64,000 nt of DNA from the NCBI RefSeq assembly GCF_006345805.1, contig NC_043014.1:3720001-3784000 (forward strand), given 5' to 3'. The DNA is from Octopus sinensis. Its lineage: Eukaryota. Each line of letters opens with the position of its first letter. Positions within the stretch are counted from its first letter, which is position 1. The notes below the pieces were generated by a model. That model was not told the DNA's origin and made no database searches. It saw only the letters and a list, made by a program, of their open reading frames with translations. This document shows, one piece after another, positions 1 through 64,000 of this stretch. Both the position numbers and the translations under genes were made by a program.

Positions 1-190
1 CTGGCTAAGCGAGCAGGCCAACAGAAGAAAGGGAGAAAGTTGCAGCGAAAGAGTACAGCAGAAAACACCAAAAACCCCTCCCTGAGCCCCGTGGATCTTT
101 AAACACACACAACGCCCAGTCTGGGAATCGAAACCGAGATCCGACAACCGTGAGTCCGCTGCCCAAACCACTGAGCCACGGCGCCTCCAC
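1..190 (-). mobile_element. tRNA-derived SINE (octopus OK family-like), cut by window edge
   Basis: Minus strand reads GTGGAGGCGCCGTGGCTCAGTGG (A box) and GGTTTCGATTCCCAGAC (B box); five copies in the window. Confidence 0.85.
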
Positions 191-196
191 ACAGTC

Positions 197-339
<143 letters not shown>

Positions 340-549
340 ATTATGTGAAATAGAAAGATGAATAATCTTGTAGCAGATTAATCAAAAGTTTAACCGATAC
401 CTTGGTAGCAAGAATCACAGCAGAAGACAGCACGGTTGGAGGTACAACCATATGGTGTTGCAACTGTGCGTTGGTGCGGATAATTGAAATTAAAATATTA
501 TTGGTGATTGAAGAAATGGAGCTGAACGAAGATTGAACAGAAATCGTTT

Positions 550-640
550 TATTTCATTCTACACGTGTTCGAAGGCACAATTTACCAAAATCCGATTGAA
601 TAATGAGACCATATTGTGTCTTTCTCATCAGGAAGAAATA
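550..640 (-). ncRNA. Mirror copy of the hammerhead, core damaged (GAAAC to GAAC)
   Basis: Reverse complement of 808-900, but missing one A of GAAA and one T of stem II. Confidence 0.65.
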
Positions 641-807
641 GGAAATCCGTTGGAAAAAACCAAAACAGAACAGAGGCGGAGCAAAACAAATCGAACTAGG
701 CTCCTAAGAGCCCATAGCAGAACAGTTTTGCCATGTGCTCTTAGGAGCCTAGTTCGATTTGTTTTGCTCCGCCTCTGTTCTGTTTTGGTTTTTTCCAACG
801 GATTTCC

Positions 808-900
808 TATTTCTTCCTGATGAGAAAGACACAATATGGTCTCGTTATTCAATCGGATTTTGGTAAATTGTGCCTTTCGAAACACGTGTAGAATGAAATA
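808..900 (+). ncRNA. Type I hammerhead ribozyme, intact core
   Basis: Stem I TATTTC-TTC/GAA-T-GAAATA; CTGATGA at 817-823; stem II GAAAGACACAAT/ATTGTGCCTTTC; GAAA at 879-882; palindromic stem III ACACGTGT; GTA triplet at 888-890. Confidence 0.85.
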
Positions 901-1706
901 AAACGATTTCTGTTCAATCTTCGTTCAGCTCCATTTCTTCAATTCACCAATAATATTTAAATACATATCAATATATAGGTATACACGTACACATAAGCAT
1001 ACACACCATAAATATCACAAATATACGTATCTACTTATACGCATAGACACACACAGACGCACACATATATGTGAGTGGACGTACACTGTATAGTGTGGTT
1101 GTTCGTGTACAATTGAGCACGTGTGTCTGTGTGCGTGCGTATGTGTGTGTGTTTGTGTTTATTTGTGCGTGTGTTTGTCCGTGTGTCTGTGTGTATGTAT
1201 TTACATTCGTTCTTACATATTGTCATATCTAAAAACCAACGTGAATTACAGTCAAACATTACGAAATTCACCGATCTACATTGGCACTCGCACGTTTTAT
1301 TTTCAGTTGGAAAGAAAAGATTAAAAAAAACTCGCCTCACTTCCGTTCCTGATGGAGAGAAATAGATAAATGTGTGTAAATATGTACGTATTCCTATGTG
1401 TGCGTGTGTGTGTGTTTGTATGTGTCTGTTTCTGTGCGTGTGTGTAAGTGTACATCTAGATATAATACTTAACACTAATATTAATAGGGCTAAACGTTGC
1501 AGCGACAGGGCATGGCCATGCTAGAACCCCACCATTAGATTTTTTTCATTACGCACTTATTTCTCTCTCCAGGATTATGTCTGGTGAAAGAGCGATCGGA
1601 CAGGAGTACGATTCCACCCTTCTTTGTGTTTACTTGGGATGTGTGTTTATGTATATATATATATAGATATATATATATATATATCCATACACACACACAC
1701 AGACAC

Positions 1707-1753
<47 letters not shown>

Positions 1754-1909
1754 TAGAGATAGATATGTAGATAAATAGATAGATAGATAGAACGATATAT
1801 AAATAGATAGATAGATATGTAGATAAATAGATTGATAGATAGATATGTATGTACATACATACGTAACTATATATGTGTGTATGTATATATGATATGTATA
1901 TATAATATA

Positions 1910-1942
<33 letters not shown>

Positions 1943-1943
1943 A

Positions 1944-1981
<38 letters not shown>

Positions 1982-2049
1982 ATTTATGTGTGTGTGTGTG
2001 TATAGCACACATAGCGTGTATGTATCTATGTTTTATGTATGTGTCTGTT

Positions 2050-2240
2050 ATTGTCGCACCGCTATCGATTCTCAACTGATGTCGGTGTGTTTACGTCCAC
2101 GTTAGATAGCGGTTCGTCTAGAGATACCGATAGAATAAGCAATAGGCTTACAAAGAATAATTCCTGAAGTCGATTTCTCCTACTGAACGCAGTATTCTAG
2201 CATGGCCGCAGTCAAATGACTGAAACGGGTAAAAGAATAT
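2050..2240 (+). mobile_element. OR-type octopus SINE, 3' part
   Basis: tgtttacgtcc...gatagaataag...gcatggccgcagtcaaatgactgaaac tail; repeated near 15680, 30880 and 47740. Confidence 0.65.
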
Positions 2241-2278
2241 ATTTATATACAAACAAACACGCACGCACGCACACACAC

Positions 2279-2332
<54 letters not shown>

Positions 2333-2747
2333 ACATATATATATATGGATAAATGGAGAGAGAGAGAGAGAGATAGACAGATTGATACAGTGATAGATAC
2401 ACACACGCATATATTTGTTTGTATATATATATCTATATATGTTCAGGCACTAATATATTCATATATATGTATATTATATATACAAATATACGTATATGTA
2501 TATATATGTATGTTTAGGTGTGTGCGCCTGTGTGTTCGTGTGTGATTACGTGTGTGATCTTATGTGTGTGTGTGTGCTTCATAGGAACATATGTACGTGA
2601 TTCATGCATACATCCTTACATCCATCCATCCATCCGTACGTACATACATCCACATATTAATACATACATACGTAAATGCATACATACATACATGCATATA
2701 TAAATACATAAAGACATAATTATATTAACACAAAATCCATGACTTAC

Positions 2748-2891
2748 CGTTTGCGATTTCTCTTCCATTTTTCCTATTCTTGAATCTTGATGAAGAATCA
2801 CGATCGTCAGAACGAGAAGAACCCCAAAAGCTATGAGAGAAGAAATGGAATAACGCTGCGAAATATTCCTGGACAGTTGTGCGAAATCCAT
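2748..2891 (-). CDS. Exon 1 of a short-chain collagen C4-like gene (copy 0; remaining exons presumably left of window)
   Basis: ATG ORF MDFAQLSRNISQRYSISSLIAFGVLLVLTIVILHQDSRIGKMEEKSQT with a hydrophobic stretch, ending at a phase-0 GTAAGT donor that fits the 52-nt exon 2 of other copies. Confidence 0.7.
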
Positions 2892-2975
2892 TCTGGTGAC
2901 AGTTGTCGGCCGTACGTGATACTTCGTGTGGCTTCAACAAAAGATCGAGATGCGAGGTTTAAGCTGAAGACCTGT

Positions 2976-3080
2976 AACTGAATTCCACGTATTTATTGAG
3001 CGCACGACAACCCAGCTCTGGCAGAGATCTTATCGTATATTTATGAACCAATGCGATTGGCGGAACTGTAAAAGTGGGCG
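2976..3080 (-). promoter_or_regulatory. Putative core promoter upstream of exon 1
   Basis: Inr-like TCAGTT (2976-2981), inverted CCAAT pair ccaatgcgattgg (3048-3060), GC-box-like gtgggcgtg; present upstream of each exon 1. Motif inference only. Confidence 0.3.
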
Positions 3081-3302
3081 TGAACTTGTCTGACAGGTTT
3101 AATTATTGGAAAGAGATGGTTTGATATTGTCACACAATAATTAGCAAAATATTTTGATGAATGAGAGACATGTGTAAAGTGAAATGATTCCTGTTTCTGG
3201 ATATATTATGATATATTTATTTACTAATGTTGTTATTTAATTTTATTTGTAATTATTGGGAAAATGCTTTAATATTCAGTGTGGGAAGTATTTCGTTCAA
3301 CC

Positions 3303-3720
3303 AACAAATACACAGACACAAAGACACACACACACATTCACACAAACTGACACACACACACACAAGCACACACTGACACAAACACCAACACACACACCCA
3401 CACACACTGACACACAGACATACACACGCACACACTGACATACACACACACCAACACCCACACCCACACACACCAACACACACTGACACACACACTGACA
3501 CAGACACACAGATACATTTTCTTACACACACACACACACACACACACTCACGCACACACATACACATTGACACACAAACACACTGACACACACACACACA
3601 CTGACACACACACACACACACGCTGACAGATACATGCACACACACTGACACACACACATACACTGACACACACACACACACACTGACACACACACACACT
3701 CCCACGCGCACACTTACACT

Positions 3721-3771
<51 letters not shown>

Positions 3772-3775
3772 ACTG
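3303..3775. repeat. (CA)n/CTGA(CA)n microsatellite
   Basis: Directly visible; flanked by a roughly 35 bp direct repeat. Confidence 0.9.
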
Positions 3776-3920
3776 TTTTAATATTCAGTGTGGGAAGTAT
3801 TTCGTTCAACCCACACAGTAATCGCAAGACTTAATCTAATGAAGTCCGCTGATCGGATTGGATTCTTCACAACAAGCGTTAATCGGATTAGAAAAGTTTT
3901 ATGTAAATATCAAAATCAAA

Positions 3921-4207
3921 ACCTTCCAATTCCCACCCACTCATACATACATATATACATACATACATATATACATACATACACACTTACATACACACAT
4001 ATATACATACATGCATACATACACACACACACATATATACATAGATACATGCACGCATACATACAAGCATACATACAAACATACATACATACATACACAC
4101 ATACATACATACATACATGAATACATATATACATACATACGTACTTACATCCATACATACATGCATACATACTTACATCTATCCATCCATACATACATAC
4201 ATACATA
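3921..4207. repeat. (TACA)n microsatellite
   Basis: Directly visible; the homologous tract in unit 2 is about 1.2 kb (17340-18515). Confidence 0.9.
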
Positions 4208-4762
4208 CTTGGTGGCTGCCCCCCTCGTTATCGAGTATGGGCATTGCACGAAGCTTAATCAATGTTGTTATCTTGCAATGCCTGTGCATGAAAATTTTTT
4301 TTATAGTGAGAAAAGGCTGTGCACTGTGTCAATCCCAGTCACTAAGCAACAGCAGCCATAATCCGAAAAGAAGAACAAATCAACATCATCGGTAACCACT
4401 GAGCCGCAGGTTTTATATCGGAGTCATCCCAGTTACCTGAGTTACCTTCTCCTAGAAGGATGCCCTAACAAAGTCTAGGAGTCCTTCACTCCCAATGGTT
4501 TAACCGCGCGATCGTGTATTCAGTCCGGTTACTTCTATTTCTCCGCACATGATACAGCCTTAAGACATGTATTGGATGGCCGTTGACTCTCAAGAGTGCC
4601 TCCGCTCTTTGACGGGTTTTGTTTTTCATCCCGCAGGGTGTCCAATAAACTCCCTCCTCACCAAGCAAGCTTAGTGTGGTTGCCGATTTGGTCGCCGACG
4701 ACCCGAAAATGCAACAGGTTGTCCTGTGTTACATGTTACCAGTAGCACACGAAAGTGACCTG
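4208..4762 (-). mobile_element. Interspersed repeat fragment, probably RTE-type LINE 5' region
   Basis: Block between (TACA)n tracts, repeated at 18515-19068, 33405-33827 and 35621-36167; the ccttctcctag...ccctaacaaag(g/t)ctaggagtcc motif resembles RTE 5'UTRs from memory. Confidence 0.4.
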
Positions 4763-5336
4763 ACATACATACATGCTTACATACATACATACATGCAGAC
4801 ATACATACATACATGCATACATACATGCATACATGCATGCATACATACATAGATTCATGCATACATTATACATACATACATACATGCATACATACCTACA
4901 TACATACATACAGACAAACATGCTTACATACATACATTCATACATACATACATACATACATACATACATACATACATACATACATACATACACACATACA
5001 TACAAAAATATCCTGTTCATGTTCTTGAAATTCCAATGAAAGATACTTGGAACTAAGTTAGAAGCCGTCTCTCTTTCTGTTGGCCAGAAATATTCTATTA
5101 AAACCGAATAATGACATTCATACATATTTTTAGCTAGTCATTATCACTAGCTTTGAATATGTTTCTTCTTGTTTTATAAATCATAGCAAAACATACAGGT
5201 ACAGTGTCTCCCATTTGAAACTCAATTCGCAAGTGCACCTTCCGTATGGACTGCATTTGTACGACGGAATTCCATACTTATGATAACATATTCTTAGATG
5301 AAGCATATTAGGCCCCTCAGATATAGTTTGACCAAA

Positions 5337-5423
<87 letters not shown>

Positions 5424-6977
5424 TATATATATGTGTGTATCTATGTGTGTAAGGTGTGTGTGTGTGTGTGTGTGTGTGTAACACTCTCAGTTTGGCCCTC
5501 GAAATAAGGTTAATTTGAAATAAGCTACAAAATAAATCTTATAGCCATGTCAGATTTCAACAAAGTCCATTAATTCTTCCTATTGTAATGGCGGGTTGCA
5601 TATGCAGCTGCGCATGCTCTGTACAGCTTAAACACATGGCGGTCGTTTTAACTGTCTAATTATGCCGCTGAATCAAAAGAAAAATTTGAAGATCTTCCAG
5701 CGTCCGTATTCTCTGCAATTGTTTACGATTTACAACCAGGAAAATATTTGTATTCTAGAGAAACGAATGCAGATTTACCCATCAGACTAATAATAGTGGG
5801 ATAGTAAACATTAATAATCTTTAATCTTTATTGCAGCTTGATGCTGTTAACCGAAACCTTCGTTTATCTAACAAATATTCGACACACTCCAACATACTGT
5901 CATGAATCCTATTGGATATAACGTGACGGTCACAACATCTCAGCCTTCTTACACACAGCATCCGTGCTTGCCCTGACTATATTTGCTCTCTTTACTCTCA
6001 CTTTTATGGGTGTTGTATTCGTTTCGCATGAAATGTATTCAGCTTCTAGGATCCATCCTTTCTGCGAGTCTGGTATGTTTACGTAGATGAGTGAAAGAAA
6101 TCGTCGTATTTGATGATCTCTGCTGCTGAAATGAGGCAATTTCTCTGGTTGATTTCATTTCTTATTCATGTATATCAGTGTTTTGTGTATGATGTGTATG
6201 TTGTGTTCTTCGAGTTTCATTTTGTATCTTATCTTGAAGAGAGGTGGGAATTTTGTGATATAGATTTAGGTTGGCAGGACCAATACTCATTTATACTGTC
6301 TTTTGAGGGATTGATCGTGTAAATTCCACATTCTCAGAAAGCTTAATTTGAACATTTTGTGATATTTCTAAAGTAGACGATAAATAGGTTTTATAGGATA
6401 TTGGGTAGGAATGGAACGGAAAGCTTTCCTGATTAATAACGGCAAATAGAATGGATTGTGTGGAAGTATCTGGTTGTTGTTGAAAGAATCAGTTAAGTTC
6501 TGTGCTAAGTAATGTAGCGGTTCATGGCTCCTTATCAGAATCCGAGTTGTAATTTGAAAACCAAGATGTCTGAGATAGTAGCGTCGAGTATTAGATTTTC
6601 TAAGGCTGTGCATGAAAAGCTGATATAATTCTATGGTGGTACTTTATTTGGGGTTTGTTGAATCATGAGACAGAAGACAAAATACTGTTAAACAAAATAA
6701 TATTTTATTTCAACGATAAGTTTGATAAACTGAAATCTTACAAAATGTTTTCTAAAATCATTTCGACAGATTTAGATTTTTCTTGATTTTGAGGATATTT
6801 CTGGCATTCTACGTCGCCTCTTTTGTATTGTTTGAATATCTTCTCTAAACTAGTATAACAGTTTATTGTAACGATAGACATACTTTAAAGAAAATATTAG
6901 GTAAAACAATTAAAATTTTATGTTATTTATTGAAATTCACAGACATATTTTCATATGGAACCGAATTTAATTTCTAT

Positions 6978-7477
6978 TCAATATTTACTGCACACAACGC
7001 AGGTTAATTCTTGACCATGGACATACGGTGGACATGGCAACGAACCACAAGCAGCCTCAACGAAATATAATAGAGCTCCATCTTCGTTTCTGTAACCCGC
7101 TGGATCAGCTTCTGGTGCATAATCCACACACACATATTCATATCTGCCTTTATGATTATAATGCTCGGTCATCAAATATCCCGAATACTCAGCTGTCCAA
7201 CCAGCGTAACACTGTGTCCTGGCTGGTAACGTCATAACAACAGCAGGTTGTCGTGTCAAACACACAGCGCACGGAACGTTGTGATCATGAAGTGACTTAG
7301 CGTTAGCAAAAGAAAAGAGTTTATTAGTTGGGTATAACTCTACTTGATATTCACTGCCATAAATCCAACCTTCATCTTCAACTTCTGTAGTATAATTGGC
7401 CCAAATGGGATCGTTGGGTAGACATAAGAGATTACTTCCGCCACCAGTATGGGAAAAATGTTGTCCACCAACGACAC
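6978..7477 (-). CDS. Exon 4 (last), short-chain collagen C4-like domain, gene copy 1
   Basis: Acceptor ttatag|GT; GGGSNLLCLP...IYGSEY...HDHNVPCAVC...C..GW..EY.GYLM...YVCVD..PE...LYFVEA.CGSLPCPPY....ELTCVVCSK then stop, the family signature. Confidence 0.9.
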
Positions 7478-7731
7478 CTATAATTGGTAAGAATAAATCA
7501 AGTAAACAGATATTAAGCAAAATTATATATGAAATAACGGAAACATTCATTCCAGTTTGACCCTTAAAAGAAGTCATGTTTAGTCACGTGTGAACGAATT
7601 GTGGTGTATATATGTTAGTGCTTATGTAAGTGTAAGCTGTGTGTTGCTGTATGGGAGTGCGCATGTGTTCGCAGCTCTGCCTTTCTCTCTCTGTTCATGT
7701 ATATATGTATATATATATACATATATATATA

Positions 7732-7950
7732 GTTAATCCAAGCATAAAAACACAAAGAGAAAACACAACATTGCGAGGACTTGGAACAAGTATAGGGTTA
7801 TTGGACGCCCATGAAGGAAGGAAAGAATGAGGGTTTATCTTTCCGAGCGGAGCTCTTCGTCAGAATAATAGGAAAAGGATGGATCCAAAGAAGGGAAAAC
7901 GGAGGGAAAAAAATCGCCAACGGTACTCAGGCGGTCACATTTTAAATGAA
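7732..7950 (-). mobile_element. Penelope LTR-like repeat with degenerate minimal hammerhead
   Basis: Minus strand CTGACGA-A-GAGC-TCC-GCTC-GGAAAGAT at about 7836-7863; related copies near 13057, 27975 and 45157. Confidence 0.5.
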
Positions 7951-7954
7951 TATG

Positions 7955-8010
<56 letters not shown>

Positions 8011-9406
8011 TGTGTGTTTACGGGTCAGTATTTGTGGTTGTGATGTGTATTGCATGGGATAGATGTTCGTGTGTGGATGTCAATAAACGGAGAAAGGAAA
8101 GGGATTTTGTGACGCATGTGGTCGTGATTTCCCGACATGGAAAAGATGTCGTTCACGTTTGAACGAGAAAATTGTTGGTGATGGGAATTGCATGTGGTTT
8201 GAGTAGAACAATACGAGAGACGGCGAGATGCAGAGAACTGGTGGGTAAGAGGGGATGAAATACTGTTTAGCCGACCATACGGGTGTGGCTGGCTATATCC
8301 ATCGGTTTGTCTCGGACGAGTCAGGCCTACCACGAGACGGGCCTACCACATACTATAATATTATGATCACAGAGATTTTATTTCATGCAAAGCATGAACT
8401 GAGGTGGGGTGAATTTTGAAGCTCATTGATGGCGTAGTGCTTAAGAAGAATGGACAGCAGAGTGGGCGACCGATAAAGGATATGTGTAGGGTTTATAGGG
8501 AGCAGATTCACAAAGGATGCCAGATTGGTTGGAGAAGATGTAGGAAGCAGTAGCTTTGAATTGGAAGTTCCGGCGTTTCCTTACAAAGATATACTGGATA
8601 ATTAATGAGGGGAGGTAACGCATGGAAACAAAAAGGTTTGAGGAATAGGACGATATCGGTAAGGCGAGAAGAATAGAAGTGCAATATGTACTCACTTGGG
8701 TTCTCTCAGTGGTACTTGGTCCCTCAATATTTTGCATAATACATACGGCCCTTAGTTAGCTTTGTCCATTAGTTACAGTGTGTGGTTTGTCCAGTCCACA
8801 TTGTACATTCTGCGTTCATTTCATTAACCATATACATTCATTCATCAGTTCTAAGAGACCTTGTTCAATTTAATTTATAACGACAATCAATAGACACTCT
8901 AGGTAATGATAGTCAAGTGGCCACTTTTCAGCTCTGGTCACTCACGTACAATACCACCAGCCGTACCCAGTACACTTGATCACCAGTTAGCAGCCTCGGT
9001 ATTTGATATCTACACTCCATACAAGTCAGCCAGGAGATCTTGTTCGCTATACTGGATTCCAGTCTAGTCCCTATCTATAATTTAACGTAGAGATATCTAT
9101 ATTCTGTGGTCAGACAACATCCTTTTCACCTGGTCCATAGTAGACAACATTTAAATTCTAATTTGACCAAATACTTACAAAGGAGTGAGCAGTCTTGTGC
9201 AGTCTCTATAGGGTCTATAGGTATCGTTACAAACGTGATATATCACATGATTTGCTTGAGTGTGCGTGCGTGCGTTTGCGTTCGTGCGCGTGCGTGAGAG
9301 AAACGGAAAGAGAGGGGGCGACACAAAGAGAAAATGAGAGGAATAAAAAGAGAAGAAGAGAAAGATAAAGAGAGAAAGAGAGGACAGAAATACAGAGTAT
9401 ACTAAC

Positions 9407-9481
9407 CGTCATATACAAGGTTTGAATAAGGAGGACAAGTAGTTCTGCCCCACCGAGTATACAATGATCCGGGACCGGGTT
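9407..9481 (-). CDS. Exon 3, gene copy 1
   Basis: tttcacag|75 nt|gttagt; encodes (K)PGPGSLYTRWGRTTCPPYSNLVYD(G), the YxRWGRTTCP start of the domain; phase 1/1. Confidence 0.9.
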
Positions 9482-9935
9482 CTGTGAAATTAAAATGAAA
9501 CAATTTAGTTTAAAAGAAAGAATTCTTGAATCCTATAGAAAGGAAGTTGTTGGCTTGGAAGGAATTGATAGAGAGGAGAGAAATTTAGAAGTTAAGAGAA
9601 AAAGAATGAGTGAATGAATCAAAATCAGAATGAAAGAAGTAAATGATTCGCTAAGAATAAATTTTAAACGAAGAAAATTAGTCATTTGTCTATTGAGCCT
9701 GTTGTTGACGTTGATGTCAACGAATTGAGAGATTAATCTCAGAATATCAGAATGTGTATTTGTTTCCCTTAAGAACGGATGTTTGTTTTGTAGTTGAACT
9801 TGGATGTGAGTATATATATATATTTGTGACCGTAATAATGATAAAGTTCTTCTTTTATAGATATGTTGGCCATATTATCAATACTTGGCACCTGATTGGT
9901 CAATTACAAATATCAGCTTGGTGTTTGGGCGCGAA

Positions 9936-10623
9936 GAGAGTTCGTTTCCTGACAGAAGACTAGTATGGCCACCCCATTAAGGTTTTTGACGCCATTCCAC
10001 TCAATCAATACTTCTTGCGGTTATCAGCGCAAAAGTGTGCACGGAAGTCTCCTTGTAAGACAAATGACTTTACCCCAAATATATCCAAAGCTGCAGTGAC
10101 TTTGTTAAGGAAGCATTTGTATTTGGCCTCGCTATTGGATGCATTTACTTCCAGCAGCTACACCACTCCTTCATTCTGCTTGAGCTTCAGGAGATATCCC
10201 TTAATACGTAGTGGGATTCACTCCATAATCCAATCCGAAAGCCAGGGATTGTGAGCATCCCACTTCCGCCTGTGCAGACATAGTTGGCACCACGCCTGCA
10301 CGGTGGAGCTTCCAACCTACTTCAAAGTGTGCGCCTCCAAAGTAACGAAGCTTTCTTGAGGAGACATCGATTATATATAACAGGCAGCGTTTTGTATCGT
10401 CCGGTTTTGACAGTCTAATTCTCAATTATGAACGGTTGATCCCTTCGGTACCTGCTTCGGGGTTTGGAAGACGCATATTTTGTATTCCATCCCAATGCAT
10501 CTCAGATTGAGTTGGGTGGAGACTGCAATATATTTCCCGAATCGTCTCCTCCAATCAAGATCCGGGGGCAACTGCTTTTATCCCACTCGATGGATGACGC
10601 GGTATGGCTATTCCTTCGAGCCC
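9936..10623 (-). mobile_element. Inverted fragment of decayed RTE-clade LINE (type A)
   Basis: Reverse complement of about 54025-54700. Confidence 0.75.
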
Positions 10624-10629
10624 TTAGCG

Positions 10630-12118
10630 TACTGTATGTATATGCAGCAAAATGCGAATTCAAATACAAATCCTTCCTAAGCAAATTCACCTCAGCTTTA
10701 GATATATTTGGGGTAAAGTCATTTGTCCTGCAAGGAGACTTCAGTGCACACCTTGGCACTGATAACCGTGAGAAGGATTGATTGGAAGGAATGTCGTCAG
10801 TGAACTTAATGGAGAGGTCTTAGCAGGCTTCTGTGCAGGATACACACTCTCCTCTCTATGGTATAGATATTATTTTAAGACAGGGATATTTATAAGGGTG
10901 CCTGGTATAGAAATACTTGGTGACAGTGGTTTTTGATAGAGTTTGGTGATCTTTCACTCTTTGGTGAACGTTCGGGTAAAAGGAAGGGGTGAATTTGTCA
11001 ACTCGTCACTACCTAAATGTCTAAAAACCTGAAAACTCCTACAGTCTGTCGAACAGTGAAAATTGGTAAGTCCAGTTGGAAGCCGCAGTGGATGATGGGA
11101 TCAGAAACGAAAATGTGGAGACTTTTGAATCCAAATTGAGAGTGACCCGCCTGTATGAAGTTGGACCTCGAAATGGGTTCGTGATTGTATTATTTTATCC
11201 GGCAGGTTCTTCTTCGGTTGAACGCTTATTTGAGGTAAATTCACTTAAAAGTGGTAAAGCTGCTGGTGAAATGTCCGTCCGGCTTGATATTTTAGAAACC
11301 TTAAATACAGATGGTATTCTCTGAGTGACCCATGTAAGCTAGGTAGATGGGACCTCTGGAAAAATAGCAAGGCAATGGTAATATGGGGTGACAATCACAA
11401 TTTTTTCAAACAGAGACCAAAGTGTGTGTTCTAATTATAGAAGAGTCTACACTAGATGTCAAGAAAAGATATGTAAGGAAATTGTCGTGCCCAACGTTAC
11501 TGTCCGGGACGCAGTACACCCGACCAGAGAGTGATTCAAAGACAGATCTTCAAGCAAACATTGAAATATTTCCAAGTTTTATACGCTGTAAACCAAGGAA
11601 AGGCACACAATCACGTGCCCTGGGGCATGTTGTGGATGGTTTACCAGGAAGATGTGTTTAATGTGCAAATACTGGTTGCCATAAAGTACATATATGGATG
11701 TTTAAATGATTGTATTTATGTAAAAGTCGAAAGTTTTCAACGTGTAGATTTCACTTCGTTGAAGTGTGCATTGTTAGTGCCCCTTCTCACATTCTTTTTT
11801 GTGATCTGGTTGAATATGCGCAGCCATTGTGGTAGAGGTATCCCAATTCATCTCTACGTGATCGGTCGACTGTTATTTGTAGACGACATGCTGCTACCTA
11901 ATTCGTCTGATGGTCACGAACAACGTGCACTGAATGGGTTGGCTGCCGAGTACCCCAAGGCATGACTGACAAATACGCACTCTGTAGGAAAGTGGAACAT
12001 AATTATATCGGGTCTCTATTCACGAATGATTGGAAGCACAAGAGTGGACAGAATGCTGAATTGTAGATATAAACGCAGTGAAGCGCCAGCTCGGGCATTT
12101 GATTCCCAGATGAAGAGG
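10630..12118 (+). mobile_element. Decayed RTE-clade LINE (APE endonuclease and RT remnants, type B)
   Basis: YVYAAK...SFVLQGDFSAHLGTD matches APE GDFNAHVG; KAHNHVPW...LLFVDDMLL matches RT KAYD and FADD motifs; many stops. Confidence 0.85.
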
Positions 12119-12378
12119 TCTTGGTACAATTCTCGACGTAGCACTGCATATATACTCATATACACACAATACACGGCATAGTATATTAGAGTAACATTTT
12201 ATTTAGGAAATTATTGTAAAGTAGAACATATATTGAAATAAATTCAGGCAAATGTCTTAGTATATATTTTTGTGGACATATGGATAGTAATGAGGAACTA
12301 ATTCAAAGTTGGTGTAATTATAAACCATTCATTAAGGAGACACGGGTAAAAGACTTTAGCCATAAAATTAGTTCTTAC

Positions 12379-12430
12379 TTGGTGTGTCATCAGGTTTATC
12401 GTCGAGAGATTTCTTGGAGATGAAACGGTT
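12379..12430 (-). CDS. Exon 2, gene copy 1
   Basis: ttttttaacag|52 nt NRFISKKSLDDKPDDTP+A|gtaaga; phase 0 to 1, bridging exon 1 and exon 3 exactly. Confidence 0.8.
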
Positions 12431-12526
12431 CTGTTAAAAAATAGAAATAGCATCATACAAATTGTACTTCAGGGTATTTATACTCGTTTAGAACTTCAAC
12501 CAATGCAATAGATGACAACATATTCG

Positions 12527-12800
12527 GACAGGTATCATTGCCAACACTACCATCTCAACCCCTAAGGAATCTTCTAGAAGGCGCTTCCATCCAGTCAAAG
12601 GATTTTCTGAACAATATCAGACAATACAACTCTGCATTTCAAATGACGTCGTTTGGTGAATCTAAGAAGATAGATAAACATGAATTTACCCCGACGTCAA
12701 AGTTCAAGGGCAAGTCTATCCCATCATTGGTTCCCTGGTACTCGCGAATGAACAACCACAGTTCCTCAAATTTACTCTATGAGTGATGTAGGACAAGAAA
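12527..12800 (+). mobile_element. Helitron Rep/helicase N-terminal remnant
   Basis: GQVSLP...PLRNLLEG...FLNNIRQYNSAFQMTSFG then KVQGQVY after a frameshift, a typical Helitron motif. Confidence 0.8.
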
Positions 12801-12996
12801 CCCGACGTGAGGTGTCAAAATTTCCGATGATGGGTCGTGTTAGACACAGCGCACACTGCTGCAAGAGAGTATATCCGCAGCAATGCCGGGTATGTCTGCT
12901 AGTACACACACACACATACACACACACACACACACATATGTATATACACATAGATATTTCTACACATATACATATATATATATATATTATATATAT

Positions 12997-13045
<49 letters not shown>

Positions 13046-13056
13046 TGTATATATAT

Positions 13057-13310
13057 AGTTAAATTTAATCCAAACAAAAAGCACAAAGAAGCACATCAAC
13101 GCGTGGACGTGGAACAAACATAGTATTATTGGACGCCCAGGAAGGAAAGAAAGAAGGAGGGTTTAACGTTTCGGGTGGAGCTCTTCGTCGGAAACATACG
13201 AGATGGAAAGATCCTGAGGAGGGAAGACAGGGGGAAAAAATCGCCAAAGGTACACACGCGGCCACATATTGAATGACCGGAAGGAAATGGGTGAAGAAAA
13301 GTTCTTTCAA
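13057..13310 (-). mobile_element. Penelope LTR-like repeat with degenerate minimal hammerhead
   Basis: Minus strand GTTT-CCGACGA-AGAGCTCCACCC-GAAACGTT-AAAC at 13161-13195. Confidence 0.5.
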
Positions 13311-14296
13311 AGACAGGAGAGTGGTAGAGGAGGAGGAATGGGTGTAAGTGTGGATAAGAGCGGGCGCGGAGGTCTGCGTGTGCGTGTGTGTGTCAGTGTG
13401 TATGTGTGCAATAATGACACGTGTGTGTGTATGTGTGTGTGGTTGTGGCTGTTAAACTTTGCGTGTTGTAGGGTTAGTAGTGTTAAGGTCAAGGAAGAAG
13501 GAATTGGGCGTGGCTCCTTTTGTCTCTACCACAGGTCAAGTAGTAGGTACTGCTAGTTTGAAGTATGTGTGTGTGTGCGTGTATGTATATGTATCGTGTG
13601 TGTGCATTGTTTGTAGTGTGTGTGTGTGCATGTGTGTGTGTTCGTGTGTGTAGGCGTAGAGTTAGGGTGGCGAATAACAGTGCTTTACAGAGTGTATGTG
13701 TGCGTGTGTGTGTATGTGTGTACATGTATGTATAATTGTGCGCGTGTATGTATAATTGTGTACCATGTGTATGGGACGTATGTGTGGGTTCATTTGTGTG
13801 TGTGTGTATGTATGTGCGTGCGTCTCGTATGTGCGTGTGTGCATGTACGCGTACGTTTGTATGTGTGTGTGTAAGCGTATATGGGTGTATATGCGTGTAT
13901 CCATGGGGTTGTGAGTTTTCGGTGTGTGCATTAATGTGCGTGTGTACGTGCGTGTGTGTGTGTGTCTCTGTCTATATGTGTATACGGATGTGTATGTGTG
14001 TGCGTGTAGGCATATATTGTGTGTATGTATATGTATTGGGGTGTATGTGAATTTGTGCATGCGTGTGTGTTTTGGGTTTTTCTGGAGTTGTGTGGGAGTA
14101 ATGTGCGTGCGTGTGCTTGTGTGCGTGTGTGCGCTTAAGTACGTGTATGTGCGTTTGTGTCTCTGCCCATGTGTGTATGAGTGTGTGCGTATCTGTATGA
14201 GTATTGTTCGTTAAAGGTATATGTGGGCATCTGTGCTGGTGTGTGTGTATGTACGTGTGTATGTATGTGTGTGTGTATTGTGTGCGTATGATGCAT

Positions 14297-14582
14297 ATAT
14301 CTCCGTGATCACCGTCACAGAGCAGTTGTTGCTACAAATCGCTGGTCACAATGCGCTTCGCATTGTTTTAGCCTTCAAATGACGCCACCCCGCGGGCTAA
14401 GCGAGCAGGCCAACAGAAGAAAGGGAGAAAGTTGTGGCGAAAGAGTACAGCAGAGATCAACACAACCCACGCCCTGAGCCTCGTGGAGCATTAAACACTC
14501 ACAACGCCCAGTCTGGGAATCGAAACCGCGATCCGACAACCATGAGTCCGCTGCCCGAACCACTGGGCCACTGCGCCTCCAC
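14297..14582 (-). mobile_element. OK-like tRNA-derived SINE, full length
   Basis: A/B boxes plus 3' tail CATTTGAAGGCTAAAACAATGCGAAGCGCATTGTGACCAGCGA. Confidence 0.85.
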
Positions 14583-15406
14583 CCACAGACACACACACAC
14601 ACACATCACACATATATAAATACATATCAATATATAGGTATACACGTATACTTAAGCATACACACCATAAATATCACAAATATACGTATCTACTTATACG
14701 CATACACACACACAAACGCACACATATATGTGAGTGGACATACACTGTATAGTGTGATTGTTCGTGTACAATTGAGCACGTGTGTCTGTGTGCGTGCGTA
14801 TGTGTGTGTGTTTGTGTTTATTTGTGCGTGTGTTTGTCCGTGTGTCTGTGTGTATGTATTTACATTCGTTCTTACATATTGTCATATATAAAAACCAACG
14901 TGAATTACAGTCAAACATTACGAAATTCACCGATCTACATTGGCACTCGCACGTTTTATTTTCAGTGGGAAAGAAATTAAAAAAAACTCGCCTCACTTCC
15001 GTTCCTGATGGAGAGAAATAGATAAATGTGTGTAAATATGTACGTATTCCTATGTGTGCGTGTGTGTGTGTTTGTATGTGTCTGTTTCTGTGCGTGTGTG
15101 TAAGTGTACATCTAGATATAATACTTAAAACTAATATTTATAGGGCTAAACATTGCAGCGACAGGGCATGGCCATGCTAGAACCCCACCATTAGATTTTT
15201 TTCATTACGCACTTATTTCCCTCTCCAGGATTATGTCTGGTGAAAGAGCGATCGGACAGGAGTACAATTCCACCCTTCTTTGTGTTTACTTGGGATGTGT
15301 GTATACGTATGTATATATAGATATATATATATATATCCATATACACACACACACACATATATATATATATAATATATATATATATATTATATATATATAT
15401 ATATAT

Positions 15407-15437
<31 letters not shown>

Positions 15438-15464
15438 TAGATAGATAGATAGATAGATACATAC

Positions 15465-15502
<38 letters not shown>

Positions 15503-16369
15503 TGATAGATAGATAGATATGTAGATAAATAGATTGATAGATAGATATGTATGTACATACATACGTATCTATATATGTGTGTATGTATATATGATATGTA
15601 CATATATATATAGATGTATGTGTGTGTATAGCACACATAGTGTGTATGTATCTATGTTTAATGTATGTGTCTGTTATTGTCGCACCACTATCGATTCTCA
15701 ACTGATGTCGGTGTGTTTACGTCCCCGTTACATAGCGGTTCGGCTAGAGATACCGATAGAATGAGCAATAGGCTTACAAAGAATAATTCCTGAATTCGAC
15801 TTGTCCTACTAAACGCAGTGCTCTAGCATGGCCGCAGTCAAATGACTGAAACGGGTAAAAGAATATATTTATATACAAACACACACACTCACACACACAC
15901 ACAAACACACACACACACACACACAGACACAAACACAAACACATACACACACACACATATACATATATATAGATAAATAGGGAGAGAGAGAGATAGACAG
16001 AGAGATACAGTGATAGATACACACACGCATATATTTGTTTGTATATATATATCTATATATGTTCACGCACTAATATATTCATATATATGTATATTATATA
16101 TACAAATATGCGTATATGTTTATATATGTATGTTTAGGTGTGTGCGCCTGTGTGTTCGTGTGTGATTACGTGTATGATCTTATGTGTGTGTCTGTGCGCC
16201 ATAGGAACATATGAACATGATTCATGCATACATCCTTACATTCATCTATCCATCCGTACATACATACATCCATACATATTAATACATACATACGTAAATG
16301 CATACATACATACATGCATATATAAATACATAAGTACATACATATATTAACACAAAATCCATGACTTAC

Positions 16370-16512
16370 GGTTTTTGATTTCTCTTCCATTTTCCTATTC
16401 TTGAATCTTGATGAAGAATCACGATCGTCAGAACGAGAAGAACCCCAAAAGCTATGAGAGAAGAAATGGAATAACGCTACGAAATATTCCTGGACAGTTG
16501 TGCGAAATCCAT
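16370..16512 (-). pseudogene. Exon 1 of gene copy 1, disrupted
   Basis: Homologous to 2748-2891, but CAG to TAG at codon 12 plus a 1-bp deletion (143 nt). Confidence 0.7.
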
Positions 16513-17135
16513 TCTGGTGACAGTTGTCGGTCGTACGTGATACTTCGTGTGGCTTCAACAAAAGATCGAGATGCGAGGTTTAAGCTGAAGACCTGTAACT
16601 GAATTCCACGTATTTATTGAGCGCACAACAACCCAGCTCTGGCATAGATCTTATCGTAAATTTATGAACCAATGCGATTGGTGGAACTGTAAAAGTGGGT
16701 GTGAACTTGTCTGACAGGTTTAATTATTGGAAAGAGATGGTTTGATATTGTCACACAATAATTACCAAAATATTTTGATGAATGAGAGACACGTGTAAAG
16801 TGAAATGATTCCTGTTTCTGGATATATTATGATATATTTATTTACTAATGTTGTTATTTAATTTTATTTGTTATTCTTGGGAAACTGTTTTAATATTCAG
16901 TGTGAGAAGCATTTCGTTCAACAGACGAATACACAGACACACACACACACACTGAAACACACACACACACTGACACACACACACACACACACACCAACAA
17001 ACACTGACACACACACACAAACTAACAAACACACAGACACACACTGACACACACACTGACGCACACACTGACAAACACACATACATTGGCATACACACAC
17101 ACTGACAAACACACACACACTCACACACACACACA

Positions 17136-17173
<38 letters not shown>

Positions 17174-20100
17174 TTTCAATATTCAGAGTGGGAAGTATTT
17201 CGTTCAACCCACACAGTAATCGCAAGACTTAATCTAATGAAGTCCGCTGTTCGGATTGGATTCTTCACAACAAGCGTTAATCGGATTAGAAAAGTTTTCT
17301 GTGAATATCAAAATCAAAACCTACCAATTCCCACCCACTCATACATACATACATACACACAAACATACATACATACATACATACATACTCTCATACATAC
17401 ATACACACATACATACATACATACACACATACATACACAGATACTTACATATATACATACATACAGACATACCCCAATACATACATACATGCATACATAC
17501 ACACTCACGTACGTACATACGTATATACATACATACATACCCCCATACATTCATATATACATACATACACTCATACATACACACATACATACACACATAC
17601 TTACATACACACATACATACATATATACCCACATAAATACATACACACACACATATATACATACATACATACATACATACATACACACATACATATATAC
17701 AAACATACACACATACATACACACACACATACATACATACATACATACACACATACTTACATATATATATACATACATTCCCCCATACATACATACATGC
17801 ATTCATATACACTCACATACATACATACATATATACATATATACATACATACATACACCCATACATACATATATAGATACATACACACATACATCGATAC
17901 CTACATACATTCACACATACATACATACATACATACATACATACCCCCATACATATATACATACATACACACACATATATACATACATACACACATACAT
18001 ACACACATACATACAAACATACATACATACACACCCATACATACATACACACATACTTACATATATACATACATACATACACCCATACATACATATATAC
18101 ATACATAGACTCTTACATACACACATACTTACATAAACACATACATACACACATGCTTACATATATACATACATACATACATACCCCCATACGTACATAT
18201 ACACATACATACACACACACATATGTACATACATACACACATACATACATACAAACATACACACATACACACACACATACATACATACATACATACTTTC
18301 ATACATACATACATACATGCATGCATATATGTATACTTACATGTATGCACACATGTATGCACGCATGTAGGTATGAATGTAAGCATCTATATATCGATAG
18401 ACATATATACACATACATACATACATACATACATACATACTCACATCCATATATACATACATACATACATACATACATACATACATACATACATACATAC
18501 ATACATACATACATACTTGGTGGCTGCCCCCTCGTTATCGAGCATGACCATTGCTCGGTGCTTAATCAATGTTGTTATCGTGTAATGCCTGTGCATGAAG
18601 ATTTTTTTAAAGCGAGGAAAGGCTGTGCACTGAGTCAATCCCAGTCACTAATCAACAGCAGCCATAATCCGAAAAGAAGAACAAGTCAACATCATCGGTA
18701 ACCACTGAGCCGCAGGTTTTATGTCGGAGTTATCCCAGTTACCTGAGTTACCCTCTCCTAGAAGGTTGCCCTAACAAAGGCTAGGAGTCCTTCACTCCCT
18801 GTGGTTTAACCGCATGATCGGGTATTCAGTCCGATTATTTCTATGTCCCCGCGCATGATACAGCCTTAAGACATTTATTGGATGGCCGTTGACTCTCAAG
18901 AATTCCTCCGCTCTTTGACGGGTTTTGTTTTTCATCCCTCAGGGTTCCCAGTAAACACCCTCTTCACCAAGCAAGCTTGATTGCGTTGCCGGTTTAGTCG
19001 CCGACGACCCGACAATGCAACAGGTTGTACTGGGTTACATGTTACCAGTAGCACTCGAAAGTGACCTGACATACATACATACATACATACATACATACAT
19101 ACATGCATACATACATACATACATGCATACATACATACATACATACAAACTTACATACATGCATACATACATACATACATGCATACATACATACATGCAT
19201 ACATTCATGCATGCATACATGCATACATACATGCATACATACATACATACATACATACATACATGCATTCATACATACATACATACAAACATACATACAT
19301 GCATACATACATACATACATGCATACATACATACATGCATACATTCATGCATGCATACATGCATACATACATGCATACATACATACATACATACATACAT
19401 ACATGCATACATACATACATACTTACTTACATACATACATACATACATACATACTTGCATACATACATGCATACATGCATACATACATATATACATACAT
19501 GCATACATACATACATACATGCATACATGCATACATACATACATGCATACATACATACATACATACATACATACATACATACATACATACATACATACAT
19601 GCATACATGCATACATACATACATACAAAAATATCCTGTTCATGTTGTTGAAATTCCAATGAAAGATACTTGGAACTAAGTTAGAAGCCGTCTCTCTTTC
19701 TGTTGGCCAGAAATATTCTATTAAAACCGAATAATGACATTCATACATATTTTTAGCTAGTCATTATCACTAGCTTTGAATATGTTTCTTCTTGTTTTAT
19801 AAATCATAGCAAAACATACAGGTACAGTGTCTCCCATCTGAAACTCAATTCGCAAGTGCACCTTCCGTATGGACTGCATATGTACGACGGAATTCCATAG
19901 TTATGATTAAATATTCTTAGACCCCTCAGATATAGTTTGACCTAATTTAATATATATATGTGTGTGTGTATGTGTGTGTGTGTGTGTGTGTGCGTGTGTG
20001 TGTGTGTGTGTTAGTGTGTGTGTGTGTGTGTGTGTAACACTCTCTGTTTGGCCCTCGCTTTAATATTAATTTGAAATAAGCTACAAAATAAATCTTACAG

Positions 20101-21395
20101 CCATGTCAGATTTCAACAAAGTCCCATAATATTTCCTATTGTAATGGCGGGTTGCTTATTTAGCTGCGCATGCTCTGTACAGCTTAAACACATGGCGGTC
20201 GTTTTAACTGTCTAATTATGCCGCTGAATAAAAAGATGAATTTGAAGATCTACCAGCGTCCGTATTCTCTGCAATTGTTTACGATTTACAACCAAGAAAA
20301 TATTTGTAATCTAGAGAAGCGAATGCAGATTTACCCATCAGGCTAATAATAGTGGGATAGTAAACATTAATAATCTTTAATCTTTATTGCAGCTTGATGT
20401 TGTTAACCGAACCCTTCGTTTATCTAACAAATATTCGACACACTCCAACATACTGTCATGAATCCTATTGGATATAACGTGACGGTCACAACATCTCAGC
20501 CTTCTTACACACAGCATCCGTGCTTGCCCTGACTATATTTGCTCTCTTTACTCTCACTTTTATGGGTGTTGTATTCGTTTCGCATGAAATGTATTCAGCT
20601 TCTAGGATCCATCCTTTCTTCGGTTCTGGTATGTTTACGTAGATGAGTGAAAGAAATCGTCGTATTTGATGTTCTCTGCTGCTGAAATGAAACAATTTTT
20701 CTGGTTGATTTCCTTTCTCATTCTTGTATATCAGCGTTTAGTGTATGATGTGTATGTTGTGAGCTTAGTTTCATTTTGTCATAATTTGTGGAGAGGTGGG
20801 AAGGTTGTGATTTAGATTTAGGTTATAAGTTATGGGTAAGAATGGAACGGAAAGCTTCCCTGATTAATAAGGCAAATAAAATGGTTTGTGTAGAAGTAAT
20901 TGGTTGTTGTTTTTGAAGCGATCATGTGTTTTCTGAGTTAAATAATGTGGTGGTTCTTTGTCATTGTCAGATTCCGAGAGTTGTAATTTCAAAAGCAAGA
21001 TGTCTGAGATAGTAGCGTCGAGTATTAGATGAAAAGCTGATATAATTCTATGGTGGTACTTTATTTGGGGTTTGTTGAATCATGAGACAGAAGACAAAAT
21101 ACTGTTAAACAAAATAACATTTTATTTCAACGATAAGTTTGATAAACTGAAATCTTACAAAATGTTTTCTAGAATCATTCCGACAGATTTAGATTTTTCT
21201 TTTTTTTGAGGATATTTCTGGCATTCTACGTCGCCTCCTTTGTATTGTTTGAATATCTTCTGTAAACTAGTACAACAGTTTATTGTAACGGTAGACATAC
21301 TTTAAAGAGAATATTAGGTAACAAAATTGAAAATTTTATGTTATATATTGAAATTCACAGAGATATTTTCATATGGAACCGAATTTAATTTATAT

Positions 21396-21895
21396 TCAAT
21401 ATTTACTGCATACAACACAGGTTAATTCTTGACCATGGACATACGGTGGACATGGCAATGAACCACAAGCAGCCTGAACGAAATATAATACAGCTCCATT
21501 TTCGTTTCTGTAACCTGCTGGATCAGCTTCTGGTGCATAATCCACACACACATATTCATATCTGCCCTTATGTGTATGACGTTCGGACATCAAATATCCC
21601 GAATACTCAGCTGTCCAACCAGCGTAACACTGTGTTCTGGCTGGTAACATCATAAAAACAGCAGGTTGTCGTGTCAAACAGACAGCGCACGGAACGTTGT
21701 GATCATGAAGTGATTTAGCGTTAGCAAAAGAAAAGATGGTATTGGTGTCGTAATCCTGTAGTTGATATTCACTGCCATAAATGTGACCACCTTCTTCAAC
21801 TTTTGTAGTATAATTGGCCCAAATGGGGTCGTTAGGTAGACATAAGAGATTACTTCCGCCACCTGTGTGGTCGTACATTGTTCCACCAGCCACAC
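21396..21895 (-). CDS. Exon 4, short-chain collagen C4-like domain, gene copy 2
   Basis: Open 500-nt exon with ttctag acceptor and the same Cys framework as copy 1. Confidence 0.9.
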
Positions 21896-23359
21896 CTAGA
21901 ATTGGTAAGAATAAATCAAGTAAAAAAGATATTAAGCAAAATTATATATGAAATAACGGAAACATTCATTACAGTTTGACCCTTAAAAGAAGTCATGTTT
22001 AGTCACGTGTGAACGAATTGTGGTGTATGTTTTAGTGTTTATATGAGTGTATGCTGTGTTATATATTTGTGTGTCTTTGTGTTTGTGTGTGTGTGTGTTG
22101 GTGTGTGTTTACGTGTAAGTATTTGTGTGTGTGATGTGTATTGCTTGGGTAGATGTTTGTGTTGTGGGATGTCAATAAACGGAGGAAAGGAAAGGGATTT
22201 TGTTACGCATGTGGTCGTGATTTCCCGAAATGGAAAAGATGTCGTTCACGTTCGAACGGGAAAATTGTTGGTGACGGGAATTGCATGTGGTTTGAGTAGA
22301 ACAATACGAGAGACGGCGAGATGCAGAGAACTGGTGGGTAGGAGGGGATGAAATACTGTTTAGCCGAACATACGGGTGTGGCTAGCTATATCCATCGGTT
22401 TGTCTCGGACGAGTCAGGCCTACCACGAGACGGGCCTAACACATACTATAATTTTATGATCACAGAGATTTTATTTCATGCAAAGCATCAACTGAGGTGG
22501 AGTGAATTTTGAAGCTCATTGATGGCGTAGTGCTTAAGAAGAATGGACAGCGGAGAGGCGACCGATAAAGAATATGTGTAGGGTTTATAGAGAGCACATT
22601 CACAAAAGATGTGAGGTTGGTTGGAGAAGATGTGGGAAGCAGTAGCTTTGAATTGGATGTGCCGGTGTTACCTTACAAAGATACACTGGACAATTAATGA
22701 GGCGAGGTGTTGCATGAAAAGAGATCGGTTGAAGGGGTAGGACGATTTCGGTAAGGTGGAGAAGAATAGTAGTGCAATATGCACTCATTTGTGTTATCTT
22801 AGTGGTAATTCATCCCTCTACATTTTGCATAATACATAGGATCCTAAGTTAGCTTTGTCCATTAGTTACAGTGTGTGGTCTGTCCAGTCCACATTGTACA
22901 TTCTGCGTTCACTTCATTAACCATAAACATTCATTCATCAATTCTAAGAGACCTTGTTCAATGTAGTCTATAACTACAATCAATAGACTCTCTAGTTAAT
23001 GATAGTCAAGTGGCCACTTTCAGCTCTGGTCACTCACGTACAATACCACCATCCGTATCCAGTCTAGTCCCTATCTATAATTTAAGGTAGTTAGACAACA
23101 ACCTTTTCACCTGGTCCATAGTAGACAACATTTAAATTCTAATTTGACCAAATACCTACAAAGGAGTGAGCAGTCTTGTGCAGTCACTATAGGGTCTATA
23201 GGTATCGTTTCAAACGTGATATATCACATGATTTGCTTGAATGTGTGTGAGAGAAACTGAAAGAGAGGTGCCGACACGAAGAGAAAATGAGAGGAATAAA
23301 AAGAGAAGAAGAGAAAGATAAAGAGAGAAAGAGAGGACAGAAATACAGAGTATACTAAC

Positions 23360-23434
23360 CGTCATATACAAGGTTTGAATAAGGAGGACAAGTAGTTCTG
23401 CCCCACCGTGTATACAATGATCCGGGACCGGGTT
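23360..23434 (-). CDS. Exon 3, gene copy 2
   Basis: 75 nt, PGPGSLYTRWGRTTCPPYSNLVYD, canonical splice sites. Confidence 0.85.
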
Positions 23435-23986
23435 CTGTGAAATTAAAATAACACAATTTAGTTTAAAAGAAAGAATTTTTGAATCCTATACAAAGGAAGT
23501 TGTTGGCTTGGAAGGAATTGATAGAGAGGAGAGAAATTTAGAAGTTAAGAGAAAAAGAATGAGTGAATGAATGAAAATCAGAATGAAAGAAGTAAATGAT
23601 TCGCTAAGAATAAATTTTAAACGAAGAAAATTAGTCATTTGTCTATTAAGCCCGTTGTTGACGTTGATGTCAACGAATTGAGAGATTAATCTCAGAATAT
23701 CAGAATGTGTATTTGTCTCCCTTAAGAACAGATGTTTGTTTTGTAGTTGAACTTGGATGTGAGTATATATATATATATATATATATAATATATCTATATA
23801 TATATATATATATAATATATATATTGTATATATATATATATATTATATATACATATATATTTATATATGTTTGTGACAATAAAAATGATTAAGTTCTTCT
23901 TTTATAGATATGTAGACCATATTATCAATTCTTGGTAACTGATTGGTCAATTACAAATATCAGCTTGGTGTTGGGCTGGGCGCGAA

Positions 23987-26100
23987 GAGAGTCCGTTTCC
24001 TGACAGAAGACTAGTATGGCCACCCCATTAAGGTCTTTGACGCCATTCAACTCAATCAATACTTCTTGCGGTTATCAAAGTGGGCACGGGAGTCTCCTCG
24101 TAAGACAAATGACTTTACCCCAAATATATCCAAAGCTGCAGTGAATTTGTTAAGGAAGCATTTGTATTTGCCTTCGCTATTGGATGCATTTACTTCCAGC
24201 AGCTACACCACTCCTTCATTCTGCTTGAGCTTCAGGAGGTATCCCTTAATACCTAGTGGGATTTACTCCATAACCCAATCCGAAAGCCAGGGATTGTGTG
24301 CATCCCACTTCCGCCTATGCAGACATAGTTGGCACCACACCTGCACGGTGGAGTTTCCAACCTACTTCCAAGTGTATGCCTCCGAAGTAATGAAGCTTTC
24401 TTGAGGAGACACCGATATAGCGTTTTATCTCATCCGGTTTTGACAGTCTAATTCTTAATTATGAACGGTTGATCCCCTCTGGACCTGCTTCGGGGTCCTG
24501 GAACACGCATATTTCGTATTCCCTCCCCATGCATCCAAGATTAAGTTGGGTGGAGACTGCAATATATTTCCCGAATGGACTCCTCCACTCAAGATCCAGA
24601 CGCAACGGGTTTTATCCCACTCGATGGATGACGCGGTATGGCTATTCCTTGGAGCCCTTAGCGTACTGTATGTATATGTTGCAAACACCGAGGTCAAATA
24701 CAAATCAATCCTAAGCAAATTCACGTCAGCTTTAGATATAGATGGGGTAAGTCATTTGTCCTGCAAGGAGACTTCAGTGCACACCTTGGCACTGATAACC
24801 GTGAGAAGGATTGATTGGAAGGAATGTCGTCAGTGAACTTAATGGAGAGGTCATAGCAGTCTTCTGTGCAGGATACACACTCTCCTCTCTATGGTATAGA
24901 TATTATTTGAAGACAGGGATATTTATAAGGGTGCCTGGTATAGAAATACTTGGTGACAGAGGTTTTGATAGATTTCGGTCATCTTTCACTCTTTGCTGAA
25001 ACGAATTCGGGTTAAAGGAGGGGTGGAGTTGTCAACTCGTCACTACCTAAATGTCTAAAAACCTGAAAATTCCTAGTCTGCCGAACGCTGGAAATTGGTA
25101 AGTCCAGTGCGACCTACAGAATACAGTTGGAACCGCAGAGAATGCTGGGATCAGAAACCAAAATGTGGAGACTTTTGCATCCAAATTGAGAGTGACCCGC
25201 CTGATTGAAATTGGACCTAGAAATGGATTCGTTATCGTATAATTTTTGGGGGCACTTTCTTCTTCGGTTGAACGCTTATTTTAGCTAAATTCACTTAAAA
25301 GTGATAAAGCTGCTGGTGAAAAGCACGTTCGGCTATGTGGATGGGACCTATGTGGATGAGACCTCTGGAAAAAACACCAAGGCAATGGTAATATGGGGTG
25401 ACAATCACAATTTTTTCAAACAGAGACCAAAGTGTGTGTGTTTAGTTAGAGAAAAGTTACACTAGATGTGAGGGAAAGATATGTAGGGAAATTGTCGTGC
25501 CCAAGATTACTATCCTGGACGCTGTACGCTCGACCAGATAGTCGTTCAAAGATAGATATTCCAGCAAACGTTGAAGCATTTCCAAGAGGAATACGCTGTA
25601 AACCATGAAAAGGCACAAGATCACGTGCCCTGAGGCATGTTGCGGATGGTTTACCAGGAAGTTGAGTTGAACGGGCGAATATGGATGCTCAAATGAGTGT
25701 ATTTATGCAAAAGTCGAAAGTTTTCAACGTGAAGGTTTCACTTAGTTGAAGTGTGCATTGTTAGTGCCCCTTCTCACATTCTTTTTTGTGATCTGGTTGA
25801 ATATGCGCAGCCATTGTGGTAGAGGTATCCCAATTCATCTCTACGTGATCGGTCGACTGTTATTTGTAGACGACATGCTGCTACCTGATTCGTCTGATGG
25901 TCACCAACAACGTGCACTGAATGGGTTGGCTGCCGAGTACCCTAAGGCAGGATTGACAAATACGCACTGTGTTGGAAAGTGGAACATCATTATTTCGGGT
26001 CTCTGTTCACGATGATTGGAACACAAGAGTGGACAGAATGCTGAATTGTAGATATAAACGCAGTGAAGCGCCAGCTCGGGCATTTGATTCTCAGATGAAG
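23987..26100. mobile_element. Decayed RTE LINE: inverted A fragment plus B copy (unit 2)
   Basis: Homologous to 9936-12118. Confidence 0.8.
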
Positions 26101-26452
26101 AGTGGGGCTCGCTCTGGGTGCTCTAATTTTTTTACAGTGAACGTACCGGCCGCCTCGGACACTCGGCGAAGGGCACCCTCGGGGGCACCGTGCGGGCAGA
26201 AACAATTCTCGACGTAGAACGGCATATGTACTCATACACACACAATAAATATCATAGTATATTAGAGTAACATTTTATTTAGGAAATTATTGTAAAGTAG
26301 AACGTATTTCGAAATAAATTCAGGCAAGTGTCTTAGTATATATTATTGTGGACATATGGATAGTAATGTGGAATTAATTCAAAGTTGGTGAAATTATAAA
26401 TCATTGGTTAAGGAGACACGGGTAAAGACTTTAGCCGTAAATTAGTTCTTAC

Positions 26453-26503
26453 TTGGTGTGTCATCAGTTTATCGTCGAGAGATTTCTTGGAGATGAAACG
26501 GTT
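26453..26503 (-). pseudogene. Exon 2 of gene copy 2 with a 1-bp deletion
   Basis: 51 nt; catcagtttatc versus catcaggtttatc in other copies. Confidence 0.65.
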
Positions 26504-26596
26504 CTGTAATAAATAGAAATAGCATCATATAAATAGAACTTCAGGGTATTTATTATCGTTTAGAACTTAAAACAATGCAATGGATGACAACATATT

Positions 26597-26870
26597 CGGA
26601 CAGGTATCATTGCCGGCAATACCATCTCTACCCCTTAGGAACGTTCTAGAAGGCGCTTCCATCCCGTCAAACGATTTTCTGAACAACATCAGAGAATACA
26701 ACTCTGAATTTCAAATGACATCGTTTGGTGAATCTAAGAAGATAGATAAACATGAATTTACGCCGAGGTCAAAGTTCAAGGGCAAGTCTATCCCCTCATT
26801 GGTTCCCTGGTACCTGCGAATGAACAACCACAGTTCCGCGAAATTTGCTCTATGAGTGATGTAGGACAAC
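26597..26870 (+). mobile_element. Helitron remnant (unit 2)
   Basis: FLNNIREYNSEFQMTSFG motif. Confidence 0.75.
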
Positions 26871-27178
26871 AAACCCGACGTGATGGGTCGTGTTAGATAC
26901 AGCGCATACTGCTGCAAGGGAGAGTATATCCACTGACAGCTTTTCGGTGCGTTCAAAAATCACAGATAACCCACCTCCAATTTTGCATGACAGGTTAGGG
27001 CCTGAAACACTCCAAACGGACGCATAGCATGTTGCTTAGTCGAATTAGCCCAGCATTTACTCTACATATATTTTGTTGTCAATGTTGCACTTTCCCATAT
27101 CTCCTGTTTCAAAATGACTGCAATATATTATATACCAACTTTGCCATTTTAATCGCAGCAATGCCGTGTATGTCTGCT

Positions 27179-27214
<36 letters not shown>

Positions 27215-27389
27215 AATATATACAGACACATATATATATATATATACACACACATATTTCTACGTTTATATATATATATATATATATATACATATATATA
27301 TAAATATAAGTGTAGCAAAAACTTCTAGAAAAAGTTCTCTGCTACCAGCGGTCTAGTGAGAAAAAAGATAGTCAAAGACTATATACTAT

Positions 27390-27850
27390 ACATTCAACAA
27401 TATAAGGAATGGCCATAATAGGACATTCGACTCACTAGAAAGAGCAGCCAAACTCAAACCGCAAATTAGTTGTAATTCTGAAATAGAAAGAGAAATAAAA
27501 CGTTTCCCCTTTCATCTCTGGACTATGCATAGTTTCTGCAAACTTTGTAAACAAATTAATTAAATTACATATATTTACATCTGGCGTGCCTCGTCAGCAG
27601 AGAAGCCTATGATGAGTATATGTCCACGAGGCGATGGTAAAGAAGCCTCCAGTCCATATGCTCTAAATTTTCAAAATTCTACCGCAATCGCGATGTCTTT
27701 CAGCAGCAAATACAAACTGCTGATTTAATTTCAAAATTAGCCAAAAAATCATTAATTAGTAAATATAAGGGTATTTAGCGGTTTGAGTTTTGCTGCTCTT
27801 TTTAGTAAGTCGAATGTCCTATTATGACCATTCCTTATATTGTTGAATAT
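27390..27850. mobile_element. Insertion with about 70 bp terminal inverted repeats in (TA)n, hammerhead-bearing
   Basis: attcaacaatataaggaatgg...caaaccgc (27392-27462) is inverted at about 27777-27849; unique to unit 2. Confidence 0.75.
27515..27603 (-). ncRNA. Type I hammerhead ribozyme with C11.1 to A change
   Basis: Minus strand TCTCTG-CTGACGA-GGCA...TGCA-GAAA-CTATGCATAG-TC-CAGAGA: 6-bp stem I, palindromic stem III, GTC triplet. Confidence 0.75.
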
Positions 27851-27887
27851 ATATATTATATATATTATATATATATATATATATATA

Positions 27888-27925
<38 letters not shown>

Positions 27926-28440
27926 GTATATATATATATATAATATATATAATATATATAACATGCATATATATAGTTAAATTTAATTCAAACAAGAAAG
28001 CACAAAAAAAACAACACGTGGAACAAATATAGTATTATTGGACGCTCAGAAAAATGGAAAGAAGGAAAGTTTAACATTTGGGGTGGAGCTCTTCGTCGGG
28101 GAAACATACGAGAAGGAAAGATCCAGGGGAGGGATGACAGGGGGAAAACAATCGCCAACGGTACACACGCGGCCACATTTTGAATGACCGGAAGGAAATG
28201 GGTGAAGAAAAGTTCTTTCAAAGACAGGAGAGAGGTAGAGGAGGAGGAATGTGTGTGTGTAAGTGTGGATATGTGCGGCGCGGCTGTGCATGCGTGTGAA
28301 GTGTGTGTGTATGTATGTGTGCAAGGATGACCCGTATGTGTGTGTGCATGTGTGTGTGTATGTGTGTGTGGTTGTGGCTGTTAATCTTTGCGTGTTGTAG
28401 GGTTAGTAGTGTTAAGGTCAAGGAGGAAGGAATTGGGCGT

Positions 28441-28659
28441 TGTTTTAGACTTCAAATGACGCCACCCCGTTGGCTAAGCGAGCAGGCCAACAGAAGAAAG
28501 GGAGAAAGTTGTTTCGAAAGAGTACAGCAGAGAAGACCACAAACCACTCCCTGAGTCCCGTGGAGCTTTAAACACACACAACGCCCAGTCTGGGAATCGA
28601 AACCGAGATCCGACAACCGTGAGTCCGCTGCCCAAACCACTGAGCCACTGCGCCTCCAC

Positions 28660-28660
<1 letters not shown>
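28441..28660 (-). mobile_element. OK-like SINE, 3' truncated by deletion
   Basis: Homologous to 14297-14582. Confidence 0.85.
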
Positions 28661-28697
<37 letters not shown>

Positions 28698-29401
28698 GCA
28701 TATCGAAATATAGCTATACACGTATACTTAGGCATACACACGATAAGTATCACAAATATACGTATCTACTTATACGCATACACACACACAAACGCACACA
28801 TATATGTGGGTGGACATACCCTGTATAGTGTGATTGTTCGTGTACAATTGAGCACTGTGTGTCTGTGTGCGTGCGTATGTGTGTGTGTTTGTGTTTATTT
28901 GTGCGTGTGTTTGTCCGTGTATCTGTGTTGTGTATGTATTTCATTCGTTCTTACATATTGTCATATATAAAAACCAACGTGAATTACAGTCAAACATTAC
29001 GAAATTCACCGATCTACATTGGCAATCGCACGTTTTATTTTCAGTTGGAAAGAAAAGATAAAAAAAACTCGCCTCACTTCCGTTCCTGATGGAGAGAATA
29101 GATAAATGTGTGTAAATATGTACGTATTCCTATGTGTGCGTGTGTGTGTGTTTGTATGTGTCTGTTTCTGTGCGTTGTGTGTAAGTGTACATCTAGATAT
29201 AATACTTAACAAATATTAATAGGGCTAAACGTTGCAGCGACAGGGCCTGGCCATGCTGGAACCCAACCATTAGATTTTTTTCATTACGCACTTATTTCCC
29301 TCTCCAGGATTATGTCTGGTGAAAGAGCGATCGGACAGGGGTACAATTCCACCCTTCTTTGTGTTTACTTGGGATGTGTTTATATGTATATATACATATA
29401 T

Positions 29402-29443
<42 letters not shown>

Positions 29444-29608
29444 ACACACACATATATATATATTTAGCAATTAAGAACAACTACTTAATAAGGAAAACTT
29501 AACAAGAAATTGTCAGGTAGATAGCGTAAAAACCTCATAAGAGAAAAAATTTCGAAAAAAAATTACTTCTTATTGAACATATTAATTTATATATAGAGGG
29601 CATTATAC

Positions 29609-29675
<67 letters not shown>

Positions 29676-29762
29676 TAGAGAGATAGATAGATAGATACAT
29701 AAATAGATATGTTATGTATATAATACGTAACAATGCATGTTGTTTGTATATATGATATGTAT

Positions 29763-29825
<63 letters not shown>

Positions 29826-29878
29826 ATATATATATAAGTGTGTGTGTGTGTGTGTGTTGTGTGTGTGTGTTTGTTGTG

Positions 29879-30168
29879 TGGGAGCACAATGGCCCAGTGA
29901 CCGTACGCGGACCACGTTTTCGATTCCCAGACCGAGCTTTCGTTGTGTGTGTTTATTGAGTGAAAAAAACCTAAAGCCCCACGAGGCCCCGGCTGGGGTT
30001 GGTCGCGATCCCTGCTGTTCTCTTTCCCCACAACTTTCGCTCACTCTTTCTTCTCTTGACCTGCTCGCTTTCTTAGGCCAGCGGAGCGGCGTCATTTGAA
30101 GACTAAAACAATGCGAAGCGCATTGTGACCAGCGATGTGTACTAACATCTGGTCGGTCACGGTGATAT
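29879..30168 (+). mobile_element. OK-like SINE, independent diverged insertion
   Basis: GGAGCACAATGGCCCAGTG...TTTCGATTCCCAGACC head and conserved 3' tail. Confidence 0.8.
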
Positions 30169-30204
30169 ATGAATATATAAATAATATATATATAATAATA
30201 TATA

Positions 30205-30395
30205 TATAATTATAATAAGGGTTTTTAGCAACAAGTTGCTTAAACACATACCAAAAATATTAGAAATAGCAGTCAAGGCCTACCATTTCTATTACCAACA
30301 ATGGTAGAAATGGTAGCCCTTTGACTGCTATTTCTAATATTTTCCGTATGTGGTTTAAGCAACTTGTTTGCAAAGAGCTCTTATTATAATTATAT
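30205..30395. repeat. About 190 bp hairpin element in (TA)n
   Basis: caagttgcttaaac...tagaaatagcagtcaagg is inverted as ctttgactgctatttcta...gtttaagcaacttg. Confidence 0.75.
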
Positions 30396-30568
30396 ATATT
30401 TTTACCGTATTGGCTTTGTTCATACCGAAATACTACTAGGTGAAATTTTTGATTTTATTAAATTAATTATATTTCGCATATTATCTGTATATATGTATTA
30501 TATATATGTATATATATAGATATATATCTATTATATATATATATAATATAGATTATAATATATATATA

Positions 30569-30607
<39 letters not shown>

Positions 30608-30608
<1 letters not shown>

Positions 30609-30780
30609 CAGGTGTCTGTGTGGGTAAGACACTTGCTTGTTAACCACAAGGTATTCTGTTCAGTCCCACTGGTAGAAAATTGGACGAATGACTACCACTA
30701 TAACGTCGAGCTGACCAGAGCCATGTCGGTAGATTTAGTAGATTGAGACTGAAAGAAGGATGCTATACACACACACACAC

Positions 30781-30820
<40 letters not shown>

Positions 30821-31075
30821 ACAAACACACACACTCAGATGTGTATGTATGTATGTATCTATGTATTATGTATGTGTCTGTGATTGTCGCACCACAATCG
30901 CTTCTCAATTGATGTCGGTCGGGTGTTACGCTCCCGTTAATATCGGTTCGGCTAGAGAAACCGATAGAATGAGCACTAGGCTTACAAAGAATAATCCTGA
31001 AGTCGATTTGTCCTACTAAACGCCAGTGCTCTAGCATGGCTGCAGTCAAATGACTGAAACGGATATGAACGAATA
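30608..31075 (+). mobile_element. OR-type SINE with head, internal microsatellite and tail
   Basis: tRNA-like head ctgtgtgggtaagacacttgct...gttcagtcccactg, then actgaaagaag, (CA)n and the gcatggctgcagtcaaatgactgaaac tail. Confidence 0.6.
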
Positions 31076-31099
31076 TATTTTTAGACACCGCACACACAC

Positions 31100-31135
<36 letters not shown>

Positions 31136-31843
31136 ACACACCACACACACACATATATATGTTATAGAGAGGCCGAGAGAGAGAGATACACAGATAGTAA
31201 CATACACACACGCATATACATGTTTGTGCATATGTATATATATATATATAATATAATATATATAATATATATATATATAATCTATATATATATATATATG
31301 TATGTATATATATTATATATATACATACTTAATAAAGAGAGTTCAGCAAAGATTTGCTTTACCACATAGCGAAGTTTAGAAGTAGCAGCCAAAATCTTAG
31401 CTATTACTTCTACTTTAAAAAATGACTTCTAGAGAACCAAAAATAATATATAGAGAGAGAGATACACACACGCATATATGTTTTATATATTATATATATG
31501 TACACGTGCTAATAAATTCATTATATTGTATATTTATATATACATATATATGTATATTATATATATAATACACGAAAAGTATATATATGTATATACACAT
31601 ATGTATGTTTTAGTGTGTGCGCCTGTGTGTTCGTGTGTCTGTGATTATGTGTGATCTTATGTGGGTGTGTGTGCTCCATAGGACATATGTACGTGATTCA
31701 TGCATACATCCTTACATCCATCCATCCATCGTCTACGTACATACATCCACATATTAATCATACATACGTAAATGCATACATACATACATGATATATAAAT
31801 ACATAAAGACATAAAATATATTAACGCAAAATCCATGACTTAC

Positions 31844-31991
31844 CGTTTTCGATTTCTCTCCCTTTTTCCTATTCTTGAATCGTGATGAAGAATCACGATC
31901 GTCAGTCAGAACGAGAATGAAACCCCAAAAGCTATGAGAGAGAAATGGAATAACGCTGCGAAATATTCCTGGACAGTTGTGCGAAATCCAT
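31844..31991 (-). pseudogene. Exon 1 of gene copy 2, frameshifted as assembled
   Basis: Several small indels give an early TAG; the region is indel-rich, so these may be consensus errors. Confidence 0.55.
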
Positions 31992-33827
31992 TCTGGGACG
32001 TTGTCGGTCGTACGTGATACTTCGTGTGGCTTCAACAAAAGATCGAGATGCGAGGTTTAAGCTGAAGACCTGTAACTGAATTCCACGTATTTATTGAGCG
32101 CACAACAACCCAGCTCTGGCATAGATCTTATCGTAAATTTATGAACAATGCGATTGGTGGAACTGTAAAAGTGGGCGTGAACTTGTCTGACAGGTTTAAT
32201 TATTGGAAAGAGATGGTTTGATATTGTCACACAATAATTAGCAATATATTTGATGAATGAGAGACACGTGTAAAGTGAAATGATTCCTGTTTCTGGATAT
32301 TTATTATGAATTATTTATTTACTATGTTGTTTATTTAATTTTTATTTGTTATTCTTGGGAAACTGTTTTAATATTGAGTGTGGGAAGTATTTCGTTCAAC
32401 CGACAAATACACAGACACAAAGCACACACACACCACACACACACACTGACATACAGACACACAGACACACACACACGCACACACACTAATACACACACAA
32501 CACTGACATACACACACACCAACACACACACCCACAGACAACAACACACACTGACACACACACTGACACACACACACAGATACAATTTCTTACACACACA
32601 CACACACACACTCACGCACACACACACACACTGACACACCCACACACACACGTTATACCACCACACGCACACACCACACTAGCACACCACACACACACTG
32701 AAACACACACACAACACTCCCACACGCAAACATACACTCACACCACACAAACACACACAAACACACACACACACACCACACCACACACCACAAACACACA
32801 CACACACACACACTCTCACACACTGTTTAATATTCAGTGTGGGAAGTATTTCGTTCAACCCACACAGTAATCGCAAGACTAATTAATGAAGTCCGTTGTT
32901 CGGATTGGATTCTTCACAACAAGCGTTTAATCTGATTAGAAACGTTTTATGTGAATATCAAATCATCAACCTACCAATTCCCACCCACACCTACATTCAT
33001 ACATACATGCATACATACATATATACATACACACATACATACATACATATATACATGCATACATACCCCATACATACATAATAATTCTTACATACACCAC
33101 ACATATATACATACATACACACATACATGCACACATACATACATACAAACATACATACATACACACCCATAACATACATACATACATACATACATACTTT
33201 CATACATACATACATGTATGCATATATTTATACATACAAGTATGTATGTATACATGTATACATGCATGTATGTTTGAATGTAAGCATGTATATATCGATA
33301 GACACATATACACATACATACATATATACTACATACATACATACATCCATACATACTACATGCATACATACTTACATCAATCCTCCATCCATCCATACAT
33401 ACCTACTTGGTGGCTGCACCCTCGTTATCGAGTATGGGCATTGCACGAGCTTAAATCAATGTTATTATCTTGCATGGCTGTGCATGAAGATTTTTTTTTA
33501 TAGCAGAAAGGCTGTGCACTGTGTTAATCCCAGTCACTAAGCAACAGCAGCCATATTCCGAAAGAAGAAAAAGTCAACATCATCGGTAACCACTGAGCCG
33601 CAGGTTTTATATCGGAGTTATCCCGTTACCTTAGTAACTTCTCCAAAAGGATGCACCTAGCAAAGTCTAGGAGTCCTTCACTCCAACGGTTTAACGCGCG
33701 CGATCGGGTATTCAGTCCGATTATTTCTATGTCCCCGCGCATGATACAGCCTTAAGACATATATTGGATGGCCGTTGACTCTCAAGAGTTCCTCCGCTCT
33801 TTGACGGGTTTTGTTTTTCATCCGCAG

Positions 33828-33927
33828 NNNNNNNNNNNNNNNNNNNNNNNNNNNNNNNNNNNNNNNNNNNNNNNNNNNNNNNNNNNNNNNNNNNNNNNNN
33901 NNNNNNNNNNNNNNNNNNNNNNNNNNN
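33828..33927. other. Assembly gap (100 N)
   Basis: Run of N. Confidence 1.
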
Positions 33928-34889
33928 ACACCCACACACACCCACATACTGACAAACACAACACAACACCACACCCACACACACCACACACACGACACAC
34001 ACACTGACACACACACACAGATACTGTCTTACACACACACACACTCACGCACAGACATACACATGACACACACCACACTGAACACACACACCACACGCTG
34101 ACACACACACGCACATACACACTGACACACACACATACACTTACACACACACCCACATACATGACACGCATATATAACACACACACACACACTCCCACAC
34201 CACACCATACACTGACACACACACCACACACTCACACACACACACACACACTCACACACTGTTTTAATATCCAGAGTGGGAAGTATTTCGTTCAACCCCA
34301 CACAGTAATCGCAAGACTTAATCTAATGAAGTCCGCTGTTCGGATTGGATTCTCCACAACAAGCGTTAATCGGATTAGAAAAGTTTTATGGGAATATCAA
34401 AATCAAAAACCTACCAATCCCACCCACCCATACATACATTACATATATACATACATACATACATGCATACATACATACTACAGACATACATACATTACAT
34501 ACATACATACATACATACATGCACGCATACATTCAAACGTACATACATACACCCATACATATATACATGCATACATACATACACACATACATACATACAT
34601 ACATGCATAACATACTCACTCAACGTATATACATACATCATATACATTATGTATACTACATACAATTAATATCACCCTTCATTGTTACTCATAAACCATA
34701 TTCATCTCAGCAAATGACCACAGCACTTGTCTTGGCTACACGCGGGTGGGAAGGGACTGTTGACACAAGCTTTCATTCATACTTTGAATTTGGTGATACT
34801 AGTGTGGCTTCTAGCTCGCTCTAATATGAGTTGAGTTGGTGCCTTCTATTATCTCAAAATCAATATTCAATCATTCATGATTGTTGTAT

Positions 34890-34980
34890 CCTGCGCTGAT
34901 GAGAGAAGAAGTCTGGGTAAGTAGAATTATCTAATTCTTATACTTTCCTAAGACTTGATCTCGAAACGTACGTCCGTATG
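34890..34980 (+). ncRNA. Type I hammerhead ribozyme, intact core
   Basis: CCTGCG-CTGATGA (34896-34902)-GAGA...long hairpin AAGTCT/AGACTT...TCTC-GAAA-CGTACG-TC-CGTATG; palindromic stem III ACGTACGT; GTC at 34972-34974. Confidence 0.8.
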
Positions 34981-35274
34981 TGACTTAAAAATGTACGATA
35001 GATTGCCTAATCACTTCTTTTTACCTGTTTGTGTTTGCCTTTCAAATGCTGTGTCTTACTGTGATCTCCTTTTTAGTAGAAGAAATAGCTATAATCTCTT
35101 TGACTGCTATTTCTAAATTCGGTGTGCGGTAAGCAATTCGTTGCTAAACCCTTAATTGCTTAGTATTACTTAAATTTCCTCGAATGAGGCTTTTACATGC
35201 CGAAGACTACTTGGTGTAATTGATAATTATTACACAATTAATTAATTTCACCCTTCATTGTCACATAGATATAT

Positions 35275-35311
<37 letters not shown>

Positions 35312-37430
35312 CACACATACACACATACATACACCAACATACATACATACATACACAAACTACATACATACATACACACTTACATACATACATCTTTCAT
35401 ATTCATACATACATACAACATGTATGCATATATTTATACATACATGTACGTATGTATACATGTATACATAAATGTATTTTTGGAATGTAAGCAAATATAT
35501 ATCGATAGACACATATACACATATATACATATATACATACATACATACATAATTACATCCATACATACATGCCATACCTACTTACATCCATCCATCCATC
35601 CATAGATACATACATACATACTTGGTGGCTGCCCCCTCGTTATCGAGTATGGCATTGCACGAAGCTTAATCAATGTTGTTATCTTGCAATGCCTGTGCAT
35701 GAAGATTTTTTTTATACTGAGTAAAGGCTGTGCACTGTGTCAATCCCAGTCACTAAGCAACAGCAGCCATAATCCGAATCGAACTATAAGTCAACCTCAT
35801 CGGTAACCACTGAGCCGCAGGATTTATATCGGAGTTATCCGGTTACCTGAGTTACCTTCTCCTAGAAGGATGCCTAACAAGTCTAGGAGTCTTCACTCCC
35901 ATTGGTTTAACGCGCGATCGGGTATTCAGTCGATTATTTCTATTTCGCCGCGCATGATACGGCCTTAAGACATATATGGATGGCCGTTCATTCTCAAGAG
36001 TTCCTCCGCTCTTTGACGGGTTTTGTTTTTCATCCCGCAGGGGTGTCAATAAACTCCCTCTCACCAAGCAAGCTTGGTGGGTTGCCGGCTTAGTCGCCGA
36101 CGACCCGACAATGCAACAGGTTGTACTGGGTTACTGTTTACCAGTAGCACGAACGAAAGGACCTGACATTACATACATGCATACATACATACATATATAC
36201 ATACATACATACATACATACATGCATACATACATACATGCATACATACATACATATATACATACATACATACATACAAGCATACATACATACATGCATTC
36301 ATACATACATATATACATACATACATACATACATGCATACATACATACATACATGCATGCATACATGCATACATACATACATACATACATACATACATAC
36401 ATACATGCATAAATACATACGTACATACATACATACATACATACATACATGCATGCATACATACATACATGCATTCATACATACATATATACATACATAC
36501 ATACATACATACATGCAATACATACATACATACATGCATGCATACATGCATAATACATACATACATACATACATACATACATACATACATACATGCATAC
36601 ATACATACATATTAACATATTAACGTACATACATGCATACATACATACATACATACATACATGCATACATACATACATGCATACATTCATGCATGCATAC
36701 ATACATACATACATGCATACATACATACATACATACATACAACATACATACATACATACATACATGCATACATACATACATACATGCATACATACATATA
36801 TACATACATGCATACATACATGCATACATACATACATGCATACATACATACATACATACATAAATACATACATACATACATAAATACATACATACATACA
36901 TACAAACGTACATACATGCATACATACATACATACATACATGCATACATACATACATACATATATACATACATACATACATACATGCATACATACATACA
37001 AAAATATCCTGTTCATGTTGTTGAAATTCCAATGAAAGATACTTGGAACTAAGTTAGAAGCCGTCTCTCTTTCTGTTGGCCAGAAATATTCTATTAAAAC
37101 CGAATAATGACATTCATACATATTTTAGCTAGTCATTATCACTAGCTTTGAATATGTTTCTTCTTGTTCTATAAATCATATCAAAACATACAGGTACAGT
37201 GTCTCCCATTTGAAACTCAATTCGCAAGTGCACCTTCCGTATGGACTGCATTTGTACGTCGGAATTCCATAGTTATGATTAAATTTCTTAGATGAAGCAT
37301 ATTAGACCCCTCAAATATAGTTTGACCTAATTTAATAAATATGTGTGTGTGGTGTGTGTGTTTGTGTGTATGTGTTGTGGGTGTTTGTGGTGCTTGCGTG
37401 CGTGTGTGGTTGGGTGTGTGTGTGTGTGTG

Positions 37431-37477
<47 letters not shown>

Positions 37478-38967
37478 TGTGTGTAACACTCTCGGTTTGG
37501 CCCTCGAAATAAGGTGAATTTGAAATAAGCTACAAAATAAATCTTACAGCCATGTCAGATTTCAACAAAGTCCCATAATTTTTCCTATTGTAATGGCGGG
37601 TTGCATATGCAGCTGCGCATGCTCTGTACAGCTTAAAACACCTGGCGGTCGTTTTAACTGTCTAATTATGCCGCTGAATCAAAAGATGATTTTGAAGATC
37701 TACCAGCGTCCGTATTCTCTGCAAATGTTTACGATTTACAACAAGGAAAATATTTGTAATCTAGAGAAGCGAATGAGATTTACCCATTAGACTAATAATG
37801 GTGGATAGTAAACATTAATAATCTTTAATCTTTATTGCAGCTTGATGCTGTAAACCGAACCTTCGTTTATCTAACAAATATTCGACACACTCCAACATTA
37901 CAGTCATGAATCCTATTGGATATAACGTGACGGTCACAACATCTCAGCCTTCTTACACACAGCATCCTGGTTGCCCTGAGATATTTGCTCTCTTTACTCG
38001 CGCTTTATGGGTGTTGTAGTCGTTTTACATGAAATGTCTTCAGCTTCTAGGATTCATCCTTTCTTCGAGTCTGGTATGTGTACGTAGCGGAGTGAAAGAA
38101 ATCGTCGTATTTGATGTTCTTGCTGTCGAAATGAGGCAATTTTTCTGGTTGATTTCATTTCTTATTCTTGTATATCAGCGCTTAGTATATGACGTGTATG
38201 TTGTGGCATCGAGTTTCATTTTGTATCTTATTTTGAAGAGAGGTGGGAATTTCGTGATATAGATTTAGGTGGCAGGACCAATACTCATATATACTGTCTT
38301 TTGAGGGATTGATCGTGTAAATTCCACATTCTCAGAAAGCTTAAATTGAAACATTTTGTGATATTTCTAAAGTAGACGATAATAGGTTTTTAAGTAGTGG
38401 GGTAGGAAAGGAACAGAAAGCTTTCCTGATTAATAATGGCAAATAGAATGGTTTGTGAAGACGTATCTTGTTGTGTGAAAAGATCAGTTAAGTTCTGTGC
38501 TAAGTAATGTAGCGTTCATGGGTCTTTGTCAGAATCCGAGTTGTAATTTGAAAACCAAGATGTCTGAGATAGGTAGCGTCGTGTATTAGAAATCTAAGGC
38601 TGTGCCATGAAAAGCTGATATAATTTATGGTGGTACTACTTGTTGGGGTTTTGTTGAATCATGAGACAGAAGACAAATACTGTTATTAAACAAAATAACA
38701 TTTTATTTCAACGATATTAGTTGATAAACTGAAATCTACAAAATGTTTTCTAGAATCATTTCGACAGATTTAGATTTTTCTTGTTTTTGAGGATATTTCT
38801 GGCATTCTAGGTCGCCTCATTTGTATGTTTGAATATCTTCTGTAAACTAGTACAACAGTTTATTGTAACGATAGACATACTTTTAAAGAAAATATTAGGT
38901 AACACAATTAAATTGTGTTATTTATGAAATTCATAGACATTTCGTATGGAACGAATTTAATTTCTAT

Positions 38968-39465
38968 TCAATATTTACTACACACAACGCAGGTAATCTT
39001 GACCATTGACATACTGTGGACATGGCAATGAACCACAAGCAGCCTGAACGAAATATAAAACAGCTCCATCTTCGTTTCTGTAACCTGCTGGATCAGCTTC
39101 TGGTGCATAATCCACACAAACATATTCAAGTCTGCCCTTACTATTACAATGCGCGGTCATCAAATATCCCGAATACTCAGCTGTCCAGCCAGCGTAACAC
39201 CAGCTGTCCTCGCTGGTAACATCATAACGACAGCAGGTTGTCGTGTCAAACAGACAGCGCACGGAACGTTGTGATCATGAATTGATTCAGCGTTAGCAAA
39301 AGAAAAGAGTTTATTAGTTGGGTATAACTGTAGTTGATATTCACTGCCATAAATCCAACCTCCATCTTCACCTTCTGTAGTATAATTGGCCCAAATGGGA
39401 TCGTTGGGTAGACATAAGAGATTACTTCCGCCCCCAGTATGGGAAGATGTTGTCACCAACGACAC
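38968..39465 (-). pseudogene. Exon 4 of gene copy 3, frameshifted as assembled
   Basis: Domain split over ORFs 39160-39465 and 38978-39262, with several 1-2 bp indels. Confidence 0.75.
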
Positions 39466-39720
39466 CTAGAATTGGTAAGAATAAATCAAGTAAAAAAGAT
39501 GTAAGAAAAATTATATATGAAATAACGGAAAAATTCATTACTGTTAAAAGAAGACATGTTTAGCCACGTGTGAACGAATTTTGTGTGTATATATGTAGTG
39601 TTTATGTGAGTGCAAGCGGTGTGTTGAGGTATGCTTGAGATCATAGCTGTGCATTTGCATTCTCTTCATATATATATATATATATGTAATCGAAGTAAGC
39701 AACAAGGATATCCAGAGAAA

Positions 39721-39804
39721 TGCAGTGCAATTGTTTCATGCAACTCCATTAAATTGAACAATACAATCATCATCAATTTAAAAATAGAGGAATCTTCAGC
39801 TGCA
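39721..39804 (-). ncRNA. Type I hammerhead, degenerate (U16.1 to C)
   Basis: Minus strand TGCAG-CTGAAGA-T...GCAT-GAAA-CAATTG-CA-CTGCA. Confidence 0.55.
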
Positions 39805-40492
39805 CACAATACATAGGATTTAATTAAAATTAAACAGATTGACACATTAGTATAATTATACCTAAAATTTCCAAGAAGTTAAGGAGATACACAAAGAACA
39901 TGTTGTCTCTACTTCAGCGTAGAAGTTAATAAAATTATCAGAAATTATGAATACTATGAATACAAAATGTATTCAACCACTCCTATCCTTTTGTTATATT
40001 TATTCTTCTTAATATTCCTTTGGAAAACCCTAAACTCCAACTGTATCATAGCAACATTGTTTAAAATATTTAACTATAATATATGATAAGACCTTCCGTT
40101 TCATTGTCAAAGTCTGCAGTGTGCGACCCCCTTAATTATCAGCTAACATCTTGTTTTAAGATTTCCCTTACTAAACCTCATGGTATGCTTATAATGATTC
40201 TTGATTTTTTTATAATTATACCAATAGAATGTCTATCTACTCCCTCAGCCCTCCCCCTAACAGATACTGCCTATGTTCTCTCAGCCTTAGATATACAAAG
40301 GATTTTTAAACAAATTAAAACTGACCCCATAAAGATAAATAATCAGTGGTAAGCTGAGTCTTCTTCATAATTTAGTAGTAACTGCTATGCTGAAATAGAA
40401 ACAGCATGTTCTATGTAAAATCTTGGAGATTTTAAGTATAATTATACAAATGTGTCCATCTGTTGTACACTAATTAAATTCTACGTCTTTGT

Positions 40493-40573
40493 GCAGCTGA
40501 AGATTGCTCTAAATTTGAACTGATGTAATGATTACATTATTGAATAAATAGGTGCATGAAACGAACGTACTGC
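40493..40573 (+). ncRNA. Type I hammerhead variant (U-U at 10.1/11.1)
   Basis: GCAG-CTGAAGA-TTGC...GCAT-GAAA-CGAACG-TA-CTGC; GTA triplet at 40567-40569. Confidence 0.65.
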
Positions 40574-41890
40574 TTATTTTAATCGTTGCTTATTTAAATT
40601 TTAATCACCTAACTTTGAAATTGTATGGATAATGCCGTACTAAATTTGGAGGCTCAACTTAATAACCATATTCATCTGAATCAATGTATTATATTATATA
40701 TATATTATATATATGTAGGTAATGTATATATATGTGTGTGTATACGGGTAAGTATTTGGGGATATGACGTGGATTATTATGTAAGATTGCATGGGGAAGT
40801 ATTTCTGCGTGGATGTTAATAGAAGGAGAGAAAAAGAAGGTATTCTGTAAGCATGTTCTCTTGTTTACCCGAAATGGAAAATTTGTTCACGAGTGAACGG
40901 GGATATTTTGGTGATTGAGTCGGCGACGATTAAATATACGTGTAGGATTTATAAAGAGCAGATTCAGAGCATTTTTAAGGAATGTGAGGTTGATTGGGGA
41001 CGCAGTTTGTAGCAGCAGTTTTGAATTGGAAGTTTCGGAATTACCTTACAAAGATATACTGGATAATTAATGAGGTGATGTGGTGCATGAAAAGAGCAAG
41101 GTTTAGCGATAGGACGATTTCGGTGAGGCGGAGATGAATAGAAGTGCATTCTGTTCCCTGTTGTGTTCTCTCACTAATATTTAGTCTCTCTATATATTAC
41201 TTAATGAATACAGTCCTCAGCTTTTTCCATCAGTTACAGTATGGTGGCTTGTCCAGTCCTCATCTACATGTTGCATTCTTTCATTAATCGTTTACAGTCA
41301 CTGTCATCAATTCTAATAGACTCTTTTCAATTTAGTCCACACCTACGATCATTGGGCACTCTAGTTAAAGATAGTCAAGTGGCCACTTTTCAGCTCTGGT
41401 CACTCACGTACAATATCACCATCCGTAGCCAGTACAATTGATCACCAGTTAGCAGCCTCGATATTGACATCTACAATCCAAAGCTGGACAGCCTGAAATT
41501 CTTGATCGCCATGGTGGTTTTCAGTCCAGCCCGATCTGTAATTAACGTAGAGATATCTATATTCTGTGGTTAGACAACATCCTTTTCACTTGGTCCGTTG
41601 TAGACAACATATAATATTCTGATTTGACCAAATACCTACAAAGGAGTAAGCAGTCTTGTGTAGTGTCTGTATAGTCTACAGGTATAGACGTTTGAAACGT
41701 GACATATCATAAGAGGATTTGAGAATGTTTATGTCAGACAACCCGACAAAGGGTGGGTGTGTGTGCATGTGCGTGAGAGAAAGGGTGAGAGAGAAAGAGA
41801 GGCAACAAAAAGAGAGAATGAGAGGTATAAAAAGAGAACAAGAGAAAGACAAAAAAAGAATGAGAGGTGAGAAATATAAAGTATACTAAC

Positions 41891-41965
41891 CGTCATATAC
41901 AAGTTTTGAATAAGGAGGACAAGTTGTTCTGCCACACCGGGTATACAATGATCCGAGACCGGGTT
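41891..41965 (-). CDS. Exon 3, gene copy 3
   Basis: 75 nt PGLGSLYTRCGRTTCPPYSKLVYD; the conserved W is replaced by C. Confidence 0.75.
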
Positions 41966-42359
41966 CTGCGAAATTAAAATGAAATAATGTAGTTTAAAAG
42001 AAAGAATTGGGGAATCATTTACAAAGTAGGTTGTTGGATGGGAAGGAATTGATGGAGAAGAGAGAAAGATAGAATTTAAGAAAGAACGAGTGAATGAATG
42101 AAAGTCAGAACGAAAGATGTAAATAATAAGAATAAATTGTAAAGAAAGAAAAAAGACATTTGTATGTTGAGCCTGTTGGTGACGTTGATGTCAAAGATTT
42201 GAGAGATTAATCGCAGAATATCAGAATGTGTATCGGTCTCCGCTATGAACGGATGTATGTATGATACGTAAACTTGGGTATGAGTATATATACTTCTCAA
42301 TAGAATAATGATAAAATATTCGCCAGGTGCGAATATTCATCGGTCAATTACAAATATCA

Positions 42360-44346
42360 GTTTGGAGCTCGGCGCAAATAAGGCCATCATAACTACAATA
42401 TGAAAATAACAACCATACCGCATTATTTGTCGATAAATGTATAGCACCCCCACCAATACGCGTTGCAAAGACGAGCAGAAGCCTGCAAATTAATCTGGGG
42501 TGCGGGGTTAGAGCACAAATTGACGGTCTCAGGACAACAAAGCAGATCAAGAAGGGAACAACCCTTAATAATTGAGAATTAAAAAGTCAAAATTGTTAGA
42601 TATAATCTGCCTGTAAGATATGATCGGAGTCTCCTCTACAAAATTTCGTTTCTCCGATAGCGTACTCTTGGATATAGGCTTGAAACTCCACTACGCAACT
42701 GTGGTGCCAACAATGTCTGCACAGGTGGGATTAGGATACTCTCAATCCCCAGCATTCGGATTGTTTTATGGAATGAAACTTACTAGGTGTGAGGGTTCAC
42801 CTCTTGAAAATAAGTCTGAATATGGAGGGCCACTTTGGCTGCTATAAGTATATGCAGCAAACAGCGAGCTCAAAAACGAATCCTTTCTTAGCAAATTCAC
42901 ACTCAGAATTAGATATATTTGGGGTAAAGTCATTTGTCCTGCAAGGAGACTTCAGTGCACACCTTGACACTGATAACCGTGAGAAGGATTGATTGGAAGG
43001 AATGTCGTCAGTGAACTTAATGGAGAGGTCATAGCAGCCTTCAGTGCAGGATACACACTCTCCTCTCTCTGGTATAGATATTATTTGAAGACAGGGATAT
43101 TTATAAGGGTACCTTATATAGAAATACTTGGTGACAGAGGTTTGTGATAGATTTCGGTCATCTTTCACTCTTTGCTGAACGTTCGGGTAAAAGGAAGTGG
43201 CGGAGTTGTCAACTCGTCACAACCTAAATGTCTGAAAACCTGAACATTCCTACGGTCTTCCGAACACTGGAAATTGGTAAGTCCAGTGCAACCTACAGAA
43301 TACAGTTGGAAGCCGCTGTGGATGCTGGGATCAGATATAAAATTGTGGAGACTTTTGCATCCAAATTGAGAGTGACCCGCCTGAATGAAGTTGGACATCG
43401 AAATGGATTCCTGATTGTATTATTTTTATTCGGCAGGTTCTTCTTCGGTTGAACGCTTTTTTGAGCTAAATTCACTTAAAAGTGATAAAGCTGCTGGTGA
43501 AAGCACGTCCGGCTTGATATTTTAGAAACCTTAAATACAGATGGTATTCTCTGAGTGACCCATGTATGCTAGGTGGATGGGACCTCTGGAAAAAACACCA
43601 AGGCAACGGTAATATGGGGAGACAATCACAATTTTTTCAAACAGAGACCAAAGATTGTGTTCTAATTATAGAAAAGTCTACACTAGATGTCAGGAAGAGA
43701 TATGTAGGGAAATTGTCGTGCCCAAGATTACTGTCCGGGACGCAGTACACCCGACCAGAGAGTCGTTCAAAGACAGATCTTCCAGCAAACGTTGAAGCAT
43801 TTCTAAGGTTTATACGCTGTAAACCACGGAAAGTCACGCAATCACGTGCCCTTGGGCAGGTTGTGGAATGTTTACCATGAAGGTGTGTTTAATGGGCAAA
43901 TACTGGTTGCCCTAAAGCACTTATATGGATGTTCAAATGATTGTATTTATGTAAAAGTCGAAAGTTTTTCAACGTGAAGGTTTCACTGAGTAAAAGTGTG
44001 CTTGTTAGTGCACCTTCTCACATTTTTTTGTGATCTGGTTGAATATGCGCAGCCATTGTGGTAGAGGTATCCCAATTCATCTCTACGTGATCGGTCGACT
44101 GTTATTTGTAGACGACATGCTGCTACATGATTCGTCTGATGGTAACCAACAACATGCGCTGAATGAGTTGGCTGCCGAGTACCCCAAGGCAGGATTGACA
44201 AATACGCACTGTGTCGGAAAGTGGAACATCATTATTTCGGGTCTCTATTCACGAATGATTGGAAGCACAGGAGTGGACAGAATGCTGAATTGTAGATATA
44301 AACGCAGTTAAGCGCCAGCTCGGGCATTTGATTCTCAGATGAAGAG
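42360..44346 (+). mobile_element. Decayed RTE LINE type B, uninverted (unit 3)
   Basis: SFVLQGDFSAHLDTD and LLFVDDMLL remnants. Confidence 0.8.
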
Positions 44347-44607
44347 GAATTGGTACAATTATCGACGTATCGTTGCGTATATACTCATATACACACAATA
44401 AATGGCATAGTGTATTGAAGTAACATTTTATATAGGAAATTATGGTAAAGTAGAACATATTTTGAAATAAATTCAGGCAAGTGTCTTAGTATATGCTATG
44501 GTGGACATATGGATAGTATTGTGGAAGTAATTCAAAGTTGGTGAAATAATAAATCATTAGTTAATGAGTCACGGGTAAAAGACTTTAGCCATAAAAATAG
44601 TTCTTAC

Positions 44608-44659
44608 TTGGCGTGTCATCAGGTTTATCGTCGAGAGATTTCTTGGAGATGAAACGGTT
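44608..44659 (-). CDS. Exon 2, gene copy 3
   Basis: Intact 52 nt with cag acceptor and gtaaga donor. Confidence 0.75.
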
Positions 44660-44755
44660 CTGTGAAAAAATAGAAATAGCATCATATGAATAGAACTTCA
44701 GGGTATTTATTATCGTTTAGATCTTAAAACAATGCAATAGATGACAACATATTCG

Positions 44756-45030
44756 GACAGGTATCATTGACAACACTACCATCTCAACCCCTTAGAAATC
44801 TTCTAGAAGGCGCTTCCATCAAGTCAAAGGATTTTCTGAACAATATCAGACAATACAACTCTGCATTTCAAATGACATCGTTTGGTGAATCTAAGAAGAT
44901 AGATAAACATGAATTTACCCCGACGTCAAAGTTCAAGGGCAAGTATATCCCCCCAATGTTTCTCTGGTACCCGCGAATGAACAACCACAGTTCCTCCAAA
45001 TTTACTCTATGAGTGATGTAGGACAACAAA
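44756..45030 (+). mobile_element. Helitron remnant (unit 3)
   Basis: FLNNIRQYNSAFQMTSFG. Confidence 0.75.
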
Positions 45031-46394
45031 CCCGACGTGAGGTGTCAAAATTTCCGATGATGGGTCGTGTTAGACACAGCGCACACTGCTGCAAAGGAGA
45101 GTATATCCACTGACAGCTTTTCGGTGCATTCTAAAATCACAGAAACCCCAGTTTATATAGTTAAATTTAATCGAAACAAAAAAGCACAAAGAAACACATC
45201 AACGCGTGGACGTGAAACAAACATAGTAATATTGGACGCCCAGGAAAGAAAGAAAGAAGGAGGGTTTAACTTTTCAGGTGGAGCTCTTCGTCGGAAAGAT
45301 GGAAAGATCCAGAGGAGGGAAGACAGAGGAAAAAAATCGCCAACGGTACACACGCGCACACATTTTGAATGACCGGAAGGAAATGGGTGAAGAAAAGTTC
45401 TTTCAAAGATAGGAGATTGGTGGAGGAAGAAGTATGTGTGTGTAAGTGTGGATAAGAGCGTGTGCGGAGGTCTGTGTGTGCGTGTGTGTGTCTGTGTGTA
45501 TGTGTGCAATAATGACACGTGTGTGTGTATGTGTGTGTGTATGTGTGTGTGGTTGTGGCTGTTAATCTTTGCGTGTTGTAGGGTTAGTAGTGTTAAGGTC
45601 AAGGAAGAAGGAATTGGGCGTGGCTCATTTTGTCTCTACCCTAGGTCAAGTAGTAGGTACTGCTAGTTTGAAGTATGTGTGTGTGTGCGTGTATGTATAT
45701 GTATCGTGTGTGTGTATTGTTTGTAATGTGTGTGTGTGCATGTGTGTGTGTTCGTGTGTGTAGGCGTAGAGTTAGGGTGTTTGGCGAATAACTGTGCGTC
45801 TGTGTGTAAACATGTATTTATAATTGTGCGCGTGTATGTATTATTGTGTACCGTGTGTATGGGACGTATGTGTGGGTTCATTTGTGTGTGTGTGTATGTA
45901 TGTGCGTGCGTCTCGTATGTGCGTGTGTGCATGTACGTGTACGTTTGTATGTGTGTGTGTAAGCGTATATGGGTGTATATGCGTGTATCCGTGGGGTTGT
46001 GAGTTTTCTGGGTGTGCATTAATGTGCGTGTGTACGTGCGTATGTGTGCGCATGTTTTTGCGTGCGTGTGTGTGTGGGTCTCTGTCTATATGTGTATACG
46101 GATGTGTATGTGTGTGCGTGTAGGCATATATTGTGTGTATGTATATGTATCGGTGTGTATGTGAATTTGTGCATGCGTGTGTGTTTGGGTTTTTCTGGAG
46201 TTGTGTGGGAGTAATGTGCGTGCGTGTGTGCGCTTAAGTACGTGTATGTGCGTGTGTGTCTGTGCCCATGTGTGTATAAGTGTGTGCGTATCTGTATGAG
46301 TATTGTTCGTTAAAGGTATATGTGGACATCTGTGCTGGTGTGTGTGTATGTACGTGTGTATGTATGTGTGTGTGTATTGTGTGCTTATGATGCA

Positions 46395-46682
46395 TATATC
46401 TCCGTGATCACCGTCACAGAGCAGTTGTTGCTACATATCGCTAGTCACAATGCGCTTCGCGTTGTTTTAGCCTTCAAATGACGCCACCCCGCTGGCTAGG
46501 CGAGCAGGCCAACAGAAGAAAGGGAGAAAGTTGTAGCGAAAGAGTACAGCAGAGATCAACACAACCCACTCCCTGAGCCTCGTGGAGCATTAAACACTCA
46601 CTACGCCCAGTCTGGGAATCGAAACCGCGATCCGACAACCATGAGTCCGCTGCCCGACCCACTGGGCCACTGCGCCTCCACC
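46395..46682 (-). mobile_element. OK-like SINE
   Basis: Homologous to 14297-14582. Confidence 0.85.
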
Positions 46683-47443
46683 CACAGACACACACACACA
46701 CACATCACACATATATAAATACATATCGATATATACGTATGCACGTATACTTAGGCATACACACCATAAATATCACAAATATACGTATCTACTTATACGC
46801 ATACACACACACAAACGCACACATATATGTGAGTGGACATACACTGTATAGTGTGGTTCTTCGTGTACAATTGAGCACGTGTATCTGTGTGCGTGCGTCG
46901 TGTGTGTGTGTCTGTGTTTATTTGTGCGTGTGTTTGTCCGTGTGTCTGTGTGTATGTATTTACATTCGTTCTTACATATTGTCATATATAAAAACCAACG
47001 TGAATTACAGTCAAACATTACGAAATTCACCGGTCTACATTGGCACTCGCACGTTTTATTTTCAGTTGGAAAGAAAAGATTCAAAAAAACTCGCCTCACT
47101 TCCGTTCCTGATGGAGAGAAATAGATAAATGTGTGTAAATATGTACGTATTCCTATGTGTGCGTGTGTGTGTGTTTGTATGTGTCTGTTTCTGTGCGTGT
47201 GCGCAAGTGTACATCTAGATATAATACTTAACACTAATATTAATAGGGCTAAACGTTGCAGCGAGAGGGCATGGCCATGCTAGAACCCCACCATTAGATT
47301 TTTTTCATTACGCACTTATTTCCCCCTCCAGGATTATGTCTGGTGAAAGAGCGATCGGACAGGAGTACAATTCCACTCTTCTTTGTGTTTCCTTGGGGTG
47401 TGTGTATATGTATGTATATATAGATATAGATATATATATATCC

Positions 47444-47550
<107 letters not shown>

Positions 47551-47624
47551 TGTAGATAAATAGATTGATAGATAGACATGTATGTACATACATACGTAAC
47601 TATATATGTGCGTATGTATATATG

Positions 47625-47667
<43 letters not shown>

Positions 47668-47948
47668 TGTACGTGTGTGTGTGTGTGTGTATATCACACA
47701 TAGTGTGTATGTATCTATGTTTTATATATGTGTCTGTTATTGTCGCACCACTATCGATTCTCAACTGATGTCGGTGTGTTTACGTCCCCGTTACATAGCG
47801 GTTCGGCTAGAGATAACGATAGAATGAGCAATAGGCTTACAAAGAATAATTCATGAAGTCGATTTGTCCTACTAAACGCAGTGCTCTAGCATGGCCGCAG
47901 TCAAATGACTGAAACGGGTAGAAGAATATATTTATATACAAACAAACA

Positions 47949-48009
<61 letters not shown>

Positions 48010-48464
48010 ACAGATACACACACACACACATACATATATATAGATAAATAGAGACAGAGAGAGAGAGATAGACAGGGAGATACAATGATAGATACACACA
48101 CGCATATATTTGTTTGTATACATATATATATGTTCACGGACTAATATATTCATATATATGTATATTTATATATACATATATATGTATATTATGTATACAA
48201 ATATACGTATATGTATATATATGTATGTTTAGATGTGTGCGCCTGTGTGTTCGTGTGTGATTACGTGTGTGTTCGTATGTGTGTGTGTGCTCCATAGGAA
48301 CATATGTAAGTGATTCATGCATACATCCTTACATCCATCCATCCATCGGTACGTACATACATCCACATATTAATACATACATACGTAAATGCATACATAC
48401 ATACATACATGCATATATAAATACATAAAGACATACATATATTAACAAAAAATCCATGACTTAC

Positions 48465-48608
48465 CGTTTGCGATTTCTCTTCCATTTTTCCTATTCTTGA
48501 ATCTTGATGAAGAATCACGATCGTCAGAACGAGAAGAACCCCAAAAGCTATGAGAGAAGAAATGGAATAACGCTGCGAAATATTCCTGGACAATTGTGCG
48601 AAATCCAT
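48465..48608 (-). CDS. Exon 1, gene copy 3 (intact)
   Basis: 144 nt, same peptide as 2748-2891, GTAAGT donor. Confidence 0.7.
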
Positions 48609-49039
48609 TCTGGTGACAGTTGTCGGTCGTACGTGATACTTCGTGTGGCTTCAACAAAAGATCGAGATGCGAGGTTTAAGCTGAAGACCTGTAACTGAAT
48701 TCCACGTATTTATTGAGCGCACAACAACACAGCTCTGGCATAGATCTTATCGTAAATTTATGAACCAATGCGATTGGTGGAACTGTAAAAGTGGGCGTGA
48801 ACTTATCTGACAGGTTTAATTATTGGAAAGAGATGGTTTGATATTGTCACACAATAATTAGCAAAATATTTTGATGAATGAGAGACACGTGTAAAGTGAA
48901 ATGATTCCTGTTTCTGGATATATTATGATATATTTATTTACTAATGTTGTTATTTAATTTTATTTGTTATTATTGGGAAACTGTTTTAATATTCAGTGTG
49001 GGAAGTATTTCGTTCAACCAACAAATAGACAGACACAAA

Positions 49040-49080
<41 letters not shown>

Positions 49081-51188
49081 ACACACACACTGACACACAA
49101 TGACACACACACACAGACACACATACACACGCACACACTGACATACATACACACACACAAATACACACACACTGACTTACACACACACACACTGACACAC
49201 ACACACATACTGACATACACTGACACACACACTGACACACACACACACACTGACATAAACACAAACAAACGCACACAGTGAAACACACACTGACACACAC
49301 ACACATACTGACACACACACACACACACACACACACACTGACGCACACACACACACACAAACTGACATAAACACACACAAAAGCACACAGTGACACACAC
49401 ACTGACACACACTGGCACACACACAGTGATACACACAAAATGACACACACACACACACACACACTGACACACTGACACACTGACACACACAAACACTCAC
49501 ACACACACACACACACAGAAGGAAAGATGCGGGCCCGTACGAGCGACCGCAGTTACTGTTGGGGCACAAGGTTGAAGTCAACTCCTCTAGCGAAGAATTT
49601 ATGAAAGAGAAATACCGAAGGGAGGTAACTCACGACAGACTCCAGCCTGGCGCTCTAATGGCGTCACTTACTCGTTGTTGTTGACTATGTTTTAGTTAAA
49701 GCTATGGATTTAAGTTTGTCCAGAAATTCCCCTCTTCGGTATTTTCTTTTGATAACGACTGAACTGGCACCCGATAGGGAGCAGCACTGGACTGATATGC
49801 TTTTTTTGCAGCTTTTTGCACAGAATTTGCGTTTAGAGTTTGAAATATGCCACTAGCACATTTTAACGAACCCAAAAATTGCTTATGCCTAATACTGAGC
49901 GCTAATACTGTTCACTGGAAACGCCATGTTGAATGTTTCCATATATTCATTTGTCAATTTGCATTTCGTGCTTTCATATTACTTAATTATTATTCTTTTT
50001 CTCTAGCTTTTTCACAATCGAGCATTCTTATGGCACGCAATTAATCGGACAAAAAACGTGCTGCCACCCACAATCCCTCTTTCCTCGGATACCTTCGTTT
50101 ATCTGGCAGCCATTCTACAAACTCCCACATACAAGTAGCAATCATGCTGAGTAGACTGTGAAAGACTCAACATGTTGCACTGATTCCACCTAATGTATAT
50201 TTTATAAGTCGTGGTCCTTTCCTTACTAAGTCGTTTATGTGTGTTACAGTTATTGTATGCATGTATCTCGAAGCAAGTTCCTCTTCTGCGAGTTTGATAG
50301 TTTTATGTTACAGACGGAGATAATTTGTTGAACTCGATGTTTTGTGGTGTTGCTGTAGATTCGGTTGATGCTGTTCCTGAAGTGTACTCATATTTCTTGG
50401 TGGATTCATATTTTATTTTGGCACATCAGTTTTCAGGGAACGATGAGAGGCTGCGTGTGTAATGTGACGCAAGGCTGTGTGTGTGTGTGACTTTTGTAGA
50501 AAAGCGGGAATATGTGAATGTAGGTTGAAAATAGTTAATCGTGGGACGTGTACTTGTACCCTTGACGAAAGTGTTTCGTGAAAACTTCAATGTATTAATA
50601 ACCTGACAAGTAGTTAGGTAGTCAACATTTTGTGGTATTTCTTCAGTGGATATCAAATATCCTTTATTTGGTAATATCCGCGATTGGATTGCAGAGCTTT
50701 CATCGCATCGATTGTAGTTACAATGATACGTATGGGAGTATTTTTTTTATTAAACCATCATGATTTAGTGATGTTAGTCATAAGCTTTTATCGTGTTTTC
50801 TGAAGATTGATCATGAAAGGGTGATATATTTGTACGGAGGTGTTTCATTTGGGGATTGTTTTCATTTTAAGACGGACTACATTTAAACGAATCATAATTT
50901 TATTTCAACTTTTAAATTTGATAAACTGAACCTCATGCAATGTATTCTAGAATCATTCCCTGAGGATTACATCGTTCTGTTAAGCTATTTGTCACATTCT
51001 ATGACGTCTCTGTTGTTTCGTTTTGAATATTTTCTGAAAACTTGTAGCCGCAGTTTTTTTAACGACATATATTACTTGGATAAAATACTGCGAAACACAA
51101 TTACAAGAAACGTATATGTTGCTTTATTATATTATATTTTATGATTCGCCGACATAAATTTTCATATAAACACGAATGTAAGTTCGAT

Positions 51189-51688
51189 TCAGTATTTACT
51201 GCACACAACGCAGGTTAATTCTCGACCATTGACATACGGTGGACATGGCAATGAACCACAAGCAGCCTGAACGAAATACAGTAGAGCTCCATTTTCGTCT
51301 CTGTAACCTGCTGGATCAGCTTCTGGTGCATAGTCCACACACACATATTCATGTCTGCCCTGATGACTATGACGCTCGCTCATCAAATATCCCGAATACT
51401 CAGCTGTCCAACCAGTGTAACACTCATTCCTGGCTGGTAACATCATAACAACAGCAGGTTTTCGTGTCAAACAGATAGCACACGGAACGTTGTGATCATG
51501 AATTGATTCGGCGTTAGCAAAAGAAAAGAGTTTATTAGTTGGGTATAAATCTAACTGATATTCACTGCCATAAATCCAACCACCAACTTCACCTACTGCA
51601 GTATAATTGGCCCAAATGGGATCGTTGGGTAGACACAAGAGATTACTTCCGCCACCAAAGTGGGCAAAGAATTGCCCACCAACCACAC
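51189..51688 (-). CDS. Exon 4, short-chain collagen C4-like domain, gene copy 4
   Basis: Open 500-nt exon, all framework Cys retained; its 3' flank is more diverged than in copies 1-3. Confidence 0.9.
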
Positions 51689-51909
51689 CTAGAATTGGTA
51701 AGAATAAATCATATAAAAAAGATATTAAGCAAAGTTATATATGAAATAACGGAAACATTCATTACAATTTGACCCTTAAAATGAGTCGTGTTTAGTCACG
51801 TGTGAACGAATTGTGGTGTATATATATTAGTGTTTATCTTAGTGTAAGCTGTGTGTGGCTAAATGCTTCAGATCGTAGCTGTACATTAACCATCTCATCA
51901 TATGTATAC

Positions 51910-52085
<176 letters not shown>

Positions 52086-53470
52086 ATATATATATTTAAA
52101 TATATATGTTGTGTGTATACGGGCAAGTATTTGTGGATACGTCTCGGATTATTTTGTACGTTTGCATGGGGTAGGTGTTTTTCGGTGGATGTCAATAGAT
52201 GGAGAAAAAGAAAGATATTTTATAACGCATGCACTCGTGTTTATCGAAAATTGAAACGATATTAGCGTGTGAACGGGGATATTTTGGGCTGTGGATATTG
52301 TAGGAGGTTTGAGTAGGACAATACGGGAGACGACGAGATGCAGAGACGTGGTGGGTAACCGTCGATGAAATATTGTTTAGTCGATCATACGAGAGTCAGT
52401 GGGTAAACCTCTCGTTTAGACTCGGACGAATAAGGCTTACAAAGACGTTATGATCACAGACTTTTTCTTCATGCAATACACAGAAACGAGGTGGGAGGAA
52501 AAATTGTGAGGTTCAGGGATGGCGTTGTGCTTAAGATGAATGGACGGTGACGTGGGCGACCGATAAACGATACGTGTAGTGTTTATAGAGAGAAGATTCG
52601 GAGCACTTTTAGGGATTGTGAGGTTGATTGGGGACGCAGTTTGTAGCAGCACTTTTGAATTGGAAGTTTCGGAATTACCTTACAAAGATATACTGGATAA
52701 TTAATGAGGTGATGTGGTGCATGAAAAGAGCAAGGTTTTAGCGATAGGACGATTTCGGTGAGGCAGAGAAGAATAGAAGTGCATTCTGTACTCTGTTGTG
52801 TTCTCTCACTAAAATTTAGTCTCTCTCTATTTTGCTTAATGAATAAAGTCCTTAGCTTTTTCCATTAGTGACTGTATGTGGCTTGTCCAGCCCTCATTCT
52901 ACATTCTGCTTTCATTCCATTAACCATTTACAGTCACTGTCATCAATTCTAAGAGACTCTTTTCAATTTAGTCCACACCTACGATCATTGGGCACTCTAG
53001 TTATAGATAGTCAAGTGGCCACTTTTCAGCTCTGGTCACTCACGTACAATACCACCATCCGTAGCCTGTACACTTGATCACCAGTTAGCAGCCTCGGTAT
53101 TTGATATCTACAATCCAAAGCTGGTCAGCCTGAAATTCTTGATCGCCATGGTGGTTTTCAGTCCAGCCCCTGTCTGTAATTTAGCGTAGAGATATCTATA
53201 TTCTGTGGTTAGACAACAACCTTTTCACTTGGTCCGTAGTAGACAACATTTAAAATTCTGATTTGAACAATTACCTACAAAGTAGTGAGCAGATTCATGC
53301 AGTCACTATAGGGTCTATATGTATCGTTGCAAACGTGATATATCAAATGATTTGCTTGAGTGTGTGTGCGTGAGAGAGAGGAACGACAGAAAGAGAAAAT
53401 GAAGGAATAAAAAGAGAAGAAAAGAAAGATAAAGAGAGAAAGAGAGAACAGAAGTGTAGTTTATACTAAC

Positions 53471-53545
53471 CGTCATATACAAGGCTTGAATTAGTATGAC
53501 AAGTAGTTCTGCCCCACCGGGTATACAATGATCCGAGACCGGGTT
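53471..53545 (-). CDS. Exon 3, gene copy 4
   Basis: 75 nt PGLGSLYTRWGRTTCHTNSSLVYD. Confidence 0.85.
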
Positions 53546-53989
53546 CTGTGAAATTAAAATGAAATAATGTAGTTTAAACGAAAGAATTCTTGAATCCTAT
53601 ACAAAGGAAGTTGTTGGCTTGGAAGGAATTGATAGAGAGGAGAGAAATTTAGAATTTAAGAGTGAAAGAATGAGTAAATGAATGAAAATCAGAATGAAAG
53701 AAGTAAATGATTCGCTAAGAATAAATTTTAAACGAAGAAAATAAGTCATTTGTCTATTGAGCCTGTTGTTGACGTTGATGTCAACGATTTGAGAGATTAA
53801 TCTCAGAATATCAGAATGTGTATTTGGCTCCCTTATGAACGGATGTTTGCTTTGTAGTTGAACTTGGATGTGAGTATATATATATATTTGTGACCATAAT
53901 AATGATAAAGTTCTTGTTTTATAGATATGTAGGCCATATTATCAATTCTTGCAACCTGATTGGTCAATTACAAATATCAGGTTGGTGCT

Positions 53990-55890
53990 TGGCGCGAATC
54001 AGGCCATCATAGCTCAATATGCAATGGGCTCGAAGGAATAGCCATAACGCGTCATTCATCGAGAGGGATAACAGCATTTGCGTCCGGATCTTGGATGAAG
54101 GAGTCCATTTGGGAAATATTTTGCAGTCTCCACCCAACTCAATGTGGGATGCATGGGAAGGGAAAACAAAATATGTGTGTTCCATGTCCCCGAAGCCGGT
54201 CTAGAAGGGATCATCCGTTCATAATTGAGAATTAGACTGTCAAAACCGGACGAGATAAAACGCTGCCTGTTATATATAATCAGTCTCCTCAAGAAAGCTT
54301 CATTGCTTCGGAGGCGCACACTTGGAAGTAGGTTGGAAACTCCACCGTGCAGGTGTGGTGCCAACTATGTCCGCACAGGCGGAAGTGGGATACTCACAAT
54401 CCCTGGCTTTCGGATTGGATTATGAAGTGAATCCCACTAGGTATTAAGGGATACCTCCTGAAGCTCAAGCAGAATGAAGGAGTGGTGTAGCTGCTGGAAG
54501 TAAATGCACCCAATAGCGAGTTCAAATACAAATGCTTCCTTAACAAATTCACTGCAGCTTTAGATATATTTGGGGTAAAGTCATTTGTCTTACAAGGAGA
54601 CTTCCGTGAACATTTTGGCGCTGATAACCACAAGAGTATTGATTGGGTGGAATGGCGTCACACACCTTAATGTGGTGGCCATACTAGTCTTCTGGACTCT
54701 CAATGATATAGATATCGTTTTAAGACATGGTTGTTTATAAAGGTACTTGGAATAGAAATGCTTAGTGACAGAAATTCTTGATAGATGTTGTTGTCGTCTA
54801 AGTCATCCTTGAGTCTGTGATGGACGTTCGGGTAAAAGGAGTGGAGAGAGTTGTCAACTGACCACTACCAAGATGTCTGAAACCGGAAGTTGCCTACAGT
54901 TGGGAGAACCTAGTAACTTGGTAAGTCCAGTGCGACCTTCAGAATAAAGTTGAAAGCAGTAGTGGATGATGGAATAAGAAACAAAATTGTGGATAATATT
55001 GCATCCAAATTGAGAGAGACCCACATGAATAAACTTGGGCATCGAAATCGATTAGTGATTGTATCATTTTTTTCGAACTAATGTCACTGAAAAGTGATAA
55101 AGCTGCTGGAGAGAAATACGTTCGTCTTGATAATTTAAAACCCTTAAATACTCAGGGTATTCCTTGAGTGACCCATGTATGCTAGGTGGAATGGGGCATC
55201 AGGGAAAACACGAGGGCAATGTCAATCCGGGGTAATAATCACAGATTTTTTTAAGACAAAGTCTACACTACATGTCTAGAAAAGATACGTTGGGAAATGG
55301 TCGCGCCCAAGATTACTGTCCTGGATACAGTACACCCGACCAGATATTCGTTCAAAGGCAGATCTTCGAGAAAACGTTGAAATAATTCCAAGGGGAATAC
55401 GCTGTAGACCACGTGCCGTGGGGCATGTTGCGGATGGTTTACCAGGAAGGTGAGATTATTGGGCAAATACTTTTTACCGTAAAATACTCGTACGGATGTC
55501 CAAATGTTTGTATTTGTGCAAAAGCCGAATGTTTTCAACATGGAGTTTGGACTTCAATAGAAGAACGCATTGTTAGGGCTTCTTCTCGCATTTCTTATGA
55601 TCTGGTTGAGCAAGGCTCAGCCATTTTAGAAGAAGTATCTCATTTCGTCTGTATGGGGTTGGTCGACTGCTATTTGCAGACGACATGCAGCTATCTGACT
55701 CAAGTCATGATCACTTACGACATGTATTGAATAAGTTGGCTGCCGAGTGCTCCAAGGCAGTGATGAACACACACTCTGCAGGAAAGTGGAACATCGTTAC
55801 TTCGGTAATCTATTCACGAGTGATTGGAAGCACAAGACTGAGCAAATTGCTAAATTCTAGATATAAACGCTACGTCGGGCATTCGATTCT
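53990..55890 (+). mobile_element. Decayed RTE LINE type A
   Basis: gtcatttgtcttacaaggagacttc (SFVLQGDF) and ctgctatttgcagacgac (LLFADD). Confidence 0.8.
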
Positions 55891-56253
55891 CAGACGAATA
55901 ATAGTTGGTACACTTATCGACATAGCGCTGCACACACACACATACACACTCATATACACACAATTAATGTCATAGTATAACAGAGTAAAATTTTATTAAA
56001 GAAATTATTGTAAAGAAAAATGTATTTTAAAAGAAATTTAGACTAGTGTCTTAGTATATATTACTGAAGAAATATGGATAATAATGTAGAGACAATTCAA
56101 CTTTGGTGAAATTATAAATCGTTAAAGAGACACGGGTGAATGACTTTAGCTAAACACTGTAGAACTGGAAGCTGGATACTTTATAATATTTAATCTCATT
56201 CCTGAACATTTCTTCAAAGTTATTGTCTTATACAATATAAAATTAGTTCTTAC

Positions 56254-56305
56254 TTGGGGGGTCATCAGATTTATCGTCGCAAGATTTCTTGGAGATGACA
56301 CGGTT
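56254..56305 (-). CDS. Exon 2a, gene copy 4
   Basis: 52 nt NRVISKKSCDDKSDDPP+A with intact splice sites. Confidence 0.7.
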
Positions 56306-57108
56306 CTGTGGAAAAATAGAGAGTATTTATTATCGTTTAGAACTGAAAAAAATGCAATATATGACAACATTTTCGGACAGCATTTTATGAAGATGTGGGT
56401 GATGTCGACATTGTCCATTCCACCAAATCTATTATATCGTGTTACATCTTGGAGGTTTGCTGGAACTGCATGCCTTTCTGTGAATCTGGTATTTCATTAT
56501 TTCATGCTTGTATATGGCAAAGCATACACATTACATAAACAGCTAATATCCCTGTTCATTGTCAAGAGTAGACTAATTTTGCTATCTAAATCGCTGGTAG
56601 TTTGAAGATTACTAGAAACGTAGACTTGCGCATTCTGCTGACGTACAAGAATGCCCGACGCCAACCTTTCATGTACGGCGTCCTAATCCACTGTAGGACT
56701 TTTTTCTCCTTAGGAGAAACTGTCAAGGCAATATGATGCAATATTTAAAAGTAGTTTGAATTGATGCCAAAGCTCTATTGCCTTGATATTGTTTAGTATA
56801 GTTATCCATCATGATCACTAAAGAGTCAGGCATTTCTAGCACTGGTGAATAATATTCCGGATTGAAGCTCGAATGTCAATATATCATTTGAGGTTCAATG
56901 GAATATCACAAAAGTTTGTAATAAAAATGTTTGGGAACATATATAGTAGGTTATAAATTGACTGCATACGAAAGGGATGAGAATTAGATATTTTGTACAC
57001 GGGTGCTATATAAACTGGTTATTCACTCCTTAAATATAGTGTGTATATGTAGATGTATATATGTAAGTGTATAAAAATTTATATATATATATATATGTGT
57101 GTGTGTTG

Positions 57109-57139
<31 letters not shown>

Positions 57140-57240
57140 TATACATATATATAACATATGTTTGTGTGTATGTGTTTACATATATATATATGTATATATA
57201 TATGTATACATATATACATATATATATATATGTATTTATA

Positions 57241-57807
57241 TTGGGTTGCCTGGAAAGCTCGTGCCGATTTTTAAAGGAAAATAAAGGGCCAATAAATACT
57301 TGCCATTATATTTTTAAACAACCAAATATGAACCATTTTGTAAAACTATGCTTCTCCATCTTTCCTTTAACTTGAAAATACCCTCTTTTCAGAGTTGAGG
57401 TGGTTTCATGGCAAAGAATTCATCGAGGTATCTTTTTACGTCATTCAAGGAATTAAAATTTTTACCATTAAGACTATTCTGCAGAGGCCTGAATAAGTGG
57501 AAATCCGAAGGTGCAATATCTGGTGAATATGGAGGGATGGAGTAACACATACCAGCCGAGCTGCAGCAATTTTTGTCTTGCTCCCAAAGCATCAAGTGCC
57601 GAAAATGAACTTTCTTATCCTGCATTTTAAAGTGTTACAAAATTAACACCGGTTATAGGAACATAAAACTTCTTACACGAAAAGATAGCTTAAACTGCGC
57701 TCTAAATGGAGGTGGAGTTAAATTCTATTTTATGAACTCAACCATGTTCTAAAATAAGTCGAAATTAAAGCTACCATATATCAGCAATAAATTTCTGGAC
57801 AACCGAA
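57241..57807 (-). mobile_element. Internally deleted mariner (mellifera subfamily-like)
   Basis: TA flanks; imperfect TIRs TTGGGTTGCCTGGAAA / TTTCTGGACAACCGAA; MQDKKVHFRHLMLWE N-terminus fused to PPYSPDIAPSDFHLFRPLQNSLNGKNF C-terminus. Confidence 0.9.
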
Positions 57808-57835
57808 TAGATTGACAGGTATTTCTATATCAATC

Positions 57836-57836
57836 A

Positions 57837-57925
<89 letters not shown>

Positions 57926-57970
57926 CCAATCTATCTATCTATCCATATCGCTATCCATCTATCTATCTAT
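57836..57970. repeat. (ATCT)n microsatellite
   Basis: Directly visible. Confidence 0.9.
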
Positions 57971-58098
57971 CTTTCTGTCTGTCTGTCTGATTGTCTCTCT
58001 CTCTTTCTATCCGCAAATCTACCAATCCATACTCACACATACTTACACACAAGCACACATACATACCTAAATAAATACATGCATACAGACATACATAT

Positions 58099-58131
58099 GT
58101 TAACACAAAATCCATGACTTACCGTTTTTGA
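58099..58131 (-). pseudogene. Stub of exon 1 and its donor (gene copy 4)
   Basis: taacacaaaatccatgacttaccgtttttga matches the exon 1/intron 1 junction, then switches abruptly to LINE B sequence. Confidence 0.65.
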
Positions 58132-59750
58132 TGAGAGCACAATATTGACGGTCTCAGGACACCAAGGCAGATCAAGAAGGGAACCTTTAATAATTGAGAA
58201 TTAAAACGTCAAAATTGTTAGATATAATCTGCCTGTAAGATATAATCGGTGTCTCCTCTACAAAATTTCCTTTCTCCGATAGCGTACACATGGATATAGG
58301 CTTTGAACTCCACTAAGCAACTCTAGTGCCAACAATGTCTGCACAGGTGGGATTAGGACACTCTCAATCCCCTGCTTTCCGATTGTATTATGGAGTGAAA
58401 CCTACTAAGTGAGGGTTCACCTCTTGAAGCTAAAGCTGAATATGAAGGACCACTGTGGCTGTTGAAAGTATGTGCAGCAAACAGCTGGGTCAAATACAAA
58501 TCCTTCCTAAGCAAATTCACCTCATCTTTAGATATATTTGGGGTAAAGTCATTTGTCCCGCAAGGAGACTGCAGTGCACACCTTGGCACTGATAACCGTG
58601 AGAAGGATTGATTGGAAGTAATGTCGTCAGTGAACTTAATGGAGAGGTCATAGCAGCCTTCTGTGCAGGATACACACTTTCCACTCCATGTTATAGATAT
58701 TATTTTAAGACAGGGATATTTATAAGGGTGCCTAGTATAGAAATACTTGGTGACAGAGGTTTCTGATAGATTTCGGTCATCTTTCACTCTTTGCTGAACG
58801 TTCGGGTAAAAGGAAGGGGTGGAGTTGTCAACTCGTCACTAATTAAATGTCTGAAAACCTGAAAATTCCTACAGTCAGCCGAACACTGGAAATTGGTAAG
58901 TCCAGTGCGACCTACAGAATACATTTGGAAGACGCAGTGGATGCTGGGATCAGAAACAAAAATGTGGAGATATTTGCATCCAAATTGAGAGTGACTCGCC
59001 TGAATGAAGTTGGACATCGAAATGGATTCGTGAATGTATTATATTTTTCGGCAGGTTCTTCTTCGGTTGAACGCTTATTTGAGCTAAACTCACTTAAAAG
59101 TGATAAAGCTGCTGGTGAAAAGCACGTTCGGCTTGATATTTTAGAAACATTAAATACAGATGGTATTCTCTAAGTGACCCATGTATGGTAGGTGGATGGG
59201 ACCTCTGGAAAACACACCAAGGCAATGGTAATAAGAGGCGACAATCCCATTTTTTCTTCAAACAGAGACCAATGAGTGTGTTCTAATTATAGAAAAGTCT
59301 ACACTAGATGTCAGGAAAAGATATGTAGGGAAATTGTCGTGCCCAAGATTACTGTCCGGGACGCAGTACATCCGACTAGAGGTTCGTTCAAAGACAGATC
59401 TTCCAGCAAACGTTGAAGCATTTCCAAGAGGAATACACTGTAAACCACGAAAAGGCACACGATCACGTGCCCTGGGTCATGTTGTGGATGGTTTACCAGG
59501 AAGGTGAGTTTAATGGGCAAATACTGGTTGCCATAAAGTACTTATATGGATGTTCAAATGTTGGTATTTATTTAAAAGTCGAAAGTTTTCAACGTGAAGG
59601 TTTTACTTAGTTGAAGTGCGCTGCGCATTGTTAGTGCCCCTTCTCACATTCTTTTTTGTGATCTGTTTGAATATGCTCAGCCATTGTGGTAGAGGTATCC
59701 CAATTCATTTCTGCCTGATCGGTCGACTGTTATTTGTAGACGACATGCTT
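58132..59750 (+). mobile_element. Decayed RTE LINE type B (unit 4)
   Basis: Homologous to about 42510-44120; EKAHDHVPW and LLFVDDML remnants. Confidence 0.8.
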
Positions 59751-60009
59751 CTTGGTACAATTCTAGACATAGTACTGCATATATACTCATATACACACAA
59801 TAAATAGCATTGTATATTAGAGTAACATTTTATTCAGGAACTTATTGTAAAGGAGAATATAGTTTGAAATAAATTCAGGCAAGTGTCTAAGTATATACTA
59901 TTGTGGACATGTGGATAGTAATGTGGAATTAATTCAAAGTTGGTGAAATTATAAATCATTGGTTAAGGAGACACGGATGAAAGACTGTAGCTATAAAATT
60001 AGTTCTTAC

Positions 60010-60061
60010 TTGGTGGGTCATCAGGTTTATCGTCGAATGATTTCTTGGAGATGAAACGGTT
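60010..60061 (-). CDS. Second exon 2 (2b) upstream of gene copy 4
   Basis: 52 nt NRFISKKSFDDKPDDPP+A with intact splice sites. Confidence 0.6.
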
Positions 60062-60157
60062 CTGTGAAAAAATAGAAATAGCATCATATAAATAGAACTT
60101 CAGAGTATTTATTATCGTTTAGAACTTAAAACAATGCAATAGATGACAACATATTCG

Positions 60158-60430
60158 GACAGGTATCATTGCCAACACTACCATCACAACCCCTTAGGAA
60201 TCTTCTAGAAGGCGCTTCAATCCAGTCGAACGATTTTCTGAACAATATCAGACAATACAACTCTGCATTTCAAATGACATCGTTTGGTGAATCTAAGAAG
60301 ATAGAATAACATGAATTTACGCCGACGTCAAAGTTCAAGGGCAAGTCTATGCCATCATTCGTACTGTGGTACCCGCGAATGAACAACCACAGTTCCTCCA
60401 AATTTGCTCTATGAGTGATGTAGGACAATA
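60158..60430 (+). mobile_element. Helitron remnant (unit 4)
   Basis: Homologous to 12527-12800. Confidence 0.75.
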
Positions 60431-60691
60431 AACCCGACGTGAGGTGTCAAAATTTCCGATGATGGGTCGTGTTAGACACAGCGCACACTGCAGCAAAGGA
60501 GAGTATATCCACTGACAGATTTTCGGTGCGTTCAAATATCACACAAACCCCACCTCCAATTTTGCATGACAGGTTAGGGCCTGAAATACTCCAAACGGAC
60601 GCATAGCATGTTGCTTAGTCGAATTAGACCAGCATTTACTCTACAAATGTTTTGTTGTCAATGTTGCACATTCCCATATCACCTGTTTCAA

Positions 60692-61226
60692 AGATGGAAC
60701 ATCTTAGAGAATGACATCTGCAAATGTAGAAAGGTCGGGACACTAAAACATATTCTTTCCAACTGTTCATTAGCATTGAACAGGTACACATGGAGGCACA
60801 ACTTGGTCCTTAAGGTTATCTTCAATGCTATAAAAACCAAATTCATCTCAACAACACTGAGGAAAAACCGTTAAAAGTACCATCAAGAGATTTCATTACC
60901 ATCGTGCGACCAGGTCAGCGGATCCGTTTCAAGAAAAAGATCAAGAAACATCCTGAGAGAAATTAAAAGTGGAACGGCTATTGAGAGGTAACTGCAGATT
61001 TACCTGGGTGCCAGGTTTTCTTTCCCATCCTACTTTCGAAAAAACCAGATATTTTGATGTGGTGTGAAAGAAAGAAAGTTGTAAATATAGTCGATCTAAC
61101 AGTTCCTCATGAAGGTAATATGGACGCCGCTCGGGCTCGAAAATTGAACCGTTATGAAAACCTTGAGGAATGTGAAGACGTAGGCTGGAAAGTGGAACAT
61201 TTTCCTATCGAAATCGGATGGAGACG
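60692..61226 (+). mobile_element. 3' fragment of an RLE-type non-LTR retrotransposon (HERO-like)
   Basis: CKC...TLKHILSNC...RYTWRHNLVLK zinc finger; KPDILMW...DLTVPHE...RK..RY...GWK...FPIEIG restriction-like endonuclease. Confidence 0.8.
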
Positions 61227-61409
61227 CATGTTTCTTAATAATGTCGCTTATTATGCAGTGTACAATGTTAAAATTTTATGTCTGTTACAGTTAAATTCGA
61301 TTATTATAATTTGAAAAAAGGGACTATTTATTGCTTGTTTTGAAGCAAAATTTGTTTTAATTCCCCTTGCGGGGAAACGTTTTACTTTATTTATTAGTGT
61401 TTTTACACA

Positions 61410-62683
61410 ATGGAAGGTACTGTCGCGCGTAGGGAGAGTGTATCTCCAGTGCCAAGTACCAGTAAGGATTCTGTAGTGAGCAGAAGGATATTAGAAGAGC
61501 CAATAAGGAGCTTTGCGGCTGCCGCCGGAGGAAACTCAAGGAAAATTGATACAACCAATTTGAAGGCAAACCGAGAGCTGTTAACAAAAGAAGGGACCGA
61601 AATAAAGGTGGTCCCTCCTCATAGCATCATTAAAGATGCACTCGAAAGGACTGTAATTTTCAAAACATATAATGTTGAAAAGAAAAAATTAACTATGTCA
61701 ATGACAGAAGTGTAGAAAAATATTTAAGGCCAATTTGGAATAACATCACATATTTGGCCAGAGGAAAAAGATATGCAACTGTTGAAGTGAGGATGTCAAC
61801 AGTGGAACAGGCGCAAAAGTATTCTGTGGAGCCGCTGCGAACGGATGAGGTAGTACTGTTGCCATTTTATATGGGGAGGAGAACCTCCCGAATAAAGATA
61901 AGCTGTGTACCACCGGAGGCGGACGCCGAATGGCTAGTAGCGGCAGTACTGTATGACCTAGAGGAAGAAATCACACTGCTTTCTGCGGAAGTAACAGAAG
62001 ACAAAGTCTGGCTTGGCCAAACAATAAAAATGCTGATCCAAGCAGAGCCTATGACCCTAGAAAAAATTCCAGAGGTCATAGATACAATGGGTACGAAGTT
62101 AGAAGTCATGGTGGAAGGTAGAAAACCCAGATGTTTTAAATGTGGAAAGAAGGGCCATGTTAGGTCCGAATGCAAGAGTGGTGAAGAAAAAGAAAAAGAG
62201 GAGAACAACATTGAAGAAGACTCGGAAGATGAAACTACAGAGAATGGGAAAACAGAAGAAGAAAGTACAGAAGAAGAAAATGAGAGCGGAAATAAAGAAG
62301 AGGCGGAATGGAAGAGAGCTGGTAGCAAAAGGAAATTAAAGAGAAATGTTAAATCATTGGCAAAAATGCAAACTCAAAGAAGGCATGAAAAAGCCAAAAA
62401 ATCAAAAACAAAAGAAATACGAGAAAAAGAAGTTCTATATATGGCGGTTCGAACCTCAAACTCGAGATTAATGAGTCAAATACAATTTAAAAAACTAAAA
62501 AGAACTGGATGCAAAAACGTTAAAGACGGTTTCGAAGTCTACCACGTAGAGAGAACGTCTTACAACGTTCTAGCAAATGACTATCGGAGTGATGTTGGCT
62601 TAATTAAAACGACTCCACGAGCCCGAGAAAAAGAAAAAGAGGCGGACCCACCTCCGCCTTTTAGCGAAGACACAAGAAATTGA
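61410..62683 (+). pseudogene. Tx1/L1-like LINE ORF1 (gag-like, zinc knuckle), one frameshift near 61700
   Basis: ORFs 61410-61715 and 61754-62683; CFKCGKKGHVRSEC CCHC knuckle followed by acidic and basic tracts. Confidence 0.8.
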
Positions 62684-62693
62684 GGTAAGACTT

Positions 62694-64000
62694 ATGGCAG
62701 TTCACGTTGGATGTTTAAATGTGCGTGGCCTGACGGCGGGATGGAAGCAAGGTCGCTTCTTAAACGACGTCATGTCACATAATTTGGATGTCATTGTTGC
62801 TACTGAAACCCGGTTAAAGGGATCAAGAGGACTGCTCCCACTCCTGGATGGATACGAGAAATTTATTTCTCCAGGTCCACCGGCGGATGGGTGTGGGGTG
62901 TTGGTCCTACTAAAAAGAAACCGGGTTTCAGAGAAGAAGTTAATTTTTTGTGACCCAGAGGGTAGGCTGGTCGTCTTCGACCTGACTTTAAGTTGCGGTA
63001 AGAAAATCAGACTGGTGGCAATTTACGCCCCCTACAATTGTCAGTCTGAGTATTTCCGAGACCTAGAGAAGTTTCTTGGTACGGCGTACCCATTAGTTTT
63101 GTTAGGTGACTTTAATGTTATTCAAGATGCGCGCGTGGATAATGTTGGCTCGAACCCAAATAGAATACCTAATGCCGGTTTCCGGGATCTACTAAGTCGC
63201 TTTCAGCTAGTAGATCCATACAGACTTGAATTCCCGAAAACCCCAATGTGGACATGGTTAAGTGGTGACGGGTCTTTTAAGTCCTATATAGATAGGATTC
63301 TAATTAGAGAAACAGATAGACCCATAGCTAAGTGTCCACAATTCCACTTGGTCAGCTACAGTGATCATAAATTGGTCACTTGTAAGCTGAACCTAGATAA
63401 GTTACAGAGTAGAGGATCCGGTTACTAGAAACTCAATAAGTCCCATTTGGCGAACGAAGAGTACAGAAGCCGGATTAAGTTACTGATACAGAGTGCTTTA
63501 ACTGGTACCATCATTAATAATAAATGGTGGTACGCCCTCAAAAGAGCCATTAAATTTGAGTCTGTTAGATATAGCATAGGTTTAGTGGCGAGAGAGCGTA
63601 AGAGAGAACTAGAACTGGTTAAGGAATTAGAGGAAGCAGTGTTGACTGGTAGTGCTGCTGAGGCGAAGGCTAAGAGACTGGAATTAAACCAGCACCTCGA
63701 GGCCAAACACAGGGGATGCATTATCAGGGGTAGACTTCGTGCAAAGGGAAGTGAGGGGCTCAATGCCGCTGGATGGGCTCGGGTGATGGAAACCCAATGT
63801 GGAAATAATTCCACAATTCGATCTGTGGAGAACCTACAAGGCGAGATTGTGAACGAACCCGATGAGATGTGTCAGGCTTTTCAGGAGCACTTTGTACAGC
63901 TTTTCGGGAGGGGCAATGGACCGGATGGTAGGTTGGACCTTTCGGACTTCCTTGCCGGGCTGCCGCCTCTCTCGGGGCAGGATGCTGAGTGCTGTGAGGG
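62694..64000 (+). mobile_element. Tx1/L1-like LINE ORF2 (APE endonuclease and linker), one premature stop, runs off window
   Basis: LNVRGL, ETRL, IYAP, GDFN, IDRI and SDH motifs; GSGY*KLN at 63426-63428 corresponds to conserved GYWKLN; the frame stays open after the stop. Confidence 0.9.

What the first reader, a model, noticed from the sequence alone, without database searches (positions are those of the whole stretch)
550..40573. Several unrelated type I hammerhead ribozymes with long stem II and palindromic stem III in microsatellite-embedded insertions
Four different unit-specific insertions each fold into a type I hammerhead: 808-900 (+), 27515-27603 (-), 34890-34980 (+) and 40493-40573 (+, with a mirror at 39721-39804). 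Outside the core the sequences are unrelated, but the architecture is shared: a long stem II hairpin and a mostly self-complementary stem III (ACACGTGT, ACTATGCATAGT, ACGTACGT, CAATTG). Established: Penelope-like elements and retrozymes carry type I hammerheads whose palindromic stem III allows dimeric cleavage. Inference: these are several cephalopod non-autonomous Penelope/retrozyme-like families that favour TA-rich microsatellites.
Basis: partly seen in the sequence, partly recalled or inferred. Interest (0 to 1): 0.8.

Follow-up and report, generated by a model that had tools for sequence, protein, structure and literature searches.

The report
Long-arm hammerheads of Hydra-clade retrotransposons
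The four ribozyme-like motifs are real repeats, present in hundreds to thousands of copies: two are the tail ends of Penelope-like jumping genes, and two sit in short non-coding tandem units that likely borrow those genes' enzymes; all have an unusually long middle hairpin and are predicted to cut RNA in pairs.

Summary
In detail: four type I hammerhead folds lie at the stated places (4 hits against 0.14 in shuffles). Each belongs to a dispersed family (3,824, 195, 235 and 705 exact core matches) whose 3' ends abut (TA)n.

The interpretation needs correcting. HH1 (817-890) and HH4 (40497-40569) are not non-autonomous families. They are 5'-truncated, inverted 3' ends of RT + GIY-YIG Penelope-like elements of the Hydra clade, and their RTs group together. 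HH1's family still has intact ~900-aa ORFs; HH4's is decayed. HH2 and HH3 lie in ~470-bp and ~585-bp ORF-less tandem units, retrozyme-like, with no partner found.

Stem II (54-60 nt, against about 11-25 in published Hydra hammerheads) shows compensatory changes. Stem III stays palindromic through six different sequences, which favours dimeric cleavage (untested). HH1's lineage has lost the CxCX5C linker yet still inserts at (TA)n. Most window copies are probably inactive fossils. Verdict: a new variant of a known kind.

The parts
197..341 (.). (TA)n target tract of the F1 insertion
   Evidence: TRF AT x74; empty sites in paralogous units show (TA)/(CA) tracts
342..958 (.). F1 insertion: 5'-truncated inverted repeat (axis about 724/725) of the 3' end of an autonomous Hydra-clade Penelope-like element. 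The left arm (-) carries a ~150-bp tail that the right arm (+) lacks.
   Evidence: 489-962 palindrome, 96%; matches both ends of L031; the tail is 5' UTR, ending about 47 nt before the ATG in L135
809..899 (+). HH1 type I hammerhead: core 817-823, stem II 824-878, stem III ACACGTGT 882-889, predicted cleavage after A890
   Evidence: 3,824 exact 20-mer matches
548..640 (-). Mirror of HH1 with two single-base homopolymer losses (core GAAA to GAA); mutation or assembly error
27300..27850 (-). F2 insertion: one ~470-bp non-coding unit plus an 82-bp inverted 3' piece (27772-27853), (TA)n on both sides
   Evidence: spacing 468-470 bp at four tandem pairs
27515..27603 (-). HH2: stem III ACTATGCATAGT, predicted cleavage after C27521; this copy has G-A in place of the family's G10.1-C11.1 pair
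   Evidence: 195 exact matches
34664..35266 (+). F3 insertion: one ~585-bp non-coding monomer plus a short terminal redundancy; forms head-to-tail arrays elsewhere in the genome
34892..34978 (+). HH3: 60-nt stem II, stem III ACGTACGT, predicted cleavage after C34974
   Evidence: 235 exact matches
39686..40685 (.). F4 insertion: truncated inverted 3' end of an older, decayed Hydra-clade element (short arm on - about 39686-39940, long arm on + about 39965-40685)
   Evidence: colinear EN-UTR-hammerhead in L199, L200 and L202, with RT upstream in L200
40493..40573 (+). HH4: U-U at the base of stem II (family-wide), stem III ACGAACGT (family ACGATCGT), predicted cleavage after A40569
   Evidence: 705 exact family matches
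39721..39804 (-). Mirror of HH4, decayed (stem III ACAATTGC, U16.1 changed to C)

Best explanation
HH1 and HH4 are hammerhead motifs in the 3' repeats of two Hydra-clade Penelope-like retrotransposons, and HH2 and HH3 lie in short ORF-less tandem units that are likely mobilised in trans by such elements; all four are predicted to self-cleave mainly as dimers through their palindromic stem III.

Shown here: family membership, ORF linkage for F1 and F4, tandem and inverted layout, (TA)n flanks, two fixed 3' ends per family lying past the predicted cleavage site, and covariation.

Inferred cycle: a more-than-unit transcript is bound by the RT-EN protein. The GIY-YIG domain nicks a (TA)n tract. 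RT starts inside the RNA at one of two sites downstream of the hammerhead (F1 +66-70 or +217 nt; F2 +143 or about +228; F3 about +195 or +297; F4 about +38 or +125-157) and copies back across an intact hammerhead. A second start at the other site gives the inverted arm with or without the tail. The template must be continuous across the cleavage site, so it is either uncleaved or re-ligated. Neighbouring hammerheads in tandem transcripts would pair their stem III palindromes and cut out unit-length RNA. For F2 and F3 this monomer likely circularises and is copied round the circle into arrays.

The window copies are probably inactive: HH1 and HH4 face their own mirror images, and HH2 and HH4 carry core-adjacent mutations.
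For: F1: L031 holds RT + GIY-YIG coding pieces between the two inverted ends. 10 of 150 scored hits lie in open frames of 896 aa or more. 4 of 9 fetched (L133-L136) run from Met to stop, and L135 and L136 have a hammerhead on each side of the ORF, unit about 3.65 kb. Motifs RIRW, SDKT, CxxCxxE...N...CxH match the Hydra description (PMC8557442 section 11).

F4: EN to UTR to hammerhead is colinear in 3 of 12 extended loci; L200 adds RT at 41% identity to F1. The CxCX5C linker is present, and the U-U closure matches many published Hydra hammerheads (supplement S2).

RT tree: F1 + F4 + F6 form a group at 100/100.

F2 and F3: no RT/EN-like hit belonging to the unit in 60 loci. F3 arrays hold five or more units; divergence within arrays is 1.0% (41 pairs) against 3.1% between arrays (623 pairs).

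Covariation in 17 F1-lineage hammerheads: 91% of cells paired; 10 pairs with both-side change, 7 of them in the basal 12 bp of stem II; 1 of 500 shuffles as high; slid controls 32-46% paired. RNAalifold recovers stem II independently.

Stem III is a perfect palindrome in six different sequences (ACACGTGT, ACATATGT, ACGATCGT, ACAGCTGT, ACGTACGT, ACTATGCATAGT) plus a wobble form, ACATGTGT. For the window families' 8-mers a monomer hairpin costs +2.4 kcal/mol and the self-duplex gives about -10. Co-folding two F3 copies forms the intermolecular stem III (-43.8 against 2 x -17.6).

Two RT start sites explain tails in an anole PLE (PMC11167929, passages).
Against: No cleavage, RNA end or circle was observed. 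The single-molecule MFE forms stem II but not the full hammerhead fold; HH1's stem II is no more stable than shuffles (z -0.84) and its whole-motif z is +0.98. In the co-fold MFE stem I is not formed. Rfam scores are far below threshold. In the anole element, hammerhead cleavage was dispensable in vitro and no reads ended at the site; metazoan PLE hammerheads cleaved weakly even as dimers (PMC4209133).

No autonomous partner sharing DNA with F2 or F3 was found among the loci fetched, so the Hydra link for them rests on architecture only. Array homogeneity also fits duplication after insertion. The pattern constrained the centre of stem III, so the 100% pairing of that helix is partly built in; related sequences inflate covariation scores. 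The EN tree supports the long-stem group only at 80/85; the F4 RT is a long branch; both roots are midpoints. Pfam gave no RT or GIY-YIG hit, so the domain calls rest on motifs and homologues.
Confidence: 0.75

Rival explanations
1. Same elements, but the hammerhead rarely cuts. Uncleaved read-through RNA is the template, and the long stem II is kept as a protein-binding or RT-positioning structure. F3 arrays come from multimeric source transcripts or later unequal crossover, not from circles.
For: 97 of the 101 mapped 3' ends in the main clusters and outliers lie past the cleavage site by 32 nt or more, only one lies before it, and the cores are intact. Catalytic mutants did not affect insertion in vitro (PMC11167929). 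Stem I is only 3-6 bp and F4 closes stem II with U-U.
Against: The core CUGANGA/GAAA and H17 (A or C) are invariant across 17 diverged F1-lineage rows (the core was required by the pattern). They are also kept across separate families found by looser scans. Palindromy of stem III is kept through different sequences, which is best explained by selection for pairing between two ribozymes.
Confidence: 0.25
2. All four are independent non-autonomous retrozyme families.
For: No DNA similarity outside the core; the window copies are short and non-coding; F2 and F3 do fit.
Against: F1 and F4 are contiguous with RT/EN coding sequence elsewhere in the genome. F1 inverted arms lie at variable spacings, from under 100 bp to over 4 kb, as expected of 5' truncation.
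Confidence: 0.05
3. F2 and F3 are satellite or MITE-like repeats, or 3' ends of autonomous elements whose long copies were not sampled.
For: Own-genome searches score only the best 40 candidates and favour full monomers. F2 has an 82-bp terminal inverted repeat in the window.
Against: The inverted piece varies in length between copies and always starts from a 3' end; units repeat at a fixed period; two discrete 3' ends and (TA)n flanks match the PLE signature. No listed F2 inverted pair is wider than about 560 bp (first 100 of 195 places).
Confidence: 0.12
4. The motifs are chance matches in AT-rich, microsatellite-rich DNA.
For: Rfam scores are below threshold; folding z-scores are modest.
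Against: Shuffle control; copy numbers with 0 control matches; covariation; fixed position downstream of PLE ORFs.
Confidence: 0.01

Closest known systems
Hydra clade of Penelope-like elements (Craig et al. 2021, PMC8557442; includes Hydra-1_Obim from Octopus bimaculoides)
   Same: Single ORF with RT then C-terminal GIY-YIG; RW and DKT motifs; CxxC-E-N-CxH in the endonuclease; hammerhead near the 3' end; (TA)n targets; partial tandems, inverted 5' copies and tails. F4's U-U stem II closure matches many listed Hydra hammerheads.
   Different: Stem II is 54-60 nt (up to 86 in F6) against about 11-25 nt in the 26 Hydra-clade rows of supplement S2. Stem III is an even perfect palindrome, whereas most listed ones have 3-4 bp plus a 1-3 nt loop. 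The F1 unit is about 3.65 kb with a ~900-aa ORF, against 'generally <3 kb'. The F1 lineage has RWL for RWK and no CxCX5C. F4 has a 3' UTR of about 3 kb. Tails are about 85-150 bp against 30-40 bp.
Non-LTR retrozymes of animals (Cervera and de la Pena 2020, PMC7229834; Li et al., bioRxiv 10.64898/2026.07.22.740005)
   Same: F2 and F3: ORF-less, low-GC tandem units with one type I hammerhead each; monomers to multimers, dispersed; proposed to be derived from or dependent on PLEs.
   Different: Monomers are about 470 and 585 bp against about 170-450. They show PLE-type inversions, two 3' ends and (TA)n targeting, and a long stem II. Circular RNA and cleavage are not shown here.
Minimal and palindromic-helix-III hammerheads of metazoan PLEs (Cervera and de la Pena 2014, PMC4209133)
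   Same: Short helix I, enlarged helix II, palindromic helix III proposed to act as a dimer.
   Different: Their helix II is 6-8 bp; here the basal helix is about 12 bp with a second helix beyond an internal loop.
PLE-X1_sMoe and PLE-X1_sTam hammerheads of Selaginella (PMC8557442 supplement S2)
   Same: A stem II region of about 50 nt, marked as deviating from the canonical structure: a precedent for a long arm in a PLE.
   Different: EN-minus plant elements that target 28S rDNA; no 8-nt palindromic stem III.

Membership tests
Type I hammerhead ribozyme | Core CUGANGA ... GAAA ... UH with three helices, helix I open | tested here: met
   for all four; the two mirrors fail (GAA; U16.1 changed to C)
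Type I hammerhead ribozyme | R10.1-Y11.1 closing pair of stem II | tested here: inconclusive
   G-C in HH1 and HH3 and in 16 of 16 dispersed F2 copies; G-A in the window's HH2; U-U throughout F4, as in many published Hydra hammerheads
Type I hammerhead ribozyme | Rfam RF00163 gathering score 34 | tested here: not met
   13.7 and 16.1 bits for HH1 and HH3, none for HH2 and HH4; the model expects a stem II interior of about 10 nt
Type I hammerhead ribozyme | Compensatory changes in helices | tested here: met
   F1 lineage; not tested within F2, F3 or F4, whose sampled copies differ mostly by decay
Type I hammerhead ribozyme | Self-cleavage 3' of H17 | not testable with these tools
   needs in vitro transcription
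Penelope-like element, EN+ (F1, F4) | RT followed by GIY-YIG endonuclease in one ORF | tested here: met
   intact in L133-L136; broken but colinear in L200; identified by motifs and 17 homologues, not by Pfam
Penelope-like element, EN+ (F1, F4) | Pseudo-LTR partial tandem, inverted 5' copy, tail | tested here: met
Hydra clade | RWK and DKT motifs | tested here: met
   RIRWL and SDKT in 6 of 6 F1 ORFs printed; K replaced by L; ADKT in L200
Hydra clade | No CCHH; CxxC and CxH around the conserved E and N | tested here: met
   CNLCVSE ... N ... CPHW
Hydra clade | CxCX5C linker | tested here: not met
   F1: absent in 6 of 6 ORFs printed, 0-1 Cys in a 159-168-aa linker, and absent in F5. F4, F6, F9: present. 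F1 is therefore filed as a derived lineage that groups with CxCX5C-bearing relatives, not as a typical member.
Hydra clade | Insertion into (TA)n | tested here: met
   F1 21 of 24, F4 17 of 27, background 4.9%
Hydra clade | Monophyly with published Hydra RTs against other PLE clades | not tested
   published Hydra and other-clade sequences were not in the tree; only visual motif agreement with the supplement alignment
Non-LTR retrozyme (F2, F3) | Tandem units each with a type I hammerhead, no ORF | tested here: met
Non-LTR retrozyme (F2, F3) | Expression as linear and circular monomer RNA | not testable with these tools
   no raw RNA reads were available
Non-LTR retrozyme (F2, F3) | Homology to the pseudo-LTR of an autonomous PLE | tested here: inconclusive
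   none among the Hydra-like families fetched; sampling covers a small part of 15,484 EN candidates
Naiad clade | N-terminal endonuclease, no canonical hammerhead | tested here: not met
   EN is C-terminal and a hammerhead is present; definition

The most novel reading that the evidence does not exclude
This genome holds a radiation of Hydra-clade retrotransposons with a distinct hammerhead subtype: a 54-86-nt, two-helix stem II and an even palindromic stem III, obligately dimeric and missed by the Rfam model. The long arm would be the handle recognised by the element's RT, kept or copied by the two parasitic retrozymes. The youngest, most abundant branch has lost the linker zinc finger thought to aim these elements at (TA)n yet still targets (TA)n, which would show that the finger is dispensable for targeting.
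Probability: 0.3. Interest if true: 0.65.

Novelty: new variant of a known kind. Interest (0 to 1): 0.42.

Why it matters
Hammerheads in Penelope-like elements and retrozymes are known, and so is a Hydra element in an octopus, so the class is not a surprise. Three things add value.

(1) A young family with intact ORFs and about 3,800 hammerhead copies, beside candidate non-autonomous passengers, gives material to test two open questions: whether PLE hammerheads cut in vivo, and whether PLE RT mobilises retrozymes.

(2) The F1 lineage is a natural test of the idea that the linker zinc finger directs microsatellite targeting (hypothesis in PMC8557442 sections 11 and 15).

(3) The long stem II falls below the Rfam threshold, so thousands of such motifs may be uncounted in repeat-rich animal genomes.

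Tried and rejected
Rfam on the whole window: the 150 rows shown of 403 were below-threshold matches, nearly all microRNA models on microsatellites or on the F1 palindrome (MIR847). Rejected.

Pfam on F1 ORF pieces, two full ORFs and two homologues: nothing significant.

My first guess from memory, the Naiad clade: rejected after reading PMC8557442 (EN is N-terminal there).

Expression: no RNA holder listed for F3. Contigs of four runs only guessed to be RNA were laid on 34600-35300; they cover parts of the unit but cannot show strand, ends, level or circles. Not used as evidence.

Search for an autonomous partner of F2 or F3 among the fetched loci: none. The one F2-like hit beside another family (L247:4924-5028, 75%) is a separate fragment between microsatellites.

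Two further core-like matches in the window (50646 on -, 60857 on +) lack stem I and were rejected. The repeated CTGACGA match at 2810, 16431, 31905 and 48527 (-) has only 2 bp of stem II and was rejected.

The strict descriptor found no hammerhead within 1.5 kb of 30 EN hits; a looser pattern and longer flanks found them in five of those families. None was found for two families (L240, L241).

The first TA test used a faulty offset and was redone. Earlier scan findings: none returned.

Literature searches listed no paper on long-stem-II hammerheads of Hydra elements or on cephalopod retrozymes. The library lacks most subscription papers and Repbase reports, and the bioRxiv preprint's supplements were not seen.
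Full report
OBSERVATION. A descriptor scan of both strands recovered four cores with three helices, against a mean of 0.14 and a maximum of 2 in 100 shuffles that keep dinucleotides in 500-base blocks. The segment between CUGANGA and GAAA is 55, 54, 60 and 54 nt. The predicted cleavage sites after 890, 34974 and 40569 are correct, and HH2's is C27521 on the minus strand. Rfam's type I model sees HH1 and HH3 only weakly (13.7 and 16.1 bits against 34) and misses HH2 and HH4.

SETTING. The window is a run of ~13-kb duplicated units at 80-92% identity. Each insertion is missing from the other units in the window. F4 (24 of 29 near loci) and F2 (10 of 29) were nevertheless copied along with the host unit elsewhere; F3 (1 of 29) and F1 (0 of 29) were mostly not. 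Exact 20-21-mers spanning core and stem III occur 3,824 (F1), 195 (F2), 235 (F3) and 705 (F4) times, with 0 for reversed controls. These count motifs, not insertions. No call names the host organism.

HH1 (F1). The top hits are 97-98% identical. An inverted pair 4.7 kb apart encloses RT and GIY-YIG coding sequence. A protein search found 150 scored matches, 10 in open frames of 896 aa or more. Of 9 fetched, L133-L136 run from Met to stop (about 895-905 aa), and L135 and L136 have the hammerhead both 263-266 nt upstream of the ATG and about 3.65 kb further on. The proteins carry RIRW, SDKT, YRDD (YPDD in L134) and CxxCxxE-N-CxH, and align with 10 of the 17 database homologues that I gave to the aligner at 30-35% identity. 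These are the Hydra-clade features of Craig et al. 2021 (PMC8557442; passages, sections 11 and 15, and part 2 of the supplement read). One feature fails: the CxCX5C linker, present in nearly all aligned homologues, is replaced by a 159-168-aa low-complexity linker with 0-1 Cys (6 ORFs printed; the script stopped at the seventh). The window copy, 342-958, is a 235-bp inverted repeat of the 3' end with a ~150-bp tail on one arm.

HH4 (F4). Dispersed copies are 85-90% alike and mostly carry ACGATCGT or a CpG-type decay of it. 29 of 31 keep the core but only 9 of 31 the exact palindrome. Walking upstream reached a GIY-YIG domain with CxCX5C. EN, about 3 kb of internally repeated UTR and the hammerhead are colinear in L199, L200 and L202 (3 of 12 extended loci; the rest are interrupted or run beyond the fetch). 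L200 also holds a broken RT, 41% identical to F1, and an inverted hammerhead at its 5' end. Its U-U closure of stem II matches many Hydra hammerheads in supplement S2.

HH2 AND HH3 (F2, F3). In 30 loci each, the homology is confined to a ~470-bp or ~585-bp unit that repeats head to tail, often with an inverted 5' part. tblastn with F1 ORF pieces found one hit (L077), outside the array. F3 units within 13 arrays differ by 1.0%, against 3.1% between arrays. No fetched Hydra-like family shares DNA with either unit, but only a small part of 15,484 EN candidates was seen. They fit non-LTR retrozymes as defined in PMC7229834 (passages) and the 2026 preprint (first fifth and passages), apart from their size and PLE-type ends.

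TARGETS AND ENDS. A (TA)4+ run begins within 12 nt of the 3' end in 21 of 24 (F1), 14 of 19 (F2), 30 of 31 (F3) and 17 of 27 (F4) distinct ends, against 4.9% of 19,600 random flank positions. Paralogs of the window's own insertion were largely left out by using dispersed loci. Each family has two 3' ends past the cleavage site (F1 +66-70 and +217; F2 +143 and about +228; F3 +186-204 and +297; F4 +32-44 and +108-157). The longer values are capped by the reference, but (TA)n follows them. In an anole PLE such paired ends are two internal RT start sites, and hammerhead cleavage was dispensable in vitro (PMC11167929, passages).

STRUCTURE. I aligned the window's HH1 with 16 of 23 distinct hammerheads from diverged relatives. 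Left out were 3 mirror copies, 3 from other families and 1 one-base-shorter copy; 5 of 28 loci gave no match. The hand-drawn structure has 91% of cells paired and 10 pairs with both-side change, 7 of them in the basal 12 bp of stem II. 1 of 500 shuffles reached that, and slid controls pair 32-46%. RNAalifold finds the same stem II. Relatedness inflates such scores, and the retrieval pattern constrained stem III. Independent of that pattern, looser scans found stem III as ACACGTGT, ACATATGT, ACGATCGT, ACAGCTGT, ACGTACGT and ACTATGCATAGT, all perfect palindromes, and ACATGTGT, which needs G-U pairs. As monomer hairpins the 8-mers cost +2.4 kcal/mol; as self-duplexes they give -6 to -10, and the 12-mer -16. 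Two F3 copies co-fold through stem III, though without stem I. This is the dimer logic of PMC4209133 (parts 1-2 of 4 and passages read), where activity was low. Against: monomer MFEs do not give the full fold, and HH1's stem II is not unusually stable.

RELATEDNESS. Further Hydra-like families in the genome have stem II segments of 55 (F5), 85-86 (F6), 57 (F8) and 55 nt (F9); one (F7) has 10 nt. On an RT tree of 21 rows, F1, F4 and F6 group at 100/100, apart from F7 and the database homologues (midpoint root, F4 a long branch, no outside clade; the partial F6b row lacked the anchor motif and dropped out). An EN tree puts all long-stem families on one side at only 80/85. So HH1 and HH4 likely share the long arm by descent, although their DNA no longer aligns.

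COMPARISON. Published Hydra hammerheads have stem II segments of about 11-25 nt; two Selaginella PLE-X hammerheads in the same table have long arms, so a long arm is not without precedent. Hydra-1_Obim shows the clade is known from an octopus, with a short-armed hammerhead. A 2026 octopus repeat annotation lists 31 recently active Penelope-like families but does not mention ribozymes or Hydra in its main text (PMC13282606, passages; supplements not read). Seven searches listed no description of these families; Repbase or Dfam entries could exist.

VERDICT. Real, and largely explained by known biology: two truncated Hydra-clade PLE ends and two retrozyme-like passengers. The variant features are the long covarying stem II, the even palindromes, long tails, and loss of the linker cysteines in a young (TA)n-targeting lineage. 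Interest 0.42; new variant of a known kind.

Noticed in passing
window 6978-7583, 21396-21941, 51189-51734 (all -): The ~13-kb duplicated unit carries a Cys-rich coding exon of about 180 aa ending in CVVCSKY. No Pfam hit. Atlas look-alikes at 0.96-0.97 are unnamed clusters, two of the best three mostly molluscan; one further cluster has 11% PF01413 C4. Related units recur over about 3.65-5.8 Mb of contig C18: a large tandem gene family.
   Followed up: partly
window 61679-63428 (+): LINE-like element: ORF1 with a CCHC zinc knuckle, then an exonuclease/endonuclease/phosphatase domain.
   Followed up: partly
L248, L249 (G000 C4:78513000-78522500; C26:1191500-1200500): Another Hydra-like family (F6): L248 holds a 960-aa open frame; CxCX5C, hammerheads about 5.6 kb apart on both sides of the ORF, 85-nt stem II and stem III ACAGCTGT.
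   Followed up: partly
L250 (G000 C2:97793000-97802000): Hydra-like family (F7) with a 766-aa frame and a minimal hammerhead (10-nt stem II, ACTCAGAGT): short- and long-armed types coexist in one genome.
   Followed up: partly
L119:2057-3355, L122:1856-3349 (-): A further F1-related element (F5), also without CxCX5C, inserted just downstream of the F4 copy in some paralogous units.
   Followed up: partly
L170:4830-7180: The F4 3' UTR is about 2.4-3 kb and built from diverged internal repeats of about 800 bp (about 70% identity).
   Followed up: no
L170:7871-8332 (+): A GIY-YIG-like frame with upstream cysteines, unlike the Hydra type; resembles a Naiad endonuclease (resemblance recalled, not tested).
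   Followed up: no
window about 33830-33927: A run of N (assembly gap) about 750 bp upstream of the F3 insertion. Single-base homopolymer losses in the HH1 mirror and frameshifts in L031 may likewise be assembly errors.
   Followed up: no
G000 C18:3718862-3719434, just upstream of the window (L130): The neighbouring unit carries the same F2 insertion (98% identical), about 900 bp from the F1 insertion.
   Followed up: yes
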